From Nitrospira sp. (lineage in GTDB: Bacteria; Nitrospirota; Nitrospiria; SBBL01; JAADHI01), in assembly GCA_027020665.1 (NCBI GenBank), contig JALUVJ010000014.1, positions 466 through 64,465 of the forward strand: a DNA stretch of 64,000 nt. Reading direction: 5' to 3'. Shown piece after piece: positions 1 to 64,000 of the stretch. The position numbers and the translations under genes are program-made. Within the stretch, counting starts at the first letter, position 1. Every line of letters begins with the position of its first letter. The notes beneath the pieces are model-generated. The model had not been told where the DNA came from, did not search any database, and was given only the letters and a program-made list of their open reading frames with translations.

Positions 1-981
1 ATTAAAGTTGTCTGCAATGCCTTTATCGAGGGCGACGACCTTAAAACGAATTACGACAATGCGGTTTGCAAAATCGAAAAACTCATTGACCGTTTAAAAC
101 AGCCGCTGGTCGCCCCGCAGCTTTCGCCAAAAGAGGGCACAAGTGAAAGCCCTGTTTCAAATGTGAGCCGTGAGCAATTTAAAAAAAGTGTGTTGAAAGC
201 GAAGGACTACATTCAGGCCGGAGACATTTTTCAGGTACAGATTTCGCAGCGTTTTTCCGTGCCGCTCACGGTCGATGCCTTTACGGTTTACCGAGCGCTG
301 CGCAGCATCAACCCTTCCCCGTACATGTTTTACATGGAAATCGGCGAAACACGTCTGGTGGGAACCTCACCCGAAGTGCTTGTGCGTTTGGAAGGCGAGC
401 TGGTTGAAACGCGTCCCATTGCAGGCACGCGCCCGCGCGGTAAAACAGAGCAAGAAGACCGGGCGCTTGAAGTCGAACTTTTGGCTGACCCGAAAGAACG
501 TGCGGAGCATGTCATGTTGATTGATCTGGGACGCAACGATGTGGGGCGGGTCTGCCGATACGGCACTGTCGAGGCCAACGAAGTGATGGTGATCGAACGG
601 TATTCTCATGTGATGCACATCGTCTCCAATGTGTGCGGGGACTTGCAAGAAGGAAAAGACGCCTTTGATGTTTTGGCGGCGTGTTTCCCGGCGGGCACGG
701 TGACCGGCGCGCCCAAGATTCGGGCGATGGAAATCATTGACGAACTTGAAACGGAAAGCCGCTCGCTTTATGCGGGTGCGGTCGGGTATTTCAGTTTTCA
801 AGGCAATATGGATACCTGTATCACCATTCGCACGATTGTGGTGGAAGGCGGGCAAGCCGCGGTCCAGGCCGCAGCCGGCATCGTTGCGGATTCCGACCCG
901 GATCGTGAATACGAAGAAACGGTGAATAAAGCAAAGGCCATGCAGGCGGCCATTGTCTTTGCCGAAAAAGGTTTGGCTTAA
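1..981 (+). CDS. trpE: Anthranilate synthase component I, 5'-truncated by window edge
   Basis: Frame 1 is open from nt 1, with no stop before the ORF-track Met at 163, so the gene is cut by the window edge. The chorismate-binding C-terminal half carries [27 protein letters not shown] and GAVGYF motifs. trpG follows 10 nt later. Confidence 0.9.
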
Positions 982-990
982 ATTAGAACG

Positions 991-1554
991 ATGTTGCTTG
1001 TCATTGACAATTACGATTCCTTTACCTACAACTTGGTGCAATACCTGGGGGAGTTGGGACAGGAGATCGTTGTTTTTAGAAACGATCAAATCACGCTCGA
1101 AGAAATTGCGGCCCTGCAGCCGCGGAAGATCCTGATTTCGCCGGGGCCGGGCCGTCCGGAAAACGCGGGTATTTCCATTGCGCTGATTCAAAAATTAGGG
1201 CGTAAGATTCCTATCTTGGGGGTTTGCCTCGGCCATCAAGCCATTGGAGCAGCCTTCGGTGCCGAAGTCATTTGTGCGGATCGTCTGATGCATGGAAAAA
1301 CCTCGATGATTTCACACGATAAACAATCGATTTATCATGAACTCCCGATGCCTTTTGAAGCGACGCGCTACCATTCGCTTATTTTGAGAAAAGAAAGCTT
1401 ACCGGATGTTTTTGAAATTTCGTCTTGGACGGATGCGGGGGAAATTATGGGCATTCGGCACAAGAGGCTGCCCATTGAGGGCGTTCAATTTCATCCGGAA
1501 TCAATTTTGACAAAAGCCGGAAAAGCGCTTTTGAACAATTTTTTGAATCTGTGA
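991..1554 (+). CDS. trpG: Anthranilate synthase component II (glutamine amidotransferase)
   Basis: 187 aa. Has the GVCLGHQ nucleophile motif and the VQFHPES His/Glu end motif of class-I amidotransferases. Sits between trpE and trpD. Confidence 0.9.
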
Positions 1555-1827
1555 ATTTTTTAAATAAAAAGGGGAAAATGAAGATGGCGATGCCCAAGAA
1601 AAGAATCATTGAAATCACATTGGCCCGGATGAATACGACACTAAACGAAGTGATGCGGGACGAACAGATGCATGAACCGGTGTACGCGTGCGAATCAGGA
1701 AAGGACAAACAAGGCGCTTCTTACGATTGCAGAGACCGGTCTTTTGAACGCACACAGAGCATGTCCAATTTTTTGTGGAATTAAATCAGTGATTTGTCTG
1801 ATTTTCCATGCATAAAGGAACACTGCG

Positions 1828-2838
1828 ATGATCAAAGACGCGATTAAAAAAATAATTGAGCAAGTTGATTTGAGTGCGGTCGAGGCCGAGGACGTGATGC
1901 GCGAGATCATGGAGGGCAAAGCCACACCCTCTCAAATTGCGTCTTATATTACGGCTTTGCGCATGAAGGGGGAGACCGTGGATGAAATTACCGGCTCCGC
2001 ACGGGTCATGCGTGAAAAAGCCGTTCGAGTGAGGGTGGATGATCCTTTGGTGGTCGATACTTGCGGCACGGGCGGAGATCATCTCAATACCTTCAATATC
2101 TCCACGACCGTTGCTTTTGTTGTCGCGGGTGTAGGCGTCACCGTGGCGAAACACGGTAATTATTCTGTTTCAAGTGCCTGTGGTAGTGCTGATGTGCTCA
2201 AGGCTTTGGGGGTCGCAATTGAGATCCCGACAGAGAAAGTCGAAGCTTGCATTAATGAAATCGGCATCGGGTTTCTCTTTGCACCTTTGTTTCACGGTGC
2301 GATGAAATATGCTGCGGCATCGCGCCGGGAAACGGGTATTCGCTCCATCTTCAATATTTTGGGGCCGCTGTCCAATCCTGCGCGCGCCTCGATTCAGGTC
2401 TTGGGGGTTTATGCGCCCGAATTGACGGATCTGATGGCGCAAGTCTTGGTGAAGCTGGGTTCGCGGCATTGTTTTATCGTGCATGGCATGGACGGTTTGG
2501 ATGAAGTGACTGTCACCGGAAAAAGTCGCATTTCCGAAGGAAAAAGCGGGCGGGTCGCGGCCTACTTTATTGAACCGAAAGATTTTCAACGCGAAAATGG
2601 AAACATCAAGGATTTGACGGGTGGAAATGCGCAGACGAACGCTGCGATTCTTCAGTCTATCTTGCGCGGGGAGCAGGGTGCGAAGCGGGATGTGGTTCTG
2701 ATGAATGCGGCACCTGCCTTTGTCGCAGCCGGAAAAGCGGACAATTTACAAGAGGGTTTTGCTTTGGCGGAAGAATCCATTGACTCGGGTCGGGCAATGT
2801 CGAAACTGGATCAACTCATTGAGATGACAAATAAGTAG
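1828..2838 (+). CDS. trpD: Anthranilate phosphoribosyltransferase
   Basis: 336 aa. Has the DTCGTGGD motif and KHGN. An AAGGA ribosome-binding site lies upstream of ATG 1828. Confidence 0.9.
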   Translation: MIKDAIKKIIEQVDLSAVEAEDVMREIMEGKATPSQIASYITALRMKGETVDEITGSARVMREKAVRVRVDDPLVVDTCGTGGDHLNTFNISTTVAFVVAGVGVTVAKHGNYSVSSACGSADVLKALGVAIEIPTEKVEACINEIGIGFLFAPLFHGAMKYAAASRRETGIRSIFNILGPLSNPARASIQVLGVYAPELTDLMAQVLVKLGSRHCFIVHGMDGLDEVTVTGKSRISEGKSGRVAAYFIEPKDFQRENGNIKDLTGGNAQTNAAILQSILRGEQGAKRDVVLMNAAPAFVAAGKADNLQEGFALAEESIDSGRAMSKLDQLIEMTNK

Positions 2839-2855
2839 GAGTATATTTTTCTTAA

Positions 2856-3638
2856 ATGAGTTTATTAGATCAAGTTGTTTCTCGAAAACGAAGCGATGTG
2901 CGGTCCAGAAAAGGACGGGATTATCTGCGTGAACTTAGGATGCAAGCCGCGGATATCGGCCCGACGCGTGGTTTTGCCGCAGCCTTGATGAATCACCGGG
3001 GTCTATTGCCCGCACTCATCGCCGAGGTCAAAAAAGCTTCGCCTTCAAAAGGAGTGATTCGGGCCGACTTCCACCCGATTGAAATCGCGCAGATTTACGA
3101 GGCGGGCGGTGCTTCGGCGCTTTCGGTTTTGACGGAAGAACACTATTTTTTAGGCAAGCCCGCTTATCTCAAGGCAATTCGTGACAAGGTCGGTCTCCCG
3201 ATGCTACAAAAAGATTTTATCTTGGATGAACTCCAGGTTTATGAGGCCCGCGCCTGGGGCGCGGATGCGCTTCTTTTGATTGTCGCACTTTTGGAACCCG
3301 CCCAAATCCGGGACTATTTTGATTTGGCACGGGAGCTTTCCTTGGATGTTTTAATTGAAGTCCATACCGAAGCAGAACTGGAAAAAATCATCGAATGGGC
3401 ACCCGTGATCGGTATCAACAACCGGGATTTAAACACCTTTGAAACGAAGCTTGAAACGACCTTTCGTTTGTGCAAAGCAATTTCCAAAGACCGCACACTG
3501 GTGAGCGAAAGCGGCATTCGTACACAGGGAGAGCTTGAAGTTTTATCCGAAGCAGGTGTACACGCCGTTTTAATCGGGGAAACCCTTATGGCATCAAAAA
3601 ACATCGGTGCCAAAATGAAGGCATTGTTCGCAAGCTGA
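2856..3638 (+). CDS. trpC: Indole-3-glycerol phosphate synthase
   Basis: 260 aa with LIAEVKKASPSKG and INNRDL motifs, in trp operon context. Confidence 0.9.
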   Translation: MSLLDQVVSRKRSDVRSRKGRDYLRELRMQAADIGPTRGFAAALMNHRGLLPALIAEVKKASPSKGVIRADFHPIEIAQIYEAGGASALSVLTEEHYFLGKPAYLKAIRDKVGLPMLQKDFILDELQVYEARAWGADALLLIVALLEPAQIRDYFDLARELSLDVLIEVHTEAELEKIIEWAPVIGINNRDLNTFETKLETTFRLCKAISKDRTLVSESGIRTQGELEVLSEAGVHAVLIGETLMASKNIGAKMKALFAS

Positions 3639-4270
3639 TGCGCGTTAAGATTTGCGGAATCACAAACCTGAATGACGCGCGCGCGGCTGTGGCTTTTGGG
3701 GCCGATGCCTTGGGGTTTATTCTTGCGCCGGAAAGCCCGCGTTGTATTTCCCCGGAAGCGGTGTCTTCGATTATTAAACAGTTGCCGCCCTTTGTGACAT
3801 GCGTTGGCGTGATTACCGCAGGCGACGAAGAGGCGATTCATCATTCTATTCATGGCATCGGTTTGCATTTGATTCAGTTTCACGGCGATTTTCCGGAAAA
3901 GACCCTGCGCCGCTTTTCGCATCGCGCCATTCAAGTTGTGCGTGTGAAAGATGAACGTTCTTTGCGGCAACTTTCGACTCTCCCTGTTCGGGCGCATCTA
4001 CTCGATAGCTATCACGAAAAAATGGCCGGCGGGAGTGGCATAACCTTCAATTGGCAGATTGCGCGAAAAGCGGCTTTGCGTGGAAATATTATTCTGGCGG
4101 GAGGTTTGAAACCCGAAAATGTGCAAGAAGCGATTTTGCAGGTCCGGCCTTATGGCGTCGATGTGAGCAGCGGCGTTGAGGCGGAAAAAGGGAAAAAAGA
4201 TCATATGAAGTTAAAACGGTTTATTGCCGCAGCAAAGAGAATGGAGTCTGAATTTGCAGCTTCCGAATAA
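3638..4270 (+). CDS. trpF: Phosphoribosylanthranilate isomerase
   Basis: 210 aa with the N-terminus MRVKICGIT. The start overlaps the trpC stop (TGATG at 3636-3640). Confidence 0.85.
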
Positions 4271-5465
4271 AAAAGGACGTTTTGGCCCCTATGGGGGACG
4301 TTATGTCGCCGAAACCTTGATGCCCGCCTTGCAGGAGTTGGAGCAGGTTTATCAATCTCTGCGTCGCAAGTCCAATTTTAAAAAGACCCTGCGTGAACAT
4401 CTCCATACCTATGTGGGACGTCCGACTTCCCTCTATTTTGCGGAACGGCTCAGCACATATTTGGGTGGCCCGAAGATTTATTTAAAACGCGAAGACCTTT
4501 GTCACACGGGCGCGCATAAAATCAACAATACGATCGGCCAGATTTTGCTGACGAAGGAAATGGGAAAAAAACGGGTCATCGCCGAGACGGGCGCGGGGCA
4601 GCACGGCGTGGCCGTTGCAACCGTTGCCGCGCGTGCAGGCTTGAAATGCGAAGTTTACATGGGCACGGAAGACATGGCGCGCCAAGCCTTGAATGTGGTG
4701 CGCATGCGCATGTTGGGGGCAAAAGTCACGGGGGTCGATACGGGTAGCTGTACATTAAAAGATGCCATCAGTGAGGCCTTGCGCGATTGGACCGCCAATG
4801 TCGGCGATACGCACTATATTCTGGGATCTGTTTTGGGGCCGCATCCCTATCCCATGATGATTCGTGATTTTCAATCGGTAATCGGCTTGGAGGCTCGTCA
4901 ACAAATTTTAAGGGCCGAAGGGCGTCTGCCCGATCTCTTGATTGCCTGCGTGGGCGGCGGCAGCAATGCCATTGGGCTTTTTTATCCCTTTCTTAAAGAG
5001 GATTCTGTCAGAATGGTCGGTGTTGAAGCGGGTGGTTTGGGTATTGATACCGGAAAACACGCGGCGCGTTTTGCGACAGGTTCCGTGGGTGTTTTGCAGG
5101 GGACGATGACCTTTTTATTGCAAGATGAAAATGGACAAATCAATTTGACTCACTCCGTGTCTGCCGGTTTGGATTATGCGGCGGTCGGCCCTGAGCACAG
5201 TTATTATCGTGACAATCATCGTATCGACTATGCTTCTGCGACAGACGATGAAGCCTTGGCGGCTTTTCATGTATTGGCAAAAACAGAAGGCATTATCCCG
5301 GCTTTGGAGTCCTCACATGCTTTGGCCCATCTCGCAAAAGTTGCACCCACGATGTCGAAAGATCAAATGATTATTCTGAATTTGTCCGGGCGCGGGGATA
5401 AGGATGTGAACCAAGTTTCGACCTTGATGGGCTTGACCGGGGCAATCACCGGGGGGGAGGTATAG
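4254..5465 (+). CDS. trpB: Tryptophan synthase beta chain
   Basis: Has the [12 protein letters not shown]-lysine motif, GGGSNAIG and an [10 protein letters not shown]-terminus. The ORF track starts at TTG 4224. TTG 4254 is preceded by GGAG at 4243-4246 and is my preferred start. The stop at 5465 is firm. Confidence 0.9.
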
Positions 5466-6269
5466 TTGGGCCGAATCGAAGCCACTTTAAAAAATGTGCT
5501 GCTTATGCGGGAAAAGTCGCTGATTGCTTATGTGATGGCCGGTGACCCGACCCTTGCCGCAACCGAAGAGATTGTGCTTGAAGTGGATCGCGCGGGCGCG
5601 GATTTGATTGAAATCGGTGTGCCTTTTTCCGATCCGATTGCAGACGGCCCGACCATTCAGAAAGCAGCAGACCGGGCGTTAAAATACAATGTTTCTTTAA
5701 GAGATATCTTGGCTTTGGTGGCAAATTTAAGAAAACAAACGAAAGTTCCGCTCATTCTCATGTCCTACTGTAATCCGATCTTCGCTTATGGTTTACCTGA
5801 ATTTTTTAAGGAGGCCCGCCGCGTGGGAGTGAATGCTTTGATTGTGCCGGATTTGCCGCCGGAAGAAGCAGGCGGTTTTTTGCCCTTGGCCCGACGGGAA
5901 TTGATCGACATGATTTTTCTGGTTGCGCCGACCACACCGGATGAACGGCTCAAAAAAATTCTAAAGGCAGGAAGCGGCTTTGTTTATTATGTGCCGCTTA
6001 CGGGTGTGACAGGTTCCAAGCTCTCCGGGAAGGCCGAAATTTGTGAACGCATTACCCATCTCAAAACGCACACGGATCGCCCTGTTGTCGCAGGTTTTGG
6101 CATTGCTTCACCGGAAGATGCCAAGGATCTCGGGCAAGCCGCCGACGGGGTGATTGTCGGCAGTGCCTTGGTTAAAATAATCGGGACGGCGGCCGAAAAC
6201 CCGAATTATCTGTCTGATTTGAGTGCTTTTGTCGCGTCGCTGAAAGGGGCGTTAAAGCCTGCGGGTTAG
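5466..6269 (+). CDS. trpA: Tryptophan synthase alpha chain
   Basis: 267 aa with the GVPFSDPIADGPTIQ motif. The TTG start directly abuts the trpB stop. Confidence 0.9.
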   Translation: MGRIEATLKNVLLMREKSLIAYVMAGDPTLAATEEIVLEVDRAGADLIEIGVPFSDPIADGPTIQKAADRALKYNVSLRDILALVANLRKQTKVPLILMSYCNPIFAYGLPEFFKEARRVGVNALIVPDLPPEEAGGFLPLARRELIDMIFLVAPTTPDERLKKILKAGSGFVYYVPLTGVTGSKLSGKAEICERITHLKTHTDRPVVAGFGIASPEDAKDLGQAADGVIVGSALVKIIGTAAENPNYLSDLSAFVASLKGALKPAG

Positions 6270-6394
6270 TGATTGATTTGCCTGTCTATAATTATCCTGA
6301 GTAAATAGCAGAGGCAGGCGATATACATAGCAGAAATAGCTCCGAATGCGGCCTCAGTTTTAAATGTCAGGGCGTGTTCATTAAGGCCGAAGTA

Positions 6395-6622
6395 TTAAAG
6401 ACGAACAGGATCAACAATCTCAAGAAAAGAAAAGCGGTGAAAATCAGTATCCCGTGTACAGATGGAAAATGATGGAAGTGGCGGAAGCGGCTTTTTTTTC
6501 TGGTTTCTCAATAGCATGCGCAATGCCATTTCGACCATCTCAGGCAGAGTGCGTTGCTGGCGAACGGCCTCGCGTTTAAGCTCTGCCATGACCGTGTCAT
6601 TAATATTGAGCGTGGTTTTCAT
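6395..6622 (-). pseudogene. vapB-like RHH antitoxin N-terminus fused in frame to the C-terminal tail of a PIN (VapC) toxin; deletion remnant of a vapBC module
   Basis: 75 aa. MKTTLNINDTVMAELKREAVRQQRTLPEMVEMALRMLLRNQKKKPLPPLPSF matches the VapB pattern as I remember it. It runs straight into CTRDTDFHRFSFLEIVDP, the typical last ~20 residues of VapC PIN toxins. The ~110 residues of PIN core are missing. Confidence 0.5.
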
Positions 6623-6745
6623 GGCGAATCGGCGGTTTCAAATTCCGCGATCGCGGAATTTGGGTGTTCTTGGGTGATTGAGATATATAGATAATTGTGA
6701 TATAAAGCGGGCAAACAGGGGTCGGTTTATCTAAGAAATCTCATC

Positions 6746-7213
6746 ATGAAGCGAAAGCAACATCATATCGCTCTTTTTTCCTTGTTTGTCTTTTTTTTCT
6801 CATCGACCGGAACTTCGTTTGCGCTTCCTGCCTCCTTGTTGATGGTTCACAAGGGGCATGAGGTATTTGTGAATCATAAAATAAACCGCATTCAAATTGT
6901 TTTCTCTCATTCGAGTCCTCATCATCCATATGAAATAACACAAAATCATGCACATGAACATGATGTGCCGGATCAATTGATTTCCGCACTGACACCGGGC
7001 GATTTTGCTCATACGGATCACATTATTGATTTACCCGTCTACAAAGCGAAGCGCCTGAACCCGGCGGCCTTCATCCCGGCCGCACCGGATTTCACAAGGG
7101 AAACCGGTGTTCCGCCGGCGCGCCTTAAAAGACCCGCACCACTCAAACACAGGGCTTTTTTTCAATCCGAACAGACCCTGTGCGCCCTTTGCAGCACCAT
7201 TCTTCTGATTTAA
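6746..7213 (+). CDS. Hypothetical secreted His-rich protein upstream of czcBA
   Basis: 155 aa. Has an N-terminal signal-like hydrophobic stretch (IALFSLFVFFFSSTGTSFA) and a His cluster (HSSPHHPYEITQNHAHEHD). I recognise no family, and there is no clear RBS. Confidence 0.4.
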   Translation: MKRKQHHIALFSLFVFFFSSTGTSFALPASLLMVHKGHEVFVNHKINRIQIVFSHSSPHHPYEITQNHAHEHDVPDQLISALTPGDFAHTDHIIDLPVYKAKRLNPAAFIPAAPDFTRETGVPPARLKRPAPLKHRAFFQSEQTLCALCSTILLI

Positions 7214-7321
7214 TCCCTTTAACACCTGAACACGTACATTCAATTCAATACATCCAGACCCTGCGCGATGATCCGTATGCGCTTGTCGACTTGTAATATT
7301 GAAGGAATCCCGGATTAAGTT

Positions 7322-8914
7322 ATGAATAGTTTTTTCAAGACAAAAATTCCCGTGAAAAGTAAAGTATCGCAAGAAAAACGGAGCCCAAAAACAGGCCGAG
7401 CGGTTTTTTTGACGGCAGGCCTCTTCCTGATCTGGGGCTGTTCTCCGGCTGGAAATTTCTCCGATCACACACATTCCGGTGAAGACAAACATGTTCATGA
7501 AGAGTTGCCGAAAGGCCCGCACCGGGGGAATCTGTTTAAAACAGACCATTTCGAACTTGAAGTCAGCATCTATGAACAAGGCGTCGCCCCGCAATTCAGA
7601 GTTTATCCCGTTCATAAGGGAAAGCCCGTGTCGCTGAGCGAAGTGGATTTAATGATCAGCCTGCACCGATTGGGCGGCCGGGTCGATGAAATTCATTTTA
7701 AACCCGAAGGGGATTATTTACTCGGTGATCGAATCGTTGAAGAGCCGCATTCTTTTGAGATGAATATCAGTCTGCAATGGCAGGGAAAAAATTATCGTTG
7801 GACGCACAATAGCGTAGAAGGCCGCGTTACGCTTGTCCCGGAAGCGGTGAAGCGCGCAAAAATTGAAACCCTGAAAGCCGGGCCGCACATCATCAACAGC
7901 GTGATTCGTTTTCCGGGGGAAATCGCATTTAACCGCAACCGCTTGGTGCATGTTGTGCCCCGTGTTTCAGGGCTTGCGACCGAAGTGCTGAAAAACCGTG
8001 GAGATCGCGTAAAAAAAGGGGATGTGCTGGCTGTCTTCAACAGTCGGGAATTGGCCGAAGCGCGTAGCGAATACATTGAGTCCGTGCATCGACTCGAATT
8101 TGCACAAGCCTCCTTTCTGCGAGAGGAAAATCTCCGGAAGAAAAAAATATCGGCTGAAGAAGAATATTTACGCAGCTATCATGCCTTGGAAGAAGCCGAA
8201 CTTATCCGGCAAGTCAAAGAACAAAAACTGACGGCGCTCGGTATAATGCCGGAGGAACTAAGGCTTTTAGCTGTCGAACCCGAAGGCCGGGTGCAAAACC
8301 GGAAAGTGAGAGCTCCTTTTGCACAGAAAGCCCTGACGCGTTATGTGCTCCGAGCGCCCATGGACGGCACGATTATCGAAAAACATCTTGCTTTGGGCGA
8401 GGCAGTGGAAAAATCTTCTACCCTTTTTGTTATTGCGGATCTTTCCAGTCTTTGGGGCGAGATTACGGTTTATGAAAAATATTTGAATGCCGTCCGGCTC
8501 GATCAGGCCGTGACTGTGAAGAATGAGGCGCTCGGGCTGGAATCATCCGGAAAGATTGTTTACATGGATGCAAAGGTCGATCAAAGAACGCGTTCCATCA
8601 AAGCCCACATCCATCTGTCCAATGAAAAGGGTTTGTGGCGGCCGGGTTTGTTTGTGAGTGTGGATTTAGTCCGGACGGCCCGTGAGGTGCCCATTGCGAT
8701 CCCGCTCACTGCCATTCAGGCTTTTCGAGATTGGCAGGTGGTCTTCGTAAAATACGGCGATGATTTTGAAGTGCGTCCACTGGAATTGGGTCGGCGCGAC
8801 GGATCATGGGTGGAAGTGCGTTCGGGGCTTTTGCCGGGAGAAGAATATGTCTCGCGCAACAGCTTTATTCTAAAAGCCGATTTGGAGAAAGCCGGCGCCT
8901 CGCACGATCACTGA
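7322..8914 (+). CDS. czcB: RND efflux periplasmic adaptor (CzcB-like membrane fusion protein) with extra N-terminal domain
   Basis: 530 aa. Has a lipoprotein-type signal (LFLIWGCS) followed by a His-rich stretch (HTHSGEDKHVHEE). The C-terminal two-thirds shows an HlyD/MFP-like pattern (VKKGDVLAVF, coiled-coil segment, beta-barrel end). Lies directly upstream of czcA. Confidence 0.8.
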   Translation: MNSFFKTKIPVKSKVSQEKRSPKTGRAVFLTAGLFLIWGCSPAGNFSDHTHSGEDKHVHEELPKGPHRGNLFKTDHFELEVSIYEQGVAPQFRVYPVHKGKPVSLSEVDLMISLHRLGGRVDEIHFKPEGDYLLGDRIVEEPHSFEMNISLQWQGKNYRWTHNSVEGRVTLVPEAVKRAKIETLKAGPHIINSVIRFPGEIAFNRNRLVHVVPRVSGLATEVLKNRGDRVKKGDVLAVFNSRELAEARSEYIESVHRLEFAQASFLREENLRKKKISAEEEYLRSYHALEEAELIRQVKEQKLTALGIMPEELRLLAVEPEGRVQNRKVRAPFAQKALTRYVLRAPMDGTIIEKHLALGEAVEKSSTLFVIADLSSLWGEITVYEKYLNAVRLDQAVTVKNEALGLESSGKIVYMDAKVDQRTRSIKAHIHLSNEKGLWRPGLFVSVDLVRTAREVPIAIPLTAIQAFRDWQVVFVKYGDDFEVRPLELGRRDGSWVEVRSGLLPGEEYVSRNSFILKADLEKAGASHDH

Positions 8915-9072
8915 GGAATCGCTGGATTGAATTTTCGGGAGGAAAAATGTTTCGATCTAAGGCGCAAATTGCGGGGAATGGCAAGCCTGTTTTCAAGGTT
9001 TGCAAGGTAAAAGCGGGATACTAGAAAAAACAATTCATGATTGACTCAGGGATTCCTAGATAGGAGGGTTGA

Positions 9073-12249
<3,177 letters not shown>

Positions 12250-12533
12250 TCCTCAATCGCCACCTTCCGTATTTTAAAATTTTAGGAAGCCCTGAATAAG
12301 TCTTGAGGTAGAGGGTATTTACATGAGATAATTCCGATTGAGGATATTGTTGATAAGCTGAGCGTGTGGAGGCCAGTGGCGGGGCAGATGAACTTTTCAG
12401 ATTTAAAATAGGCAGAAAATAAAGGAGACAAGCCCTCGGAAACGGTTTTTATCAGAGATGAATCAGATTGTTCCCCGGCAAGGACTGGTTGATCCGATTG
12501 CCCCACTTTAAGGAAGATGAAAGGAAGATACTG

Positions 12534-14000
12534 ATGCAGTCTAAGAAGCGTATTTTGTTAATTGACGACAGCCAGACGCAATTGTTGATGCTGCAAATTT
12601 CTTTGGAAAAAATGGGTTTTGAGGTATTGAATGCGGCGGACGGCTTGGAGGGCGTGAGCCGTGCTTTTGCGGATCAACCGGATCTGATTATCTCGGATAT
12701 CATGATGCCGGAATTGAATGGCTATCAGCTTTGCCGACTGCTCAAAAATGACAAAAAAACAGCCCATATTCCCATCATTTTACTGACCAGTCTCGATCAG
12801 CCGCAGGATCGTTTTTGGGGCATTCGCGCCGGTGCCGATCAATACATCGTCAAAAATTCGGATTTAAGCGACTTAAAAAAAACGATTACCCTGCTTTTGA
12901 AAAAAACGATAAGCAAGCCGGGAGCGGATATAAAAGATAAAACCCCTTCTAAAAAAAGCACGGACTGGCAATCCATCCGGTCCAATGTGAATCATTTGCT
13001 GGATAAATTGCTTTTTGAGTCCACACTTTCCGGCGAGGCGCGGCAATTGGCTAATTTTATTCATGTGCAGGACGATCTTTTAAGCGCGTTTAGCGCACTG
13101 GTGAGCAGCCTCATCGAATATTCCTGTCTTTGCCTCTGTCTTTCCGACAGCCGCGGCCAAAAATATTATGTGGATTTAAAGCAGCCTTTGTCTAAAAAAA
13201 TATTGGACAAATCGATCAAAAATTTGTTCATGCGTATTGGAGCGAGTGACAAAAAAGAAGGGACCGAACCGGTATTTTTCAGCGGGAGCGAAAAAACCGA
13301 TGAGCGCGTAACAGAGAAAATATGTTCCGAATTGATCGTGCCCTTGGATATTCATAATGACTGTATCGGTCATCTCGCTTTTTTTTCTACGAAACAAGAG
13401 GCGTTTCAGCAAAAATCTGAAGACATTATTCGGCTACTCGCACAGGATTTTTCGATGGTGTTTCAATTGATGCTCCTGTATGCGGAAACAAAGGAACTGG
13501 CGATTACTGATGGACTGACGAAACTCTATAACAAGCGGTATTTCCTGGAGATTTTTGAAAAGGAGTTTGAGCGTGCGAAACGTTTTAAGTTGGACCTGTG
13601 CATCATACTGATGGACATCGATCATTTTAAATCCGTCAATGACACTTATGGCCATTTACAGGGAGACAGCGTATTAAAGGAAGTCGCGGCCATTGTGCGG
13701 AAAAGCATTCGAAAAATCGATTTCCCGGCACGTTACGGCGGGGAAGAGTTCATTATTATCGCCCCGAATACAAAGTTGGATGAGATGATTGAGATGGCGG
13801 AACGCATCAGAAAACGTACGGAATCTCATGCGTTTCAGAGCGGAAAAACGCCTTTAAAAATTACACTCAGTTTGGGCGTTGCTGGATTTCATGGGGAGCT
13901 GGGTGATCCTTTCGCGTTGATCAAAATGGCGGACGATGCCCTTTATCTCGCCAAGGACAGTGGGCGAAATCAGGTTTGCATTGGAAATGATCTGGAATGA
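12534..14000 (+). CDS. Response regulator receiver - unknown middle domain - GGDEF diguanylate cyclase
   Basis: The REC domain shows ILLIDDS, a phospho-acceptor context DLIISDIMMPELNG, and LT...K. The C-terminus has GGDEF with an intact RYGGEEF active site. The ORF-track start at 12468 is replaced by ATG 12534, which has an AAGGAAG RBS. Confidence 0.85.
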   Translation: MQSKKRILLIDDSQTQLLMLQISLEKMGFEVLNAADGLEGVSRAFADQPDLIISDIMMPELNGYQLCRLLKNDKKTAHIPIILLTSLDQPQDRFWGIRAGADQYIVKNSDLSDLKKTITLLLKKTISKPGADIKDKTPSKKSTDWQSIRSNVNHLLDKLLFESTLSGEARQLANFIHVQDDLLSAFSALVSSLIEYSCLCLCLSDSRGQKYYVDLKQPLSKKILDKSIKNLFMRIGASDKKEGTEPVFFSGSEKTDERVTEKICSELIVPLDIHNDCIGHLAFFSTKQEAFQQKSEDIIRLLAQDFSMVFQLMLLYAETKELAITDGLTKLYNKRYFLEIFEKEFERAKRFKLDLCIILMDIDHFKSVNDTYGHLQGDSVLKEVAAIVRKSIRKIDFPARYGGEEFIIIAPNTKLDEMIEMAERIRKRTESHAFQSGKTPLKITLSLGVAGFHGELGDPFALIKMADDALYLAKDSGRNQVCIGNDLE

Positions 14001-14063
14001 ATTACAAAAGAGGGAATCTTGTTGGATGGGGTTTAAAGCCGGCCGGGCTGAATAAGAACTTCC

Positions 14064-15374
14064 TTAAGAAGAAAAGAAGCTCTTTCTGAATTGGTTCAGT
14101 TCAACGAGGGTGCGTAAAGGTTTCAATCGGGTGCGGAGTTTTTTGACAATAGCTTGTTGGATGTGGGCCTTGGGCGTTTCCGAAACCGTGAAATAGTCTT
14201 TTAAGACCTCTAACATCAGATCGGGATATTCTTTGAAGAACTTGTTATTTTTATGCGCCCAAACCTCGACCTGTCGATATTTTTTGAGATCTTTTAAGAC
14301 AAAACTCTCCTCAAGCTTTTGAAAATACGCTTTGAGGCCGTTCCGTGAAAAGTCGTCCTTTTTTTTCGCTTCAATAATCGTTTCCGCTGCAAAGAGTCCT
14401 GAGGCCATCGCGAGGTTTGTGCCTTCGTGATAAAAGGAGGCGTTCACCAAGTGCGCCGCATCGCCCACGAGTAAGAGGCCGTCTGCGATGACTTCCGGCA
14501 CTTGTTTATAGCCGCCTTCGGGAATCATGTGTCCGGCATATTCGAGGGTCTTGCCGCCCCGGATGAGCCGACGGATGCTGGGATGATTTTTAAAACGTTC
14601 AAGCAGGTCGTTGGGGACGATTTTTTTGTCGATAAAGGCATTGATCGAGCAGGCGACACCGACCGAGAGGGTTTCCCGATTGGTATAAATAAATCCCGCA
14701 CCGACGGTTCCGGCCACAACATCGCCAAAACATTCTACCGCCACCCCTTCATTGCCCTCAAGCCCGAAGCGGTCTTCAATTGTTCCTCTGGGTAGCGCGA
14801 TGATTTCTTTGGCGGCGACGGCTAAAACGTTCCAGCTAAAGTCTTTGCGCAGGCCGCTTTTTTTCGCCAAAAAGGAATTGACCCCGTCGGCGGCGATCAC
14901 CACGTCGGCTTCGATTTCGCCGCCTTCGCGCCGTGCCTTGACGCCGATGACTTTCCCGTCTTTCCAAAGCAGGTCGTCCACAACGGTTTCCGGGATGATC
15001 AGCGCACCGGCTTCTTTTGCTTTTTTGGCGAGCCAGGGGTCAAATTGCGCCCGCAGGGCCGAGAAACTTTGATTGAAGGGCGGTTTTTGATTGAAATCCT
15101 CGCAGCGAAATTCAAAGGCTGCTTCTGAAGATTCGGAAAAAAGCCCAAAACGGCGTTTGACGATGTGACGTTCCAGCGGTGCTTCTTCCCAAAAACCGGG
15201 CACGAGTTTGTCAAGAATCGGGGTGTAGAGTACACCCCCGAACATGTTTTTTGAACCGGGAAATTCCCCGCGTTCAAAAACGACAACAGATAATCCGGCC
15301 TTTGCCAGGGTAAGGGCGGCGGCGGCACCTGAAGGCCCGGCACCGACGATGGCAACGTCAAACTTATCAGACAT
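14064..15374 (-). CDS. fixC: FAD-dependent ETF-quinone oxidoreductase-like protein (FixC family)
   Basis: 436 aa with the N-terminal dinucleotide fold DVAIVGAGPSGAAAA. It is the last gene of the acyl-CoA DH/etfBA operon. Confidence 0.75.
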   Translation of the reverse strand: MSDKFDVAIVGAGPSGAAAALTLAKAGLSVVVFERGEFPGSKNMFGGVLYTPILDKLVPGFWEEAPLERHIVKRRFGLFSESSEAAFEFRCEDFNQKPPFNQSFSALRAQFDPWLAKKAKEAGALIIPETVVDDLLWKDGKVIGVKARREGGEIEADVVIAADGVNSFLAKKSGLRKDFSWNVLAVAAKEIIALPRGTIEDRFGLEGNEGVAVECFGDVVAGTVGAGFIYTNRETLSVGVACSINAFIDKKIVPNDLLERFKNHPSIRRLIRGGKTLEYAGHMIPEGGYKQVPEVIADGLLLVGDAAHLVNASFYHEGTNLAMASGLFAAETIIEAKKKDDFSRNGLKAYFQKLEESFVLKDLKKYRQVEVWAHKNNKFFKEYPDLMLEVLKDYFTVSETPKAHIQQAIVKKLRTRLKPLRTLVELNQFRKSFFSS

Positions 15375-15400
15375 ATAATGTCCTAAACATTACACGTAAT

Positions 15401-16384
15401 TCACTCATTTTTGATTTTTTTGACCGCTTCTGTCAACAAAGGCACAATTTCAAAAAGATCGCCGACGATGCCGTAATTGGCGATCTTAAAAATAGGGGCA
15501 TTGGGATCTTTGTTGATTGCTACGATGTATTTTGAAGAAGACATGCCTGCCTGATGTTGGATCGCGCCCGAAACACCGCAGGCGATATACAGGGAAGGCG
15601 AGACCGTTTTACCCGTCAAACCCACCTGGTAACTGTGCGGTTTCCAGCCTGCGTCCACCGCGGCACGTGAGGCGCCGACCGCGGCGCCCAGGGCATCCGC
15701 CAAGGCTTCGATGATCGAAAAATTTTCCGGAGCCTTCAGGCCGCGTCCGCCGGAGACAATGATGTCGGCTTCGGTCAGTTCGACCTTCGTATTTGCGCTG
15801 GCAAGCACTTCTTTGATGACGGCTTTTACGGATGAAAGATCCGGCAACGGTGCGATATTTTCGACAAGGCTTTCTTTTGTATCGTCCGGATCATTCACGG
15901 GAAAAACATTGGGCCGCAAGGTGGCGACTTGATATGTTGCCGTTCGGCACTTTACGGTCGAAATGATTTTTCCGCCGTACATCGGGCGTGTGGCGGTGAT
16001 TTTTCCTTCCGAATCGGTTTCGAGTGCGATGCAGTCTCCCGCAAAAGGACCGCCGAGTTTAGCCGCAACCTTCGGGCCGAGGTCTTTGCCCAGGGCCGTC
16101 GCACCCATTAAGATGAGTGTGGCTTCTTCTTTTTTTGCAATGTCCGCCACGGCTCTGCCGTAGCCTTCTGAAGAATAATGAGAAAATCCGGCGTCGTCGA
16201 TGAGATAAACCTTGTCCGCGCCTCTTGCAGTGAGTGTTTGCGTGAGTGCCGCCGTATGTTCACCGATGAGGATCGCCAGGACTTGTGCGTCCGCCGCCAA
16301 TTGCCGGGCCGCACCCAATGCTTCCAATGCAACCCTTTTTAATTTTCCATCTCGTTGTTCTGCGAAGACCAGAATATGCCCCAT
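15401..16384 (-). CDS. etfA: Electron transfer flavoprotein alpha subunit
   Basis: 327 aa. The C-terminal FAD domain pattern is present (VSGGRG, YIACGVSGAIQH, AINKDPNAPIF). Confidence 0.85.
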   Translation of the reverse strand: MGHILVFAEQRDGKLKRVALEALGAARQLAADAQVLAILIGEHTAALTQTLTARGADKVYLIDDAGFSHYSSEGYGRAVADIAKKEEATLILMGATALGKDLGPKVAAKLGGPFAGDCIALETDSEGKITATRPMYGGKIISTVKCRTATYQVATLRPNVFPVNDPDDTKESLVENIAPLPDLSSVKAVIKEVLASANTKVELTEADIIVSGGRGLKAPENFSIIEALADALGAAVGASRAAVDAGWKPHSYQVGLTGKTVSPSLYIACGVSGAIQHQAGMSSSKYIVAINKDPNAPIFKIANYGIVGDLFEIVPLLTEAVKKIKNE

Positions 16385-16442
16385 AAAATCCCCTCGTGAT
16401 TTTCAGTTTGAAAAACGTGTCTTTGATCCCGATTAACGATGC

Positions 16443-17237
16443 CTATAAAACTTTAGCTTCTTCACGGAGCAGTCGAACCAATTCCGAAACCGCTTCTTCC
16501 GCATTGCCTTCAAGCGGCGTGCCTGCTGTTCGGGTCGGGGGCGGGCTGAGTTGGTCGAGCGTGATCACGGCATTGTCCAAGCCGACTGAGTCGGGGGCGA
16601 TCTCCAAATCAGCGAGGCTGAGTACGCTCAGCGGTTTTTGTTTTGCTTTCATAATGCCGGGCAGAGAGGCATAGCGCGGTTCGTTGAGTTCTTTTTGACA
16701 GGTGAAGACCGCAGGCAGGCTGACCTCAATAATTTCTGTGCCCCCTTCAATTTGTCGATGGGCGACGGCTCGATTTTCGTCCGATAAAATTTCAAGCTTG
16801 TTGATGGCTGAGACGTGAGGCAAGTTCATCATTTCCGCAACATAAATACCCACGGCGCCGCTGTCATCATCAATGGCCTGTTTACCAAAAAAAATGATGT
16901 CAAGGTTTTCTCTTTGAAGTGCCGCAGTCAGCACACGCGCAAGGGCATGGGCATCACTGCCTTCCAAGGCCGCGTCTTTAATGTGAATGGCTTGATCCGC
17001 GCCGACGGCAAGACAGGTGCGCAGTGCTTCTGCGGTTTTATCGGAGCCGATGCTGATGACCGTGATGCGTCCTTCTCCCAACTGTTCTTTAATTTTGAGG
17101 GCTTCTTCAACACCGAATTCATCGTAGGGGTTGACGACAAAAGAGAGGCCGGTGCGGTCGATATCCTTGCCGTCGGCGGCGGGTTTGATTTTGGACTCCG
17201 TTGCGGGCACTTGTTTGATACAAACGGCAATCTTCAT
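16443..17237 (-). CDS. etfB: Electron transfer flavoprotein beta subunit
   Basis: 264 aa with MKIAVCIKQVP, NPYDEFGVEEALK and GKQAIDDDSGAVG motifs. The start overlaps the acyl-CoA DH stop (TAATG). Confidence 0.85.
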   Translation of the reverse strand: MKIAVCIKQVPATESKIKPAADGKDIDRTGLSFVVNPYDEFGVEEALKIKEQLGEGRITVISIGSDKTAEALRTCLAVGADQAIHIKDAALEGSDAHALARVLTAALQRENLDIIFFGKQAIDDDSGAVGIYVAEMMNLPHVSAINKLEILSDENRAVAHRQIEGGTEIIEVSLPAVFTCQKELNEPRYASLPGIMKAKQKPLSVLSLADLEIAPDSVGLDNAVITLDQLSPPPTRTAGTPLEGNAEEAVSELVRLLREEAKVL

Positions 17238-18397
17238 TAATAACTCCCTTTTTTCAGGACATCTTCTGCGATAACCATGCGTTGGATTTCGCTCGTGCCT
17301 TCAAAGATTCGGTTGACGCGCGAATCGCGGTAAAAGCGTTCGATGGGGTGTTCGCCCATAAAGCCGTTTCCGCCGTGAATCTGGACGGCTTTATCCACAA
17401 TGCGGTCCAGTGCTTCGGAACAGAACAGTTTACAAATTGCACCCTCTCTTGGAATTTTTTTACCCTGGTCATACATCCAGGCCGTGCGGTAAACGATGGA
17501 TTCCATCTGAAAAATTTCAGCCGTCATGTCCGCGATCATGAATTGAATGGCCTGAAAATGGGCAATGGGTTGTTTAAAGGCGACACGTTTTTTTGAAAAA
17601 TCGACGGACATGGCCAGGACTTCTTTTGCCGCACCGATGCAGGCGGCGGCCAATGAAAGACGCGATTCATCCAGGGTTTCCATGGCGATGACAAAACCCA
17701 TGCCGACTTGGCCCAGTACATTTTCTTTGGGCACGCGCACATCCTGAAAAACCAACTCGGCGGTGGCGGAACCGCGCAGGCCCATTTTATCTTCGATGCG
17801 ATGGGCGGAAAATCCGGGTGTGTCTGCTTCGACGATAAAGGCGGTGATGCCGCCGCGTGCTTTAAGTTCCGCATTGGTCACACTGTAAACGACGATGGTG
17901 TCTGCGATATCGCCGTTTGTAATCCAAAGTTTCGTGCCGTTTAAAATATAGTCATCGCCGTCTTCTTTTGCGGAGAGTTGGATATTCGCGGCATCCGATC
18001 CCGCACCCGGCTCGGTTAAGGCGTAGGCCCCGAGTTTTTCTCCTGTCGCCAAAGGCTTGAGATATTTTTCTTTCTGGGCCTCGTTTCCGCCGATCAAAAT
18101 CGAGGTTCCCGCCAAACCGATATGTGCGCCGATGGTGACGCTGGTGGATGCACAGGCGCGCGAAAGTTCCTCAATCAAAATCGCATAGCCCATTTCCCCC
18201 ATGTTTGCGCCGCCGTATTTCTCGGGGAAGGGGATGCCCAATAGTCCAAGCGGTGCGGCTTTTTTGAGGATGCCTTGAATGAGACCGACATTGTGCTCTT
18301 TGTCGATTTGTTGGGCGAGCGGTTTAATTTCTTGATCAACGAATTTTCGAACCATGTCCCGGAGCATTGTTTGTTCTTCGGTGAAATTAAAGTCCAT
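17237..18397 (-). CDS. Acyl-CoA dehydrogenase
   Basis: 386 aa counted from the MDFNFTEEQ start. Has ALTEPGAGSD and the C-terminal IFEGTSEIQ motif. The 72-codon N-terminal extension in the ORF track runs through intergenic hairpins and is discarded. Confidence 0.85.
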   Translation of the reverse strand: MDFNFTEEQTMLRDMVRKFVDQEIKPLAQQIDKEHNVGLIQGILKKAAPLGLLGIPFPEKYGGANMGEMGYAILIEELSRACASTSVTIGAHIGLAGTSILIGGNEAQKEKYLKPLATGEKLGAYALTEPGAGSDAANIQLSAKEDGDDYILNGTKLWITNGDIADTIVVYSVTNAELKARGGITAFIVEADTPGFSAHRIEDKMGLRGSATAELVFQDVRVPKENVLGQVGMGFVIAMETLDESRLSLAAACIGAAKEVLAMSVDFSKKRVAFKQPIAHFQAIQFMIADMTAEIFQMESIVYRTAWMYDQGKKIPREGAICKLFCSEALDRIVDKAVQIHGGNGFMGEHPIERFYRDSRVNRIFEGTSEIQRMVIAEDVLKKGSY

Positions 18398-18433
18398 AAG
18401 CCCTCTCTTCCAATTGTACCCCCACCTTAAAAG

Positions 18434-18460
18434 CCCTCCCCCGCTTTGTGCAGGGGAGGG
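18434..18460 (-). promoter_or_regulatory. GC-rich stem-loop between crotonase and acyl-CoA DH genes (possible intra-operon attenuator/processing site)
   Basis: CCCTCCCC-N11-GGGGAGGG forms a perfect 8-bp G/C stem. On the transcribed strand it is followed by CTTTT. A second small hairpin, CCCCG-TGAAA-CGGGG, lies at 18477-18491. Confidence 0.35.
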
Positions 18461-18512
18461 AACAAATTTCCCGCCGCCCCGTGAAACGGGGGAGAGACTG
18501 AAGGGGCAATTT

Positions 18513-19307
18513 TTATTTGTCTTGGAACTTGGGTTGACGTTTTTCAAGGAAGGCGGTAATGCCTTCACGCATATCTGCCGTTTGGCAGATTTTTCCAAAG
18601 AGTTCGGCTTCACGGCTCAGGCCGATGGAGAGCGGCTCGTTCATGCCTTCTTCGATGGCTTTTAAAATGGCTTCAATGGCGCACTTGCTTTTTGCGCCGA
18701 TTTTTTTTGCCAGGCCGACAGCCTGTTTTAAGACTTCCCCTTCGGGCACGATCTTGTTGATGAGTCCGATGCGTTTCGCTTCTTCGGCATTAATCATGTC
18801 GCCGCTTAAAATGAGTTCGAGCGCCTTGGCTTGTCCGACGATTCGGGGCAGACGCTGTGTTCCGCCAAAACCGGGGATGATGCCCAGATTGATTTCAGGT
18901 TGTCCCATGCGCAGGCGATCTCCTGCGATGCGCAGGTGGCAGGCCATGGCCAATTCCATGCCGCCGCCGAGACAATAACCGTTGATGGCGGCGATGACGA
19001 CTTTGGGCATCTGTTCAATTTTATTAAACAGGGTTTGGCCGCGCCGGGCAAGCTGTTCTCCGGCTTCCGGGGAGTCAATGGATGCGATGACTTTAATATC
19101 CGCCCCTGCAACAAAGAGCGGGCCGGAGCCTGCGATTACGATGGTTTTGACGGTGTCCTTTTTGCCAAGATCCTCAACGATGCCTTCAAATGCTTCCATC
19201 AAAGGCAGGTTCAGCACATTTTTGGGCGGGTTGTTGAGGGTGACGGTGGCGACCGGACCGTCTTCCGTGTAACTTACAAGTGCGTCTGCCAATGGAGCCT
19301 CCTTCAA
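18513..19307 (-). CDS. Enoyl-CoA hydratase (crotonase family)
   Basis: 264 aa with the AAINGYCLGGGMELAMACH oxyanion-hole motif. Confidence 0.85.
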   Translation of the reverse strand: MKEAPLADALVSYTEDGPVATVTLNNPPKNVLNLPLMEAFEGIVEDLGKKDTVKTIVIAGSGPLFVAGADIKVIASIDSPEAGEQLARRGQTLFNKIEQMPKVVIAAINGYCLGGGMELAMACHLRIAGDRLRMGQPEINLGIIPGFGGTQRLPRIVGQAKALELILSGDMINAEEAKRIGLINKIVPEGEVLKQAVGLAKKIGAKSKCAIEAILKAIEEGMNEPLSIGLSREAELFGKICQTADMREGITAFLEKRQPKFQDK

Positions 19308-19319
19308 ATCATGAAGCGG

Positions 19320-20528
19320 TTAGTAGTGAAAAAAACCTTTGCCCGATTTTTTGCCCAAATAGCCGCCTTGCACCATGCGTTTGAGCATGGGCGCGGGCCA
19401 AAAACGGTCTCCGAGTGATTTGCACAGGTGCTCCAGTTCGGATAAAACGACATCCACGCCGATTTGGTCCGCATAATGCAGCGGACCGCCTTTATCCTGA
19501 GGGAAACCCGTGCCGGCCATCATGGCGATGTCGATGTCTTCGGCGGAGGCGACGCCTTCTTGCAGTGAAATGACGGCTTCATTAATCATGGGCATCATAA
19601 TGCGATTGGCTGAAAAGTCGGTCTTTGTTGTGTCTTCGGCCCGGATTTTTTTGATGATGTCTTCCAAACCGCCTTTTTTCTCGTCCGTATAGTCATAAAA
19701 CCCGGCCCCGCTTTTTACGCCGAGGCGACCGGCGGCGTCGAGTTCGCGAAGGATGCGTGCGGCGGTTGCGCGTGTCCCGTAGGCGTCGTGCAGGATGTCG
19801 GCGACTTTGACGGAAACATCAATCCCGACCATGTCAAAAAGGGTAAGCGGCCCCATCGGCATGCCCAGTTCAAGCAAGGCCGCATCGATTTCTTTTGCGG
19901 AGGCTGCGCCTTCCTGAAGGGCGATGGCAGCTTCGTTGAGGTAAGGCATGAGCAGGCGATTGACCAGGAATCCGGCGCATTCCTGAACCCGAATCGGAAT
20001 CTTTCTCAGGCTTTCCGAAAAAAGCACGACGTCGTCAATGGTTTCTTCCGAGGTGCCGAGACCGGGCACGACCTCGACCAATTTCATCACGGGTGCGGGA
20101 TTAAAAAAATGCATGCCGATGACCTTTTCCGGTTTTTTTGTGGCCGAGGCGATTGCAGAGATGGGCAATGACGAGGTGTTGCTTGCGAAGATGCATCCTT
20201 CGGGACAGACCTTTTCCAATGATTGAAAAAGGGTTTGTTTGGCCGAAAGATCTTCGTAAATGGCTTCAATGACGATGTCCACATCCGAAAAGCCGGTGTC
20301 ATCGGTTGCGCCGCTGACGAGCGCCATTTTTTGCTCTAATTCGGCGGCCGTCATTTTGCCTTTATCGACCCGTCCCTGGTAGATTTTCCGGACGGCGGCC
20401 AGACCTTTATCGACCGCTTCTTGGTTGATATCTCTTAAAATAACGGGAAGCCCTGAATAGGTGATGACTTGTGCAATGCCCGCACCCATTGTTCCGGCGC
20501 CGATGACGGCTGCTTTGTAAATGTACAT
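19320..20528 (-). CDS. 3-hydroxyacyl-CoA dehydrogenase (NAD-binding domain plus duplicated C-terminal domain)
   Basis: 402 aa. Has the VIGAGTMGAGIAQV Rossmann motif, and the C-terminal helical domain pattern appears twice. Confidence 0.85.
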   Translation of the reverse strand: MYIYKAAVIGAGTMGAGIAQVITYSGLPVILRDINQEAVDKGLAAVRKIYQGRVDKGKMTAAELEQKMALVSGATDDTGFSDVDIVIEAIYEDLSAKQTLFQSLEKVCPEGCIFASNTSSLPISAIASATKKPEKVIGMHFFNPAPVMKLVEVVPGLGTSEETIDDVVLFSESLRKIPIRVQECAGFLVNRLLMPYLNEAAIALQEGAASAKEIDAALLELGMPMGPLTLFDMVGIDVSVKVADILHDAYGTRATAARILRELDAAGRLGVKSGAGFYDYTDEKKGGLEDIIKKIRAEDTTKTDFSANRIMMPMINEAVISLQEGVASAEDIDIAMMAGTGFPQDKGGPLHYADQIGVDVVLSELEHLCKSLGDRFWPAPMLKRMVQGGYLGKKSGKGFFHY

Positions 20529-20536
20529 CGTTCCTC

Positions 20537-21727
20537 CTATTTTCTTTCAAGCACCATGGCTGATCCCAGTCCGCCGCCGACACAAAGCGAGGCAACGCCA
20601 AGTGACAGATTACGACGTTTCATTTCTTTTAACAGGGTAATGATAAGACGGGTGCCGCTCATGCCGACGGGATGACCGAGCGCAATGGCCCCGCCGTTGA
20701 CGTTGGTGATGTCTCGTTTGAGTCCCAGTTCGCGTTCGACGGCAAGATATTGCACGGCGAAGGCTTCGTTGATTTCGATGAGTTCCATGTCGGACAGGGA
20801 GAGCTTGGCTTTTTTGAGTGCCGCAGGGACGGCCAGTGCCGGGCCAATGCCCATGCGGGAGGGTTCAACACCGACGGAAGCGTAAGATCGCACGTAGCCT
20901 AAGGGTTCTTTGCCCAATTCTTTGGCTTTTTCCCCTGACATAATGACGAGGGCGGCTGCGCCGTCACTGATGGGACAGGCATTTCCCGGTGTGACGGTGC
21001 CGTCTTCTTTAAATATTGTAGGGTAGAGTCCCAGCATTTGTTCGGTCAAGGCGATATTCGGGCCTTCGTCTTGCGCGAAGGTTTCGGGCGTCACTTCTTT
21101 CCCGGCTGCTTTTTTGGGAATGGAGAGGGGCAGGATTTCGTCACGGAATTTTCCTTCACGGGTTGCGCGAAAGGCACGCTTGTGGCTTTCGACGGCATAC
21201 TGATCTTGTTCCTGTCGCGAGATTTTAAATTCTTCCGCAAGGTTTTCTGCCGTATTGCCCATGATTTGCCCACAGAAACCGTCGGTAAGGCCTTCCCAAA
21301 TGGAGTCGATCATTTGGGAGTGTTTGAGGCGTTGGCCAAAACGCATGTCGCGTGAAACGTAAGGGGCGAGGCTCATGTTTTCAACGCCGCCTGCGATTTG
21401 AAGGTCGGCATCTTCACAGATGATATTTTGGCAGGCGTTGACAACGGCTTGCATGCCGGAGGCGCAGTTTCGTGCGACGGTATATGCCGGTGTGGTGATG
21501 GGGAGCCCGGCCATCAGCATAATGACGCGGGAAAGATTTGTGGCATCACTGTATTGGCCGACACAGCCAAAAATGACTTCTTCGACAAGCGCCGGATCGA
21601 TTTCAGCACGTTTGAGCACTTCGCGCACGATGGTTTCGCCCATCTTTTGATTGGTGATTTCTTTGAGTGCGCCGCCTAAATTTCCAATCGGTGTGCGCAA
21701 ACCCTCAATGATGGCGATATCTTTCAT
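20537..21727 (-). CDS. Acetyl-CoA C-acyltransferase (thiolase)
   Basis: 396 aa with the active-site Cys context NCASGMQAV, NVNGGAIALGHP and the CVGGGLGSAMVLE end. Confidence 0.9.
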   Translation of the reverse strand: MKDIAIIEGLRTPIGNLGGALKEITNQKMGETIVREVLKRAEIDPALVEEVIFGCVGQYSDATNLSRVIMLMAGLPITTPAYTVARNCASGMQAVVNACQNIICEDADLQIAGGVENMSLAPYVSRDMRFGQRLKHSQMIDSIWEGLTDGFCGQIMGNTAENLAEEFKISRQEQDQYAVESHKRAFRATREGKFRDEILPLSIPKKAAGKEVTPETFAQDEGPNIALTEQMLGLYPTIFKEDGTVTPGNACPISDGAAALVIMSGEKAKELGKEPLGYVRSYASVGVEPSRMGIGPALAVPAALKKAKLSLSDMELIEINEAFAVQYLAVERELGLKRDITNVNGGAIALGHPVGMSGTRLIITLLKEMKRRNLSLGVASLCVGGGLGSAMVLERK

Positions 21728-23403
21728 GCGGCTCCTTTTGCTTTTTTCATTTCTTCATCAAGCAATACCCGTCTTAAAACTTTTCCGATGACTGTTTTGG
21801 GGAGTTCATCACGGAAGTCCACTTTTTGGGGCACTTTGAAGCGGGCCAGTTTTTCTTTGCAAAAATCAATGATCTCTTGTTCTGTGGCGGATTCCCCTGC
21901 TTTGAGAATAATGTAGGCCTTGATGATTTCTCCCGCAAATTCATCGGGCAGGCCCACGACAACGGTGTCTTGTACTTTAGGGTGTTGAAAAAGGACTTCT
22001 TCCACTTCGCGCGGATAAACGTTTTCGCCCTTTGTTTTGATCATGTCTTTTTTGCGGTCGACGATATAAAAATAGCCCTCTTCATCCATACGCGCCATGT
22101 CACCCGTGTAAAGCCAGCCGTCGCGTATTGTTTGCGCGGTTTCATCCGGTTTCTGCCAATACCCCTGCATAACCTGCGGCCCTTTTACGATCAATTCCCC
22201 GATTTCGCCGACTTCAAGTGTCTTTGCGCCGCTTTCTTCATCCACGATTTTTGCCAGTGTGTCCGGGAAGGGAAGGCCGATGCTCCCGGGTTTTCTTTTG
22301 CTGTTGATGGGATTGGCGTGCGTGACCGGCGCGGCTTCGGAGAGCCCGTAACCTTCGACCAGTTTCCCTCCGGTATTGGCTTCGAAGCGCCGCTGTACTT
22401 CCACGTGCAGGGGACCCGCGCCGGAGATGCAGGTTTTAATCGAAGAGAGGTCATAGTCATGAACCGTCGGAAAATTGTTGATGGCGACATACATGGCTTG
22501 TATGCCCATGAAGAGTGTGGGTTTTGTTTTTTGAATGGCCTTGAGCACATCTTTTGTGACGAAGCGGGGTTGCAAAATCAGTGTTGATCCTAAATAAATG
22601 GAAAGATTCATGCAAGTGGACATGCCGTAAACATGAAAAAACGGGATGACTGCCAGGAAAATTTCTCCGCCTTCTATGAGTCCGGGCATCCAGTTGCGGC
22701 ATTGCACGGCATTAACAACAAGGTTGCGGTGCAACAACATGACGCCTTTGGGAGTGCCGGTGGTCCCGCCTGTGTATTGAAGCAAAGCAAGATCTGTCCA
22801 GTTGACATCTATATTCGGTGCGGCGGCCGAGGCGGATTTCATGATCTGTGTCATGTCGTAAACAGGCGGTTTTTTGGGGACTTTAATCCACTGTCCTTCT
22901 TTTTTTGCTTTAATGGGATACAGTAGGGACAATAATGTCGGCAGCGCATCCCGAATCGAAGTCAGAATGATGTTTTTAAGCGGCGTTTCTTTGAGCACGC
23001 TTTTGATACGCGGGTAGAAAAAATCCATCGCGATGATCGTTTCGGCCCCGGAGTCCGCCATTTGAACCTGTATCTCGCGGTCGACATACAGTGGATTGGT
23101 CATCACCACAACGGCGCCCAGTTTCAGGGCGCCGTAATAGGCGATGACACATTGCGGGACGTTGGGCAGCATCACGGCGACACGGTCGCCCTTTTTGACG
23201 CCGAGCGCGCTTAAGGCATTTGCAAAACGATTGCTTTGCTCGTCAAGTTCTTTGTAAGTGGTGCCTTTTCCATAAAAAGAAAGGGCATGTTTTTCCGGAA
23301 AACGTGCTGCGGCGTCAGATAACAGTTTGTAGAGTGGAACAATGGGATATTGGATGGATTCGGGGACATTCGGTTCATAGCAGGCTAACCAAGGTTTGTC
23401 CAT
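21724..23403 (-). CDS. fadD: Long-chain fatty acid-CoA ligase (AMP-binding family)
   Basis: 559 aa with the YTGGTTGTPKGV AMP-binding motif, GYGLSE and YTGD. AAGGAGG lies before the ATG. It is the first gene of the beta-oxidation operon. Confidence 0.85.
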   Translation of the reverse strand: MDKPWLACYEPNVPESIQYPIVPLYKLLSDAAARFPEKHALSFYGKGTTYKELDEQSNRFANALSALGVKKGDRVAVMLPNVPQCVIAYYGALKLGAVVVMTNPLYVDREIQVQMADSGAETIIAMDFFYPRIKSVLKETPLKNIILTSIRDALPTLLSLLYPIKAKKEGQWIKVPKKPPVYDMTQIMKSASAAAPNIDVNWTDLALLQYTGGTTGTPKGVMLLHRNLVVNAVQCRNWMPGLIEGGEIFLAVIPFFHVYGMSTCMNLSIYLGSTLILQPRFVTKDVLKAIQKTKPTLFMGIQAMYVAINNFPTVHDYDLSSIKTCISGAGPLHVEVQRRFEANTGGKLVEGYGLSEAAPVTHANPINSKRKPGSIGLPFPDTLAKIVDEESGAKTLEVGEIGELIVKGPQVMQGYWQKPDETAQTIRDGWLYTGDMARMDEEGYFYIVDRKKDMIKTKGENVYPREVEEVLFQHPKVQDTVVVGLPDEFAGEIIKAYIILKAGESATEQEIIDFCKEKLARFKVPQKVDFRDELPKTVIGKVLRRVLLDEEMKKAKGAA

Positions 23404-23534
23404 TGGGCCTCCTTTATCAAGGGGGGGAATTTAATCCCTGAGTCTCATGATTATGAGCATGGGATCTGTTTTTAAATCTACCCAATCATACAGATAAAGT
23501 CAATCCTTTACGGGGCTTTATGCCAAAACCCGCA

Positions 23535-23563
23535 TTGACAGAGATCGTGAATTTGGATACTAT
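23535..23563 (+). promoter_or_regulatory. Sigma70-like promoter for the CBS gene
   Basis: TTGACA (23535-23540), a 17-nt spacer, then TACTAT (23558-23563), about 45 nt upstream of the start codon. Confidence 0.35.
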
Positions 23564-23608
23564 TTTGATATCTTGTTGCTCGGAGAGCCCTTCCTTTAAG
23601 AGGTGAAG

Positions 23609-24412
23609 ATGACCCTAAGTGATTTAGTCCATCGGGAAATTATCCGGATTGCTGCGGATGCAAGCATTGCCGATGCGGCCCGCATGATGCGTGATCAAAA
23701 GATCGGCTCTGTTTTTGTGGAGGAAGCGGGCCAATATGTCGGGATTGTGACGGATAGTGACATCGTGCGAAAGGCTTTTACCAAAGACCTGTCTTTTGAG
23801 ACGCCGGTGAAGCGGGTCATGGCTTCGCCTCTGATCGAAATCGATATCGAAAAATCCGTCATGGATGCCAATCATCTCATGTATTTCAATGAAATCCGCC
23901 ATCTGGCGATTTCCGAAAAAGGCAAAGTGATCGGCATGCTTTCTGTCCGGGACATTGTCCGCTTTTTTCTCTCGACGGTGCAGGGACCGATGAATGCGAT
24001 GGGGGATGTCATTAAACCGCTCACCGTGCTGACGCATCGTAATATTGAGACGATCGATGCCTCCGCCACGGCACGGGAAGCCGCACTGAAAATGCAGGGC
24101 GGCAAGATCGGTTCACTCATGATTACCGACAATGGTAATTATACCGGTATCGTGACCGAGGCTGATCTTGTACGCAAGGTAATCGGCTACCGTCTGAATT
24201 CCGCTGAAATTCCTGTGGGCGTCATTATGAATACGCCGATTATTGATATTGACATTAATGCCTCCGTCCAGGTGGCAACGGAACGCATGGAATCCAAGCG
24301 CATCCGTCATTTGGGTGTGAGTGAGGACGGCAAAATCGTGGGCGTGCTTTCCGTCCGCGACTTGATCGGCATGATTGCCGTGCGGGATCTGCCCCGTTTT
24401 TTTTCAAAATAA
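23609..24412 (+). CDS. CBS-domain protein (two CBS pairs)
   Basis: Four repeats of the CBS pattern are present (e.g. GIVTDSDIVRK, GMLSVRDIVR, GIVTEADLVRK, GVLSVRDLIG). ATG 23609 is preferred over GTG 23603 because of the AAGAGG RBS. Confidence 0.75.
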   Translation: MTLSDLVHREIIRIAADASIADAARMMRDQKIGSVFVEEAGQYVGIVTDSDIVRKAFTKDLSFETPVKRVMASPLIEIDIEKSVMDANHLMYFNEIRHLAISEKGKVIGMLSVRDIVRFFLSTVQGPMNAMGDVIKPLTVLTHRNIETIDASATAREAALKMQGGKIGSLMITDNGNYTGIVTEADLVRKVIGYRLNSAEIPVGVIMNTPIIDIDINASVQVATERMESKRIRHLGVSEDGKIVGVLSVRDLIGMIAVRDLPRFFSK

Positions 24413-24491
24413 CGTCTCTCCAAAACGTGCAACATTTTTTTCCTTCTCTGTTTCTTAAGACCGCGTAGTTGTCAGTCTCCGGTTCACACGA

Positions 24492-25775
24492 ATGAGTCAT
24501 CACCCAAGCGAACATCGCAGCAATCCCGAATATTACACGCCGATTTACAATATGGCCCTCGCGCAATTTGAGCAAGCGGCCGACAAACTCAATCTCGACC
24601 CGAATTTGCGCAAACGTTTCACCGATCCGAAACGCGCCTTGATGGTGAATATCCCCATCCGTATGGATGATAAGCGGGTCGAAGTGTTTCACGGCTATCG
24701 CGTGCATCACGATACGACCTTAGGCCCTTCGAAGGGTGGAATTCGCTTTCATCCCGATGTTACGCTGGGCGAAGTTTCGGCGCTGGCGATGTGGATGACC
24801 TGGAAGTGCGCTCTCATGGGATTGCCTTTTGGTGGCGCAAAGGGGGGCGTGCGTTGTGACCCGCATGCGCTTTCGCGGAATGAATTGCAGCGATTGACCC
24901 GGAGGTTTACGGCGGAAATCATTCAATTCATCGGCCCGGAAATCGATGTGCCCGCGCCCGATATTGGCACCAATGAACAGGTCATGGCCTGGATGATGGA
25001 TACCTACAGTCAATTTAAGGGCTATTCGATTCAAGAGATTGTAACCGGAAAACCCGTGAACATCGGCGGGTCTTTGGGGCGGATTGAGGCGACCGGTCGG
25101 GGTGTTGTGTACTGTATTTTGGAGGCGATGCGGCATTTGAATATGCAGCCCGAAGGCAGAAGTATTGTTATTCAGGGTTTTGGAAATGTCGGTTATCATA
25201 CTGCGCACATCCTTCATAAAAAGGGTTGCCGCATCATAGCGGTCAGCGATATCAAGTCAGGCATTTGCAACGGCAAGGGCATTAATGTCCCGGCCTTGAG
25301 ACAACATGTCGAAAAACACAAATACATCGAAGGGTTTCCCGGAGGCGATGAAATCAGCAACGCCGATCTTTTGGAATTGTCTTGCGATGTCTTGGTGCCT
25401 GCCGCGCTTTCCGGGCAGATTACCCATGAAAATGCCGACCGTATTTCCTGTAAAATATTGGCCGAGGCGGCAAACGGCCCCACCACGCTTGACGCCGATA
25501 AAATCCTTCAAGACAAAGGACTCTTTGTCATCCCCGATGTGCTTGCCAATGCGGGCGGTGTGACCGTTTCATATTTTGAGTGGGTGCAGGGTCTACAGAA
25601 CTTTTTTTGGAAAGAAGAGGAAATCAACGAACGTCTGCACGACATTGTCACCGTGGCTTTCCAAAACGTCCTTCGTATTGCCTTGTCGGAAAAAGTGGAT
25701 ATGCGTCTGGCGGCCCTCATGCTTTCCGTGCGAAAAATTACAGAAGCCAAGCTTGCCCGCGGGCTGTTTCCTTAA
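24492..25775 (+). CDS. gdhA: Glutamate dehydrogenase (Glu/Leu/Phe/Val dehydrogenase family)
   Basis: 427 aa with KGGIRFHP, PFGGAKGG and the Rossmann motif IQGFGNVG. Confidence 0.9.
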   Translation: MSHHPSEHRSNPEYYTPIYNMALAQFEQAADKLNLDPNLRKRFTDPKRALMVNIPIRMDDKRVEVFHGYRVHHDTTLGPSKGGIRFHPDVTLGEVSALAMWMTWKCALMGLPFGGAKGGVRCDPHALSRNELQRLTRRFTAEIIQFIGPEIDVPAPDIGTNEQVMAWMMDTYSQFKGYSIQEIVTGKPVNIGGSLGRIEATGRGVVYCILEAMRHLNMQPEGRSIVIQGFGNVGYHTAHILHKKGCRIIAVSDIKSGICNGKGINVPALRQHVEKHKYIEGFPGGDEISNADLLELSCDVLVPAALSGQITHENADRISCKILAEAANGPTTLDADKILQDKGLFVIPDVLANAGGVTVSYFEWVQGLQNFFWKEEEINERLHDIVTVAFQNVLRIALSEKVDMRLAALMLSVRKITEAKLARGLFP

Positions 25776-25825
25776 AAACGGCGGCCTCTCCTTTCTGCAC
25801 ATAATAAATCCGCTGGACGCAATGT

Positions 25826-26755
25826 TTAATGATTGTGTTCATGCCCGTGTGATTCGCAGGCCCTTCCTGAGATGGAACAGACCTTTTCGCCTTGCTCGGT
25901 TTTGAGTCCGGTGATGTAGTTTCGCCAGGCTTCGAAGTGATCCACCAGAAATCGGTACGCGGCGGGATTTTTTGCAGGCAGTGCATTTCCGGCGCTTGCG
26001 GTTTCGATGAATTTAAATCGTGTTTTTAAAAAAGCGGCGATGTTTTTCTCAATTTCCGAAAGCGGCGGGAGTGTTTCTTGAGGTTCTTTTTCGTCTCGCG
26101 CATTGATCCATTTTAAAAAGGCTTCAAGCCGGGTCGTGTGGGAACTGTCAGCGCCCCGGTTTTTTTGATAGCGCTCTTCGATGATTTTCAGTGCGTTTGG
26201 GTCTCCGATGCAATCGGCCCGCGCAAGCAGCAGACTGCCGAGGCAAGGCGAAGGGGGGATTGTTGTTTCGGAAGATTGTTTGTTTTGTTCTAAATCGCTA
26301 AAACGAAAAGCCGCATCGGCTGCGATGGAAAGACAGCAATCGGCTGTTGTCATGTCTGCCGCCGCGATGAAGGTGGAAATCTCCGCCGGGGTGACAAAGG
26401 GGATGTGGCCGGGCAGAATAAGGGCCGGTTCGGAAAGCATGTTCAGACCGTCCGGCTGTATTGCTCTTTTTCGGCTTTGTGCATCCGCAAAAGATAAACT
26501 TTCACGCAGGGTCGCTTGTTCCTCAATAACGACGATCTTCTTTTGAAAGGGGATCTCAAAAATCACGCTTTCAATAGCGCGCATAATTTCTCTGGGGGGG
26601 CCGATGACAACCGTTTGATCGATCTGAGTCACGCGGTCTAAGGCCATGAGTACATAAATGAGCAGCGGACGCCCCGCAAGCGGCAGGAAGGCGTGATTCA
26701 TGCCGTTAATTTGTCGGTCCGGGGTTTGCGTGGCGGCAAGGAGAAAGGCATTCAT
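25826..26755 (-). CDS. Hypothetical protein with degenerate MobA-like nucleotidyltransferase fold; C-terminal His-rich tail
   Basis: 309 aa. The N-terminus FLLAAT...NHAFLPLAGRPLLIYVLMAL and LILPGHIPFVTPAEISTFI resemble the NTP_transf_3 layout. However, the GG/Arg-Lys loop and the Asp of the D-x-P motif appear substituted. The start overlaps the upstream gene stop (ATGA). Function is unknown. Confidence 0.45.
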   Translation of the reverse strand: MNAFLLAATQTPDRQINGMNHAFLPLAGRPLLIYVLMALDRVTQIDQTVVIGPPREIMRAIESVIFEIPFQKKIVVIEEQATLRESLSFADAQSRKRAIQPDGLNMLSEPALILPGHIPFVTPAEISTFIAAADMTTADCCLSIAADAAFRFSDLEQNKQSSETTIPPSPCLGSLLLARADCIGDPNALKIIEERYQKNRGADSSHTTRLEAFLKWINARDEKEPQETLPPLSEIEKNIAAFLKTRFKFIETASAGNALPAKNPAAYRFLVDHFEAWRNYITGLKTEQGEKVCSISGRACESHGHEHNH

Positions 26756-27879
26756 AAGGCGTGTGTCTTCAAAATGACGGTGCGGCGCGCATCGGTGAGT
26801 GTGTTGAGCGGGTTTTTAAATCCTTTGAATCGGATGATGTCGCGAATGAAGGGCACGTGCTTAAGGGCTTGGCCGTTTTTTTGTTTCCAGGCGGAGGAAC
26901 ATTGCGCGACTGCTTCTTTTAAGACCGTAATGAGCGGACCCTCCACCGTCCAGCCCTTACAGTCTTTAAAGGCGCATCGAAAATGCACGGTGCGTTCGAG
27001 ATCGGTTTTGCGGTAGAGAACGGCCTTGAGTTCATCTGCTGAAATCGTAGGCGGCATGTCGATGATAATGTCGAGTTTCATGCCTTCGGAATCGCTTTTT
27101 AAGATGAAAGGCGGACAGGACTCCGTTGCGTGTAGGGCCTTAATTTGGGTTAAGACGGTATTGAGCAGTACGCCGTGTGGCAGGGAGCGGACGGCAATAC
27201 GGGTGCGACCGCCGTCAATGACGGTGTCGATTTGACCGCGCAAGGTGAGGGGGCCTTCTCCTTTTTCGTAGAAGGCGTATATGGCATCAAAGCCGCCCAT
27301 AACGCCGCCGGGACCGAAATCGGGGCCGGGCATGATTTCCATGAGTTCCCGCAGGGAGAGTTGAGGATCCTGACGCAGGTGTTCCATGCCCATCCAAAGT
27401 TCTTCGAGATTGTGAGAAGGGATTTCAGTATCGTCCGAAAGCACGACCCCGTTCAAAAGTGAGACAGGCAACACGGGATTTTTGTGGAAGGGAAAAAGGA
27501 TGTTTGCATATTTGGAGCGCCGAACTTCGACCGATTCCGGTCCGAAGGGGTGTTCGTCGTGGAAATCGCCGATCATGCCTTTGAGATCAAGCAGGGGGTA
27601 GCGATTTCGCCACGGCAGGCCCATCTTTAGCAGCACACGATAGGCGTAACCGACGCTTTCGGGATCGTAATGCTCGATTGAAGCTACGCCGCAGTTCAGT
27701 TCCTCACATTCCTCTTCGAAGGTTTCATCATCCATGTTCCAATCTTCGGTTGCGATGACCGCGAGCACATCCTTTGCGTTGATAAAGACTCTTTCATTTT
27801 CAGCCAAGGCGCGGCAGACTTCGGTCAAACGCAATTGCAAAGGGTTGAGTCCGGTCAAAAAATCGGCTTGTTCCATCAT
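26752..27879 (-). CDS. GyrA/ParC N-terminal-domain homologue (winged-helix + tower only), catalytic Tyr absent
   Basis: 375 aa. IPSHNLEEL, MEIMPGPDFGPGGV, RTRIAVRSLPHGVLLNTVL and SDSEGMKLDIIID align by eye to the GyrA motifs NIPPHNL, IPGPDFPTGG, R-x-IIVTEIPYQVNK and RDESD-GMRIVIE. YDPES replaces YHPHGD, and E-S sits where the R-Y active-site pair aligns. There is no coiled-coil C-gate and no beta-pinwheel CTD. Confidence 0.6.
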   Translation of the reverse strand: MMEQADFLTGLNPLQLRLTEVCRALAENERVFINAKDVLAVIATEDWNMDDETFEEECEELNCGVASIEHYDPESVGYAYRVLLKMGLPWRNRYPLLDLKGMIGDFHDEHPFGPESVEVRRSKYANILFPFHKNPVLPVSLLNGVVLSDDTEIPSHNLEELWMGMEHLRQDPQLSLRELMEIMPGPDFGPGGVMGGFDAIYAFYEKGEGPLTLRGQIDTVIDGGRTRIAVRSLPHGVLLNTVLTQIKALHATESCPPFILKSDSEGMKLDIIIDMPPTISADELKAVLYRKTDLERTVHFRCAFKDCKGWTVEGPLITVLKEAVAQCSSAWKQKNGQALKHVPFIRDIIRFKGFKNPLNTLTDARRTVILKTHAL

Positions 27880-27959
27880 TTCTCCAAAAATTCACCTGTC
27901 TGAAAAATCCGGTTATTTTATAATGATGCGAATGCCCTTGTCACCTTCCAAATACCCCC

Positions 27960-27985
27960 CCCCAAATCAGTCGCTGATTTTGGGG
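27960..27985. repeat. Palindrome CCCCAAATCAG-TCG-CTGATTTTGGGG
   Basis: 11/12-bp inverted repeat read directly from the sequence. It is preceded by a C9 run (27955-27963). It lies in the divergent intergenic region between the gyrA-like gene and dus. A related palindrome is at 43270-43292. Confidence 0.5.
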
Positions 27986-28010
27986 CCTGCGGTTCGAGGT
28001 TGCTGTTTCA

Positions 28011-28091
28011 CCGTCTATTTACAAAATTTTCAACCTAGAAGCCGGGAATTTTTGCCTCGAAAAAACAATTCATGACTTAATGAGCGCTTCC
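28011..28091 (+). repeat. ~80-nt intergenic repeat, copy A (upstream of dus)
   Basis: CCGTCTATTTACAAAATTTT...GCCGGGAATTTTTGCCTCGAAAAAACAATTCATGACTTAATGAGCGCTTCC matches the reverse complement of 61219-61298. By eye there are about 8 mismatches and 1-2 single-nt gaps. Confidence 0.6.
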
Positions 28092-28143
28092 TTATATAAT
28101 GGCCTAAAATCAAATATTGTCTTATTTTTAAAGGGTTTTTCGC

Positions 28144-29337
28144 ATGACGGCGGTGAGTGAACATTTTTGGTCTCGACAGGCGAAACCGATTATCGGCCTC
28201 TCCCCGATGGACGGAGTGACCGATCCCTGTTTTCGGCGGATCATGGCGATGCACGGACGGCCCGATATGATTATGACGGAATTTTTGAGTGTTGAGGGCA
28301 TTTGCCACGGTGCGCGGAATGCGCTCATGGGTTTGGCCTATCATGCTGTCGAACGCCCTGTGATCGCACAGCTTTACGGGCCTGATCCGGAAACTTTTTT
28401 TCATGTTGCGCAACTGGTCTGTGAATTGGGTTATGACGGTTTGGACCTCAACATGGGTTGTCCCAGCAAGAAGGTGGCCGCTTTGGGAGCGGGTGCGGCC
28501 CTCATTCAAGATCCGCCACGCGCCAAAGCGATTGTGCGGGCCTGCCGGAGGGGCATTGCACACTGGACGAGCGGTGCGCCGCTATCGATTTGTGAAACTT
28601 ATCCCGTTGTGGGCGATTGGCTGGCGCAAGTCCGGAAGAATTTTCCTGAGATTGAGGTGCAGGAACGAAAGCCGATTCCCGTTTCGGTTAAAACACGCAT
28701 CGGTGTGGGTGAAGTTGTGATCGAAGATTGGATTGCGCACTTGCTTGAAGCGGCGCCTGCCGTAATTTCCATCCACGGTCGCACCCTGCGGCAAGGTTAT
28801 CGCGGGGAGGCCAATTGGGACATGATTGCAAAAGCCGTCGCATGTGCGGCAGGTTCCGGGACATTCATTTTGGGAAATGGGGATATTCAGTCGATGCGTG
28901 AAGTCATTTCACGGGTTCGGCAGACGGGAGTGGATGGTGTTTTGATCGGCCGGGCCGCCGTGGGCAATCCTTGGATTTTTCATAAAAAAGAGCTGGTGCG
29001 TGCGCTTTTAAACGCCCCGGATGAAATTTCGGAAACACAGTTTGCCCGAATTTCGGAGAAAAACATCAGCCCGCGCGAGCGTTTTTTTGTCGCTTTGCAA
29101 CATGCGCGTTTATATGAAGCCATGCACGGGGAACAATTTTTTAATGGCATGCGAAAACATCTGGGATTGTATTGCCGCGATTTTCCCGGCGCACGACTGT
29201 TGCGCTCAAAAATGGTACGCACAAATAACGTGGCTGAGGTAGAAATACTCATTAAAGAACATCTGCTCGAAAATCAGGATCAAAGCGAATCTCAAGGTAA
29301 AAATCCTTCCCGCACGGATATGCAAGTTGCGTCCTAA
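28144..29337 (+). CDS. dus: tRNA-dihydrouridine synthase family protein
   Basis: 397 aa with SPMDGVTD, DLNMGCPSKKV and ISIHGRT motifs of Dus TIM-barrel flavoenzymes. Confidence 0.8.
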   Translation: MTAVSEHFWSRQAKPIIGLSPMDGVTDPCFRRIMAMHGRPDMIMTEFLSVEGICHGARNALMGLAYHAVERPVIAQLYGPDPETFFHVAQLVCELGYDGLDLNMGCPSKKVAALGAGAALIQDPPRAKAIVRACRRGIAHWTSGAPLSICETYPVVGDWLAQVRKNFPEIEVQERKPIPVSVKTRIGVGEVVIEDWIAHLLEAAPAVISIHGRTLRQGYRGEANWDMIAKAVACAAGSGTFILGNGDIQSMREVISRVRQTGVDGVLIGRAAVGNPWIFHKKELVRALLNAPDEISETQFARISEKNISPRERFFVALQHARLYEAMHGEQFFNGMRKHLGLYCRDFPGARLLRSKMVRTNNVAEVEILIKEHLLENQDQSESQGKNPSRTDMQVAS

Positions 29338-29962
29338 GCTGATTCTGGCATCGACTTCACCGCGCCGACGTGAAATCTTTGCGCGTCTTGGGCTGCCCTT
29401 TGAGTCCATTGCGCCGACATTTGAAGAGCTTTCGGATGATGTCCGAGATGTCAAAGAAGAGACCCTGTTTTTTGCGGAAAGCAAGGCACGTTCGGTAATG
29501 CATGGTTTAAAAAATCACATTGTAATCGGCAGCGATACCCTCATTGCGTATCAAGGTCAAAAGATCGGAAAACCGGAAAATGCCGAAGCGGCAAAGACCA
29601 TATTAAAAATGTTGCAAGGGCGGTCTCATGAGATTTACACGGCGGTTTTTGTGATGGATGTTTCTGGTCATACACAGGCATCTTCACTTGAAAAAGTAAA
29701 GGTCCGCATGCATGAAATGAGTGAAGCCGAAATTGAAGACTATGTGGCCACAAAAGAGCCCTTGGACAAAGCCGGGGCTTATGCCGTTCAGGGTATCGGC
29801 AGTCGTTTTATCCGTGAATTAAAGGGCGACCGGCTTGCGGCCATTGGTTTGCCATTGGGGGTTTTGGCCCGCTTTTTGTCCGAGCGCGGTTTTACCCTGC
29901 CTGAAAATCTGCTTAAAATTGAAAGGATTCGCATTGACGGATTTAAGCCTGAGACAGACTGA
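29327..29962 (+). CDS. maf: Maf-like nucleoside triphosphate pyrophosphatase
   Basis: 211 aa with LILASTSPRRREI, IGSDT and AGAYAVQG motifs. The TTG start overlaps the dus end by 11 nt. Confidence 0.85.
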   Translation: MRPKLILASTSPRRREIFARLGLPFESIAPTFEELSDDVRDVKEETLFFAESKARSVMHGLKNHIVIGSDTLIAYQGQKIGKPENAEAAKTILKMLQGRSHEIYTAVFVMDVSGHTQASSLEKVKVRMHEMSEAEIEDYVATKEPLDKAGAYAVQGIGSRFIRELKGDRLAAIGLPLGVLARFLSERGFTLPENLLKIERIRIDGFKPETD

Positions 29963-30587
29963 AATAAAGGCCTTGATTACGGCGGCTTCCCGTCATCAGT
30001 CGGCGGGCATCTTTAATCCCTGGTCTCAGCTTTCCGAAATGGATTTGAACCCCGATGGGTATTTGCTGAGGCAAGAACGGCTTTATCAACATTGGTCGGC
30101 AGAAAATCCTCAGTTGGTTTTAATCGGGGAGGCGGCGGGTTATCAGGGTTGCCGTTTCAGCGGCATTCCTTTTACTTCCGAGCGTCTTATTTTAGAAGGA
30201 AAGATTCCAAGGATTTCAGGACATTTGGCCGAACGCATTTCATCACGGAAACGGCCTTGGAGCGAACCTTCGGCGACGATTGTTTGGAAAACACTGGATG
30301 AATTAGGCATCGCGAAATCCGCAGTGTTTTTTAATGCCGTGCCCTGGCATCCCGAAGGGGAGAGGGGGCCTTTGTCGAATCGCACACCCAAGACCCCTGA
30401 GAAAAAAGAAGGCGAACCCTATTTGAAGTGTTTTCTGGCCGTGTTCCCCAACGTCCCCGTGGCGGCGCTCGGCAATATTGCGAGTGCGGCTTTATCTGCC
30501 TTAGGTATCGCCCATCGGCAAGTGAGGCATCCGGCTTATGGCGGTGCGATGAAGTTTCGCGAAGGTTTGCGCACATTGCTCCGTTAA
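29934..30587 (+). CDS. Uracil-DNA glycosylase superfamily protein
   Basis: Has the LIGEAAGYQGCRFSGIPFTSE (motif A-like) and VRHPAYGG (motif B-like) patterns. I prefer TTG 29934 (GAAAGGA RBS) over the ORF-track start at 29835. It overlaps the maf end. Confidence 0.55.
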   Translation: MTDLSLRQTEIKALITAASRHQSAGIFNPWSQLSEMDLNPDGYLLRQERLYQHWSAENPQLVLIGEAAGYQGCRFSGIPFTSERLILEGKIPRISGHLAERISSRKRPWSEPSATIVWKTLDELGIAKSAVFFNAVPWHPEGERGPLSNRTPKTPEKKEGEPYLKCFLAVFPNVPVAALGNIASAALSALGIAHRQVRHPAYGGAMKFREGLRTLLR

Positions 30588-30609
30588 TGAAGAAAGGATT
30601 AATGAGGCC

Positions 30610-31854
30610 GTGAAGTTTGAACGATACCCCATATCCGAAGCCATTCGAAAAAACCTGGATCGGCTTGGTTTTGTTCGCACGACGGACATCCAATACAAGG
30701 CCATCCCGCCGATTTTACGGGGAGAGGATGTGTTTGCCACGGCACAAACGGGTACGGGTAAAACGGCGGCTTTTGCCATTCCCGTCATCCAAAAGATTCT
30801 CACCGGAAAAAGCAAAAATCATGACAGAAACGGACTGAAGTGTATTGTCCTGGTTCCGACGCACGAACTGGCCTTGCAGATTTGTGAGGTTTTTACCTGT
30901 CTTGCAAAGCAGACCAAGGTGAAGGCCACGGCGATTTACGGCGGGGTTGAACAAGATCCCCAAATTAAAAAACTACAGGCCGGCATTGATGTACTCATTG
31001 CAACACCGGGCCGCATGTTTGATCTCATTCATCAGGGTTATCTTAATTTAGATCAAATCAATACTTTTGTTTTGGATGAAGCGGATCTCATGCTGGATCT
31101 GGGTTTTATCGAAGACATCAAATCGATCAAGAAGAAGCTTACGCGTCCCCATCAAACCTTGTTTTTTTCGGCAACCATTAATAAGGCCATTAAAAATTTG
31201 GCATATTCACAGGTTGGGAATTCGGCGATTCGTATTCGGATTTCTCCTGAAGACATCGTTTCAAGAAATGTGACGCACTATGTGCTTTTTGTGGAAATGA
31301 AGGATAAACGGTTTTTTTTACAGCGTTTTATTACAGATCACCCTAAGCGCAAAATGATTGTGTTTGTCCGAACGCGTGTGCGTGCGGAAAGAGTCATGAA
31401 AGCGATGGCGCGGGTTGATCTTGAGTGTCTTGCGATTCACGGGGAGAAAACCCAGGAAGAACGCGCAGAGGTCATGAAGCAATTTAAAGCAGGGGCATGC
31501 AATATCTTGATTGCGACGGACATTACGGCCCGGGGGGTTGATATCCCGAATATAAATTATATCGTCAATTATGATTTGCCCGAGAAAGCCGAAAACTATG
31601 TGCATCGTGTAGGAAGGACGGGCCGGGGGATGAAAAAAGGGGAGTCCGTTTCATTTTGCAGCAAGGAGGAAAAACCGCGGCTTGAGGAGATTCAGGCATT
31701 TTTAGAAAAACCGATAGAGGTGATCCCGCTCGGAAAAAAAGGTTATGCCTTCACCCTCGAACACCCTAAGGCCGAAAGCACTTTGCAGGAAGTTGTCTCG
31801 GAAATACGGGATTGGGAAGCACACAAAAAGAAGAAAAGAAAGAGAAAGTCTTAA
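30610..31854 (+). CDS. DEAD-box ATP-dependent RNA helicase (RhlE-like) with Lys-rich tail
   Basis: 414 aa with AQTGTGKT, PTHELA, VLDEAD, SAT and HRVGRTGR motifs. Confidence 0.9.
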   Translation: MKFERYPISEAIRKNLDRLGFVRTTDIQYKAIPPILRGEDVFATAQTGTGKTAAFAIPVIQKILTGKSKNHDRNGLKCIVLVPTHELALQICEVFTCLAKQTKVKATAIYGGVEQDPQIKKLQAGIDVLIATPGRMFDLIHQGYLNLDQINTFVLDEADLMLDLGFIEDIKSIKKKLTRPHQTLFFSATINKAIKNLAYSQVGNSAIRIRISPEDIVSRNVTHYVLFVEMKDKRFFLQRFITDHPKRKMIVFVRTRVRAERVMKAMARVDLECLAIHGEKTQEERAEVMKQFKAGACNILIATDITARGVDIPNINYIVNYDLPEKAENYVHRVGRTGRGMKKGESVSFCSKEEKPRLEEIQAFLEKPIEVIPLGKKGYAFTLEHPKAESTLQEVVSEIRDWEAHKKKKRKRKS

Positions 31855-31922
31855 AGGGGTTCTATCCCGATAAAAGAGCGGATTATCTACCCGTTCCTTC
31901 GCATAGCTTCCGGGAGGTTTTT

Positions 31923-32474
31923 ATGAAGAAAACAAAAAATGTGGTGATCTTTTCTCTATTTGTGTTTATTTTTTCGCTGGTTTATTTCGTTTATGCCCGT
32001 TTCCTGGGCGGGGTAACATCCAACGAAGAAACTTTTTTGACCGAAATCGGTGAGATTTTCGGGGGGCTGGGTTTTGCGGCGCTTGCAGTCATCTACGGCC
32101 GGACGGTCTTAAAATTGGGTTTGGGCAAGGGCGGCCTCGCCCGGCGCATTCTCCCCGAAGCCTACACGGGTATGGGCCTGTCTCTTTTAAAAAAGCTGCT
32201 TCAATTTTTGAATAAGACCCATATCTATGTGGGGATCACCGCCGTAGCCGCCATTGTCCTGCACGCAGGCTTCATGGGTCTGACGGATCAAAACCTGCTC
32301 CTCATCTTGGTATTTGCATTGGTGCTCTGGCAGGCTGTATTCGGGTTTTTTCTGTTCTGGCGATATTCGCCAAGAGAACTCAGAAAGGTATCCTACCTGG
32401 TGCATGCCCAATTTTTAAGCGGGATCATGATCGGAATTTTTGCTTTTTTCGGACACCTGCTCGCCGGGGACTGA
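31923..32474 (+). CDS. Hypothetical 5-TM membrane protein with two His pairs in TM helices
   Basis: 183 aa from ATG 31923 (GGGAGG RBS). HIYVGITAVAAIVLH and HAQFLSGIMIGIFAFFGH each place a His near both ends of a hydrophobic helix. Confidence 0.5.
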   Translation: MKKTKNVVIFSLFVFIFSLVYFVYARFLGGVTSNEETFLTEIGEIFGGLGFAALAVIYGRTVLKLGLGKGGLARRILPEAYTGMGLSLLKKLLQFLNKTHIYVGITAVAAIVLHAGFMGLTDQNLLLILVFALVLWQAVFGFFLFWRYSPRELRKVSYLVHAQFLSGIMIGIFAFFGHLLAGD

Positions 32475-32491
32475 GCTCCCCCGGCGAGCAG
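32457..32491. terminator. GC-rich hairpin between convergent genes
   Basis: CTGCTCGCCGGGGA-CTGAGC-TCCCCCGGCGAGCAG is a 14-bp stem with one bulged C. The upstream gene stop codon sits in the loop. There is no U-tract on either strand. Confidence 0.45.
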
Positions 32492-32504
32492 GCTTAAGGC
32501 ATGC

Positions 32505-33989
32505 CTACTGTTGTCTTTTTAAAGAGACAAATCGCATGGAGCCGTCCTGCTTGATGAGAAGCAATACCGGGTCGTTTTCGGCGCTTTTTGCCAGGGCTTT
32601 TCTGAAATCTCTGAGCGTGCGTATTTTTTGTCGATTGACTTCCAGAACGAGCGCACCGGGTCGGATGCCGGCGAGGTCCGCGGCGGAACCCGGTGCAACA
32701 GCAGTCACCACCACGCCCTGTTTTTCGGACAGCCCGAACTGACGCGCAAGCTCGGTATTGAGCGGTTTTACACTCAGGCCCAGCCGGGCGCTGCGCTGCG
32801 ACGCATCGCCGTTTGAGGCAAGCTGCTCATGGGGAAGCTTGCCCAGCGTGACGTTTAAAAGCACTTTTTTTCGATTTCGGACGACAGTCAATTTCTGTTT
32901 TGTGCCCGGGGTTTTCAAGGAGACGCTGTTTCGAAACGACCCTGTGTCTTTGACCGGCTTTCCGGCAAACTCAATGATCACATCGCCTTGTTTGATCCCC
33001 GCTTTTTCGGCCGGAGAGCTGGCAAGCACTTCCGCGACCAGCACGCCCTTTTGGCGGTCAATGCCGAAGGACTTTGCCAGGTCGGGCGTCAGGTTCTGGA
33101 TGCTGATGCCCAAATAGCCGCGTGTGACCGTGCCTGATTTAATCAATTGGCCCATAATGTCCTTGGCCATGTTGATCGGTATCGCGAAGCCGATCCCCAT
33201 ATAACCGCCGCTTTGGGTAAAAATCGCCGTATTCATTCCGACGACTTCACCGTCCAAATTAATGAGCGGCCCGCCGGAATTGCCGGGGTTGATCGCCGCA
33301 TCCGTTTGAATAAAGTTTTCATAATCCGCAACCCCCACGCTGCTGCGGCCTTTTGCACTGACCACGCCGACCGTCAAGGTGTGGGAGAGACCGAAGGGGT
33401 TGCCGATGGCGATGACCCATTCTCCCACTTCCAGGGCCTCGGAATCACCGAGCGGGATATGAGGCAGATTGTCCGCGTCAATTTTAATGACCGCCACATC
33501 CGAGTGCGGGTCGGTGCCCACCGTTTCGGCGGAAAATTCGCGGCCGTTCTGAAACCGTACGGTAACTTCGTCCGCGCCGCCGACAACATGATTGTTGGTC
33601 AAAATGTAACCGTCTTTTGAAACAATGAAACCGGATCCTTGCCCCGTCATCTGCCGAGGCGCCTGGGGAACTTGGGGCGGGTTTTGTCGCGGCGCAGTTC
33701 CGGGAAAATCGGGGCCGAAAAAACGTCTGAAAAATTCATCGCCGTCGCCGAAGGGGAAGCGAAAAGGTATTGTCGGCCGGTTTTGCACGGTTTTGCGCAC
33801 CTGAATAAAAACCACGGCCGGAGACACTTTTTTGGCAACGGCGGAAAAAGTTTTGCCGGTCTGACGCAGGTTTTCGACCCCGTGGTTTTGTGCAAACGCG
33901 GGAAAAGGCAGCATTGACAGAAGCACAATCACGGCGAAATAGAGTCTCTTGTTCCGGTTTTTCAAAATGGATTTTTTATCTTGCGTCAT
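32505..33989 (-). CDS. degP: Periplasmic serine endoprotease DegP/DegQ (HtrA family), two PDZ domains
   Basis: Has the catalytic triad contexts TNNHVV, DVAVIK and GNSGGPL, a signal peptide, and two PDZ-like segments. ATG 33989 (AAGGAG RBS) is preferred over ATG 34004. Confidence 0.9.
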   Translation of the reverse strand: MTQDKKSILKNRNKRLYFAVIVLLSMLPFPAFAQNHGVENLRQTGKTFSAVAKKVSPAVVFIQVRKTVQNRPTIPFRFPFGDGDEFFRRFFGPDFPGTAPRQNPPQVPQAPRQMTGQGSGFIVSKDGYILTNNHVVGGADEVTVRFQNGREFSAETVGTDPHSDVAVIKIDADNLPHIPLGDSEALEVGEWVIAIGNPFGLSHTLTVGVVSAKGRSSVGVADYENFIQTDAAINPGNSGGPLINLDGEVVGMNTAIFTQSGGYMGIGFAIPINMAKDIMGQLIKSGTVTRGYLGISIQNLTPDLAKSFGIDRQKGVLVAEVLASSPAEKAGIKQGDVIIEFAGKPVKDTGSFRNSVSLKTPGTKQKLTVVRNRKKVLLNVTLGKLPHEQLASNGDASQRSARLGLSVKPLNTELARQFGLSEKQGVVVTAVAPGSAADLAGIRPGALVLEVNRQKIRTLRDFRKALAKSAENDPVLLLIKQDGSMRFVSLKRQQ

Positions 33990-34000
33990 CACACACTCCT

Positions 34001-34384
34001 TCATTTCGCTTCCTCGACCATCTTGAGGAGGCTGGCTTCAACTTCTTCCGCAACTTGTCGCAGTGTTTGGTCTTGAGACAGGGCGGCGAGCATGCCTGCG
34101 GGTTTGATCAATCCGATTTTAGTTTCCCCGTTTTCGGTGAAAACGGAGACACGGCAGGGCAAGGCCATATTGAGATTCATATCGACCGCCAGCACCTTTG
34201 CCGCCTGCTGAGGATTGCAGACTTCGAAGATCTTGCAGGATTCTTTAAAATCAATACCTTTCTTGCGCAGGGTATTCCCCAAGTCATGCACATGCAACAC
34301 GCCGAAGCCGTGGTTTTTGACGGCGGTCTCAAAATCAGCCGACGCCGTTTCAAATGATTTTTGTGATTTCACGATGTCGTACAT
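34001..34384 (-). CDS. DUF302-family protein
   Basis: 127 aa from MYDIV (AAGGAGG RBS). Has EVCNPQQAAKVL and the ALPCRVSVF pattern typical of DUF302 as I recall it. Confidence 0.6.
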   Translation of the reverse strand: MYDIVKSQKSFETASADFETAVKNHGFGVLHVHDLGNTLRKKGIDFKESCKIFEVCNPQQAAKVLAVDMNLNMALPCRVSVFTENGETKIGLIKPAGMLAALSQDQTLRQVAEEVEASLLKMVEEAK

Positions 34385-34604
34385 TTTTGACGCCTCCTTA
34401 ATCAATAAAAAACCGCTTTCTCTCCGGTAATCTCGATCTGCCGTGCGGATCAATGATTTCCGGCTTAAAATAGAAATAATTCCCAGGGGGATATTTTTCA
34501 AGACTGCGATAAACGCGTGATTTTCAGCGCAGAGTTTTTTTACCGGACTGGGTCATCAATGATCCCAAAGATTTCGCGGCCTTCCGGCCAAAACACGATA
34601 TCGG

Positions 34605-35921
34605 TCAACGGCCCTGCGCCGATTTTTTAATCGACATTGTTCGTTCCAATAAAATGGTGTAAACAGGTCGATTGCCAAGCTGTGCGGTAACCAGGGATGC
34701 CGTGACCGAGGTGATAATCAAAGGAAGGATCAGCTCGAAGTTTGATGTCATTTCAATGGCAAGCACCAAACCCGTAAGCGGGGCCCTTACGGTTGAGGCA
34801 AATATACCGGCCATGCCTGCAACCGCGAAAACGCCCGGATATGGAATAAGCGCCGGGAAATAGGGCTGCATTATATTGCCGTACAGCGTGCCGAAAATCA
34901 CACCGAGGGCGAGCAAGGGTGCAAAAATGCCCCCCGGCACCCCGAGACCGTAACTAAAAAGGGTTAAGAATAGCCTGATCAGAAAGAGACCGATGAGAAA
35001 CTGTTGCGTATGGGACAGATCCAGCACCTGCCGGATCGCCGTATACCCCCCTCCGAGCATCGCCGGGTTTAATATGCCGATCACAGAGATCAATAGTCCT
35101 GCGGTAATGAGGCTTAAGACTGTTTTTTTCTGCGACAGGGAAGCAAAATAGTCCAATGATACGATGAGTAATTGATTAAAAATCTGTCCCACAAATCCGA
35201 ATAAGGCCCCCAGAATGATAAATAACCATATAGCGGATAAAGCGGGATCCGGGAAGACCATCATTTTAATGACGGGGTCCGCATCGACCAAAACTCTCAC
35301 CACAAAATCGGCCGTGCCCGATGCGACCATGATGGCCGCAACGGAAAAAAAGGACCATCTGAAATGTTCTTGCATTTCTTCGATGACAAAGATGATGCCT
35401 GAAAGCGGGGCATTAAAAGCGCTCGCGAGTCCTGCTGCTGCGCCTGCCGAAACAAGCGGGTTTGTTTTGTTGTCGGGGCGCCTGAACAGGTCTTTAATCA
35501 TCTTCCCGATGTTTGCACCGATTTGAACGGTCGGGCCTTCACGACCGAGCAATAAACCGCTTCCCAGGGAAAATAATGACGCAAAAAATTTAACCGGCAA
35601 GACCCGTTTCCAACGCAGCGGTCTGATTTCATCCAAAGCCCCTTCAATTTCATGAACGCCGCTGCCTGAGGCCTCCGGGGCAAACCGCTTGACCAACAAT
35701 AAGGCAATCCCGATTCCACCGACCGCAAACAAAAACGGCAGGATCCAATTGCTAAGGCCCAGATGACCCTCGCCTGTGTACAGGCTGTCTCTGAGCATTT
35801 CGATGTAAGCCAGTGAAAGTCTAAAAATGGAACTGATGACACCCACAACGATGCCGACGACAAAAGCAAAAAAGATTAAACTGAAGTTTTTTGTATCCGC
35901 ATCAATAAACCGTTGATCCAA
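34605..35921 (-). CDS. clcA: ClC-type chloride channel / H+-Cl- antiporter
   Basis: 438 aa with GSGVHE, GREGPTVQIG and GIFAPLL selectivity-filter motifs. TTG start. Confidence 0.85.
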   Translation of the reverse strand: MDQRFIDADTKNFSLIFFAFVVGIVVGVISSIFRLSLAYIEMLRDSLYTGEGHLGLSNWILPFLFAVGGIGIALLLVKRFAPEASGSGVHEIEGALDEIRPLRWKRVLPVKFFASLFSLGSGLLLGREGPTVQIGANIGKMIKDLFRRPDNKTNPLVSAGAAAGLASAFNAPLSGIIFVIEEMQEHFRWSFFSVAAIMVASGTADFVVRVLVDADPVIKMMVFPDPALSAIWLFIILGALFGFVGQIFNQLLIVSLDYFASLSQKKTVLSLITAGLLISVIGILNPAMLGGGYTAIRQVLDLSHTQQFLIGLFLIRLFLTLFSYGLGVPGGIFAPLLALGVIFGTLYGNIMQPYFPALIPYPGVFAVAGMAGIFASTVRAPLTGLVLAIEMTSNFELILPLIITSVTASLVTAQLGNRPVYTILLERTMSIKKSAQGR

Positions 35922-36266
35922 GTCTTAGGATCTCCTCTCTCCATGCCGTGTGCCAAGTTGCAAGTGCAGTTTGTGTGTTCTCTTTCGGTTGTTGCTTATT
36001 CTGTCTGATTTACTGTTTTGAACGGCCTCGTTTTGTTTAATTTACACGCTTTGCTTTCTCTTGCCAAAGCAATAAATGTTTGTCCGCATGTTTCGACCCG
36101 GACCCATTAAGAAAAAGGAAGGCTTCACTTATACAAAAAAAGTAGTGTAGAATCGCCCGTCCGCTGAACATCGGACCGAGAGAAATCAACATTTTAAGTT
36201 TCCTCTTGAGTGGATATCGGAAAAGCGTGCTGACGCATTTCCAATGAAAAGAACCTTAGGAATCAC

Positions 36267-38618
36267 ATGAAAAATCGTCCGCAGGCCCGTGTCGTTCACC
36301 TCTTGTTGACGACCGTATTTTTAGGTCTTGCCGCATTTCATCTCAGCAGGAAGAGTGAACCGCAAGAAAAGCCCCCCTCGGCAGAACAGCGTCTAGACCC
36401 GGATACCGTAAAGGTGCATTACCGGGAAGCGGTGAAGCCGATCCTCGAATCGCGATGTATCGTGTGTCACGGCTGTTACGACGCACCCTGTCAACTGAAT
36501 CTCAGCGCGCATGAGGGCATCGTGCGCGGGGCAAACAAGGCACGGGTCTACAACCCGAGCCGCTTGTTGGCTGTGGAACCCACACGCCTGTTTCTTGATG
36601 CGCGCGGCTTAAGTGAATGGCGGAAGCTGGATTTTTTCCCGGTCTTAAATGAAGGATCCCGGGGGAAAGAAACAGAGCGCAATGCCGGATTGATTCAAAA
36701 GATGTTGCAATTGAAGCGGCAGCATCCGCTGCCGCGGGAAACGCCCTTGCCCCCCGGTTTTGATTTTTCACTGGACCGTGAACAGTATTGCCCGAAAGCA
36801 GATGAGTTTGAGGATTTTGCAAAGGAAAAACCCCTCTGGGGCATGCCGTACGGACTGCCTGCCTTGACGGACCGTGAATACCGTACCTTGTCGCGTTGGT
36901 TGGAAAAAGGGGCCTTGCATGAGCCGCCCGGGCCGGTCTCCCCCGGGATACGTTCGGCCGTTATTAAATGGGAAGGGTTTTTAAACGGCAACACGCCCAA
37001 AGAGCAACTGATGAGCCGCTATCTGTACGAACATCTCTTTCTGGCTCACTTTTATTTTGGAGCGCACAATACAAAGGCGTTTTTTCGTTTGGTCCGATCC
37101 AAAACCCCGCCAGGGGAAGCCATCGATCTCGTGGTCACACGGCGCCCCTATGACGACCCGGAAATCGACCGGGTTTATTATCGTCTTCAAGCGGTTCATT
37201 CCACAATTCTGGCCAAGACACACATGCCCTATCGCCTCGATTCGCAACGGATGGCCCGTTACCGGGAACTCTTTCTCGTCCCTGCGTACACAGTTTCGCG
37301 CTTGCCCTCTTACGAGGCCGAGCGCTCCGCAAATCCCTTTGCGACGTTTCAGTCCATCCCGGCAAAATCGCGTTACATGTTTCTTTTGGATGAGGCCGCC
37401 TTTTCTATCGGGAACTTCATCAAAGGCCCCGTGTGCCGCGGGCAAGTGGCCCTCAGCGTGATTAATGAGCGCTTTTGGATTTTCTTTGTCAACCCGGAGA
37501 ATCCGGCTCTCGCGCACGGAGACGAATTTCTTGCCAAGGAACTCGAAAACCTCAGAATGCCGACAGAGAAGCAAAGCAATGCAACCGTCGTCTCCAACTG
37601 GTTTAAGTATTATAAATTGGAAAAAAAATATTTTGCCGCAAAAATTAACTACATCAAAGCGCATTTGCCGCAGGCAGAAGATATCTCACTCGACATTATT
37701 TGGGAGGGTTACGGAAAGAATGACAATGCGGCCCTCACCGTTTTCAGGCAGCTGGACAACGGAAGCATCGTCAAAGGTCTAATCGGAGACGAACCCAAAA
37801 CCGCCATCTTATTGGATTACCCCTTGCTGGAGCGTATCCATTACCTGCTCGTTGCGGGTTATGATATTTTCGGCAACATCGGACACCAACTCAATTCCCG
37901 TCTCTATATGGACTTTATGCGGATGGAGGGCGAGTTTAATTTTCTGATCCTGCTTCCTGAAAAAGAACGGGTCAAAACATGGAAACACTGGTATCGTAAG
38001 GCCCTGGGTACAGTGGAAGATCATATTTATGGCTACAACAAAGCACTCAATCGGCAAACGGGGATTCAATATAAAACAAACGATCCGAAGTCGGAATTAT
38101 TAGGTCTCTTAAAAACACGTCTTGCGCCGGTACTGAATCGGGATTATGAACTAAAAAGGGGCGAGAATGAAGAGATCGGCCAAGCACTGAAAAGACTGTC
38201 GCAAATCAAAGGCGCAGCAGCTTCTTTGTTGCCGCAATCTGCGGTTTTGTCCATCGCCGGTGAGCAGGATTTATTTTTTACGCTCATCCAAAACAGGGGG
38301 CTGGCCAATGTGTCCCATCTTTTTTTTGAGGACATGAGACGTTTGCCGGAAGAGGACAACTTAACCGTGGTCCGCGGTTTTGCGGCTGCGTATCCCAATG
38401 CTTTTTATCACATTCCGCCCTCGGAATTGGACGCTTTTGTTGATGCCGTAGCAGGGCTCCGCAGCGAGAGCGATTATCAAGACCTTTTGGACCGTTTTGG
38501 TATCCGGCGAAACGATCCTGATTTCTGGAAACACAGCGACATCCTCCATGCGGCCTATCAAAAAACGGCGCCCGTTGAGGCGGGTTTATTAGATTACAAT
38601 CGATTGGAAAATAGATGA
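36267..38618 (+). CDS. cti: Fatty acid cis/trans isomerase (CTI family, c-type haem protein)
   Basis: 783 aa with an N-terminal signal anchor. CIVCHGCYDAPCQLNLS contains the CXXCH haem motif in the context I remember from Pseudomonas Cti. The size matches. Confidence 0.75.
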   Translation: MKNRPQARVVHLLLTTVFLGLAAFHLSRKSEPQEKPPSAEQRLDPDTVKVHYREAVKPILESRCIVCHGCYDAPCQLNLSAHEGIVRGANKARVYNPSRLLAVEPTRLFLDARGLSEWRKLDFFPVLNEGSRGKETERNAGLIQKMLQLKRQHPLPRETPLPPGFDFSLDREQYCPKADEFEDFAKEKPLWGMPYGLPALTDREYRTLSRWLEKGALHEPPGPVSPGIRSAVIKWEGFLNGNTPKEQLMSRYLYEHLFLAHFYFGAHNTKAFFRLVRSKTPPGEAIDLVVTRRPYDDPEIDRVYYRLQAVHSTILAKTHMPYRLDSQRMARYRELFLVPAYTVSRLPSYEAERSANPFATFQSIPAKSRYMFLLDEAAFSIGNFIKGPVCRGQVALSVINERFWIFFVNPENPALAHGDEFLAKELENLRMPTEKQSNATVVSNWFKYYKLEKKYFAAKINYIKAHLPQAEDISLDIIWEGYGKNDNAALTVFRQLDNGSIVKGLIGDEPKTAILLDYPLLERIHYLLVAGYDIFGNIGHQLNSRLYMDFMRMEGEFNFLILLPEKERVKTWKHWYRKALGTVEDHIYGYNKALNRQTGIQYKTNDPKSELLGLLKTRLAPVLNRDYELKRGENEEIGQALKRLSQIKGAAASLLPQSAVLSIAGEQDLFFTLIQNRGLANVSHLFFEDMRRLPEEDNLTVVRGFAAAYPNAFYHIPPSELDAFVDAVAGLRSESDYQDLLDRFGIRRNDPDFWKHSDILHAAYQKTAPVEAGLLDYNRLENR

Positions 38619-38693
38619 GAATTACTTTTAACCTATAAAAATCATTTGGGCACGGAAAGCGGCTTGTGATCCGGGCTTTGTGTGCGCCTTGCA

Positions 38694-40322
38694 CTAAACG
38701 CTTTCCCGAATCATGTCGATGGCGCCGCAAGGGCATTCCTCCGCGCACATGCCGCAGCCCTTGCAATAATCCAGGTTAAATGCATAGCGCAACCCCGGTC
38801 CCAGCTTGATTACGGCGTTGTCCGGACAAACGCCGTAGCAGTTGTCGCACTCAAAACAGTTGCCGCAGGAGAGGCAGCGGCGGGCTTCCAACAGGGCGGT
38901 GTCTTCGCCGAGCCCGCCGACGACTTCGTCAAAACTTTTCCGGCGCCGGGCCATGTCCAAATAAGGTTGCTTGCTTTGATCGGCATCCGTGTAATACCAG
39001 GGGTTCAGCCGGTCGAAACTTGCGAGCGCGTGTTTTTTGGGCGGCTGATACGTCTTTCCGCGCAAATAGGCGTCGATGTGCCGCGCGGCCTTTTTCCCGT
39101 GGCCCGTCGCGACGGTCACCGTGCGCGCCGAGGGCACCATGTCGCCGCCGGCGAAAAGACCCGGCCGGCCCGTCATCATGCGCTCATCCACTTGAACCAC
39201 GCCGTCTTCGGAGACAAGCAGACCCGGCACGTTTCTTAAAAAATCGGCATCCACGTATTGGCCTAGGGCCAAAATCAGGGTGTCCGCCGCGATTGCTTCA
39301 AAACGCCCCGTGCCGACAGGACGCCCGTCTTCGTCCAAGGTCATTTCTTCCACTTGAAATTTTTCATCGGATCCCGAGGTGATGGTGCGCAGCCAGTGTA
39401 TTTGAATGCCTTCTTCCAGGGCTTCGGCCACTTCGAAATCGTGCGCCGGCATGTGTTCCCGATCCCGGCGGTAGATGATGACCGCTTCGTCCGCGCCCAG
39501 GCGTTTGGCCGTGCGCGCGGCGTCGATCGCCGTATTGCCGCCCCCGTAGACCGCGACGCGCCGTCCCAGCTTCGGCGGGGCGTCGCTTTCCATTTTTTCA
39601 AGAAACTGTACGGCGTCCAGGATTTTTCCTGCATCGCGCCCCGGAATGTCGGTGCGTTTTCCGATGTGCGCGCCGATGGCCAGGAAGGCCGCGTCAAAGC
39701 TTCCTTTTTCGAGTTCGGCTTGCAAGTCTTCCACTTTGTGATTGAGGTGGAGGGCGACCCCCATGGCCTCAATGCGCGCGACCTCGGCGTCCAAAATATC
39801 GCGCGGCAGACGGTAGGCGGGAATGCCGAAACGCATCATGCCGCCGATTTTGTTGCCCGCTTCGTAGAGGCTAACGGCGTGGCCGAGCCGCGTCAAATGA
39901 TAGGCCGCGGAAAGACCGCTCGGCCCGCCGCCGACGACCAAGACCTTTTTCCCGCTTTTCGATCCGGGTTCGAGCGTCCATTGTTTTTCAATCGCCAAGT
40001 CGCCGAGATATCGCTCGACGGCGTGAATGTTCACGGCTTCGTCCAATTCTCCCCGGTTGCAGGCGTTTTCGCAAGGGTGGTAGCAGACCCGTCCGTGAAC
40101 GGCCGGAAAGGGATTGTCCGCCATGAGTTTTTGCCAGGCTTCAAAGTACTTGCCTTCTTCCGCTTCGTAGAGCCAAGCCTGAATATTTTCTCCGGCGGGA
40201 CAGGCGGCGTTGCAGGGCGGGAGGCGATCCACGTAAACCGGCCGTTTGCTGCGCCAGAGGCCGGTGTGATTCTGCCGGCTGCTGTTGGGATCTAAGGTGA
40301 CGGCAAAAGGTTTTTGTTGCAT
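38694..40322 (-). CDS. GltD/NfnB-like NAD(P)H-dependent flavoprotein fused to a C-terminal 2x[4Fe-4S] ferredoxin domain
   Basis: 542 aa. Has N-terminal Cys clusters (CNAACPAGENIQ, CYHPCENACNRG) and two Rossmann motifs (VLVVGGGPSGLSAAY, VAVYGGGNTAIDAA). The C-terminus is CLSCGNCFECDNCYGVCP...CKGCGMCAEECPCGAI. Confidence 0.75.
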   Translation of the reverse strand: MQQKPFAVTLDPNSSRQNHTGLWRSKRPVYVDRLPPCNAACPAGENIQAWLYEAEEGKYFEAWQKLMADNPFPAVHGRVCYHPCENACNRGELDEAVNIHAVERYLGDLAIEKQWTLEPGSKSGKKVLVVGGGPSGLSAAYHLTRLGHAVSLYEAGNKIGGMMRFGIPAYRLPRDILDAEVARIEAMGVALHLNHKVEDLQAELEKGSFDAAFLAIGAHIGKRTDIPGRDAGKILDAVQFLEKMESDAPPKLGRRVAVYGGGNTAIDAARTAKRLGADEAVIIYRRDREHMPAHDFEVAEALEEGIQIHWLRTITSGSDEKFQVEEMTLDEDGRPVGTGRFEAIAADTLILALGQYVDADFLRNVPGLLVSEDGVVQVDERMMTGRPGLFAGGDMVPSARTVTVATGHGKKAARHIDAYLRGKTYQPPKKHALASFDRLNPWYYTDADQSKQPYLDMARRRKSFDEVVGGLGEDTALLEARRCLSCGNCFECDNCYGVCPDNAVIKLGPGLRYAFNLDYCKGCGMCAEECPCGAIDMIRESV

Positions 40323-40333
40323 GATGTTTTCTC

Positions 40334-41341
40334 TTATTCCGAATCGGGCGCTTCGATTAAGCCGTAGCGGGCGATGTTGTCATCCGCGATTTGTTGAATG
40401 GCGGCCAGCGTCTCTGTTTTTTTCGGTGGGCCGAAGAGGTGTTTGAATCGCCCCTGCAGCCTAAGATAATCCTCGACCGGCATTTTTTTCCGGATAGGGG
40501 TGACATCGGTCACTTTCCCGGACTCGGCCTCGAACACGGGAAAGAGTCCGGATTCGACGGCGGTCCGGGCCACCCGAATCGTGTGGGCGGGATCCGAGCC
40601 CCAGCCTAAGGGACAGGGCACAAAAATATGAATATAGCGCGCGCCGCGCATTTTCACGGCCTTCGTGACTTTGGCCTCCAAATCGTGCAGGTCGGCCACG
40701 GTCGCGGTCGCGACATAGGGGATGTCGTGCGCCATGGCGATGCGGGGCAGGTTTTTGCCCGTTTCAAAGCGGCTGCCGGGTGCGTCGCCCACCGCCTGTG
40801 TCGTCATCGTGCGCGCGGCGGGCGGCGTGGCGCCCGAACGCTGCACGCCGGTGTTCATATAGGCCTCGTTGTCGTAACAAATATAAAGCACGTCGTCGTT
40901 GCGCTCAAACATGCCGGAAAGACAGCCGAAGCCGATGTCCACCGTGCCGCCGTCTCCCCCCTGGGCGATGACTTTGCTCTGCGTCTTCCCTTTGGCTTTT
41001 AAGGCCGCGGCGACGCCGCTTGCGACCGCCGGCGCGTTGCCGAAGACCGAATGGATCCAGGGCAGTTGCCATGCGCTTTCCGGATAGGGGGTGGAAAACA
41101 CTTCGAGGCAGCCGGTGGCGTTGACGGCAATCACTTGATTGTTTGCGGCCCGCATCGCCGCATCCACGGCGTAGCGCGCGCCCAAGGCTTCGCCGCAGCC
41201 CTGACAGGCGCGGTGCCCCGAATTGAGCGAATTCGTGCGGGCGATGCCGGACTGCACGGTGCGAAGGGTCTCGTCCAGTAAGCGGTTTCCGACGGTAAAG
41301 GTGCCGGTCTGATAAAATTTGACAACTTGCTTCGACATCAT
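40334..41341 (-). CDS. 2-oxoacid:ferredoxin oxidoreductase beta subunit (TPP-binding)
   Basis: 335 aa with the CQGCGE Cys motif near the N-terminus and GDGGTVDIGF of the TPP-binding motif. Confidence 0.85.
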   Translation of the reverse strand: MMSKQVVKFYQTGTFTVGNRLLDETLRTVQSGIARTNSLNSGHRACQGCGEALGARYAVDAAMRAANNQVIAVNATGCLEVFSTPYPESAWQLPWIHSVFGNAPAVASGVAAALKAKGKTQSKVIAQGGDGGTVDIGFGCLSGMFERNDDVLYICYDNEAYMNTGVQRSGATPPAARTMTTQAVGDAPGSRFETGKNLPRIAMAHDIPYVATATVADLHDLEAKVTKAVKMRGARYIHIFVPCPLGWGSDPAHTIRVARTAVESGLFPVFEAESGKVTDVTPIRKKMPVEDYLRLQGRFKHLFGPPKKTETLAAIQQIADDNIARYGLIEAPDSE

Positions 41342-41351
41342 GTTTTTCGCG

Positions 41352-42605
41352 TTAATAAATCGGTTTGGCTTTCTTTCCCATTTCTTTCAAAATATTTTCC
41401 GCGCTGGGGCCGGAGGCCCGTTTCTCCCGCTGCCGCGCCAATTCACCGTGAATCACATCCCAATGCAAATCGAGAAAATGGGGCGAGTCCAGTTCTCCTT
41501 TTTGCGCCGCTTCGATCATTTTCTTGAGCGAAGCCTGCGTGACGGGCCGCCCGCCCAAACCGGCGATGACGGTCTGAATACGCAGGGGAAGCCCTTCAAG
41601 CGCCATTTTGACATCGGCGGCCAAGATGCCGCCGCGCCCCGCCGCGAGGGCCTTTTCAATCACAATCACGGTCTTCGCCCGGGCGACGGCGGTCCGGAGC
41701 GCCGCCGCGGGAAAGGGACGGTAGGAAACGATTTTAAGACAGCCGATCAAGTCCCCGGCGGCCCGCATTTGATCCGCAACTTCTCTCATCGTGCCCAATA
41801 CCGAACCCATCGCGATGATCACCGTTTCCGCATCTTCCAAGCGATCGGGAGACAGCAGTCCGCCTGAGCGGCGTGCAAAGTGCTTTTGAAAGGCCTCCGC
41901 CAAGTCCGGGATGCGGTTTAAGGCTTCCAGTTGTTTGTGATGCGCCAAATAACGCACCTCGGCAAAGGCCTCCGGTCCGACCATCGCGCCGATGGAAACG
42001 GGATCCGAAGGATCGAGTACCTGCACGGGATCATAGGGCGGCAGAAAGGCATCAACCGCCGCTTGCGCCGGCAGGTCGACGGCCTCAAAGGCGTGCGTCA
42101 AAATAAAGCCGTCCACACAAACCATCACGGGACAACTGAGCGCTTCGGCAAGATAAAAGGCCTGAATGTGTAGATCGACCGCCTCCTGATTGTCCTCGGC
42201 AAAGAGCTGTATCCAGCCCGCATCCCGCATCGCCATGGCATCAGAATGATCGTTCCAAATATTGATCGGCGCGCCGATGGCGCGGTTGCCGACGGTCATG
42301 ACAATCGGCAGCCCCAGACCCGAGGCATTGTAGAGGGCCTCGGCCATGAAGAGCAAGCCCTGGCTGGCCGTTGCGGTATAACTGCGCGCGCCGGTTGCCG
42401 AGGCGCCGATGAGCACACTCAAGGCGGCAAACTCCGACTCGACGTTTAAAAACTGCGTCGATCCCAATTCGCCTTTTTTGACCTTGGCCGAAAGCGTTTC
42501 GACGATATGCGTCTGCGGCGTAATCGGATAGCAGGAAATGACTTCGGGTCGACAGGCGGCGACGATCGCGGCGACGGCTTGCGATCCTTCAATTTGCCGC
42601 AGCAT
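41352..42605 (-). CDS. 2-oxoacid:ferredoxin oxidoreductase alpha subunit
   Basis: 417 aa with the YPITPQT motif at the N-terminus, in por/vor/kor alpha-subunit layout. Confidence 0.85.
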   Translation of the reverse strand: MLRQIEGSQAVAAIVAACRPEVISCYPITPQTHIVETLSAKVKKGELGSTQFLNVESEFAALSVLIGASATGARSYTATASQGLLFMAEALYNASGLGLPIVMTVGNRAIGAPINIWNDHSDAMAMRDAGWIQLFAEDNQEAVDLHIQAFYLAEALSCPVMVCVDGFILTHAFEAVDLPAQAAVDAFLPPYDPVQVLDPSDPVSIGAMVGPEAFAEVRYLAHHKQLEALNRIPDLAEAFQKHFARRSGGLLSPDRLEDAETVIIAMGSVLGTMREVADQMRAAGDLIGCLKIVSYRPFPAAALRTAVARAKTVIVIEKALAAGRGGILAADVKMALEGLPLRIQTVIAGLGGRPVTQASLKKMIEAAQKGELDSPHFLDLHWDVIHGELARQREKRASGPSAENILKEMGKKAKPIY

Positions 42606-43194
42606 GTGTCATCCCTCCTCCGGTCTCTTGTTGATGCTGTCGGACGTACAGATAGGCTTCTTTTGCGGCGGCGCTGTTCTTTTGGGCGATCGTCCCGGTG
42701 AAACGCTGTTGAACAGCTTCTTCCACGCTTTTTAAGGTGATTTGACCGGAAATCGCCGCAAATGCACCGACGAGGGCGATATTGGGCAGGGGCCGTCCGA
42801 TGTGTTTCAGCGCAATCCCTGTGGCGGGCAGGCCGCAGAAATGCCCGGCGGGAAAGGATGAAACAAAGTCCTCAATGCCCAGTGCCGCTGCATCGCGGGA
42901 GGCGTTGAGAATCAAACGGCCCGTTTCCGGGTTCAGCCCCGAAAAAAGATCGACGTGGTGCAGCAAGGTCGCATCCTGCACGATGACGGCATCGGCCTGC
43001 ATCACCGGTTCGCGCAGACGAATCTTTCGGTCGTCGATGCGACAGAAGGACATGACCGGCGCGCCCATGCGCTCTGAGCCAAAGCTCGGAAAGGCCTGGG
43101 CGAAACGGCCGTCCAAAAACGCGGCGACGGAAAGAATCTCCGCCGCGGTGACAACGCCTTGTCCGCCGCGCCCATGAATGCGGATCTGAAACAT
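42589..43194 (-). CDS. 2-oxoacid:ferredoxin oxidoreductase gamma subunit
   Basis: 201 aa starting IRIHGRGGQGVVTAAEIL, typical of gamma subunits. It is the first gene of the operon. Confidence 0.85.
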   Translation of the reverse strand: MFQIRIHGRGGQGVVTAAEILSVAAFLDGRFAQAFPSFGSERMGAPVMSFCRIDDRKIRLREPVMQADAVIVQDATLLHHVDLFSGLNPETGRLILNASRDAAALGIEDFVSSFPAGHFCGLPATGIALKHIGRPLPNIALVGAFAAISGQITLKSVEEAVQQRFTGTIAQKNSAAAKEAYLYVRQHQQETGGGMTHAAAN

Positions 43195-43269
43195 CGGGAT
43201 CGCTCACGGGGATAATATTGAATTGAAATTGTATCAATCCTGCACGGGAAAAGTCCATCATCCGCATTT

Positions 43270-43292
43270 CCAAAATCAGCGATTGATTTTGG
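43270..43292. repeat. Palindrome CCAAAATCA-GCGAT-TGATTTTGG
   Basis: Perfect 9-bp inverted repeat between the nuoN stop and the porG start. It shares the AAATCAG/CTGATTTTGG arms with 27960-27985. Confidence 0.5.
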
Positions 43293-43366
43293 GGGATTGC
43301 CAAGCACGGCAATGCGATGTGCGGCGAAGGGAGACGCTCCGCGGCGGGATGAAAAAGGCGTTGATT

Positions 43367-44833
43367 TTATTTCGGAATCAAATCCGCAAACACAGAGCTG
43401 GCGGTTACAGAGGCCTGAATGAAAGGATCGGGCCAGATACCCAGTAGGAGGACGCCTGCGATGCTGACGTAAATGGCGATTTTGAGCGGCGTCGAAATAT
43501 GGATCGGGGTGTATTCTTTCGGTTCGACAGAGTAGATCTTTTTGACGACGATGAGATAATAATAGAATGAAATGACCATGTTGATGAGCGCAACGGCAAC
43601 GATGAAGATGAGCCCCTGATGTACGGCGGCGACAACGACGTAAACTTTCCCGATGAATCCGGCCAGCGGCGGCACGCCCGCCAAGGAGAGTAAAAAGACC
43701 AGCATGGCGAAGGCCATTAAAGGCGAGCGCCGATTGAGTCCGACAAAATCGTCGATATCATCTTTGTCGGTTAAATTTTGGAAAATGATGACGACGACAA
43801 AGGCGCCAATGTTGGCAAAAAGATATGTGAGGATGTAGAAAAGAATAGATTCCACGCCCATTTGTGTGCCGGCGGCCATGCCGATGAGCACGGTGCCGAT
43901 ATGCGCGATGCCGGAGTAGGCCAAAAGGCGTTTCATGTTTTTCTGCGCGATGGCGGTGATGTTGCCGTAGGTCATGGATAAGACGGCAATCGAAACAATC
44001 ATCCATTGCCAGTCGGCTTTCAGTTCCAAGAAGGTGCCAAAAACAACACGCAGGAAAATCCCGAAGGTCGCCGCCTTCGGGACGACGGAAAGATAGGCGG
44101 TGACGGTTGTGGGTGCGCCCTGATAAACATCCGGTACCCAGACATGAAAGGGCACCGCGCCTAGTTTGTAGCCAATGCCGACAAAGATGAAAAGAAGTCC
44201 GATGGTGAGGCCGATGGTGTATTCGGGCGGGTTTGCGGCGATTTCTTCAAAAAGCAGAGTGCCGACTTCACCGTACACCAGAGAAACGCCGTAGGCGATC
44301 AAGGCGGCTGAAAGGGCACCCAGGATAAAAAATTTGATCGCTGCCTCGTTGGATTTCAGGTTGTCACGTAAGTAGGCGACGAGAATGTAAAATCCAAAGG
44401 TTGAGAATTCCAGGGTGATGAAAAGGGACAAAAAGTCATTTGCGGAGACCATGAACATCATGCCGAGTGCTGAAAAAAGCAGCAGGAAATAATATTCTCC
44501 CCGGAAATAAGGGATCTTTTCCATGGCCTCGATGGAGGCCAAAATCATCACGATGGTTGAAAGCAAAATGAAGATCTTGAAAAAGATCGCCAGAGGATCC
44601 AGCACAAACATGCCGCTGAAAGAAGTGCCGCCGGTGCCGTCGATGCCGTAGCCGATGAGTTGAAGGGTAATCAAGGCCATACCTGAGACGGAGAAATAGG
44701 CCAATTTGGGTTTTGAGAGTTTTGGGCAAAAGACGTCCATCATCAAAACAACGCAAGAGAGCAGTGTCATCCACAGTTCCGGTGCGATGAGCCGTAGGTT
44801 CAGGTCGGCAAGGGTCATAATTTCGGGCGTCAT
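43367..44833 (-). CDS. nuoN: NADH-quinone oxidoreductase subunit N
   Basis: 488 aa polytopic protein with FITLEFS (TM5 Glu), FHVWVPDVYQGAPT and KRLLAYSGIAHIG. It is the last gene of the locus. Confidence 0.85.
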   Translation of the reverse strand: MTPEIMTLADLNLRLIAPELWMTLLSCVVLMMDVFCPKLSKPKLAYFSVSGMALITLQLIGYGIDGTGGTSFSGMFVLDPLAIFFKIFILLSTIVMILASIEAMEKIPYFRGEYYFLLLFSALGMMFMVSANDFLSLFITLEFSTFGFYILVAYLRDNLKSNEAAIKFFILGALSAALIAYGVSLVYGEVGTLLFEEIAANPPEYTIGLTIGLLFIFVGIGYKLGAVPFHVWVPDVYQGAPTTVTAYLSVVPKAATFGIFLRVVFGTFLELKADWQWMIVSIAVLSMTYGNITAIAQKNMKRLLAYSGIAHIGTVLIGMAAGTQMGVESILFYILTYLFANIGAFVVVIIFQNLTDKDDIDDFVGLNRRSPLMAFAMLVFLLSLAGVPPLAGFIGKVYVVVAAVHQGLIFIVAVALINMVISFYYYLIVVKKIYSVEPKEYTPIHISTPLKIAIYVSIAGVLLLGIWPDPFIQASVTASSVFADLIPK

Positions 44834-46461
44834 TTTATGCTCTCGTCTCCAATGTGGGTGCTCAGCTTTGTTTGTTGCGCGATGGCGCTTCCGGCTGTGC
44901 TGTCAAATCGGGCCAAAATAGGGGTAACGCCTTTTTCGATCACGCTGATAAATTTCCCCGGAAAGATGCCGAAAAAGAGCGTGAAGAAGACCAGAAGCAC
45001 GAGCGGAAGGCGCTCATACCAGCTGCGCGCGTCTTTGACGTCGGGCAGGGCCGGATTGAGTTTTCCAAAAAACATGGTGCGCGTCATGCGAAAATAGTAG
45101 GCCCAGGTGATGACAACAGCGAGGGCGGCGATGATGGTTTGAATCGGATAAATTTCCCAGGCGCCCATGAAAACCATGATTTCACCCACAAAGTTCATGC
45201 CGCCGGGCAGGCCGAAGGAGGCCGCTCCACCGACCACAAAACAGGCGGTGACAAAAGGCATCTTATGTACGAGCCCGCCCAAAGAAGGGATATCCAAGGT
45301 CTTGGCCTGATAATAAATAAAACCCGCAAGCGCGAAGAGCAGCCCCATGGCCATTGCATCGGCAAAAAGGAAGAAGACGGCGCCTGTTAGGCTGATGGTA
45401 TTGAGTGAGGCCATTCCTAAAAAAATATATCCCATATGCCCCACGGAGGAATAACCCACGACAAACTTGGTGTCTTTTTGCAAAAAGGCGACGAGGCCGC
45501 CGTAGATAATGTTAAAAATACAAATAATGGCCACAAGCGGCATCCATTCAGCCGTGGCTTCCGGAAAGAGATAAAAACAAATCCGGATAATGGTAAAGTG
45601 CCCCAGTTTTTTCAAAACCCCCGCATGCATCATGCTGGCGGCAGGCGGTGCCGCTGCGTAACCTACGGGAGACCAGGAATGAAAGGGAAAAATCGCTGCA
45701 ATGGGGGCAAAGCCGATAAAAATGAGGAGAAAACCGATTTCTTTGACCCCCAGTGATAGGTTTCCTTTTTCACCGATTTCAAGCAGGTCAAAGGTATTCA
45801 ACCCGCTTTTTACGTAAACAAGCAGGATGCCCATGAGGGCGACGACGGCGCCGAATGAGAGATAAAGCGTCAACTTCATCGCCGCGTATTCTTTGCTGTT
45901 TTTATTGAAATTCAGGATGAAGCCGACTGATTCTCTTTTTTCCTCTCCGGCCAGATTGATATGGCCTTTCATGTCTTTGTAGCCCTTTGTGTGTCGGCCC
46001 CACATGATCAGGAAGAGATACATGGGGATCACGGAAAGCTCATAAAAGAAGAAAAGGAAAAAAAGATCCAGCGACATGTAAACTCCCATTGTCGCCGAAC
46101 CGAGTACGAGCAGGTTGATATAAAATTCTTTCAGGCGGTCTTTAATATCCCAGGAGACAAAAACGCCGCAAAACATGAGCAGGGCGGAGGCCAAGACCAT
46201 CGGCGTCCCGATGCCGTCAACGCCTAAATAAAAGGAGATGCCGAGCGTTTGAGACCAAACGGTTCGACTGATAAATTGAAAACCGCCTTGCGAGACATCG
46301 AAGGTATAAAAAAGGTAAAGCGATGCCAATAAAGAGAGCCCGCTAAAAAAGGCTGCGATGCCCCGCACGACATCCTTTTGCGTATTCGAAATAAAAAACA
46401 GAACCGTCGCACCCGCAAACGGGGCAAAGAGAATGATCGATAAGAGGTAGTCGTTGATCAT
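44830..46461 (-). CDS. Divergent NuoM-like antiporter subunit (second M copy)
   Basis: 543 aa with FFFYELSVIPMY, FHSWSPVGYAAAPPAASMMHAG and VVGYSSVGHMG. A ~35-residue hydrophilic insert lies after TM5, relative to the neighbouring canonical NuoM. Confidence 0.75.
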   Translation of the reverse strand: MINDYLLSIILFAPFAGATVLFFISNTQKDVVRGIAAFFSGLSLLASLYLFYTFDVSQGGFQFISRTVWSQTLGISFYLGVDGIGTPMVLASALLMFCGVFVSWDIKDRLKEFYINLLVLGSATMGVYMSLDLFFLFFFYELSVIPMYLFLIMWGRHTKGYKDMKGHINLAGEEKRESVGFILNFNKNSKEYAAMKLTLYLSFGAVVALMGILLVYVKSGLNTFDLLEIGEKGNLSLGVKEIGFLLIFIGFAPIAAIFPFHSWSPVGYAAAPPAASMMHAGVLKKLGHFTIIRICFYLFPEATAEWMPLVAIICIFNIIYGGLVAFLQKDTKFVVGYSSVGHMGYIFLGMASLNTISLTGAVFFLFADAMAMGLLFALAGFIYYQAKTLDIPSLGGLVHKMPFVTACFVVGGAASFGLPGGMNFVGEIMVFMGAWEIYPIQTIIAALAVVITWAYYFRMTRTMFFGKLNPALPDVKDARSWYERLPLVLLVFFTLFFGIFPGKFISVIEKGVTPILARFDSTAGSAIAQQTKLSTHIGDESIK

Positions 46462-46661
46462 GCCTTGTCCTTAAAACAGATTTCCGCTACATCGAGTGTT
46501 GCGCGACGTGTGAAGGCCAATATTTGTGTCAGCATGGCCATCAGGCTTTCTTGAAGGGCCTCGCGTGAGTTTGCGTGGCAGTTCACGCCGGGGACTTCTT
46601 CTACCCAGCCGACCCAGACTCTGGCATCTTGTTTGAGAATCGCCGTATATTTTTGTTGCAA
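46458..46661 (-). CDS. HicB-like (UPF0150-type) small protein embedded in the nuo operon
   Basis: 67 aa. KYTAILKQDARVWVGWVEEVPGVNCHANSREALQESL fits the HicB-like antitoxin pattern (beta-strands, E-x-PG, then a T/S-x-E-E-A-L helix). The TTG start lies 13 nt after the nuoM stop, with GGAG upstream. The stop overlaps the next gene start (ATGA). Confidence 0.55.
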   Translation of the reverse strand: MQQKYTAILKQDARVWVGWVEEVPGVNCHANSREALQESLMAMLTQILAFTRRATLDVAEICFKDKA

Positions 46662-46674
46662 GTTGTGTTGCTCC

Positions 46675-48252
46675 TTACTTTCTAAGTGCGAATTTGGATG
46701 ATGTTTCCGGTACCGTCGTTTCTGTAATTACCGTGGCGGTGCCAAGCCGATCCGTAATAAATTGTACGGAGCCATCCATCATTTTTAAAAAGGGGAAGGG
46801 ATAAATCCCCATCCAGAGAATCACGACCGTAAGCGCGGTGCAAATACCGATCTCGATGCGATCCAAATCGACAAGGGTTTTATTTTTCGGATTCTTCAAT
46901 TCCCCCATCATCAGACGTTGATACAGCCAGAGCAGATAGGCTCCGGCAAGCAAGACTCCGATGAAAGCGGGGGCGGCAAGTTGCCAAGAGTTTTTCATTG
47001 CGCCGATGAGGATCATCAATTCCCCCACAAAACCGTTTGTGCCTGGGAAGGCCAGTGAAGACAAGCTGATAATGAGGTAAAACACTGCCAAAATGGGCAC
47101 CTGTTTTGCGAGGCCGCCGTATTCCGAAATCTCCCGCGTGTGGCGGCGGTTGTAAAGAAAACCGACGACAAAAAAGAGTCCGGAAGTAGAGATCCCGTGG
47201 TTAATCATTTGAATGATACCGCCTTGGATGCCGTCGGCGTTCAGGGCAAAAATCCCTAAAATCACAAAACCCAGATGGCTGATGGAGGAATAAGCAATCA
47301 GCTTTTTCATGTCGTTTTGCGCAAGTGCGAGCAGTGCGCCGTAGATGATGCCGATGACGCCCAAAATCGACATGAGCGGCATAAAATAAAGTGAGGCTTC
47401 CGGCAATAAAGGCAAGGAAAAACGCACAAAGCCGTAAGTCCCCATCTTCAAAAGCACTCCGGCCAGCAGCACACTGCCTGTTGTGGGTGCTTCGACGTGT
47501 GCATCCGGCAGCCATGTGTGAAAAGGAAACATCGGCACTTTAAACGCAAAACCGAAAAAGAGCAGCGTAAAGACCCACATTTGTTTTGTTCGGGTAAGCG
47601 GTGCTCTCAATAAATCAAGAAAATCAAAAGAATAAGTGCCTGTTGCGCTGTGATGATTTAAATACAGAATGACAAAACCCACCAACATCAGCACACTGCC
47701 CAAGAGCGTGTAGAGCACGAATTTTAAAGAGGCGTAATTGCGCCGCTGCCCGCCCCAGGTTTTAATCAGGAAGTACATCGGGATCAGCATGATTTCCCAC
47801 AAGAGAAAAAAGAGAAAGAGATCCAGTGCGCAGAACACTCCGATCACGGTTGTCTCTAAGACAAGCAGACAGATGATATATTGTTTGAAATAGTTCTTGA
47901 TGCCCTTCCAGGAGAACCCCAGGGTCAAGACCGAAAGAAAGGTGGTGAGTACAACCAGCAGAATGCTCACGCCGTCCACACCGACATGGTAGCTAATACC
48001 CAGGGGGGCGATCCAATCATAACGTTCAGCGAATTGAATATCCGAGGTGCCGTTCTGAAAAAGAATGAGCGGAATGAGCGATAAAACAAATGAAGCAAGC
48101 GTAGCCAAAAGGGCAATCTGACGAATTTGCTGAGCATCCTTCATGAGGGAGACCAAGACGGCGGCGGCGAGCGGAATAAAAATTGTGAGGCTTAAGACCG
48201 GGAAGCCGACTTGACTGCTTGCGAATATTTCACCCAATGTGCTCAACATCAA
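46675..48252 (-). CDS. nuoM: NADH-quinone oxidoreductase subunit M (canonical copy)
   Basis: 525 aa with FLLWEIMLIPMYFLI, FHTWLPDAHVEAPTTGSVLLAGVLLKMG and KKLIAYSSISHLG. Confidence 0.9.
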   Translation of the reverse strand: MMLSTLGEIFASSQVGFPVLSLTIFIPLAAAVLVSLMKDAQQIRQIALLATLASFVLSLIPLILFQNGTSDIQFAERYDWIAPLGISYHVGVDGVSILLVVLTTFLSVLTLGFSWKGIKNYFKQYIICLLVLETTVIGVFCALDLFLFFLLWEIMLIPMYFLIKTWGGQRRNYASLKFVLYTLLGSVLMLVGFVILYLNHHSATGTYSFDFLDLLRAPLTRTKQMWVFTLLFFGFAFKVPMFPFHTWLPDAHVEAPTTGSVLLAGVLLKMGTYGFVRFSLPLLPEASLYFMPLMSILGVIGIIYGALLALAQNDMKKLIAYSSISHLGFVILGIFALNADGIQGGIIQMINHGISTSGLFFVVGFLYNRRHTREISEYGGLAKQVPILAVFYLIISLSSLAFPGTNGFVGELMILIGAMKNSWQLAAPAFIGVLLAGAYLLWLYQRLMMGELKNPKNKTLVDLDRIEIGICTALTVVILWMGIYPFPFLKMMDGSVQFITDRLGTATVITETTVPETSSKFALRK

Positions 48253-48264
48253 CGATTCCGCTTT

Positions 48265-50130
48265 CTAGTAAATTGCAACCATCCAGGTGGCCAGTTGTTT
48301 CCCGACCAGCAAATAAAGGTTCACCAAAACAAAGATGCCCACGATAATAATCATGGCGTAGTTATGGACCGATCCCGTTTGAAGCTTTTTGAAAATATGT
48401 GCGGCAATGTGATTCATGTAGCCGACGATGTTGATAAAGGCATAAACGACATATTTTTCAAAAAAGTTTGAAAACCAGGCACCGCCGAAAACGCCGCGCC
48501 CGATTTCATTCACCACGCGGTCGATCACAGCGATATCAAAGCGGCGGCAAAGTGCAACAAACCGCTTTGTGGGCCGGATGATCGCGCCTTTATATACCTC
48601 GATAATAAATTCTTCCCAGAGGGCAGTCGGCCCTTGTGCAAACTTCATAAAGCAAATGCCGCTTTTTCGGTAAAACCAATCGACATCAAGACTGATCGTC
48701 GCTTTGGGCCGCAGCTTTTCGACAAAGAAAAGAAAAGCCAAGGCCGCCGTCAACAGGATTTGAAACTGTACGAGCACATGACTGACTGTAAAGGTATGAT
48801 ATTCCACATCGGCATAAGGCAGCATGTCGATCAAGATATGCGGCTGTATGCCGATCAAAAAGCAAAGCATTGCGGCAAGGCTCATGCCGATGAGCATATT
48901 CGGCGGCGGGTCGGTGACCTTGAGTTGTTTGTCACGCCCGACGAATACATTAAAAGGCAGTTTCAAAGTCGTTGAAAGAAAGGTACCCGAAGCCGCCATT
49001 GTTAATAAGAGTGTTGTGATGGGACGATGCGCTTCGGCGGCGCCCGCGATAATCATGCCTTTGCTGACAAAACCGTTAAAAAGCGGCACGCCGGAAATTG
49101 AAAAACCTCCGATCATGTAGAGAACGGCGGTATAGGGCATTACTTTGCCGAGACCGCCGAGCTCCGTGGCTTTGCGTTTTCCCGTCATGTGAATGACTGC
49201 GCCCATGCCCATCATTAGCAGCCCTTTAAAAAGGATATTGTTGACGGCATGGGCCACTGCGCCGTTAATGGCGAGTTCCGTGCCGACCCCTACGGCGGCA
49301 ACCATGTATCCGACCTGAGAGATGATATGGTACGAGAGCAGCCGTCGTACATCATTTTCGATAATGGTCATGCAGACTCCGAAAAGAGTCATAAAGAGAC
49401 CGATAGAAACCAAGACTTCCACCCCCGGAAACCCGCGCACCAAAGTATAAACAGCGACTTTTGTCGTAAAGGTCGCAAGCCAAATCGTTCCCGTGACACT
49501 GCCTTCGGGATAAGCGTCGGGCAGCCAGGCGTGAAGCGGCGGCCCGCCTGCATTCACCAAAAATCCAAAGAGCATCAAGCCGCCGGCCCAGCCGCCGGGT
49601 GAAATGGCGTTAAAGCCGATGTCTCCGGTATTGACCACATGCACAATGATGCCGCCGAGTAGAAGCACACCACCCAGGGTGTGAATCAGCAAGTAACGAA
49701 AACCGGCTTGGACCGATCGGGCCGAACCGCCAAAGCAGATAATGAAGACCGAAGAGAAGGACATGATTTCCCAAAAGAAAAAGAGGGAAAAAAGGTCTCC
49801 GGCAAAAACCGCCCCCATTGCGCCGCCCGCATAAACGAGTGCCGCAATATGTTCGCGAATTGTCTTAAGATGGAATCCGTAAATCATGCCGATGAAAACG
49901 ATCACGGCGAAAATATAAGCAAAAACAAGACTCAGCTTGTCCACCCGGCCAAAGATCAGTTCCTGTCCCATGAGAGAAATGATGCCGTGAAGGCCTTCCG
50001 GTGTGTAATAAAGCGGCAGCAGGCAAAGTAAGGGTGCGCCGAGCAGAACCGTCTTTCGTTTCATTTCATCTAAAAAGGGCAGTGCGGCCGCCGCAATAAA
50101 GAAGAAGAGCGCAGGATGAACCCATATCAT
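48265..50130 (-). CDS. nuoL: NuoL-like antiporter subunit with C-terminal lateral-helix region
   Basis: 621 aa with FFFWEIM and LHAWLPDAYPEGSVTGT. The C-terminal ~140 aa carry VIDRVVNEIGRG ... KKLQTGSVHNYA plus a final TM, the NuoL signature. Confidence 0.75.
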   Translation of the reverse strand: MIWVHPALFFFIAAAALPFLDEMKRKTVLLGAPLLCLLPLYYTPEGLHGIISLMGQELIFGRVDKLSLVFAYIFAVIVFIGMIYGFHLKTIREHIAALVYAGGAMGAVFAGDLFSLFFFWEIMSFSSVFIICFGGSARSVQAGFRYLLIHTLGGVLLLGGIIVHVVNTGDIGFNAISPGGWAGGLMLFGFLVNAGGPPLHAWLPDAYPEGSVTGTIWLATFTTKVAVYTLVRGFPGVEVLVSIGLFMTLFGVCMTIIENDVRRLLSYHIISQVGYMVAAVGVGTELAINGAVAHAVNNILFKGLLMMGMGAVIHMTGKRKATELGGLGKVMPYTAVLYMIGGFSISGVPLFNGFVSKGMIIAGAAEAHRPITTLLLTMAASGTFLSTTLKLPFNVFVGRDKQLKVTDPPPNMLIGMSLAAMLCFLIGIQPHILIDMLPYADVEYHTFTVSHVLVQFQILLTAALAFLFFVEKLRPKATISLDVDWFYRKSGICFMKFAQGPTALWEEFIIEVYKGAIIRPTKRFVALCRRFDIAVIDRVVNEIGRGVFGGAWFSNFFEKYVVYAFINIVGYMNHIAAHIFKKLQTGSVHNYAMIIIVGIFVLVNLYLLVGKQLATWMVAIY

Positions 50131-51620
50131 TGGATCACCCCCTTTGCCAGCATCATGAAATAACTCGGAAAGAGACCGATCAAAAGCGAAAGCGTCGCGG
50201 TAACGACGAGCGGCACAACGACAAAATAAGGGGCTTCTTTAATGTCATCGTGGTGAATGCCGTAATTGCCCTCGGCCTCTGCCGAGCGGTCTGCGGGTTT
50301 GTGAAAAAAAGCCTTAAAAATGATGGGCACAAAATAGCCGACATTAAGCACCGTGCTTGCGAGCAGGACAAAAAGAATCGGAATTTGATCGGCTTCAATA
50401 CTGCCGAGCGCCAAGTACCATTTTGTAATAAAACCCGCCGCCGGCGGCACGCCGATCATGCTCAGGGTGCCGATGGCAAAAGCCGTCATTGTCCAGGGCA
50501 TTTTACGTCCGATGCCGTTGAGTTCGCTGATCTTGATTTTGTGTGTCGCCACATAAATCGACCCCGCACAGAAAAAGAGGGTGATTTTGGAAAAGGCATG
50601 GTTTGCAATGTGTATCACACTGCCCGTCATGCTGCTGGGTGTCAACAAGGCCGCGCCCAGAATGATATATGAAAGCTGACTTACGGTGGAATAGGCAAGC
50701 CGTGCTTTGAGATTATCTCGTGTGAGTGCGTAAACGGATGCCGTGATAATCGTGAATGACACAAAAAAAGCGGTTGGGATGCCCAAATGAAGTGATTGCA
50801 TCAAATCGACACCGAAGACATGAAAGATGATGCGCAACACGGAAAAGACGCCGACCTTCACAACCGCCACGGCGTGTAACAAAGCACTGACAGGCGTGGG
50901 CGCAACCATTGCTGCAGGCAGCCAGGCGTGAAAAGGCATGATGCCTGCTTTGGCGATGCCTGCGATAAAAAGAATGTAGATAACAGTCAACATCATCGGC
51001 GAGCCTTGACCGGAAAAAAGACCGTCTTGGGCAAAATCGAGGGTGCCCGCAACATTGTAGGTTAAAATCAACGCGGCCAGGAAAAAGGTTTTTGAGGTGC
51101 CGAAAAGGTAGATCATGTATTTTTTGGCACCCTCGAAAGAAGTCTGTGTGCCCTTGTGATTGACGAGCGGAAAGGTGAAAAAACTCAAAATTTCATAGAA
51201 AATAAAGAGTGTAAGCAAGTTTGCCGAAAGAGCAACGGCTAAGGCGGAAGAGACGCTGATGGCAAAACAGGAAAAATAGCGGGTCTGATGGATTTCTTTG
51301 GCCGTTCGCATGTAGCCGATGGAATAACAGGAGGTGATAATCCAAAGAAAAGAAGCGACGGTCGCAAAAAAGAGCCCCAGCGCATCCGCCTTAAAGGCAA
51401 TGGCAAGGCTCGGCACAAAGGTGAAAAGCGTGTATTCAAACGCGCCGCCGGCGAGCACATGCGGGGCCATTGAAATCACGATGAAAAAGGTGATTACCCC
51501 TGCGCCAATCGAGACGCCTTCTCTCAGATTGGGATCTTTGTCAAACTTTAAAACAATCCCTGCCGCGATCATCGAGACAAGTACGGCCAAAAGGGGCCTG
51601 ATCGATTCAACTGCTTCCAC
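50127..51620 (-). CDS. Additional MrpD/NuoL-M-N-family antiporter-like subunit
   Basis: 497 aa with FIFYEILSF, FHAWLPAAMVAPTPVSALLHA and ARLAYSTVSQLSYI. It has no lateral-helix tail. The stop overlaps the nuoL-like start (ATGA). Confidence 0.7.
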   Translation of the reverse strand: MEAVESIRPLLAVLVSMIAAGIVLKFDKDPNLREGVSIGAGVITFFIVISMAPHVLAGGAFEYTLFTFVPSLAIAFKADALGLFFATVASFLWIITSCYSIGYMRTAKEIHQTRYFSCFAISVSSALAVALSANLLTLFIFYEILSFFTFPLVNHKGTQTSFEGAKKYMIYLFGTSKTFFLAALILTYNVAGTLDFAQDGLFSGQGSPMMLTVIYILFIAGIAKAGIMPFHAWLPAAMVAPTPVSALLHAVAVVKVGVFSVLRIIFHVFGVDLMQSLHLGIPTAFFVSFTIITASVYALTRDNLKARLAYSTVSQLSYIILGAALLTPSSMTGSVIHIANHAFSKITLFFCAGSIYVATHKIKISELNGIGRKMPWTMTAFAIGTLSMIGVPPAAGFITKWYLALGSIEADQIPILFVLLASTVLNVGYFVPIIFKAFFHKPADRSAEAEGNYGIHHDDIKEAPYFVVVPLVVTATLSLLIGLFPSYFMMLAKGVIQ

Positions 51621-51651
51621 GCTAATCTTTACCTGCTTCCGATAATAGTGA

Positions 51652-51954
51652 TTACCACTTCATCAAGTTGAGTTCGTCAACATTCGTGACGGCTTTTCTA
51701 CGGAAGAGTACGATGATAATCGCAAGTCCGACCGCAGCCTCGGCCGCAGCAACCGTGATAATAAAAAGCGAAATCACTTGGCCGTCGATTGCGCCGTAAT
51801 GCCGCGAAAAGGCCACCAGGTTGATATTGGCCGCATTCAACATCAGTTCGATGGAAAATAAAATGATCAAAAAATTTTTCCGAATCAGCACGCCCACCAA
51901 TCCCACGACAAACATAATGGTGGAGACTGCAACGTAATAAGACAAAGGAATCAT
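51652..51954 (-). CDS. nuoK: NADH-quinone oxidoreductase subunit K
   Basis: 100 aa from the MIPLSYY start, with three TM helices. Has LFSIELMLNAANINLVAF and AAAEAAVGLAI motifs. The longer ORF-track form overlaps nuoJ and is rejected. Confidence 0.85.
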   Translation of the reverse strand: MIPLSYYVAVSTIMFVVGLVGVLIRKNFLIILFSIELMLNAANINLVAFSRHYGAIDGQVISLFIITVAAAEAAVGLAIIIVLFRRKAVTNVDELNLMKW

Positions 51955-51964
51955 AAAATCATTT

Positions 51965-52474
51965 CTAACGTGCGGGGACTTTTTTCGCCAAAACCAATGC
52001 CCCGATGACGGCGCCCAGCAAGATAACCCCCACAATTTCAAAGGGCAATAAATATTTAGTAAAAAGCGCGATCCCGATTTGTGCCGTATTGCCCAGGGTG
52101 TCTTCGGTGATCGGGCCTGTTTCGGGCGCGGAAGAAAACAGAGGGGATTGAAAAAGGCCGATTAATATTTCAAAAATCAGCACGACCCCGAAAAAGATCG
52201 CGATGCCCACTTGTTTGTGTAAAAATTTTTCTGCGGTTTTTAAATCCAGCAGCATGATGACAAAAATATACAAAACGAGCACGGCCCCGGCATACACGAT
52301 GACTTGCAGCGCCGCAATAAATTCCGCGTGTAAGAGTACAAAGAGACCTGCCACGTGCAGCAAGGTCGAAAGCAGGGCAAGCGAGCAATAAACGGGACTT
52401 CTTAAGCCAATCGTCAGAATAGATGAAACAATGGTGAGGGTCGCAAAATAGATGAAAAAAAGGAGTTCAACCAT
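51965..52474 (-). CDS. nuoJ: NADH-quinone oxidoreductase subunit J
   Basis: 169 aa with the AALQVIVYAGAVLVLYIFVIMLL motif. Confidence 0.85.
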   Translation of the reverse strand: MVELLFFIYFATLTIVSSILTIGLRSPVYCSLALLSTLLHVAGLFVLLHAEFIAALQVIVYAGAVLVLYIFVIMLLDLKTAEKFLHKQVGIAIFFGVVLIFEILIGLFQSPLFSSAPETGPITEDTLGNTAQIGIALFTKYLLPFEIVGVILLGAVIGALVLAKKVPAR

Positions 52475-52480
52475 CTGATT

Positions 52481-53056
52481 TTACTTTTTCTCTTCCTGTT
52501 CAGGTTCTTCTTGCCGTGAAGAGGGGAAACGATAACGATATTGACTTACGACCTCTTCATCTTCGCCTTCTTGATTGTGGGCAACGAGATATCCCTTTGC
52601 TTCGCGGTGCAATTTTTCGCCGATATCGTAGAGCTTCGTTTTATCGAAAATCAGATCTCTTTTATTGATGGTTGAATATTCATACATCTTGGTCATGGCC
52701 AAGGCGTTGACCGGGCAGGCCTCAACACAAAACCCGCAGAACACACATTTTGTAATATCAATATCAAAAGAGCTGGCATATCGTCTGACGACATATCCGT
52801 CTTTTTCATCCACTTCACTCACAACGGTAATACAAGCAGATGGGCAGGCCGCACCGCAAAGATCGCAGCCGACACAACGTTCTTCCTGACTTTCCTCATA
52901 TCGTAAGAGGCACAGCGCACCCCGTTGCGTATTGGGGAGAGCTGTTTTTTCATGTGGATATTGAAGCGTTACCTCTTTTACGAAGTAGTGACTGAAAACC
53001 AGCTTCAAAGCCTTCACGATTTCCACAAAAAGGAAGTTGTAGAGAATTTTTCTCAC
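52481..53056 (-). CDS. nuoI: NADH-quinone oxidoreductase subunit I (2x[4Fe-4S]), with acidic C-terminal tail
   Basis: 191 aa with CVGCDLCGAACP and CVFCGFCVEACP. Confidence 0.9.
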   Translation of the reverse strand: MRKILYNFLFVEIVKALKLVFSHYFVKEVTLQYPHEKTALPNTQRGALCLLRYEESQEERCVGCDLCGAACPSACITVVSEVDEKDGYVVRRYASSFDIDITKCVFCGFCVEACPVNALAMTKMYEYSTINKRDLIFDKTKLYDIGEKLHREAKGYLVAHNQEGEDEEVVSQYRYRFPSSRQEEPEQEEKK

Positions 53057-55848
53057 GCCGCATCCTCTGCGGAGAGGTTTTTCGCCGCATTTTTTCCGGC
53101 GTCCTCCATCGTGTCTTCGGCAGCATCTTCGGGGGTAATCACTCTCAAATCGAGGGAAGCCGAGGGTTCCAGGGTGACCGCACCGGTTTTGAAATAAATA
53201 ACCTTGCTCTTTGCATCAATTTCGGTGGCCAAGAGGTCTTTCACGGGAGGATCATTAAAATGAACGGGATAGTGAACGAGTCCCTTGGGCAGTTCCGGTG
53301 TGATTTCGATTTGAACTTCGAGTTGTCCCAGGGGCGATTTAATATTGACGGAATCACCCGTTTGCAGGTTCCCCAAGGCTTCCGCATCGGCTTCGCTGAT
53401 GTGCAGGACGGCCTTGTCGTAAATTTTCATCAGCCCTTTGTCGCGTGTCGTGAGTTTCCCGGAGTGATAAAGCACTTGTTGCAAGGAAAGCGTCATGGTA
53501 TTTTTCCGCGTATCCTGCGCCGGAGCAGCATAACGCTCCGGAATATCTTCGGCGAAGTTTTCAGGGAGATCGCTCGTCTCATGTACTTTGTCTTGTGCGT
53601 AATAGCCCGGCACCATCTGAGAAATTTCCCGGCGAATTTCTTCCACCGAATGATATTGAACGGGATGGCCGAGATGTTTGGATAAATCGGTTAAGATTTT
53701 CCAATCGGGCCGGGCCTCGCCTCTGGGATCAAAGGCTTCCGTGACACGATTGACTGCGCCCATAATATTGGTGTAAGTGCCTTCTTTTTCCGCAAAAGTC
53801 GCGGCGGGCAGGATGACATCGGCGATTTCTGCCGTTTCGCTCATGAAGGGGTCTTGGCAAACAATGAAGTCGATTTTTTCCAATGCCTCCCGTACCTTCA
53901 TCGAAGCGGGCAGGGTGCCGAGCGGGTTTTCACCCACCAGATAGAGCGCCTTGATTTCACCGCGATGCGCGGCTTCAATGATTTCGGAGAGGCTCAATCC
54001 GGGTGAGCCGCCCGTTGATTCGGGTAAAGACGCATGCCAAGCGTTTGCGAATTGTCGGCGCGCGTCTTCAGCGGCATAAGAAACTTGGCCCGGCAGAAAT
54101 TCGGGCACCGCGCCCATATCGACCGCGCCCTGTTCGTTGTTTTCCTCACAAACCGGGAGGATGCCTGCGCCTTCTTTTCTGAAAAGCCCGGTCAAAAGGG
54201 CAAGATCGATCAAACGCCGCACATTTTGATACGCGCCTTTTTCCGAAACGATGTCTTCACCCCAAAGCAGCACGCCACGTTTCGACTGCGCAAGCAGTAT
54301 TGCGGCTTCTTCTATTTTTTCCCATTCCAATCCGGTTTTTTCCGAAACCCTTGTCTCTGAAATCCGCGCGACCGCCTCTTTCAAGGCAGCGTAGGCTTCA
54401 GATTGTTTTTCGATAAAATCAGGGTCGGTCAAGCCTTTTGCAATCACCGCCTTAACCAGTCCCTGAATCAAGTCTCCTTCGGAATGCGGGGCAATCTGAA
54501 GGGGGTGCGTGGCGAGTTTCATGATTTTTGTTTCCGTGTCATCGGCGACAAGCAGTTTTCCTGCAAATTCGCTCATGGACGCCTTGACCCGAAGTGCGGT
54601 AATCGGGTTGGTTTCCGTCAGGTTTGAACCGATCATGAGAATTGCATCGGAAAGCGCGAGTTGTTTTTCATCGACGGTTGCGCCTCCGATATTTACGGTT
54701 TCGCGCAGGGCCAGCACAGAGTTCATGTGGCCGTAGCGTGCGGCGGTGTCGATGTTGTTGGTTTCCAAGATTGAACGCATTAGTCTCTGAAAAAGATACA
54801 CGCTTTCGTTTGTACACCGCCCGCTGATGAGTCCTGCAATCGCCTGTCCGCCGTGTGTCGCTTTGATGTCGTTCAAGCGTTTACCGATGTCGATCAGTGT
54901 TTTAAACCAAGGTGCTTCTACAAATTGCCCTTCGGTTTTCACAAGAGGTTTCGAAAGCCGTGCGTCACTCATCACATATTGAAAGCCAAACCGGCCGCGT
55001 ACACAGATGCCGCCGTGCCCTTCGCCGGGTTCTACGTCAAAACCCCACTTGGATTCGTAGGAGAGTTCTGAGGTGACCACCATAATGTCACGCGCATTTG
55101 TTTCAAGTGTGATCGAGCAGCCGTCCGAGCAGAAGCTGCAGGTGGTTTCCGTCTTTTTGAGTTGCCAGGGTTTAAAGGTGTATTTCGAAAACTTGCTGAC
55201 AATGGCGCCGACCGGACAGACGGCCAGACAGTCGCCGCAGAATTCGCAATAGAGGGTTTCTCCGCCGTGTGCGCCGACGTGCTTCTGTTTGTCTTTTTTA
55301 TAAAAACAGAGGGCGTCGACCAGTTGCACTTCCTTACAGATGTTGATGCACTGGCCGCAGAGGATGCAGCGTTCCATGTTGAAGTCGAGCACCAGGCTGC
55401 GCGTATCTTCCGGGATTTGTTTCCGTTTACCTTCTTTGATGTCATAAACTTCGAGGTCGTAGGCCATGTCCTGCAATTCGCACTGGCCGTCTTTGTCACA
55501 GACGGGACAATCCAGGGGATGGGTTTTGAGGTGTTTTTCAACGGCACCTTTTCTGGCCTCGACTATTTTATCCGTCCCGGTTGAGACGACCATGCCTTCG
55601 GTCACCTTGGCCGTGCAAGCACGGACATTATGTTTTTTGCCCTCGACTTCAACCAAGCAGAGGCCGCAGGAGCCAAAAGGGGAAAAGCTGTAATGGTAAC
55701 ACATGGCCGGGAGTTGTGTGCCGGTCCATTTTACCGCGTTGAAGAGGGAGGAGCCCTCTTCGGCGGTTACGACTTGACCGTCGATGGTCAACTCGACCAT
55801 CTTTTTGACCGCATCGGGTGCAGCACTTTGTTTGCCGACGCTACTCAT
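53053..55848 (-). CDS. nuoG: NADH-quinone oxidoreductase subunit G-like (2Fe-2S, His-ligated and Cys 4Fe-4S clusters, molybdopterin-oxidoreductase fold)
   Basis: 931 aa with CYHYSFSPFGSCGLCLVEV...C, HPLDCPVCDKDGQCELQ, CILCGQCINIC, CEFCGDCLAVCPVGA and CSFCSDGC. Confidence 0.8.
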   Translation of the reverse strand: MSSVGKQSAAPDAVKKMVELTIDGQVVTAEEGSSLFNAVKWTGTQLPAMCYHYSFSPFGSCGLCLVEVEGKKHNVRACTAKVTEGMVVSTGTDKIVEARKGAVEKHLKTHPLDCPVCDKDGQCELQDMAYDLEVYDIKEGKRKQIPEDTRSLVLDFNMERCILCGQCINICKEVQLVDALCFYKKDKQKHVGAHGGETLYCEFCGDCLAVCPVGAIVSKFSKYTFKPWQLKKTETTCSFCSDGCSITLETNARDIMVVTSELSYESKWGFDVEPGEGHGGICVRGRFGFQYVMSDARLSKPLVKTEGQFVEAPWFKTLIDIGKRLNDIKATHGGQAIAGLISGRCTNESVYLFQRLMRSILETNNIDTAARYGHMNSVLALRETVNIGGATVDEKQLALSDAILMIGSNLTETNPITALRVKASMSEFAGKLLVADDTETKIMKLATHPLQIAPHSEGDLIQGLVKAVIAKGLTDPDFIEKQSEAYAALKEAVARISETRVSEKTGLEWEKIEEAAILLAQSKRGVLLWGEDIVSEKGAYQNVRRLIDLALLTGLFRKEGAGILPVCEENNEQGAVDMGAVPEFLPGQVSYAAEDARRQFANAWHASLPESTGGSPGLSLSEIIEAAHRGEIKALYLVGENPLGTLPASMKVREALEKIDFIVCQDPFMSETAEIADVILPAATFAEKEGTYTNIMGAVNRVTEAFDPRGEARPDWKILTDLSKHLGHPVQYHSVEEIRREISQMVPGYYAQDKVHETSDLPENFAEDIPERYAAPAQDTRKNTMTLSLQQVLYHSGKLTTRDKGLMKIYDKAVLHISEADAEALGNLQTGDSVNIKSPLGQLEVQIEITPELPKGLVHYPVHFNDPPVKDLLATEIDAKSKVIYFKTGAVTLEPSASLDLRVITPEDAAEDTMEDAGKNAAKNLSAEDAA

Positions 55849-55851
55849 CGT

Positions 55852-57066
55852 TTATCGATCACACTCACCCATGACGATGTCATAGGTGCCGAAAATCGTA
55901 ATAATATCGGCGATCATATAACCTTTCGCCATATGATCAAAGGCGCCCATGTGCACAAAAGAAGGGGCGCGGATTTTCATACGGTAAGGTTTTCCGCCGC
56001 CTTGACTGACAATGTAAAAACCCAATTCGCCTTTGTGGGCTTCGGTTCCGCAATAGATATCGCCTTCGGGGGCGTTAAAACCGCCGGAATACAGTTTAAA
56101 TTGATAGATCATGCTTTCCATATCGGTGAAAACCCGTTCTTTGTCCGGCGCGACAAACTTCGGTAAATAGGCTTTATAAGGGCCTTTCGGCAGTTGGTCC
56201 AGGCATTGGCGGATGATTTTGCTGCTCTCTTTCATCTCTTCCATGCGGATCCAGTAACGGTCGTAGGTATCGCCTTTTGTGCCCAGGGGCACGGTCCACT
56301 CGACATGGCCGTATGCGCCGTAAGGACTGACTTTTCTGAGATCGTAGTCCACACCGGAGCCGCGCAAGGTCGGCCCCGTGAGGCCGTATGCGATGGCGTC
56401 CTCACCCGAAATCACCGCGATGTCTTTTGTGCGGGCCAGCCAGATCCGGTTTCGAATGAGCAAGGCATCGTATTCGGCGATTTTTTCGGGAAAGCTGTCG
56501 ATGAATCGGTATAAATCGTCGATAATTTTGTCGGTGAAATCCCGTTCGACGCCGCCCACACGGTACCAAGAGGTTGTCAAACGTGCGCCGCATAAATCGA
56601 CAAAGAGATCCAAAAGCACTTCACGATCCCGAAAGGTAAAAAAGAAGACTGTCATCGCGCCGATATCCAGGGCCTGCGTGCCGAGCCAGAAGAGGTGGCC
56701 GATGATGCGCTGGACCTCCGCGACGATGGTACGCAGGTATTCGGCGCGCCAGGGCACGGTGATGTCGAGCAGCTTTTCCACGGCGCGCACATAGGCGAAG
56801 TTGTTGTACATGGCGCAAATGTAATCCAGCCGGTCGGTGTGCGGGATGAATTGATTGTAGGTGATTTGCTCCGCGATTTTTTCGACGCCGCGATGCAGAA
56901 AGCCCAGTACCGGTTCGGACTTGATGACTTTTTCTCCTTCAAGCGTCACGATGACTTTCAGCACCCCGTGTGTCGAGGGATGCTGCGGGCCGAGATTCAG
57001 CAGGACCTCTTCCGTTTTTAGCAGCGGAAGCGATGCTTCTTCGGTCGGTGGGTTTTCTACAGCCAT
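55852..57066 (-). CDS. nuoD: NADH-quinone oxidoreductase subunit D
   Basis: 404 aa with LNLGPQHPSTHGVLKV and the C-terminal DIVMGECDR. Confidence 0.9.
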   Translation of the reverse strand: MAVENPPTEEASLPLLKTEEVLLNLGPQHPSTHGVLKVIVTLEGEKVIKSEPVLGFLHRGVEKIAEQITYNQFIPHTDRLDYICAMYNNFAYVRAVEKLLDITVPWRAEYLRTIVAEVQRIIGHLFWLGTQALDIGAMTVFFFTFRDREVLLDLFVDLCGARLTTSWYRVGGVERDFTDKIIDDLYRFIDSFPEKIAEYDALLIRNRIWLARTKDIAVISGEDAIAYGLTGPTLRGSGVDYDLRKVSPYGAYGHVEWTVPLGTKGDTYDRYWIRMEEMKESSKIIRQCLDQLPKGPYKAYLPKFVAPDKERVFTDMESMIYQFKLYSGGFNAPEGDIYCGTEAHKGELGFYIVSQGGGKPYRMKIRAPSFVHMGAFDHMAKGYMIADIITIFGTYDIVMGECDR

Positions 57067-57084
57067 AAGGTCTCTACCTTGCCG

Positions 57085-57621
57085 TTAATGTGGAAAATCA
57101 AAGGTATCTCGCCACCCTCGCCCCTGAATCGGAAAATTCTTCCGCAAGGGGTAGCCTTCATCGTATTCATCCGGCAGCAGAATACGTTTCATCTCGGGGT
57201 GATTGTTGAAACGAATGCCCATCATATCGTAAACCTCACGCTCCAAGTAATTGGCCCCTGCCCAAAGCGGGGTTACGGAATCAATGACACAATCATCTTC
57301 GGGCACGCGGGTTTTGAGGCGGATCTGGTGTTTTTTGCGAATGGAATAAAATTCATACACGACTTCAAAACGTTCCGCTTCGTTAGGAAAATCCACGGAA
57401 CTGATATGTATGGGATAATCAAAATCAAGTGCGGGGTCTTCTTTCAAAAAACGGCAGATCGAGAAGAGGCCCTCCCGTTTTAAATGGATCGAAAGATCGT
57501 CTCTAAAAAGCGTGGCGCCAATATAAAAATCGGCAAACTCCGCTTGGATTTTTTGGGCAAGCGGGTGATCTGCGCCGTTTTTCATGCCGCGAGGCACTTT
57601 AAAGGGTTTGGCTTTTCTCAT
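57085..57621 (-). CDS. nuoC: NADH-quinone oxidoreductase subunit C
   Basis: 178 aa from MRKAKPF, whose ATG overlaps the nuoB stop (ATGA). Has [16 protein letters not shown] and the LLPDEYDGYPLRK-like end. Confidence 0.8.
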
Positions 57622-58097
57622 GCTTTGATAAAGACCTTCTTTTTCATGATTTGAGCTTGCAGGGTCAACAAACCTTCCAATAGCGCCTCCGGGGTCGGGG
57701 GGCAACCCGGCACATAAACATCAACGGGTAAAAAACGGTCAACCCCTTGCACGACCGGATAGGCATCATAAATATTGCCCGATGTCGCGCAGGAGCCCAT
57801 CGCGATGACGTAGCGCGGTTCGGGCATTTGGTCGTAGACTTTTCGAATGACGGGCGCCATGCGGCGGCACACGGTGCCTGCAATAATAATTAGGTCGGAT
57901 TGCCGGGGCGATCCGCGAAAAATTCCCGCGCCGAAACGGTCCATGTCGTAACGTGAGGCGACGGCGGCCATCATTTCAATCGCGCAGCAGGCCAGACCGA
58001 AAACCATGGGCCAAAGCGAGCCTTTTCGGGCCCAGTTGACGGCATGATCCAGTTTCAGCGTAACAAAATTGGCTTCGAATTTGCCGGTCAGTCCCAT
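57618..58097 (-). CDS. nuoB: NADH-quinone oxidoreductase subunit B
   Basis: 159 aa with [15 protein letters not shown] and [10 protein letters not shown] cluster-N2 motifs. Confidence 0.9.
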
Positions 58098-58468
58098 TCA
58101 AGCCCTCCTTTTTTCCAGGCATACACATAGGCAATAATAAAGAGCGCGATAAAGATAAGCATTTCAATCAAACCGAAAAGACCGATTTTATTAAAAACAA
58201 CGGCCCAGGGGTAGAGAAAAGCCACTTCCACATCAAAGATGACGAAGAGCATGGCGATGATGTAGTAGCGGGCGGGAAAAGGGGTTCTGGCATCGGAAAT
58301 CGGTTCACTGCCGCATTCGTAGGGGGAGAGCTTTTCGGGGTCGTTGATGCGAACTTGGACAAAGTAGCTGAGGACGAGCGTGCCGATGCCAAAAACAAGG
58401 GAAACAAGGATAAAGATAAAGACCGGGATGTAATTGATTGGCGGCGCCGCATTAAGCATGTAAAGCAC
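58088..58468 (-). CDS. nuoA: NADH-quinone oxidoreductase subunit A
   Basis: 126 aa with three TM helices, and YECGSEP and [12 protein letters not shown] motifs. Confidence 0.85.
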
Positions 58469-58617
58469 TCCATATCAATGATAAAAGGTATTGCAGAAAA
58501 ATACGCGTCATAGTAGCGTGTTGAGCCAAGAATCTTCAATGAAGGAAAAGGCCTATTCTTTGGGGTTTTTATAGGTCTTTTGTACTAATAACACACCATA
58601 TATGGGAGATGAGATGC

Positions 58618-58652
58618 GTTCAAGGTCTCTCCGGAATGGAGAGACCTTGAAC
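58618..58652 (-). terminator. Perfect 15-bp hairpin 7 nt downstream of the TPR lipoprotein gene, upstream of the nuo operon
   Basis: GTTCAAGGTCTCTCC-GGAAT-GGAGAGACCTTGAAC, read directly from the sequence. No U-tract follows on either strand. Confidence 0.45.
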
Positions 58653-58658
58653 GGCGGA

Positions 58659-59051
58659 TTATAAATTGAGGTGTTTTTTCAACATGGGGTTTTCGGAAAT
58701 TTTGGCATTGCTTCCCCCCAGATCCTTTGCCTTTTGAAATGAGCTTGTCGCTTTTGCGTGGTCACCGAGGCCGTCAAATGCAACCGCCATATTAAAATGC
58801 GCCTCCGCAAAGTTGGGATTGGCCGAGAGCGCTTCTTTAAAAAAGTCGAGCGCAATGTCATAGTGTCCTTGAACCAGGTGATCCACGCCTTCATTGTTTT
58901 TTGAAGCGGCCGTGCCCGTCACGCTTCCCGGAGACATGAGCGCCGGAATCTGCGAACGTGAATTGCTTGTGCCGCTCCCGGAGCAGGCGGAGAAGGTCAT
59001 CAGTAATAGAGGGATAAGCAAGTGCCTGAAAGATGGTCTGTAAGGTCTCAT
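58659..59051 (-). CDS. TPR-repeat lipoprotein
   Basis: 130 aa from MRPYRPS (AGGGAGG RBS). Has the lipobox LMTFSAC. The TPR-like helices include YDIALDFFKEALSANPNFAEAHFNMAVAFDGLGDHAKA. Confidence 0.6.
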   Translation of the reverse strand: MRPYRPSFRHLLIPLLLMTFSACSGSGTSNSRSQIPALMSPGSVTGTAASKNNEGVDHLVQGHYDIALDFFKEALSANPNFAEAHFNMAVAFDGLGDHAKATSSFQKAKDLGGSNAKISENPMLKKHLNL

Positions 59052-59222
59052 AACAGATCCTCCCTTAGATTGTGATGATGGTCTACCCATCATACACATA
59101 ACAATAGCCGGTTTTACGCAATGGGGCAATGCCCCGAAGTGGGTATTTAAAAGCGGTTTTTGTGTGAGGACCGTTGAGGAAACGAGGCAGGAATGATTGG
59201 CAGATGTTCACAGCCTATTCCA

Positions 59223-59942
59223 TCATTTTTTTGATTCCGACCCGGCCCGCTTCAACTCTGCCGCAGAGGCACGAAGATATACCGGGTTGGCCATGTCCGG
59301 CGGTGTCACTTCCCCATTTAAAAACCGCTCAAACGCCAACTCCGCCACGTGTGCGGCGGAAGAATACTGAAAAGCACGGGCTGGGATACAGGCCTGTTTC
59401 CCCATTTTTTTCTGAAGGAGTGCGCGATATTTTATTGTTCCGTCACCTGTGAATAACACGGGTCTTTTCATCTCTTCACTTATTTGGATAATGCTATTGA
59501 GTGCAAGGTCTGGCGGGATGGCTTGGTCTTTTTGAAGCCGGTCCAACTTTCCTTTTTCCGCATCAAACAAAGCGGTGTAGACTTCGCCTTTTCGTGCGTC
59601 AACAAAGGGGGCGATCAAGGGATGGGCATAGGGGAATGCGGCGGCCATTCCTTCTAAGGTGGGCACCAAAACCAACGGCAGGTTTGCCCCCACGGCGAGT
59701 CCTTTTGCGGTGGCCAAACCTACGCGCAGTCCCGTAAAGGAGCCGGGGCCGATGGAGACGGCAAGGGCATCTAAGTCGCCTAATGTCGTCCGGCTTTGTT
59801 CTAAAAGATGGTCGATTGAAACCATGATGCGCTCTGCATGTCGCGAGGGGACGTTTAAGCGGTATTCCCCAATGAGATATGTTTCATCCATCAAGGCAAT
59901 GCCGCCCTCAATTGCACTGGTTTCAATGGCCAAGATTTTCAT
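59223..59942 (-). CDS. tsaB: tRNA threonylcarbamoyladenosine biosynthesis protein TsaB
   Basis: 239 aa with MKILAIETS and GPGSFTGLRVGLATAKG motifs. Confidence 0.8.
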   Translation of the reverse strand: MKILAIETSAIEGGIALMDETYLIGEYRLNVPSRHAERIMVSIDHLLEQSRTTLGDLDALAVSIGPGSFTGLRVGLATAKGLAVGANLPLVLVPTLEGMAAAFPYAHPLIAPFVDARKGEVYTALFDAEKGKLDRLQKDQAIPPDLALNSIIQISEEMKRPVLFTGDGTIKYRALLQKKMGKQACIPARAFQYSSAAHVAELAFERFLNGEVTPPDMANPVYLRASAAELKRAGSESKK

Positions 59943-60715
59943 TGACTCTGTCCTGTCGCAGGTGGGGGGAAAGAAACTTCTTTGAACTGTAGGCTGATGA
60001 CCTCATTGCCGGAGACGCCTTTTACGGAAAAAGGAAATTCCCGCCCGTCAACGAGTTGATAATTGTCCAGTTCAATGAAACTGCGCCTTAAACCCGTATA
60101 ATCAAAGAGTTCGACACGTTTGACACGAAAGGCGCTGCGTTCGATGAAGATCTTGTCCACCAAAATGGCACGGCCCTCGAAGATTAAAAAGAGATAAAGG
60201 ATAAAAAAATCGTCCGATTTTTCGAGCACGGGGATTTTGGGAAAGGCGGTATCCGGTATGCCGCCGCGTTGTACCCACTTTAAAAGGTCGATGGAGCCAA
60301 AGGGGATTTGTCGGCCTGCGATTTGATCAAAAAATTCCAGATCGGCTTCAAAGGCTTTTGGATCGGAAGGTGTTTTTAATGAAAAAGACGTGGCACCAAC
60401 ATCCAGTGTGAAGAGATCTCCGCCAAAAAGATTGAATCCTCTCAGGTGAATGAATTCCGGAGAGGACCGCCAGGCGGCTTGAATGTTATGGCGACCGCGT
60501 TCGCCCAAATCGGCCTCGATTTTCACGAGGGCTTTGATGTTGCTGCTCAGTTTTGCGCGCTGTTGATAGAGGGAAAGCAGCTCTTCCAGTGAGGCATCTT
60601 GTTTCGGGAGCGTGGTGGCGGGTTTGATTTGTTTTCCGGAACAGGCGGAGAGCGTGAAGAGACACAAAAGCCCCAGTAAAACGGTCTTTGATATTGGCAG
60701 GGATGATGTGTTCAT
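59939..60715 (-). CDS. Lipoprotein of unknown function (LolB/DUF4292-like is a guess)
   Basis: 258 aa with a signal peptide and the lipobox LFTLSAC. It is translationally coupled to tsaB and to the upstream HicB-like ORF (ATGA overlaps). Confidence 0.5.
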   Translation of the reverse strand: MNTSSLPISKTVLLGLLCLFTLSACSGKQIKPATTLPKQDASLEELLSLYQQRAKLSSNIKALVKIEADLGERGRHNIQAAWRSSPEFIHLRGFNLFGGDLFTLDVGATSFSLKTPSDPKAFEADLEFFDQIAGRQIPFGSIDLLKWVQRGGIPDTAFPKIPVLEKSDDFFILYLFLIFEGRAILVDKIFIERSAFRVKRVELFDYTGLRRSFIELDNYQLVDGREFPFSVKGVSGNEVISLQFKEVSFPPPATGQSQ

Positions 60716-60903
60716 GGATAATCAATTTCTCCCGTTTCCCGAACACAGGGTGTTTTTCCGTCATTAAACTCTTTGTGGATTTCCTTGAGGTTTTCTTTTA
60801 AATTTTCCAGGGTATCGCCTTGCATAACATCGTCCGGAAATTCAATCAAGTAACCCAGCCAAAGGTCTCGATCTTGCCAATAGACAAATTTTAGTTTTTC
60901 CAA
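60712..60903 (-). CDS. Solo HicB-like (UPF0150-type) small protein
   Basis: 63 aa. KFVYWQDRDLWLGYLIEFPDDVMQGDTLENLKENLKE fits the HicB-like pattern and aligns by eye with the 46458-46661 product (QD..W.G...E.P......L.E.L). There is no HicA-like ORF nearby. Confidence 0.55.
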   Translation of the reverse strand: MEKLKFVYWQDRDLWLGYLIEFPDDVMQGDTLENLKENLKEIHKEFNDGKTPCVRETGEIDYP

Positions 60904-61077
60904 TCGGGTTCCTTATTGTGCGTAAAAACGGAGGTTTGTGATATTGAAATCTCTGCCGATCAATCTGTCTTTGGGAAGCTCTGATTCAAGCCGGACCGGA
61001 TCTGCACTTCCTTTACATTGAAATGAGACTTGTTTTTGAAATGCGGAACATGAATGGCTGTGTTCGGAGGCCCTTTG

Positions 61078-61150
61078 TGGAGCTGGGGGGGATTGAACCC
61101 CCTACCTCCTGATTGCGAACCAGGCGCTCTCCCAATTGAGCTACAGCCCC
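61078..61150 (-). tRNA. tRNA-Ala (anticodon CGC)
   Basis: The reverse complement folds by hand into a 73-nt cloverleaf: acceptor GGGGCTG/CAGCTCC with the G3:U70 alanine identity pair, D-arm GCTC-AATTGGGA-GAGC, anticodon arm CCTGG-TTCGCAA-TCAGG, and T-arm GGGGG-TTCAATC-CCCCC. CCA is not encoded. Confidence 0.9.
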
Positions 61151-61181
61151 ATCTCGATTTTTTACGGATTGAAGGAGGGAA

Positions 61182-61210
61182 AAGATAAAACATTTACAAT
61201 CCCTTGTCAA
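61182..61210 (-). promoter_or_regulatory. Sigma70-like promoter for tRNA-Ala
   Basis: On the minus strand: TTGACA, a 17-nt spacer, then TATCTT, ending about 30 nt upstream of the tRNA 5' end. Confidence 0.35.
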
Positions 61211-61218
61211 TTTCTAAA

Positions 61219-61298
61219 GGAAGCGCTGATGAAGTGATGAATTGTTTTTTCGAGGCAAAAATGCCCGGCTTTTGCCTTGCAAATTTTGTAAATAGCGG
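61219..61298 (-). repeat. ~80-nt intergenic repeat, copy B (between fbp and tRNA-Ala)
   Basis: The reverse complement reads CCGCTATTTACAAAATTTTGCAAGGCAAAAGCCGGGCATTTTTGCCTCGAAAAAACAATTCATCACTTCATCAGCGCTTCC, matching 28011-28091. Confidence 0.6.
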
Positions 61299-61361
61299 GC
61301 TATTCCCTGAACTTTGCGCCTTGAATCTGACATTTTAGCCCTCGCAAAACTCGACACAGGC

Positions 61362-62348
61362 TTAATCGGGGCTTCCTGAAATACATTTTTCCGCAAGCAG
61401 GACATCTTCTGTGCTGCCGATGATGAGAGGGACCCGGTGATGAATTTTTTTGGGTACGATATCGAGCAGCCGGGTTCTTCCTGTGCTGGCACGGCCCCCG
61501 GCTTGTTCTACAATGAAGGCAAGCGGGGCGGCTTCATAGAGCAGTCTCAGTTTGCCTTCGGGATTTTTTTGATCTGCCGGGTAGAGGAAAATCCCGCCTT
61601 TTAAAAGGTTGCGATGAAAGTCGGCAACCAAGGAGCCGACATAACGCGCGGTTTTGTTTTGTCGTCTGGCCAAGTCCACATAGGCTGCGATATTTTCTTG
61701 CCAAATCATTTGATAGGCTTCATTAATGCTGTAGGTTTTTCCCTGTTTTGGGGTTTGTATTGCTTCGTGCGAAAGCAGGAATTCCCCGATGCCGGGGTCA
61801 AGCGTAAAGCCATGCACGCCGTGACCTGTGGTGTAAACCAGCATCGTGCTTGAGCCGTAGATGAGGTAGCCTGCGCCCACGAGTTTTCGTCCGGGCTGGA
61901 GGAAGTCGTTCATCGTGGCCTTGTTGCCTTCGCTTTCCCGGCGATAAATGGAAAAGATCGACCCGATGCTGATGTTAACGTCAATATTGGAAGAGCCGTC
62001 AAGTGGGTCCATTAAGAAGACATATTTTCCTTTGGGCGCGTCTTTCGGGATATGGTAGATGTCGTCCATTTCTTCGGAGGCGATGCCTGCCAAATGTCCG
62101 GTATGGCAGAGCGTTTGGATGAAGATGGCATTGGCGAAGTCGTCGAGTTTTTGCACATCTTCCCCGTGGATATTTTTTTTGCCTTTATACCCCAGGATGT
62201 CGATGAGTCCGGCTTTGTTGACTTCACGGGAGATGACTTTTCCCGCCGTGGTGATGCCTGCAAGTAAACTGGTGAATTCTCCGGAAGCTCCCGGGTATTT
62301 GCGCTGTTCTTCGATTAAAAACTGAGTGAGGGTGGTTCCCAATGCCAT
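61362..62348 (-). CDS. fbp: Fructose-1,6-bisphosphatase class 1
   Basis: 328 aa with the LTQFLIEEQRK start, DPLDGSSNIDVN and GGIFLYP motifs. Confidence 0.9.
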   Translation of the reverse strand: MALGTTLTQFLIEEQRKYPGASGEFTSLLAGITTAGKVISREVNKAGLIDILGYKGKKNIHGEDVQKLDDFANAIFIQTLCHTGHLAGIASEEMDDIYHIPKDAPKGKYVFLMDPLDGSSNIDVNISIGSIFSIYRRESEGNKATMNDFLQPGRKLVGAGYLIYGSSTMLVYTTGHGVHGFTLDPGIGEFLLSHEAIQTPKQGKTYSINEAYQMIWQENIAAYVDLARRQNKTARYVGSLVADFHRNLLKGGIFLYPADQKNPEGKLRLLYEAAPLAFIVEQAGGRASTGRTRLLDIVPKKIHHRVPLIIGSTEDVLLAEKCISGSPD

Positions 62349-62423
62349 GTGTCAGACTCTTTGTGCGAAGGCGCCGGTTGTCGTTTTCTTTTATACCTGA
62401 AATTGCGTTGCGTTGCAGCAATT

Positions 62424-63356
62424 TTATGACTGAAAGATTTCCCGGCTCCCTTCAAGATCCATTGCGGTCACCCGGACTTCAGAATCAACGCCGTGTGCGC
62501 CAAAGGCGTTTTGCATGGCCCGGGCGATTTTCTCGCCCGGGTGTTTATCATCCGAGACGGCAAAAATCGTGGACCCCGCACCTGAGATGGAACATCCCAG
62601 TGCGCCGGTGCTGAGTGCGGCCTTTTTGACATCGGCAAATCCTTTAATCAGGGGGGCCCGCGCAGGTTCGACGATATGATCTTGAATGGATTGGCCAAAG
62701 CGTTTCAAATCATTTTGTGCCACGGCCCATGAAATCATACTGGTCTGTGACATGTTGGCGATAAAATCAGCCAGGGGCACGGATTGCGGAAGGGCATTGC
62801 GTGCATCTTTGGTTAAGACGCGAAAATCAGGGGTGGCGATAACAATGACGGCGTCTTTGATTGCCCCGAGCCGGACGACTTCCCGGGTAAAAGGGTTGTT
62901 CCAAGTGACGCCGCCCATCAGTGACGGTCCGACATTATCGAGGAAAAAACCGCCGCTGACTTTTTCTTCTGCCACGGCGGCGAGGGAAACGAGGTCGGAT
63001 TTTGTCAGTCGTCCGCCGTATAAGAGATTGGCGGCATAGGCTCCCGCCACGGCACTGGCAGCGCTGCTGCCCAAACCGGTGCCGGGAATGTCTTTATGCA
63101 GGGTGATGAGCATGCCGGTTTTGATATTGAGGTGATTTAAAACCGCCCGGGCGGCGATGCCTGCCGTATTTTCATTTGGGCCGAGAGGCAATTGCCCCTT
63201 ATCTCCGGTAATTTTTTTGATGACGATATCGGCTTCGGAGTGTTGTTCTGCGGTCAGTGTGTCGCCCATGCCCGAAAGCGCCATGCCGAGCACGTCGAAT
63301 CCGGGGCCGAGGTTGCCGACCGAGGCCGGTGCAAAAACGGTGACTTTTTTTCTCAT
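62424..63356 (-). CDS. thrB: Homoserine kinase
   Basis: 310 aa with APASVGNLGPGFD and the GHMP motif IPGTGLGSSAASAV. Confidence 0.9.
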   Translation of the reverse strand: MRKKVTVFAPASVGNLGPGFDVLGMALSGMGDTLTAEQHSEADIVIKKITGDKGQLPLGPNENTAGIAARAVLNHLNIKTGMLITLHKDIPGTGLGSSAASAVAGAYAANLLYGGRLTKSDLVSLAAVAEEKVSGGFFLDNVGPSLMGGVTWNNPFTREVVRLGAIKDAVIVIATPDFRVLTKDARNALPQSVPLADFIANMSQTSMISWAVAQNDLKRFGQSIQDHIVEPARAPLIKGFADVKKAALSTGALGCSISGAGSTIFAVSDDKHPGEKIARAMQNAFGAHGVDSEVRVTAMDLEGSREIFQS

Positions 63357-64000
63357 GAATCTCCTGTGCGTGGGGGGTGATATTGGTTGATCATATTGAT
63401 CATCTGGCGAAAGCGGCCGAAGCTTTTCTGGTTGAAATTAAAGACGATACGGTGGAGGCCATCGAGGTCCTCCGTGCAGTCTTCTTGGCAGAGGGTTTCG
63501 CTTCTTTTGATTTTGCCGCGCACGATGATGTCGGAAAAATGGTCGTTGAGTTGTTCGAGAAATGTGTCTTCAACCGGTTGGTGGAGCCGGATCACGGTTT
63601 TATCTTTCATAAAACAGCATGAATTGTAGTTGTGATAGAAGTTTGTGATTTCACGGACGGCCGTGTCGATGTGATCCGTGACTTTAAAAAGAGACAGGTC
63701 TTCGGGAGAAATGAGTCCCTTTTCAACGAGTTCTTCTTTGACGTAATTGCGCCACGATTTCCAGTAGCTGCCCCCAGGCACGTCAATGAAAACAACGGGC
63801 ATGGGTTCGGTCTTTCCCGTTTGCAGCAAGGTGAGGGATTCAAAGCCTTCATCGTGCGTGCCGAATCCGCCGGGAAAAAGGGCGATGGCATCGGCCTCTT
63901 TCACAAAAAAAAGCTTCCGTGTGAAAAAATATTTAAAGGTCATCAGCTTGGGATCATTTTCAATAAATTTGTTGGCGCTTTGCTCGAAAGGCAGCAAAAT
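63353..64000 (-). CDS. LOG/TIGR00730-family protein (PpnN-like layout with C-terminal extension), 5'-truncated by window edge
   Basis: The PGGFGTHDE motif lies only ~40 residues from the window edge, and the frame stays open to nt 64000, so the N-terminus lies outside the window. The stop overlaps the thrB start (ATGA). Confidence 0.7.
   Translation of the reverse strand: MLLPFEQSANKFIENDPKLMTFKYFFTRKLFFVKEADAIALFPGGFGTHDEGFESLTLLQTGKTEPMPVVFIDVPGGSYWKSWRNYVKEELVEKGLISPEDLSLFKVTDHIDTAVREITNFYHNYNSCCFMKDKTVIRLHQPVEDTFLEQLNDHFSDIIVRGKIKRSETLCQEDCTEDLDGLHRIVFNFNQKSFGRFRQMINMINQYHPPRTGDS

Follow-up and report, generated by a model that had tools for sequence, protein, structure and literature searches.

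A conserved, very probably non-catalytic GyrA/ParC head-domain paralogue in Candidatus Manganitrophaceae and related Nitrospiria

The window analyzed here, a stretch of 64,000 nucleotides, carries on its minus strand a gene that can be described, with little room for doubt, as a selected, catalytically dead, head-only paralogue of GyrA/ParC (tentatively referred to as mini-GyrA). It overlaps a second gene encoding a degenerate nucleotidyltransferase-like protein (referred to as the partner; Table 1). Few bacterial proteins are as conserved or as well studied as type IIA topoisomerase subunits, which are also major drug targets. In the explanation that we favor, to which we would give a probability of roughly 40% as a whole, this dead head-only paralogue acts as a decoy or modulator, together with the partner in the subclade to which the window belongs. 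Both ORFs, and every peptide quoted in an earlier reading of the letters alone (the sequence-only reading), were found in the window (IPSHNLEEL, MEIMPGPDFGPGGV, RTRIAVRSLPHGV, SDSEGMKLDIIID, YDPES, LLAATQTPDRQ, and PGHIPF), as was the His-rich tail noted at the end of the partner (CESHGHEHNH).

Table 1. Features of the mini-GyrA locus, with positions in the window.
Feature	Position	Strand	Basis
mini-GyrA gene, very probably a catalytically dead, C-gate-less GyrA/ParC paralogue, 375 aa	26752..27879	-	Pfam, phmmer, AF2, Foldseek, hhalign, dN/dS
Partner gene, 309 aa, degenerate IspD/MobA-type nucleotidyltransferase fold	25826..26755	-	PF12804, AF2, Foldseek, dN/dS
Winged-helix (CAP-like) domain, aa 8-130 (E. 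coli GyrA 35-136)	27490..27858	-	hhalign mapping, AF2 secondary structure
Tower domain, aa 131-300	26980..27489	-	Pfam profile positions 130-319, hhalign, family invariants
C-terminal segment, aa 301-375	26755..26979	-	Family invariants, AF2
D363-A-R-R-T-V-I-L370, equivalent to the GDKRRTEI motif closing the GyrA N-terminal domain	26770..26793	-	Sub-profile search, hhalign
Extra helix aa 26-44 and acidic helix aa 45-63 (DWNMDDETFEEECEELNC), family-specific	27691..27804	-	hhalign, charge, pLDDT
Codons E115-S116 at the catalytic Arg121-Tyr122 position of E. coli GyrA	27532..27537	-	phmmer, hhalign
C293-SISG-RA-C300 motif of the partner, then His-rich tail ESHGHEHNH	25829..25879	-	Partner family alignment
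Putative sigma-70-type promoter-like site GTGACA-18-TAAAAT	27915..27944	-	~35 nt upstream of mini-GyrA start codon
GGAG ribosome-binding site of mini-GyrA	27882..27885	-	Read from sequence
ATGA stop/start overlap, mini-GyrA to partner	26752..26755	-	Translational coupling

The sequence-only reading had likened mini-GyrA to the breakage-reunion region of GyrA/ParC (winged helix plus tower), and sequence and structure searches bear this out. Mini-GyrA matches Pfam PF00521 at 71.4 bits (cut-off 31, E 8.5e-20) and ParC/GyrA in PDB by phmmer at E 2.6e-21, while hhalign of its family profile against a true-GyrA profile gives a probability of 100 and E 1.1e-39 over 296 columns. Its AF2 model (pLDDT 87.7, pTM 0.84) returned only GyrA/ParC N-terminal domains as top Foldseek matches in PDB, with a query-normalized TM of 0.70 and E 1e-21 over ~350 aligned columns of the 375 residues. 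The likeness is far beyond chance, and mini-GyrA is clearly the head of a type IIA topoisomerase A subunit, with the same winged-helix and tower fold as the GyrA59/ParC55 N-terminal domain. It keeps RYP, G-x-x-G-x-x-D, the tower core motifs LLNG, IPxHNL, and PGPDF, and the terminal D-x-RRT-x-I, but differs from GyrA/ParC in lacking R-Y-T, YHPHGD, the N-terminal arm (1-34), the C-gate, and the beta-pinwheel C-terminal domain. In NCBIfam, it reaches none of the gyrA/parC equivalog or subfamily cut-offs (57-99 bits vs. 629-902); PRK05561 scores highest, with 98.5 bits vs. a cut-off of 654, and the GyrA model PRK05560 gives 79.6 bits vs. 902. Whether mini-GyrA descends from GyrA or ParC is left undecided by these comparisons, because the ParC-type models score slightly above the GyrA-type ones (98.5 vs. 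79.6 bits; 76.4 vs. 67.3), but the best profile matches are a mixture of proteins with and without the GyrA box.

Residues 1-34 of E. coli GyrA, comprising the N-terminal arm and helix alpha1 with the invariant Y24, I29, and R32, have no counterpart in mini-GyrA, and the hhalign alignment begins at GyrA residue 35, paired with window residue 5-8. The arm helps hold GyrB in GyrA, and its absence counts against a decoy reading. After the tower, mini-GyrA keeps ~75 residues: helix alpha14 begins, a linker conserved in and specific to the family (C327, W331, P343, GGYKNPL) follows, and a returning strand leads into the terminal D363 motif. Residues 359-370 find their best local match in E. coli GyrA 511-522 (EQFGDKRRTEIT; hhalign E 0.0023), and the C-terminal sub-profile matches the D-x-RRT-x-I region in dozens of true GyrA/ParC. 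From tower residue ~328 to the terminal RRT motif there are ~40 residues in mini-GyrA vs. ~160 in E. coli GyrA, and the AF2 model contains no long coiled coil. Since the terminal motif is kept, the C-gate coiled coil was lost by an internal deletion. The earlier claim that the protein stops before the C-gate thus stands as to the loss of the gate, but not as a simple truncation, as the gate was excised from within and the N-terminal arm was lost too. The reported lack of a beta-pinwheel was confirmed, with no PF03989 match in Pfam and the protein ending at residue 375.

At the catalytic site, the phmmer and hhalign alignments place E115-S116-V117 opposite R121-Y122-T123 of E. coli GyrA, and Y71-D-P-E-S-V76 opposite Y77-H-P-H-G-D82, so the replacements of YHPHGD by YDPES and of R-Y by E-S that had been read from the window protein hold in a rigorous alignment. 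With the roles of the RYT triad and Ile174 taken from published work (PMC11164529), the catalytic and DNA-contact replacements seen by hhalign are R121>E, Y122>S, T123>V, H78>D, H80>E, K42>N, and R46>L. None of 34 family members has Arg in the Arg column, and their Tyr column is S, Y, or G (L or Q too in further relatives). The loss of the catalytic Tyr therefore applies to the window protein, which has Ser, but not to the whole family, about one third of which has Tyr in this column (GPEYVELR), never preceded by Arg. A neighbor-joining tree implies at least four independent losses of Tyr, after a single loss of Arg. Because Tyr independently gave way to S, L, Q, or G and Arg is always absent, the pattern suggests that constraint was relaxed, not that catalysis was retained. 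An unconventional subunit that still cleaves DNA together with an unlinked Toprim protein, in the Tyr-bearing relatives at least, would account for that third of the family; we nevertheless find it very hard to credit, as it would have to operate without the preceding Arg, H78/H80, the C-gate, and the N-terminal arm, with a Tyr that was repeatedly replaced, and with no Toprim gene in any locus searched (tblastn, the window and 21 others). Lacking the catalytic dyad, the C-gate, and the beta-pinwheel, mini-GyrA should be unable to work as a topoisomerase subunit, which supports the same conclusion of the sequence-only reading. With YDPESV in place of YHPHGD and the N-terminal arm gone as well, it should neither cleave DNA nor form a gate for strand passage.

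A further difference from GyrA/ParC lies on the DNA-facing side of mini-GyrA, where an extra helix and an acidic helix stand in place of the basic alpha3/YHPHGD region of GyrA. The hhalign alignment has a 19-residue insertion in the aa 26-63 region, which AF2 models with a pLDDT of 95-96. Residues aa 35-75 carry a net charge of -13 in the window protein and -4 to -15 in the family, vs. +4 for E. coli GyrA 35-82, and the former active-site pocket is now acidic (H107-D108-E109, E115, E118). The fold is nonetheless that of a G-segment-binding head, R17 (GyrA R47) is retained, the DNA-kinking Ile174 position stays hydrophobic (Leu in 30/34 family members), and the window clade has a basic C-terminal segment (+9 in the window protein), all of which would suit an architectural (nucleoid-associated) protein that binds or bends DNA through the winged helix and tower without cleavage. 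We consider such a role rather improbable, given the charge of -13 across the alpha3/alpha4 region, the acidity of the whole protein (pI 5.4, net charge -13), the replacement of K42, R46, H78, H80, R121, and T123, and an Ile174 hairpin that is three residues shorter by hhalign; moreover, a C-gate-less monomer would touch only half a G-segment site. The DNA-binding scaffold, one of the options raised by the sequence-only reading, is likewise weakened because the DNA-facing winged-helix surface is acidified.

Approximately 40 full-length relatives of mini-GyrA were found. Over 43-99% identity, relatives hold to a constant length of 364-392 aa, and 34 full-length ones within this length range share 39 invariant columns. 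The catalytic-loop homologue, aa 86-122, ranks with the best-conserved stretches in the family. All taxonomically named relatives are from Candidatus Manganitrophaceae or other Nitrospirota (including Nitrospiria) MAGs. In a profile search of 1.84 billion proteins, five full-length representatives scored 405-612 bits, followed by ordinary full-length type IIA topoisomerases at no more than 140 bits. With this drop from 405 to 140 bits separating it from true GyrA/ParC, the family forms an isolated clade. The dN/dS ratio is 0.04-0.21 between mini-GyrA orthologue pairs and 0.15-0.23 for the partner gene. Upstream of the gene is a promoter-like site scoring 10/12 in a consensus scan, which may serve as its promoter; the same (G/A)TGACAA(G) ... 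TTA(T/A)A(A/C)AAT layout is found upstream of the orthologue in other loci (L001, L003, and L006-L010). The ribosome-binding site is 2 nt from a first ATG (27879) and 5 nt from a second (27876). The near-identical public product, P0001, has 374 aa, which suggests that gene callers chose the second ATG, and the start of mini-GyrA is uncertain by one codon. An Rfam search of positions 25500-28400 gave no RNA family at E <= 1.

The dN/dS values, the conserved promoter-like site, and the ~40 full-length relatives argue that mini-GyrA is not a decaying pseudogene. The loss of catalytic residues and whole domains is what would be expected of a decaying gyrA/parC pseudogene or an annotation artefact, with the downstream pairing accidental, but the selection and conservation data refute this reading, to which we attach hardly any probability: both genes are under constraint, length and invariant columns are maintained across the range of identities, the AF2 fold is of high confidence, and the promoter layout and ATGA overlap are conserved. 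Judged from these sequence data, Candidatus Manganitrophaceae and related Nitrospiria appear to maintain and express mini-GyrA, and because it is under selection despite having lost its catalytic residues and gate, it very probably has a role other than DNA cutting.

The partner also resembles a known enzyme fold. The MobA-like layout with substituted motifs that had been suggested for it was upheld, with a marginal match to PF12804 (NTP_transf_3; 28.5 bits vs. a cut-off of 27), no Pfam family other than PF12804/PF01128, and all NCBIfam scores far under the cut-offs. Its AF2 model is of moderate quality (pLDDT 69.8), with IspD, TarI, and GlmU-N as top Foldseek matches (E 1e-11 to 1e-8, target-normalized TM 0.62-0.72). 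The partner thus shares the alpha/beta fold of IspD/TarI/MobA (PF12804, PF01128), B. subtilis IspD matching at E 1e-11, and its conserved F-L-P-L-x-G-R-P-L-L aligns to PKQF...G-x-P. It differs from these enzymes in reading A-(N/A)-T-Q-x-P for A-A-G-x-G-x-R and LPG(N/H)IP for VHD-x-ARP. In the window, the NTP-binding loop (A-A-G-x-G-x-R / L-A-G-G) is replaced by LAATQTPDRQ and, in the partner family, by FANTQxPxQQ; the catalytic Lys of PKQF is Ser or Ala; and the second half-site (VHD-x-ARP in IspD, D-x-P in MobA) has become LPGHIP in the window, whose relatives mostly have LPGNIP there, L006 alone having LPADIP. Another difference from IspD/TarI/MobA is an extra C-terminal region with a C-x6-C motif, in which C293, G297, and C300 are fully or almost fully conserved across the partner family, and a His-rich tail limited to the closer relatives.

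The two genes had been described as a coupled two-gene module. Translational coupling through the ATGA overlap was confirmed in every partner-bearing locus, i.e., nine distinct loci of one subclade, with the identical junction read in L001, L006, L007, L008, L009, L089, and L090, and a 4-bp overlap given by the gene coordinates in L171. The pairing holds only within this subclade, however, as the partner is absent from 12 other loci, where the neighbor is an EamA, DEAD helicase, PilZ, OsmC, or convergent gene. The conserved unit is the mini-GyrA gene, and "two-gene module" is overstated. Since the partner is confined to one subclade, it is not essential to the core function of mini-GyrA, and because the neighbors vary between clades, genomic context gives no functional pointer. 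A correlation between Ser at the Tyr column and the presence of a partner, otherwise perfect, is broken by L170, which has Ser without a partner, so that the change from Tyr to Ser is unlinked to it. Charge complementarity between the two proteins fails too, as both are acidic, and a scan for clade-specific, possible partner-interface positions in mini-GyrA found only five, which are scattered. By tblastn, the window and 21 other family loci have no GyrB/ParE-like (Toprim) gene nearby, an observation that also counts against a decoy reading.

Pseudo-enzyme pairs occur in defense islands, and the two proteins could in principle belong to a mobile element or to a system that defends against phages. 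We regard this as a very slim prospect, as PADLOC matched neither protein at E <= 0.1, PHROGs matched generic topo II only, and viral structure matches were ordinary topo II/gyrase subunits (target-normalized TM <= 0.50) with no head-only analogue; in addition, the surrounding genes (Dus-Maf, gdh, CBS, acyl-CoA synthetase) are housekeeping ones in conserved synteny, and the GC content of the locus is without anomaly.

We propose that mini-GyrA may be a non-enzymatic binding module, preferably a decoy or modulator "A-head" that would form a one-to-one complex with a Toprim-type protein (GyrB/ParE) and inhibit or adjust it while leaving G-segment DNA unbound, the former DNA groove being occupied by the acidic helix. 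Apo gyrase has its catalytic loop near the B-subunit Toprim domain (PMC11164529). The decoy or modulator reading follows from the Toprim-adjacent position in gyrase of the catalytic-loop/wing segment, which is the best-conserved part of mini-GyrA, the acid-filled DNA groove, and the lack of a closed A2 dimer, which the loss of the C-gate makes impossible. That the target would be the B subunit of a type IIA topoisomerase is conceivable, though the balance leans against it; repulsion is to be expected between the acidic old active-site pocket and the Toprim metal site, which is acidic too, unless the two are linked by a metal. In the window subclade, mini-GyrA would be made in a fixed ratio with the partner and probably bound to it; we infer both this complex and a role for it.

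A different possibility is that the head fold was exapted for a role unrelated to topoisomerases, for example as a scaffold linked to metal or redox chemistry, the pseudo-nucleotidyltransferase being an accessory peculiar to one clade. It would make sense of the family-conserved cysteines C22, C58, and C327, the family-conserved H-D-E cluster at the former active site, the C-x6-C motif and His-rich tail of the partner, the acidified DNA groove, and the varying neighborhood with no B-subunit gene. The idea is unspecific, however, with residue identity as its sole basis, and neither Pfam nor NCBIfam returned a known metal-binding motif; we rate it as unlikely, if still worth considering.

Pentapeptide-repeat DNA mimics (MfpA/Qnr) and GyrI/SbmC are gyrase regulators. 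YacG is a further, chromosomally encoded gyrase regulator (PMC4083091). The decoy or modulator proposed here would resemble them as a small, non-catalytic chromosomal protein that modulates a type IIA topoisomerase by covering a surface that binds protein or DNA, and its acidic surface recalls DNA mimicry. There is no sequence or fold kinship, however, as mini-GyrA derives from the enzyme's own A subunit; neither a YacG zinc finger, an SbmC/GyrI-like domain, nor pentapeptide repeats occur in either protein according to Pfam (PF00521; PF12804/PF01128 only). Mini-GyrA may therefore work like these regulators, without membership among them. The TOPOVIBL-like partners of Spo11 (type IIB) are reportedly non-catalytic descendants of a topoisomerase subunit with a binding or regulatory role, and offer a precedent for a subunit fold kept after its enzymatic motifs were lost. 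They differ from mini-GyrA in being of class IIB rather than IIA and B-like rather than A-like, and in belonging to another domain of life, and are not homologous to it.

The earlier suggestion that the pair belongs to no described system was supported, with NCBIfam scores far below every cut-off, no PADLOC match, and no such system in the literature searched. Our search of the literature on Tyr-less GyrA-like proteins and on Manganitrophus gyrase found nothing relevant, and in the literature searched there was no description of a selected head-only paralogue without catalysis, dimerization, and a basic DNA-facing surface. It would be speculative, with the odds against it, to see in the monomeric dead head the first bacterial "pseudo-topoisomerase", be it a stoichiometric type IIA/Toprim regulator or decoy, or the core of a non-DNA complex with the pseudo-nucleotidyltransferase; if either applies, it would represent an unrecognized reuse of the topoisomerase DNA-gate module, kept across an order-level lineage of manganese-oxidizing and related Nitrospirota. 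Mini-GyrA may be seen as a natural experiment on what the head domain does alone. If it binds GyrB/ParE, it would define a new class of endogenous topoisomerase regulators and a template for inhibitors that mimic the A subunit; if it does not, it would be a clean case of exaptation, with a topoisomerase module put to a new use.

P0163, in which a PRTase-like domain is joined to a further GyrA head that lacks the C-gate, was considered as a "Rosetta stone" and set aside, being a singleton on one short contig whose relatives are ordinary GyrA. In public records, genes of the mini-GyrA family are labeled "DNA gyrase subunit A" or "hypothetical protein", and genome annotation should leave them out of any gyrA or parC count.

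The 375-aa product in the window is a homolog of the N-terminal breakage-reunion region of GyrA/ParC, as a sequence-only reading had proposed by eye. Pfam PF00521 matches it with 71.4 bits (cut-off 31; E 8.5e-20; profile positions 130-319), and phmmer against PDB sequences retrieved ParC/GyrA N-terminal domains (best E 2.6e-21). Comparing an alignment of 34 family members with one headed by E. coli GyrA, hhalign gave probability 100 and E 1.1e-39 over 296 columns, and paired residues 8-328 of the window protein with E. coli residues 35-356. The top PDB matches found by Foldseek for an AF2 model built from the family alignment (pLDDT 87.7, pTM 0.84) are exclusively GyrA/ParC breakage-reunion domains (E ~1e-21; query-normalised TM 0.70; ~350 of 375 residues aligned). 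The Pfam, profile-profile and structural comparisons all return the GyrA/ParC head, i.e., the winged-helix domain plus tower.

This head has none of the elements needed to cleave DNA, to form the A2 dimer or to bind a G-segment in the canonical way. In the profile alignment, E. coli GyrA R121-Y122-T123 corresponds to E115-S116-V117, Y77-HPHGD82 to Y71-DPESV76, K42 to N12, H45 to Q15 and R46 to L16, with R47 retained as R17. The loss of the catalytic Tyr (E-S for R-Y, in phmmer and hhalign alignments) and of YHPHGD, both noticed earlier, is thereby borne out. In gyrase the RYT triad is catalytic and Ile174 is the DNA-kinking residue (PMC11164529); the Ile174 position is Leu in the window protein, its hairpin is three residues shorter than in GyrA, and a counterpart of GyrA residues 1-34 is missing (hhalign). 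An additional, family-specific helix (aa 26-44) followed by an acidic one (aa 45-63) separates helix alpha2 from the recognition helix. Residues 35-75 of the window protein carry a net charge of -13 (family range -4 to -15), compared with +4 for the equivalent E. coli segment. The acidic DNA-facing surface weakens a DNA-architectural role, including the DNA-binding scaffold suggested earlier, and we consider it improbable.

Among the 34 aligned proteins and additional loci, the Arg121 column holds E, D, N, A, S or G but never R, and the Tyr122 column holds S, Y, L, Q or G. In a rough neighbor-joining tree without support values, rooted on true GyrA/ParC, the GyrA-like family forms a single clade with a long stem, Tyr is kept in scattered deep lineages, and it was replaced at least four times independently. 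A single loss of catalysis along with the Arg, with the Tyr drifting afterwards, would be expected to give this column pattern. Residual catalysis, even in the Tyr-bearing members, is very improbable.

The C-terminal beta-pinwheel is absent as described (no PF03989 match in Pfam), while the earlier statement that the protein stops before the C-gate needs amendment: the coiled coil is indeed missing, but the terminal RRT motif is retained. A D-x-RRT-x-I motif closes the N-terminal domain of true GyrA/ParC, and the window protein ends in D363-ARRTVIL, a motif with D363 and R365 invariant across the family. When the final 46 residues were searched as a profile of their own, the matches fell on D-x-RRT-x-I in dozens of true GyrA/ParC, individually weak but at a consistent location, and hhalign limited to E. 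coli GyrA 331-524 gave its best match at 511-522 (EQFGDKRRTEIT, E 0.0023). From this retained motif we infer that the coiled-coil C-gate, roughly 150 residues, was excised internally rather than cut off by truncation. In its place is a conserved linker of ~30 residues (C327, W331, P343, GGYKNPL).

Relatives fall into 35 clusters (90% identity) at 43-99% identity, all of 364-392 aa except one 308-aa sequence, and in the 34-member alignment 39 columns are invariant and 61 nearly so. For orthologue pairs whose dS was not saturated, the Nei-Gojobori dN/dS of the GyrA-like gene is 0.04-0.21; its partner, the adjacent 309-aa ORF, has a dN/dS of 0.15-0.23. These values speak against a pseudogene, a reading to which we give hardly any credence; judged also by its sequence conservation, the GyrA-like gene is maintained under purifying selection and is not debris. 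When 1.84 billion representative proteins were searched exhaustively with a profile, no more than five full-length representatives (405-612 bits) and some fragments emerged; the next matches, after a gap, are ordinary full-length type IIA topoisomerases, none above 140 bits. A pattern scan of GTDB species genomes found at least six loci, labelled Candidatus Manganitrophaceae (Nitrospirota; Nitrospiria; Candidatus Troglogloeales), Nitrospiria or Nitrospirota, the next among the matches listed being true ParC/GyrA with no more than 31% identity; metagenome contigs added at least eight loci.

The partner has the NTP-transferase layout with substituted motifs noticed earlier. It matches PF12804 (MobA-like NTP transferase) marginally (28.5 bits, cut-off 27), falls below the cut-off of the Pfam IspD model, and every NCBIfam match is far below cut-off. 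Its AF2 model is of moderate quality (pLDDT 69.8), but Foldseek groups it firmly with IspD, TarI and GlmU-N nucleotidyltransferases (E 1e-11 to 1e-8; target-normalised TM 0.62-0.72). The glycine-rich loop reads LAATQTPDRQ in the window and FANTQxPxQQ in the family, the Lys of PKQF is Ser or Ala, and VHD-x-ARP has become LPG(H/N)IP; by these motifs, the catalytic nucleotidyltransferase signature is gone. A C293-x6-C300 motif is conserved among partner relatives, and the His-rich tail is limited to closer ones. Besides these, C22, C58 and C327 are conserved in nearly all members of the GyrA-like family. The cysteines of the GyrA-like protein and the C-x6-C motif and His-rich tail of the partner may be a metal or redox site, and these motifs would favor a function outside topoisomerase biology, perhaps linked to metal or redox chemistry, which we regard as possible but rather unlikely.

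Both ORFs and their ATGA overlap, in which the stop of the GyrA-like ORF overlaps the partner start, are present on the minus strand as described.

Features of the window and of related loci (L-numbers are loci of GyrA-like family relatives)
Feature	Position	Strand or orientation	Remark
GyrA-like ORF	26752..27879	-	375 aa
Partner ORF	25826..26755	-	309 aa
C293-x6-C300 of partner	25856-25879
Glutamate dehydrogenase	24492-25775	convergent with the pair
Promoter-like site, sigma-70 type	27944-27915		GTGACA-18-TAAAAT, upstream of GyrA-like gene
Region with conserved promoter-like core and nine-G run	27915-27960
Nine-G run	~27952-27960		just upstream of promoter-like site
Dus-Maf-UDG-like-DEAD helicase cluster	28144-31854	divergent from the pair
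Dus (tRNA dihydrouridine synthase)	28144-29337	+	397 aa; best Pfam stretch residues 171-377 only
Maf	29327-29962
UDG-superfamily-like ORF	29835-30587	+	PF03167 weak, 27.3 bits
AcrB-type RND pump	9076-12249	+
Fatty-acid cis/trans isomerase	36267-38618	+	PF06934, 866 bits
NuoG-like molybdopterin oxidoreductase subunit	53053-55848	-	adjoins Nuo/Mrp-type antiporter subunit
PilZ-domain protein, L012	5093-5743	downstream	Pfam
PilZ-domain protein, L013	9145-9795	downstream	Pfam
UDG-family gene, L013	6922-7656	divergent, upstream
UBact/Pup-ligase-like/proteasome cluster, L006	1-5740		immediately upstream
UBact/Pup-ligase-like/proteasome cluster, L007	1-3217		immediately upstream

The spacing of a GGAG ribosome-binding site 5' of the GyrA-like gene, together with a near-identical public product of 374 aa (P0001), suggests that the real start may be the second ATG. 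A promoter-like sequence, (G/A)TGACAA(G)-N16-18-TTA(T/A)A(A/C)AAT, is recognisable 5' of the GyrA-like gene in most loci, with the core GTGACAAG-N17-TTATAAAAT conserved in the window and upstream regions of L001, L003 and L006-L011. No Rfam family matches in the region of the pair, and its GC content is not unusual. A mobile or defence element is most unlikely. As listed, the UDG-like ORF extends over the last ~128 bp of Maf, and it probably starts further downstream than listed; the Dus ORF either has an unusually long N-terminal region or is listed with a start too far upstream.

The partner adjoins the GyrA-like gene in nine distinct loci (the window, L001, L006, L007, L008, L009, L089, L090 and L171); a word-indexed search found only 15 partner relatives, and three more divergent ones adjoin the GyrA-like gene in L001, L006 and L007. 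The ATGA junction is identical in eight of the nine, L171 having a 4-bp overlap. The two genes are co-translated in the window clade, and because all nine junctions overlap, the arrangement speaks for translational coupling and probably for a complex of the two proteins in partner-bearing members. Twelve loci whose flanking sequence is long enough lack the partner. Downstream neighbors there are EamA (L003, L005), a DEAD helicase (L004), OsmC (L011), a convergent lipoyl synthase (L170) and, in the most divergent clade (L012, L013, L093, L094, L096), a PilZ-domain protein of the c-di-GMP receptor type directly after the gene in L012 and L013; at the same position, L093, L094 and L096 (cut by the contig end) have an ORF of 183-223 residues, similar to the PilZ ORFs in size and in N-terminal sequence. 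The Tyr column of this clade holds Leu or Gln, and a UDG-family gene lies divergently upstream. In the rough tree without support values, partner-bearing genes form one clade nested within the Ser-bearing clade, and L170 has Ser at the Tyr column and no partner; the GyrA-like gene is therefore the conserved unit and the partner a later, clade-specific addition. The two-gene module and pseudo-enzyme pair proposed earlier thus describe one subclade but not the rest of the family. The sole neighborhood recurring across the family is a loose proximity to Dus-Maf, UDG and DEAD genes, which may be only inherited synteny in related genomes.

The GyrA-like protein would act through binding, not catalysis. 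For its target we prefer a Toprim-type partner, GyrB or ParE for instance, with a probability of about 0.3. This tentative reading draws on the wing/catalytic-loop segment (aa 86-122), one of the best-conserved regions in the family, on the contact of the catalytic loop with the Toprim domain in apo gyrase (PMC11164529), and on the acidic helix in the old DNA groove, which would fit a decoy occupying the B subunit without DNA. Against it, the old active-site pocket is now acidic, and genomic context gives no support: tblastn found no GyrB-like or second GyrA-like gene in the window or 21 other family loci, and none of the four window ORFs of at least 600 aa is GyrA- or GyrB-like. Further, the GyrA N-terminal arm, which helps hold GyrB, is absent.

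The GyrA-like protein may work similarly to gyrase regulators of the YacG type but is unrelated to them; YacG is described as a chromosomal gyrase regulator that occludes the DNA-binding site (PMC4083091). No head-only, Tyr-less GyrA/ParC paralogue is described in the literature searched, with its incomplete journal coverage. Non-catalytic topoisomerase-derived partner proteins occur in the type IIB/Spo11 world and are the nearest conceptual precedent. Despite its homology to GyrA/ParC, the protein fails five of the six features that define a functional A subunit and could be tested. Family members, named "hypothetical protein" or "DNA gyrase subunit A" in their sources, should not carry gyrA or parC annotation. 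Another C-gate-less GyrA head occurs in P0163 (535 aa), a singleton on one 5.9-kb Logan contig with ordinary GyrA as nearest relatives (~40% identity); it keeps a Tyr (AIYTE) and a terminal GDKRRTAI, and is fused at its N-terminus to a phosphoribosyltransferase-like domain whose motif is degenerate.

Follow-up and report, generated by a model that had tools for sequence, protein, structure and literature searches.

The locus at 43367-58468 on the minus strand of the window (the whole 64-kb stretch of DNA analysed here) is an intact, selected copy of a 'Complex_I_3'-type complex I gene cluster, an identity that follows from the agreement of its gene order and gene families with the published description. 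Complex_I_3 was described as a complex I cluster with five ion-pumping subunits in manganese-oxidising Candidatus Manganitrophaceae of the Nitrospirota (Yu et al. 2022, PMC9040806), and the same gene order is found in Ca. Manganitrophus SB1, GAC4 and MFD03066 and in marine Manganitrophaceae MAGs. The parts are a quinone-type Q-module (NuoB/C/D/I), NuoA/J/K, a G-like protein in place of NuoE-F-G, and a membrane arm of five antiporter-like subunits (MrpD1, MrpD2, NuoM, NuoM2 and NuoN). With a probability of about 0.6, we favour a joint reading in which this Complex_I_3 cluster would serve reverse electron transfer from quinol to ferredoxin, with NuoH recruited in trans.

Along the minus strand the order is NuoA-B-C-D, the 931-aa G-like protein, NuoI-J-K, two MrpD-like subunits, NuoM, a 67-aa ORF, NuoM2 and NuoN, and the spacers within the operon are all 31 nt or shorter, bearing out the tight packing noticed in the sequence-only reading. 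The first four genes are nuoA (58088..58468, 126 aa, GTG start; Pfam Oxidored_q4, E = 2e-38), whose product is 86-92 % identical to its orthologues in loci L005-L011; nuoB (57618..58097, 159 aa; Oxidored_q6); nuoC (57085..57621, 178 aa; Complex1_30kDa); and nuoD (55852..57066, 404 aa; Complex1_49kDa, E = 5e-115). The mechanical ORF of nuoC reaches a TTG at 57705; we place the start at the ATG at 57621 because there it overlaps the nuoB stop as ATGA and because the L005 orthologue is also 178 aa long. The nuoD stop (TAA, 55852-55854) is followed, as previously read, by a 3-nt spacer and then by the ATG at 55848 of the G-like gene (53053..55848). The 4-nt overlap of the G stop with the start of nuoI at 53053-53056 likewise stands, but its letters are GTGA rather than the ATGA first given, nuoI having a GTG start. 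Then follow nuoI itself (52481..53056, 191 aa; Fer4_7/Fer4; tblastn with E. coli NuoI, E = 1e-28), nuoJ (51965..52474, 169 aa; Oxidored_q3, E = 4e-37) and nuoK (51652..51954, 100 aa; Oxidored_q2), the last starting at the ATG at 51954, where the alignment of E. coli NuoK also begins.

The absence of nuoE, nuoF and nuoH from the window, the central claim of that earlier reading, is confirmed. In six frames of the window the best tblastn match of E. coli NuoH, NuoE or NuoF has E = 0.11 (26 bits), whereas the remaining E. coli Nuo subunits, as a control, match the locus at E values from 6e-15 to 4e-114; the Pfam families NADHdh, Complex1_51K and 2Fe-2S_thioredx have no match among the 58 window ORFs scanned. 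The three genes are missing from all 16 related loci as well, and the operon products contain no unassigned hydrophobic stretch able to replace an 8-TM subunit. We agree that what is odd about the locus is the missing H: to our knowledge NuoH is indispensable throughout the complex I superfamily, and every characterised relative (Nuo, NDH-1, Fpo, Mbh, Mbs, Ech and Hyc/Hyf) keeps a NuoH homologue.

An assembly error at the D/G and G/I junctions, or a decaying, untranscribed paralogue, had been raised as a caution, and we give either explanation almost no credence. The D-G-I junctions are common to 16 related, independently assembled loci, among them a separate metagenome scaffold (L018) whose G protein is 99 % identical and which has the identical 3-nt spacer and 4-nt overlap; the A-B-C-D-G-I-J-K order recurs in 15 further loci from other assemblies. 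Against decay, all 14 ORFs are intact, and dN/dS is ~0.02-0.10 across the 14 genes in comparison with L006 and L011 (0.11 against L011 for the 67-aa ORF), loci to which most subunits are 88-94 % identical, NuoC 75-81 % and the G-like protein 75-76 %. Nor do the orthologues appear silent: those of strain Mn1 (Ga0306812_1011558, _1011559, _1011562 and _1011565) reach roughly the 76th-83rd percentile of transcription (PMC9040806), and the 2M cluster of N. moscoviensis is expressed above the median (PMC6606698).

The quinone-reactive parts look ordinary. Aligned with E. coli NuoB, the NuoB of this locus has each of the four cysteine ligands of N2 and retains the CC...C...CP motif; in NuoD the GPQHPSTHG histidine motif, the tyrosine of ...ITY... 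and a C-terminal GECDR are conserved. From Nqo4/49-kDa structures, we take these NuoD motifs to be the quinone site, so NuoD is predicted to be of the quinone rather than the hydrogenase type, and together with the N2 cysteines of NuoB these motifs argue that quinone chemistry has been retained. As to where a NuoH might come from, eight Ca. Manganitrophaceae genomes carry 3, 3, 3, 3, 3, 2, 2 and 2 copies of nuoB and 2, 2, 2, 2, 2, 1, 1 and 1 of nuoH, one fewer in every genome (PMC9040806, Table S6), and the nuoH listed for strain Mn1 lies within the canonical Complex_I_1, flanked by nuoF/G and nuoI (PMC9040806). These counts and this position indicate that no orphan nuoH is dedicated to the cluster and that the copies belong to canonical operons only. 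Of the two options entertained in the sequence-only reading, the evidence therefore favours H supplied in trans: NuoH is probably borrowed from a canonical nuo operon at another place in the genome, on the assumption, taken from relatives, that the source genome has a canonical nuoH.

Sharing of this kind has points against it. We know of no experimental precedent for one NuoH serving two different A/B/D/I/J/K sets, and the nuoH of Mn1 is transcribed no more strongly than its canonical neighbours. The same expression level, the lack of an extra, dedicated nuoH in the genomes and the absence of nuoH from all 16 clusters, across a range of 50-99 % identity of the G-like protein, would suit an enzyme truly without NuoH, whose peripheral arm would attach to the membrane arm with no ND1/NuoH-type subunit and whose quinone chamber would be built differently or be lacking, with another acceptor in use. 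We consider such an enzyme improbable, given the universal NuoH among characterised relatives, the normal quinone-site and N2-site residues of NuoD and NuoB, the canonical operon with nuoH in every genome known to bear the cluster, and the want of spare hydrophobic sequence for an 8-TM replacement among the operon products.

The G-like gene fills the operon slot usual for nuoE-F-G-H. Its product, a soluble protein with no TM-like segment in its 931 aa, carries the Pfam domains Fer2_4, NADH-G_4Fe-4S_3, Fer4_Nqo3, Molybdop_Fe4S4, Molybdopterin and Molydop_binding. The closest solved relatives are the formate dehydrogenases YjgC and FdsA (E = 1e-109 to 1e-119), with NuoG/75-kDa subunits ranking behind; Fdh-alpha is the top NCBIfam match, and JGI labels the homologues formate dehydrogenase alpha, all of which would fit a formate:quinone oxidoreductase with this subunit as its active Mo/W formate dehydrogenase, passing formate electrons straight into the complex I chain. 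The active site makes that very improbable. Sec140 of FdhH, the Mo ligand, aligns to Gly373, and the position is glycine in 10 of 10 aligned family members; the catalytic Arg333 aligns to Cys567, and this position is Cys, Thr or Ser in the 10 members, inside a conserved (C/T/S)EExNEQG motif. The score is also under the NCBIfam cut-off for Fdh-alpha (465 vs 666 bits), as it is under that for NuoG. Because both the Sec/Cys and the arginine are replaced throughout the aligned members, the subunit should not be able to act as a formate dehydrogenase, and its sequence marks it as an enlarged NuoG homologue that resembles a formate dehydrogenase but is catalytically dead. Two complete 4-Cys motifs stand at the place of a single cluster in E. 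coli NuoG, which gives the subunit one [4Fe-4S] more.

Following the published hypothesis (PMC9040806, PMC6606698), we infer that the enzyme runs in reverse. A proton or sodium motive force acting through the extended membrane arm would drive electrons uphill from quinol to cluster N2 and then, by way of the Fe-S centres in NuoI and the G-like subunit, to an acceptor of low potential. Ferredoxin is the likeliest such acceptor; once reduced, it would serve the 2-oxoacid:ferredoxin oxidoreductases that require it in the reverse TCA cycle. NuoH would most likely be drawn from the one nuoH in the canonical nuo operon. In this scheme the direction of electron flow, the acceptor, the ion stoichiometry and NuoH as a member of the assembled enzyme are all predictions. 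The link to ferredoxin rests on the G-like subunit not being a formate dehydrogenase, on its extra [4Fe-4S] and on a 2-oxoacid:ferredoxin oxidoreductase (POR-type) cluster at 38694..43194, on the same (minus) strand 172 nt downstream of the nuo locus. That cluster encodes a PorC-like gamma subunit (42589-43194), a PorA-like alpha subunit (41352-42605), a TPP-binding beta subunit (40334-41341) and a 542-aa protein that joins a GltD-like FAD/NAD(P) part to a PorD-type 2x[4Fe-4S] domain (38694-40322; Pfam Fer4_20, Pyr_redox_2 and Fer4), with Pfam matches to POR, POR_N/PFOR_II and TPP_enzyme_C and NCBIfam matches above cut-off to TIGR02175, NF009410 and TIGR02179. It may be tied functionally to the complex I locus, although the adjacency is not kept in L005 or L009, which counts against the ferredoxin link. 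FdsA-type G subunits, as in FdsABG, normally dock a NuoF/NuoE-like module, and one NuoF encoded outside any operon (Ga0306812_1011253) counts among the core genes of the Manganitrophaceae, with expression at the 95th percentile (PMC9040806). Such a conserved, highly expressed, stand-alone nuoF allows for an input module that is bifurcating or linked to NAD(P), and the cluster might then work with this flavoprotein, its redox partner being NAD(P)(H) or a ferredoxin/NAD(P) couple instead of ferredoxin alone. We regard this as unlikely: neither a NuoF nor a NuoE gene occurs in the window or in any related locus, no NuoE-like partner of the NuoF has been reported, and the association is offered as speculation in the publication that raises it.

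The 497-aa product left unassigned and the 621-aa product called NuoL-like in the sequence-only reading both prove to be MrpD-type above NCBIfam cut-offs. MrpD1 (50127..51620, 497 aa) matches NF006236, 'monovalent cation/H+ antiporter subunit D', over its full length (736 bits vs 663); the TM5 Glu and the TM7, TM8 and TM12 Lys are all there, and a lateral helix is absent. MrpD2 (48265..50130, 621 aa) matches NF009310, 'Na+/H+ antiporter subunit D' (656 bits vs 564), and its C-terminal lateral helix is lengthened by a 26-residue insertion (gaps of 2 and 24) within ...GGAWFSNFFEKYVVYAFINIVGYMNHIAAHIFKK... relative to the 590-aa MrpD2 of L016, a four-pump cluster that served as internal control. 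NuoM (46675..48252, 525 aa; TIGR01972, 600 bits) is 41 % identical to E. coli NuoM and has four of four key charged residues; NuoM2 (44830..46461, 543 aa) scores 406 bits against the TIGR01972 cut-off of 264, and NuoN (43367..44833, 488 aa) 428 bits against the TIGR01770 cut-off of 333 (tblastn with E. coli NuoN, E = 8e-65). Five active pumps are not assured, since MrpD2 (Asn193) and NuoM2 (Ile254, in all orthologues) are without the TM7 lysine of the Glu-Lys pair. Between the two nuoM copies there is indeed a small ORF, as had been noted (46458..46661, 67 aa, TTG start), with AAGGAG 7 nt upstream of its start and an ATGA overlap with nuoM2; it sits in the corresponding place in L007, L010 and L011 (48-77 %) and is absent from L005, L006, L009 and the freshwater genomes. 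The HicB-like label given to it finds sub-threshold matches only (DUF1902, E = 0.008; UPF0150, E = 0.003; PDB 1wv8, E = 0.12), and the product is a small soluble protein that may have a HicB/UPF0150-type fold.

A second NuoM is the hallmark of '2M' complex I, and NuoM2 shares 57 % identity with its counterpart, the second NuoM in the 2M cluster of Nitrospira bockiana (L003), whose NuoL also has the segment inserted in MrpD2. The lack of nuoE, nuoF and nuoH in this type of cluster is already published, so the locus is neither a new oddity nor the newly seen, structurally novel assembly that had been the second option: the Nitrospira 2M complex I operons (clade 3) are without all three and have an enlarged nuoG (PMC6606698), and the form with five pumps is Complex_I_3, described as Nitrospira 2M complex I combined with the membrane arm of rhizobial 'green' complex I (PMC9040806).

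The complex I genes of this stretch form a single, tightly packed operon on the minus strand, running from 58468 to 43367 with no internal spacer longer than 31 nt in the ORF listing and the accompanying Pfam and NCBIfam scans. The order is nuoA-nuoB-nuoC-nuoD, a gene for a 931-aa NuoG-like protein (hereafter the G-like protein), nuoI-nuoJ-nuoK, genes for two MrpD-type proteins of 497 aa (MrpD1) and 621 aa (MrpD2), nuoM, a 67-aa ORF, a second nuoM (nuoM2) and nuoN. Both MrpD-type proteins exceed the cut-offs of NCBIfam families named antiporter subunit D (NF006236, 736 bits against 663; NF009310, 656 bits against 564), both NuoM copies exceed that of TIGR01972 and NuoN that of TIGR01770, and two MrpD-like subunits stand in for NuoL. 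A sequence-only reading had described very tight junctions on either side of the G-like gene, and this description agrees with the sequence: the nuoD stop is followed after 3 nt by the ATG of the G-like gene, whose own stop shares 4 nt (53053-53056) with the start of nuoI. The overlap is GTGA rather than the ATGA of that reading, so that the nuoI start codon is GTG; the likely true starts of nuoC and nuoK are at 57621 and 51954. A promoter and terminator scan of 42500-59500 was uninformative, with 49 terminator-like sites against 24 expected, an excess explained by the T-richness of membrane-protein genes, and none convincing between nuoN and porC.

The same reading held that nuoE, nuoF and nuoH are missing from the locus, and the searches bear this out. 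When the 13 products of the E. coli K-12 nuo operon, in which NuoC and NuoD are fused, are compared by tblastn with all six frames of the 64-kb window, every subunit other than E, F and H matches the locus strongly (E = 6e-15 to 4e-114), whereas the best matches of NuoH, NuoE and NuoF in the window (E = 0.11, 1.1 and 2.9) all fall on unrelated ORFs. No NADHdh (PF00146), Complex1_51K or 2Fe-2S_thioredx domain was detected by Pfam in 58 ORFs that comprise essentially every plausible gene of the window. Together these searches rule out a hidden NuoH, NuoE or NuoF there. Fusion of a NuoH-like membrane part to another product is also ruled out, as each operon product is fully covered by its own family, with no hydrophobic sequence left unassigned, and no TM-like segment occurs in the G-like protein. 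The cluster therefore has neither the NuoE and NuoF module nor the co-encoded NuoH of the canonical 14-subunit Nuo/NDH-1.

Two further explanations, both named in the sequence-only reading as ways in which its claim might fail, are that the junctions are assembly artefacts or that the locus is a decaying paralogue, and neither holds. The requisite junctions recur, with the same 3-nt spacer and 4-nt overlap, in L018, a metagenome scaffold whose G-like protein is 99 % identical, and the order A-B-C-D-G-I-J-K is found in 15 of 15 further loci, which include Ca. Manganitrophus SB1 and GAC4, a Manganitrophaceae chromosome, marine MAGs and Nitrospira bockiana; in those 15 related loci, too, E. coli NuoH, NuoE and NuoF find no tblastn match at 1e-3, and with L018 counted, NuoE and NuoF go without a hit in all 16. 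The synteny comparison thus gives the same order and junctions in related genomes, and an artefact is ruled out by 16 independent loci. Decay is ruled out by dN/dS values of 0.02-0.10 across the 14 genes, with the 67-aa ORF at 0.11, in pairwise comparison with the two closest relatives (L006, the marine MAG JAADHI01, and L011), ratios that are approximate because dS is near saturation although dN lies far below dS throughout, together with published expression data: the homologous genes are transcribed at about the 76th-83rd percentile under Mn-oxidising conditions (PMC9040806).

The cluster is another member of a described type, Complex_I_3, from a marine relative of Ca. Manganitrophaceae. 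Complex_I_3 is known from Yu & Leadbetter 2020 and Yu et al. 2022, the latter of which (PMC9040806) describes it as common to Ca. Manganitrophaceae, with five ion-pumping subunits: two MrpD-like subunits akin to those of rhizobial 'green' complex I, and two NuoM and one NuoN akin to the Nitrospira 2M complex, with a 26-residue insertion in the lateral helix of MrpD2. The MrpD pair, two NuoM, NuoN and the MrpD2 insertion are all reproduced in the window. Relative to the 590-aa MrpD2 of L016, a four-pump Nitrospirota cluster that serves as our reference where PMC9040806 used rhizobial sequences, the 621-aa protein has exactly 26 extra lateral-helix residues (gaps of 2 + 24); the insertion is present in all 621-aa orthologues and is homologous to the segment in 2M NuoL. 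Most subunits are 88-94 % identical to those of L006 and L011, with NuoC (75-81 %) and the G-like protein (75-76 %) less so, and the closest named relative, by subunit identity, is 'Candidatus Manganitrophaceae bacterium M_MetaBat.18' (88-94 % for most subunits), other close relatives bearing generic Nitrospirota names. For freshwater Ca. Manganitrophus the identities are 57-87 %. The homologues found for the G-like protein all come from Nitrospirota (Nitrospiria, Ca. Manganitrophus and Nitrospira), with a best match of 76 % among GTDB species representatives, to which the source genome does not belong. Because the five-pump architecture and the lack of nuoE, nuoF and nuoH were already in the literature between 2018 and 2022, the window adds a member and not a discovery. 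No other reported complex I has as many ion-translocating subunits as this type, and how the enzyme copes with the missing NuoH keeps its biology interesting, although that question was not opened by this window.

On that question, the NuoD of the cluster retains the HPSTHG histidine motif, the ...ITY... tyrosine and the C-terminal GECDR when aligned with E. coli NuoCD, and NuoB retains all four N2 cysteines when aligned with E. coli NuoB, so that the quinone-site and N2 residues of the canonical enzyme are in place. The roles of these residues are those known from the Thermus and bovine structures. Their retention argues that quinone/quinol chemistry has been kept and hence that a NuoH-type chamber would be needed. 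The likely source is a NuoH supplied in trans. Table S6 of PMC9040806 lists gene-cluster copy numbers for eight Manganitrophaceae genomes, five freshwater and three marine, with nuoB copies of 3,3,3,3,3,2,2,2 and nuoH copies of 2,2,2,2,2,1,1,1; in each genome every canonical operon can thus be assigned one nuoH, with none left over for Complex_I_3. In the case of strain Mn1, the nuoH given in the table (Ga0306812_10479) lies between nuoF (_10477) and nuoI (_10480) of the canonical Complex_I_1 (PMC9040806). As all nuoH copies are in canonical operons, a location that rests on the same Table S6, there is no orphan nuoH, and any NuoH in the enzyme must be a borrowed canonical one.

The same counts could be read to mean that the enzyme assembles and works without any ND1/NuoH-type subunit, and it would then be the first enzyme of the complex I superfamily whose quinone chamber is missing or built in another way; given the conserved NuoD and NuoB residues, we consider this very improbable. 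Transcription of Mn1 nuoH is about the same as that of its canonical neighbours (PMC9040806), a level that neither helps nor hurts the case for borrowing. A stand-alone nuoF in these genomes is conserved and highly expressed (PMC9040806, PMC6606698). Supply of NuoH in trans, the preferred reading, would itself be without precedent in a weaker sense, as the same NuoH polypeptide would serve two distinct complex I enzymes of a single cell. The sequence-only reading, its observation confirmed with small corrections, is thus partly supported in its interpretation: of the two outcomes it offered, H in trans is favoured by the Table S6 counts, and a structurally novel assembly loses its novelty to a cluster type already published.

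The G-like protein is nearer to the formate dehydrogenase alpha subunits of the YjgC/FdsA kind (E = 1e-109 to 1e-119) than to NuoG/75-kDa proteins (about 1e-69 or weaker), and falls below the NCBIfam cut-offs of both NuoG and Fdh-alpha (for the latter TIGR01591, 465 bits against 666). It shares with FdsA and B. subtilis YjgC its domain order and its Fe-S set, comprising a 2Fe-2S, a His-ligated 4Fe-4S, a 2x[4Fe-4S] ferredoxin domain and, where the Mo-bisPGD fold begins, another 4Fe-4S. An active formate dehydrogenase is nevertheless ruled out: alignment places Gly373 at the position of E. coli FdhH Sec140 and Cys567 at that of Arg333, and nine homologues spanning Manganitrophus and Nitrospira have Gly and Cys/Thr/Ser there. 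With both the Mo-ligand Sec/Cys and the catalytic Arg replaced, the protein, whose gene is embedded between nuoD and nuoI, is not a formate dehydrogenase. Of the cluster ligands, those of the 2Fe-2S, of the His-ligated 4Fe-4S and of the 4Fe-4S that heads the molybdopterin fold are kept. Two complete CxxCxxCxxxC motifs (C161-C171 and C201-C211) occupy the region where E. coli NuoG has one cluster (N4), and the second motif implies one extra 4Fe-4S cluster in a 2x[4Fe-4S] ferredoxin domain, as likewise in FdsA, HoxU and [FeFe]-hydrogenases. This extra cluster is a plausible site of contact or exchange with ferredoxin. The replaced residues and the extra [4Fe-4S] could sharpen future work.

All five antiporter-like subunits have the TM5 Glu, TM8 Lys and TM12 Lys/Glu, and MrpD1, NuoM1 and NuoN keep the TM7 Lys of the Glu-Lys pair (E. 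coli NuoM K234, NuoL K229, NuoN K217; motif K-x6-H-x-W-x-P). That Lys is replaced by Asn193 in MrpD2 and by Ile254 in NuoM2. Among orthologues from L002, L003, L005-L007, L010-L013, L015 and L016, Asn occurs in every MrpD2-type protein and Ile in every second NuoM, including that of the Nitrospira 2M cluster. The consistent loss of this Lys from two subunits calls into question the assumption that all five translocate an ion, with an assumed six ions per cycle, and is a second detail that could guide later work. In a four-pump 2M-type cluster of Nitrospirota bacterium OFTM308 (L013, 14581-16533), the 650-aa 'NuoL' is MrpD2-like, with the TM7 Asn and 56 % identity to the window MrpD2, and has a further insertion of ~26 residues upstream of the shared one that looks like a local duplication of a ...D.xVID..VN... 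motif.

The 67-aa ORF between the nuoM genes (46458-46661, minus strand) is separated from nuoM by 13 nt, overlaps nuoM2 by 4 nt (ATGA), and begins with TTG, 7 nt after an AAGGAG. It occurs at the same position in the related loci L007, L010 and L011 at 48-77 % identity, with a dN/dS of 0.11 against L011; L005, L006, L009 and the freshwater genomes lack it. Its matches to UPF0150 (E = 0.003), DUF1902 (E = 0.008) and PDB 1wv8 (E = 0.12) are sub-threshold, and there is none at Pfam E <= 0.001 or NCBIfam E <= 0.01. The sequence-only reading called it HicB-like; no adjacent HicA toxin gene is found, its immediate neighbours being nuoM and nuoM2. The product may act as an accessory or assembly factor.

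As for function, the enzyme is inferred to run backwards: ion-motive force would be spent via the enlarged membrane arm, and electrons from quinol would be driven to ferredoxin for the reverse TCA cycle, a mechanism that follows Chadwick, Lücker and Yu as they are quoted in citing papers. The cluster type is the leading candidate source of reduced ferredoxin for the reverse TCA cycle in high-potential Mn(II)- and nitrite-oxidising lithotrophs. A POR-type 2-oxoacid:ferredoxin oxidoreductase cluster (38694-43194, minus strand; gamma, alpha and beta by Pfam and NCBIfam) follows nuoN on the same strand after 172 nt, and in the product of its fourth gene a PorD-type 2x[4Fe-4S] domain is joined to a GltD-like FAD/NAD(P) oxidoreductase (NF009410, 766 bits). 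The arrangement may resemble that of the five-subunit enzymes of aerobic reverse-TCA autotrophs. The adjacency fits the ferredoxin hypothesis; it is not conserved in the relatives compared.

Upstream of the cluster the window has a TPR-protein gene only (58659-59129). In the marine relatives L005, L007, L008 and L009, the region ahead of the cluster (about 1-6650) holds a P-II gene and a DabB/DabA-type pair for inorganic-carbon uptake, and a TPR-protein gene, annotated in L005, directly precedes nuoA. Elsewhere in the window, a fatty-acid beta-oxidation set with ETF and associated genes occupies 14064-23403 (minus strand) and 36267-38618 (plus strand). The set is complete (acyl-CoA synthetase, thiolase, 3-hydroxyacyl-CoA dehydrogenase, enoyl-CoA hydratase and acyl-CoA dehydrogenase) and is accompanied by ETF alpha and beta, a fatty-acid cis/trans isomerase and an FAD-dependent oxidoreductase that, from a sub-threshold match to the ETF-QO ubiquinone-binding domain, is possibly an ETF:quinone oxidoreductase. 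Such a set stands out in a lineage that is considered chemolithoautotrophic.

Cyanobacterial and chloroplast NDH-1, archaeal Fpo and epsilonproteobacterial Nuo likewise dispense with NuoE and NuoF, using ferredoxin, flavodoxin or F420 instead of NADH. All three encode their own NuoH homologue (NdhA, FpoH and NuoH), whereas the window cluster has none, and NDH-1 and Fpo also have no NuoG-like subunit, whereas the window cluster keeps G. Rhizobial 'green' complex I (Degli Esposti & Martinez-Romero 2016, as represented in PMC9040806) also replaces NuoL by two MrpD-like subunits, but according to the same account it has a single NuoM and an MrpD2 whose lateral helix is without the insertion. A 'green'-type four-pump arm with an enlarged G and no H is found within Nitrospirota in L016 (3491-19000, uncultured Nitrospirota bacterium ERP125453_co1_269), with nuoABCD, the G-like gene, nuoIJK, mrpD1, an mrpD2 of 590 aa without the insertion, one nuoM and nuoN; this cluster could link the 2M and five-pump forms as an intermediate. 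The mrpD2 region recurs at the end of its contig, offset by 5016 bp, possibly through a duplication or through faulty assembly.

The 2M complex I of clade 3 (Chadwick et al. 2018, as relayed by PMC6606698 and PMC8115632) is described there as having no nuoE, nuoF or nuoH and an enlarged nuoG, and the missing subunits of 2M-type clusters are documented by Mundinger et al. and Bayer et al. The window shares with it this triple absence, separate nuoC and nuoD, a duplicated nuoM, an enlarged nuoG homologue (50-65 % identical to the G-like protein) and a homologous lateral-helix insertion. It departs from 2M in its membrane arm, where 2M has four pumps, with one lengthened NuoL (666 aa in N. bockiana), and the window has five, with the MrpD1 and MrpD2 pair in the place of NuoL. 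It differs from freshwater Complex_I_3 in having the 67-aa ORF between the nuoM genes and a POR-type cluster directly downstream, and in lacking an unannotated 86-aa ORF found between mrpD1 and mrpD2 in Ca. Manganitrophus SB1 (L002, 16094-16354). With Complex_I_3, as in SB1, the window shares the five antiporter-like subunits, the 621-aa MrpD2 and the same order throughout, nuoABCD-G-like-nuoIJK-mrpD1-mrpD2-nuoM-nuoM-nuoN.

Follow-up and report, generated by a model that had tools for sequence, protein, structure and literature searches.

Operon structure and gene content

Five intact genes encoding proteins of the antiporter-like family PF00361 (Proton_antipo_M) lie on the minus strand, downstream of nuoA-B-C-D-G-I-J-K, in the 64-kb stretch of DNA analyzed here (the window; Table 1). 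The Pfam profile is covered over nearly its whole length in all five proteins (E = 4e-43 to 2e-82). Re-reading of the open reading frames bore out the positions, lengths and strand given in a preliminary description of this DNA, and the two motif series quoted there were found again in the sequence, namely, the TM5 glutamate contexts (FIFYEIL, FFFWEIM, FLLWEIM, FFFYELS, and FITLEFS) and the HxW strings (FHAWLPAA, LHAWLPDA, FHTWLPDA, FHSWSPVG, and FHVWVPDV). That description saw no pseudogene among the five, and we agree, as every one is intact and is matched over its full length by homologs at 57 to 90% identity. It also called the genes tightly coupled, which is correct for four junctions of 31 nt or less or with overlapping ends: nuoK and module 1 are 31 nt apart, modules 1 and 2 overlap by 4 nt, module 2 and the 525-aa NuoM gene are separated by about 12 nt, and the second NuoM and NuoN genes overlap by 4 nt. 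The sole larger gap in the five-gene run, 213 nt between the 525-aa and 543-aa genes, does not fit that wording and is occupied by a 67-aa ORF that had been overlooked. The reading of the region as a single complex I operon with five antiporter-like subunits therefore stands.

Table 1. Features of the operon and its downstream neighbor (positions in the window)
Feature	Coordinates	Strand	Evidence
nuoA, first operon gene	58088..58468	-	Pfam PF00507 Oxidored_q4, 2e-38
nuoB	57618..58097	-	Pfam PF01058, 6e-29
nuoC	57085..57621	-	Pfam PF00329, 1e-41
nuoD, quinone-module 49-kDa subunit	55852..57066	-	TIGR01962, 531 bits, above cut-off
Enlarged nuoG-like gene, 931 aa	53053..55848	-	Pfam Fer2_4, NADH-G_4Fe-4S_3, Fer4_Nqo3, Molybdop_Fe4S4, Molybdopterin, Molydop_binding
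nuoI	52481..53056	-	NF004538, 143 bits, above cut-off; 4-nt overlap with nuoG
nuoJ	51965..52474	-	Pfam PF00499, 4e-37
nuoK, 100 aa (gene call of locus L001)	51652..51954	-	Pfam PF00420, 7e-28
Module 1, MrpD1, 497 aa	50127..51620	-	NF006236, 736 bits, above cut-off of 663
Module 2, MrpD2, 621 aa	48265..50130	-	NF009310, 656 bits, above cut-off of 564
Module 3, canonical NuoM, 525 aa	46675..48252	-	TIGR01972, 600 bits
67-aa ORF between nuoM and second nuoM	46458..46661	-	
Module 4, second NuoM, 2M type, 543 aa	44830..46461	-	TIGR01972, 406 bits
Module 5, NuoN, 488 aa	43367..44833	-	TIGR01770, 428 bits, above cut-off
2-oxoacid:ferredoxin oxidoreductase cluster (PorC, PorA, PorB, GltD-like FAD/FeS protein)	38694..43194	-	NCBIfam

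The best PDB match of NuoD is Aquifex NuoCD (7q5y_B, 1e-130), and in the PDB alignment the His of the quinone-site HPSTHG motif and the Tyr that follows it are kept. The enlarged nuoG-like gene encodes 2Fe-2S and 4Fe-4S motifs together with a formate-dehydrogenase-like molybdopterin domain, and its scores against the NCBIfam models Fdh-alpha (465 bits) and NuoG (363 bits) are both below cut-off. The next gene is nuoI, without an intervening nuoH, nuoE, or nuoF; indeed, none of nuoE, nuoF, and nuoH was found in the operon or in the whole 64-kb window, where the best tblastn hit to NuoH had an E value of 1.3 (query, NuoH of comparison locus L006). The open frame of nuoC reaches position 57705, and an identical Logan contig calls a 178-aa product that overlaps the end of nuoB.

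The five modules had been described as L/M/N-type subunits. This is accurate for NuoM, the second NuoM, and NuoN, but in place of NuoL there are two Mrp/Mbh-like proteins, and none of the five proteins has a NuoL-family model as its best NCBIfam match. Module 1 has a NuoL/MrpA/NdhF-like core without a lateral helix (best PDB matches, NdhF 6hum_F, MbhH, and MrpA). According to PDB alignments, a homolog alignment, and an AF2 model, module 2 consists of an MbhH/MrpD-like core followed by TM15, a long lateral helix, and TM16, and its match to NuoL in the PDB search reaches only about 1e-16. Among solved structures, MbhH, the MBS subunits, MrpD, MrpA, and NdhF come closest to the cores of modules 1 and 2. 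Module 4 carries an insertion after TM5 of about 31 aa, or about 30 aa when the five proteins are aligned together.

Relationship to known complex I variants

A five-module complex I was reportedly first noted in "Ca. Manganitrophus noduliformans" in a 2020 study. The arrangement has already been described from genomes of Mn-oxidizing Nitrospirota, and the window contributes a further genome copy, probably from a marine branch, rather than a discovery. We conclude that the region is very probably the membrane arm of the Complex_I_3 type of "Ca. Manganitrophaceae", which was described, including its helix insert, by Yu, Chadwick, Lingappa and Leadbetter (mBio 2022, PMC9040806) and which combines the rhizobial "green" complex I with the Nitrospira clade-3 "2M" complex I (PMC9040806). 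Complex_I_3 and the window share nuoA-B-C-D-G-I-J-K, two MrpD-like genes, two NuoM genes and one NuoN gene, the absence of nuoE, nuoF, and nuoH, and a 26-aa insert in MrpD2. In "Ca. Manganitrophus" sp. GAC4 (L007), the order A-B-C-D-G-I-J-K-D1-D2-M-M2-N is identical, again without E, F, or H, and protein identities to the window are 55 to 86%; in a sister species whose identity to the window is about 88% (L083/L084), the gene order matches and E, F, and H are likewise missing. The window differs from the Complex_I_3 of the freshwater genus in that its MrpD2 is just 57 to 60% identical, a 67-aa ORF is added between the NuoM genes, and a 2-oxoacid:ferredoxin oxidoreductase cluster lies downstream of the operon. 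The nearest named relative of its MrpD2 (87% identity) is from a marine/vent MAG labelled "Ca. Manganitrophaceae", and a hydrothermal-vent metagenome sequence falls in the same cluster, suggesting that the window probably comes from a marine genus of this family.

The window has several features of the clade-3 2M complex I described for Nitrospira (Chadwick et al. 2018; summarized in PMC6606698 and PMC12342949): NuoM is duplicated, nuoE, nuoF, and nuoH are absent, NuoG is enlarged, NuoC and NuoD are separate, and the lateral helix is lengthened. The second NuoM of the window is 57 to 61% identical to the Nitrospira proteins, and an invariant TM7 Ile is common to both. However, Nitrospira has a single lengthened NuoL with an extended helix and thus four modules, whereas the window has two Mrp-like proteins and five modules. 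The preliminary description had mentioned the 2M type of Nitrospira and a variant with two extra modules in Mn-oxidizing Nitrospirota, and both exist, the latter in print (PMC9040806). It had left open whether the presence of G together with the absence of E, F, and H had been reported, and it has: PMC6606698 gives clade-3 2M operons as lacking nuoH, nuoE, and nuoF and having an enlarged nuoG, and the whole cluster is known from "Ca. Manganitrophaceae".

Rhizobia and numerous other bacteria have green complex I (Degli Esposti and Martinez-Romero 2016, cited in PMC9040806), in which two MrpD-like genes after nuoK replace nuoL, with 44 to 62% identity to those of the window, the lateral helix on MrpD2, and an invariant Asn at the TM7 Lys position. 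Those complexes have a single NuoM and four modules, and most lack the 26-aa insert, whereas the window has a second NuoM. A helix-bearing MrpD pair occurs between nuoK and nuoM in 51 of the 81 loci that we compared, all of the four-module form, so that these families are widespread, with four-module forms in at least 51 species-level genomes from many phyla. Many of these 51 loci have nuoE and nuoF, and 36 have nuoH, which the 10-kb flanks may miss in the rest. Five antiporter-like modules make up the largest known membrane arm of the complex I family, a form described from genomes.

The backbone is that of clade-3 2M complex I, with NuoL replaced by the two-gene green solution, in which one gene encodes a helix-less NuoL/MrpA-like core and the other a helix-bearing MbhH/MrpD-like core. 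The likely physical order would be NuoN, second NuoM, NuoM, MrpD2, and MrpD1, with the MrpD2 helix possibly clamping back across the NuoM pair. The lateral helix bears the 26-aa insert AWFSNFFEKYVVYAFINIVGYMNHIA, as measured relative to rhizobial, Desulfobacterota, and Burkholderiaceae homologs; in a MAFFT alignment that included five MrpD2 proteins from rhizobia and several from other four-module loci, this block was present only in the Nitrospirota proteins. Across the relatives compared (L005/L006 and L085), lateral-helix length did not track the number of pump genes, which weakens the argument of one insert per extra subunit.

Charged residues and the number of pumping modules

The canonical charged set (TM5 Glu, TM7 Lys, TM8 Lys/His, TM12 Lys/Glu) is complete in module 1 (TM5 E, TM7 K, TM8 H and K, TM12 K), module 3 (TM5 E, TM7 K, TM8 K, TM12 E), and module 5 (TM5 E, TM7 K, TM8 K, TM12 K), whereas the TM7 Lys is missing from modules 2 and 4. 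In module 2, the position is occupied by Asn193, with Asn in 134 of 135 homologs, and in module 4, where it was placed by PDB alignment to NuoM 8qby_M, by Ile254, with Ile in all 118 homologs, Nitrospira included. Module 4 has also lost the TM11 His and gained a NuoL-like TM8 His (His279) that is invariant in its family, while TM8 K and TM12 E are retained. Both families retain without exception a Glu in TM5, the central Lys in TM8, and a Lys or Glu in TM12. Along the proposed physical order from NuoN to MrpD1, the TM7 residues alternate as K-I-K-N-K. The view that all five modules retain the key residues is right about the TM5 Glu and the HxW motif but not about the TM7 Lys; the alignment proposed earlier as a way to refute five pumping modules went partly against them, as two modules have lost this Lys and the rest of the set is kept.

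These substitutions bear on stoichiometry. The TM7 Lys pairs with the TM5 Glu in canonical modules and, as far as is known, in all antiporter-like subunits characterized so far, and its equivalent in Escherichia coli NuoM, K234, is required for the activity of canonical complex I. With two modules lacking this lysine, our confidence that each of the five modules moves one proton falls short of even, and a count of five pumps may overstate the stoichiometry. It is possible, if on the unlikely side, that only MrpD1, NuoM, and NuoN translocate protons and that MrpD2 and the second NuoM act as a relay, spacer, or scaffold; they would then lengthen the central axis of charges, bear the lateral helix or make room for it, and contribute no proton of their own. 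Beyond the near-invariance of Asn and Ile and the requirement for K234, this possibility draws on the Lys found at the TM7 position in all of the closest solved relatives (MbhH, MBS subunits, MrpD, and NuoM) and on the missing TM11 His of the second NuoM. Against it, the invariant TM5, TM8, and TM12 charges argue for conserved charge transfer rather than a passive spacer, the TM8 His of the second NuoM could compensate, and a demand of about 6 H+ for quinol-to-ferredoxin transfer suits five active modules. We consider it rather improbable that the MrpD2-type and second-NuoM-type subunits are not ordinary pumps but electrostatic relays or sites of other gating chemistry. If either were true, the published stoichiometries of 5 H+ (2M and green) and 6 H+ (five-module) would be wrong, and the enzyme could serve as a natural experiment for tracing the path of the coupling signal along the membrane arm. 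The residue audit, which together with the 67-aa ORF and the comparison of helix length with pump-gene number is an addition of the present analysis, gives a concrete reason to test the widely repeated assumption of one extra proton per extra module.

Direction of electron flow and energetics

We suggest that the five-module enzyme may run in reverse, with proton-motive force driving electrons from quinol onto ferredoxin or another acceptor of low potential, to supply the reverse TCA cycle, and we give this ferredoxin-reducing role an even chance. The idea of reverse electron transport by extra pumps, raised in the preliminary description, coincides with the published proposal (PMC9040806), in which the enzyme is a route that lifts electrons nearly a volt to ferredoxin in Mn(II)-oxidizing autotrophs. 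With the potentials quoted in PMC9040806 (quinone, about +113 mV; ferredoxin, about −320 to −398 mV), we computed that moving two electrons from quinol to ferredoxin takes about 0.87 to 1.02 eV, equivalent to about 5 to 7 H+ at a proton-motive force of 150 to 180 mV, in agreement with the proposed inward flow of 6 H+ per 2e- (PMC9040806). Direction, partner, and stoichiometry are hypotheses, read from the genes, for 2M, green, and five-module complex I alike.

The sequence is compatible with either direction, enzymes of the complex I type can work both ways, and the absence of NuoE and NuoF is common to the ferredoxin-oxidizing cyanobacterial NDH-1, all of which would fit an enzyme that runs forward, oxidizing reduced ferredoxin or another low-potential donor with quinone and conserving more energy per electron pair than the canonical enzyme. 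We regard this as improbable, because the sole five-module lineages are inferred or shown to be Mn(II)-oxidizing reverse-TCA autotrophs, which need reduced ferredoxin and use a very high-potential electron donor (PMC9040806), and because a 2-oxoacid:ferredoxin oxidoreductase adjoins the operon here, although this adjacency is not conserved.

Integrity of the cluster and the missing NuoH

Every known quinone site of the complex I type includes NuoH. Since the 64-kb window encodes none, a working quinone site could be assembled only with the product of a gene outside it; we infer that NuoH may be supplied by another nuo operon of the genome. That the cluster is instead an incomplete, nonfunctional remnant without NuoH, NuoE, and NuoF is very improbable, as all 13 of its nuo/mrp-like genes are intact, the H-less layout persists across genera at about 57% to 90% protein identity (L007, L083, and L085), the family-specific residues are invariant, and the homologous 2M cluster of Nitrospira moscoviensis, which also lacks nuoH, has transcript levels above the median (PMC6606698).

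A separate Mrp-type cation/proton antiporter, made of the 497-aa and 621-aa proteins and lying beside the nuo genes, was considered and rejected as hardly credible. In its favor are the curated name of NF006236 and NF009310 ("monovalent cation/H+ antiporter subunit D"), the presence of MbhH, MrpD, and MrpA among the best solved-structure matches of the two proteins, and the 15 loci in other genomes where helix-less paralog pairs have no nuo neighbors. Against it, the genes lie inside the nuo operon, MbhA-G-type and mrpB/C/E/F/G genes are absent, the latter having no space at the module 1 and 2 junctions, the MrpA C-terminal domains (PF13244 and PF20501) are absent from both proteins, an equivalent pair is found between nuoK and nuoM in 51 other genomes, and removing modules 1 and 2 would leave the operon with no subunit that bears a lateral helix.

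Neighboring genes and the 67-aa ORF

In the 2-oxoacid:ferredoxin oxidoreductase cluster, the GltD-like FAD/FeS protein is fused to a PorD-like dicluster domain. The cluster begins 172 nt downstream of nuoN, with a promoter-like site at 43257-43228, and is probably a transcription unit separate from the nuo operon; it does not adjoin the nuo operon in the sister species (L083) or in "Ca. Manganitrophus" sp. GAC4 (L007).

The 67-aa ORF begins 13 nt past the stop codon of the 525-aa NuoM gene with a TTG codon that is preceded by an AAGGAG ribosome-binding site, and at its other end the stop codon overlaps the start codon (ATG) of the second nuoM. It is absent between the NuoM genes of the freshwater genus "Ca. 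Manganitrophus" and has only five homologs in a large protein collection. Its product shows a weak likeness to HicB/UPF0150 proteins and is kept at 78% amino acid identity in the equivalent position in the sister species (L083/L084); this conserved HicB-like protein could be a lineage-specific accessory subunit of the marine lineage.

A published five-module complex I in a compact nuo operon

The five consecutive antiporter-like ORFs noted in the preliminary description are confirmed within a compact nuo operon: PF00361 spans modules 1 to 5 end to end (E-values of 4e-43 to 2e-82), and every motif string quoted in that description was found in them. What the operon encodes has been published before: it is the five-module complex I of Ca. 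Manganitrophaceae, which was described as Complex_I_3 by Yu et al. (mBio 2022, PMC9040806) and in which two MrpD-like subunits akin to their counterparts in the "green" complex I of rhizobia are combined with two NuoM and one NuoN akin to those of the Nitrospira 2M complex I. The earlier reading of an enzyme with extra pumping subunits was thus real and essentially correct, and the system was already known from Ca. Manganitrophaceae; it remains biochemically uncharacterized so far.

Several likenesses connect the window to these published systems. The amphipathic helix of the Complex_I_3 MrpD2 bears a conserved 26-aa insertion (PMC9040806), and module 2 contains a 26-residue block, AWFSNFFEKYVVYAFINIVGYMNHIA, that is absent from the rhizobial, Desulfobacterota, Burkholderiaceae, and further four-module homologs compared. 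Homologs of module 4 in Nitrospira are 57 to 61% identical to it. Ca. Manganitrophus sp. GAC4 (L007) has the same order, A-B-C-D-G-I-J-K-D1-D2-M-M2-N, also without E, F, and H, and the gene order of a sister species (L083/L084, ~88% identity) is the same as that of the window.

Table. Features of the nuo operon and of the adjoining oxidoreductase cluster
Feature	Coordinates	Strand	Size	Pfam
nuoA	58088-58468	minus		
nuoB	57618-58097	minus		
nuoC	57085-57621	minus		
nuoD	55852-57066	minus		
nuoG-like	53053-55848	minus	931 aa	
nuoI	52481-53056	minus		
nuoJ	51965-52474	minus		
nuoK	51652-51954	minus		
Module 1 (MrpD1)	50127-51620	minus	497 aa	PF00361
Module 2 (MrpD2)	48265-50130	minus	621 aa	PF00361
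Module 3 (NuoM)	46675-48252	minus	525 aa	PF00361
orf67	46458-46661	minus	67 aa	
Module 4 (second NuoM)	44830-46461	minus	543 aa	PF00361
Module 5 (NuoN)	43367-44833	minus	488 aa	PF00361
2-Oxoacid:ferredoxin oxidoreductase cluster (PorC-PorA-PorB) plus GltD-like protein	38694-43194	minus		

Junctions in the operon are 4-nt overlaps or gaps of at most ~30 nt, with the sole exception of 213 nt between modules 3 and 4; the tight coupling proposed for these genes therefore holds except at this gap, which contains a 67-aa ORF (orf67). NuoH, NuoE, and NuoF had no match in the 64-kb window by tblastn with queries from a related locus (best E-value, 0.31), and nuoG and nuoI overlap by 4 nt, so that nuoH has no room there. 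This G-containing, E/F/H-less layout, about which the preliminary description was unsure, is likewise already published: according to Mundinger et al. (PMC6606698), nuoH, nuoE, and nuoF are missing from the clade-3 2M operons and nuoG is enlarged.

The conserved 67-aa ORF within the operon of the marine lineage is one modest addition of the present analysis. Its start codon is TTG, with an AAGGAG ribosome-binding site, and its stop overlaps the ATG of module 4; matches to DUF1902/UPF0150 (HicB-like) are weak. It is conserved at the same position in the sister species, where 78% of the amino acids are identical and the codon changes are 19 synonymous and 15 nonsynonymous, and it is not present in Ca. 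Manganitrophus. Only 5 homologs were found in a large protein collection, one of them named as a HicB-family nuclease.

For the NuoG-like subunit, the Fdh-alpha score (465 bits) exceeds the NuoG score (363 bits), with neither reaching its curated cutoff; the subunit keeps the cysteine motifs of the N1b, N4, N5, and N7 types. A role as a catalytic formate dehydrogenase seems unlikely, because its motif AARYGHMNS, read manually against what we take to be the FdhH motif, presumably has Gly at the Cys/Sec position, and because the Fdh-alpha score is below the cutoff.

Identity of the five modules

Modules 1 and 2 were placed by curated HMM scores and rankings of PDB matches. The best curated families of modules 1 and 2 are NF006236 (736 bits; cutoff, 663) and NF009310 (656 bits; cutoff, 564), respectively, both of which carry the family name "cation/H+ antiporter subunit D". 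Among solved structures, module 1 best matches NdhF, MbhH, MrpA, and NuoL, whereas module 2 best matches MbhH, MBS subunits, and MrpD, with NuoL reaching only ~1e-16. Module 1 has no C-terminal extension; module 2 has one, which ends in an LQTG motif. The operon therefore has no NuoL, whose role is split between an L/MrpA-like core in module 1 and an MrpD/MbhH-like core plus lateral helix in module 2. In an AlphaFold2 monomer of module 2 (mean pLDDT, 75), the core is confident and the C-terminal/lateral-helix region falls below 60; the model places TM15 at residues 449 to 469, long helices at 484 to 549 and 558 to 584, and a final TM at 589 to 620, and it tentatively suggests a helical stretch of ~95 residues in the lateral-helix region.

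Modules 3 and 4 are NuoM by TIGR01972 (600 and 406 bits, respectively, the latter with an insertion), module 4 having NuoM 8qby_M as its best solved-structure match (2.7e-62), and module 5 is NuoN by TIGR01770 (428 bits). The insertion in module 4 (residues ~156 to 190) is a charge-rich stretch of ~30 residues after TM5, RHTKGYKDMKGHINLAGEEKRESVGFILNFNK..., that is missing from the first NuoM and from the solved NuoM chains.

Conserved charged residues

Residues were read from HMMER alignments to solved chains and from MAFFT alignments. The TM5 Glu, the HxW motif, and the central Lys of TM8 are kept in all five modules, and TM12 carries Lys in modules 1, 2, and 5 and Glu in modules 3 and 4. 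At the TM7 Lys position, which lies 7 residues before the motif His and corresponds to E. coli NuoM K234, modules 1, 3, and 5 have Lys, whereas module 2 has Asn193 and module 4 has Ile254. Of the TM7, TM8, and TM12 residues that the preliminary description suggested checking, those of TM8 and TM12 are thus borne out in all five modules and that of TM7 in three.

The absence of the TM7 lysine from two module families is a further addition of the present analysis. This position is Asn in 134 of 135 members of the module 2 family, rhizobial ones included, and Ile in all 118 homologs of module 4, including those from Nitrospira; Lys occupies it in all solved relatives in the printed alignments (MbhH, an MBS subunit, MrpD, NuoM, and NDH-1 subunit 4). 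The substitutions are constrained family traits and not decay. Further, module 4 lacks a TM11 His and, in TM8, carries an invariant His like that of NuoL. A literature text search on the second NuoM, with the original 2M description outside its reach, gave nothing relevant to the Lys-to-Ile change. Two of the five modules (2 and 4) nevertheless depart from the canonical charged set, so that counting one proton for each module, as published, is an assumption.

Lateral-helix length and module number

The 26-aa insert also occurs outside the five-module form: the MrpD2 of two four-module D1-D2-M-N loci in Nitrospirota MAGs (L005 and L006) carries it. These loci have nuoE, nuoF, nuoG, and nuoH, confirmed by Pfam in L006 and by BLAST similarity to L006 in L005. 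Two other loci, L085 (GCA_029261155.1, JAJDBW010000025.1, 9694 to 16719) and L086, have the order A-B-C-D-G-I-J-K, a 104-aa protein, MrpD2, NuoM, a second NuoM, and NuoN. In L085 the 104-aa protein, which has two helices and no family match, occupies the place of MrpD1, and the 650-aa MrpD2 has two 26-aa inserts and the longest helix among the loci here, yet there are four modules. The idea that one helix insert corresponds to one extra subunit is therefore not upheld, given one insert in L005 and L006 and two in L085, all of them four-module loci. That helix length and module number do not correspond is also an addition of this analysis and counts against a simple structural logic.

Phyletic distribution

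One genome per species was scanned with an MrpD2 alignment, followed by BLAST synteny analysis of 81 loci among the matches listed. The four-module form, D1-D2-M-N in nuo operons, accounted for 51 of the 81 and occurred in many phyla; nuoH was detected within the fetched locus in 36 of these 51. The five-module form accounted for three, namely, L001, which is the copy in the window itself, L007 of Ca. Manganitrophus, and L004 of a Nitrospirota MAG, which confirms, among the matches listed, that it is confined to the neighborhood of Manganitrophaceae. Pairs of D1 and D2 lacking the lateral helix and without nuo neighbors made up 15, and 12 were truncated or otherwise unclassifiable. The reading of modules 1 and 2 as a separate Mrp antiporter is ruled out, since the D1-D2 pair is embedded in nuo operons across loci and by its junctions in the window.

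In the Nitrospirota MAG binchicken_co341_26, the L004 locus (63 to 7840) comprises K-D1-D2, a 754-bp gap, and M plus M2, with no NuoN, and is followed by genes for a cytochrome c and an anthranilate synthase; the same MAG holds a separate four-module locus (L008). This arrangement may be an assembly artifact or a real variant. The pairs without nuo neighbors, each a D1-like protein with a D2-like protein of ~500 aa lacking the lateral helix, were found in L010 and L019 (Ca. Manganitrophaceae/Ca. Manganitrophus) and in 13 others of the 81 loci; for those of Manganitrophus, the counterpart may be the MrpD-like pair in the TO_2 terminal-oxidase cluster already described.

A possible mode of operation

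Complex_I_3 has been proposed to work in reverse with 6 H+, reducing ferredoxin, and canonical complex I copies are reported for Ca. Manganitrophaceae (PMC9040806). We suggest that NuoH would be supplied by another nuo operon and that the membrane arm may be ordered N, M2, M, D2, D1, with D1 distal because the D2 helix of the four-module form appears no longer than that of NuoL, by overall protein lengths. The enzyme would run in reverse, transferring electrons from quinol to ferredoxin. With potentials of ~+113 mV for the quinone and −320 to −398 mV for ferredoxin (PMC9040806), two electrons need ~0.87 to 1.02 eV, or 5 to 7 H+ at 150 to 180 mV, a demand that is consistent with six H+. The quinone-site His and Tyr of NuoD are intact.

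Genomic neighborhood and lineage

The oxidoreductase cluster sits 172 nt downstream of nuoN, after a promoter-like site that was the only useful item of a promoter/terminator scan, in which terminator-like signals fell within coding sequence and were uninformative. The GltD-like FAD/FeS protein of the cluster (542 aa; NF009410, 766 bits) is a fusion with a PorD-like dicluster domain. Although this adjacency fits a ferredoxin-dependent role, it is treated as coincidental or lineage specific, and a conserved functional link is rejected, because the neighbor is different in the sister species (L083) and in Ca. Manganitrophus (L007).

Complex_I_3 is common to the freshwater genus and its marine sister genus (PMC9040806). 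Entries for the exact module 2 protein exist in NCBI, JGI, ENA, and Logan. Since its closest cluster (87% identity) comprises one "Ca. Manganitrophaceae bacterium" protein and one hydrothermal-vent metagenome protein, while identity to Ca. Manganitrophus proteins is 57 to 60%, the window most likely stems from the marine Ca. Manganitrophaceae genus.

The rest of the window (7322 to 23403 and 36267 to 38618) has the appearance of ordinary housekeeping. These stretches encode an RND efflux pair (HlyD_D23 and AcrB), a response-regulator diguanylate cyclase, an HtrA-type protease, a ClC channel, and a beta-oxidation-like set of acyl-CoA synthetase, thiolase, and acyl-CoA dehydrogenase; a gene for a fatty-acid cis/trans isomerase (PF06934) is convergent with the oxidoreductase cluster.
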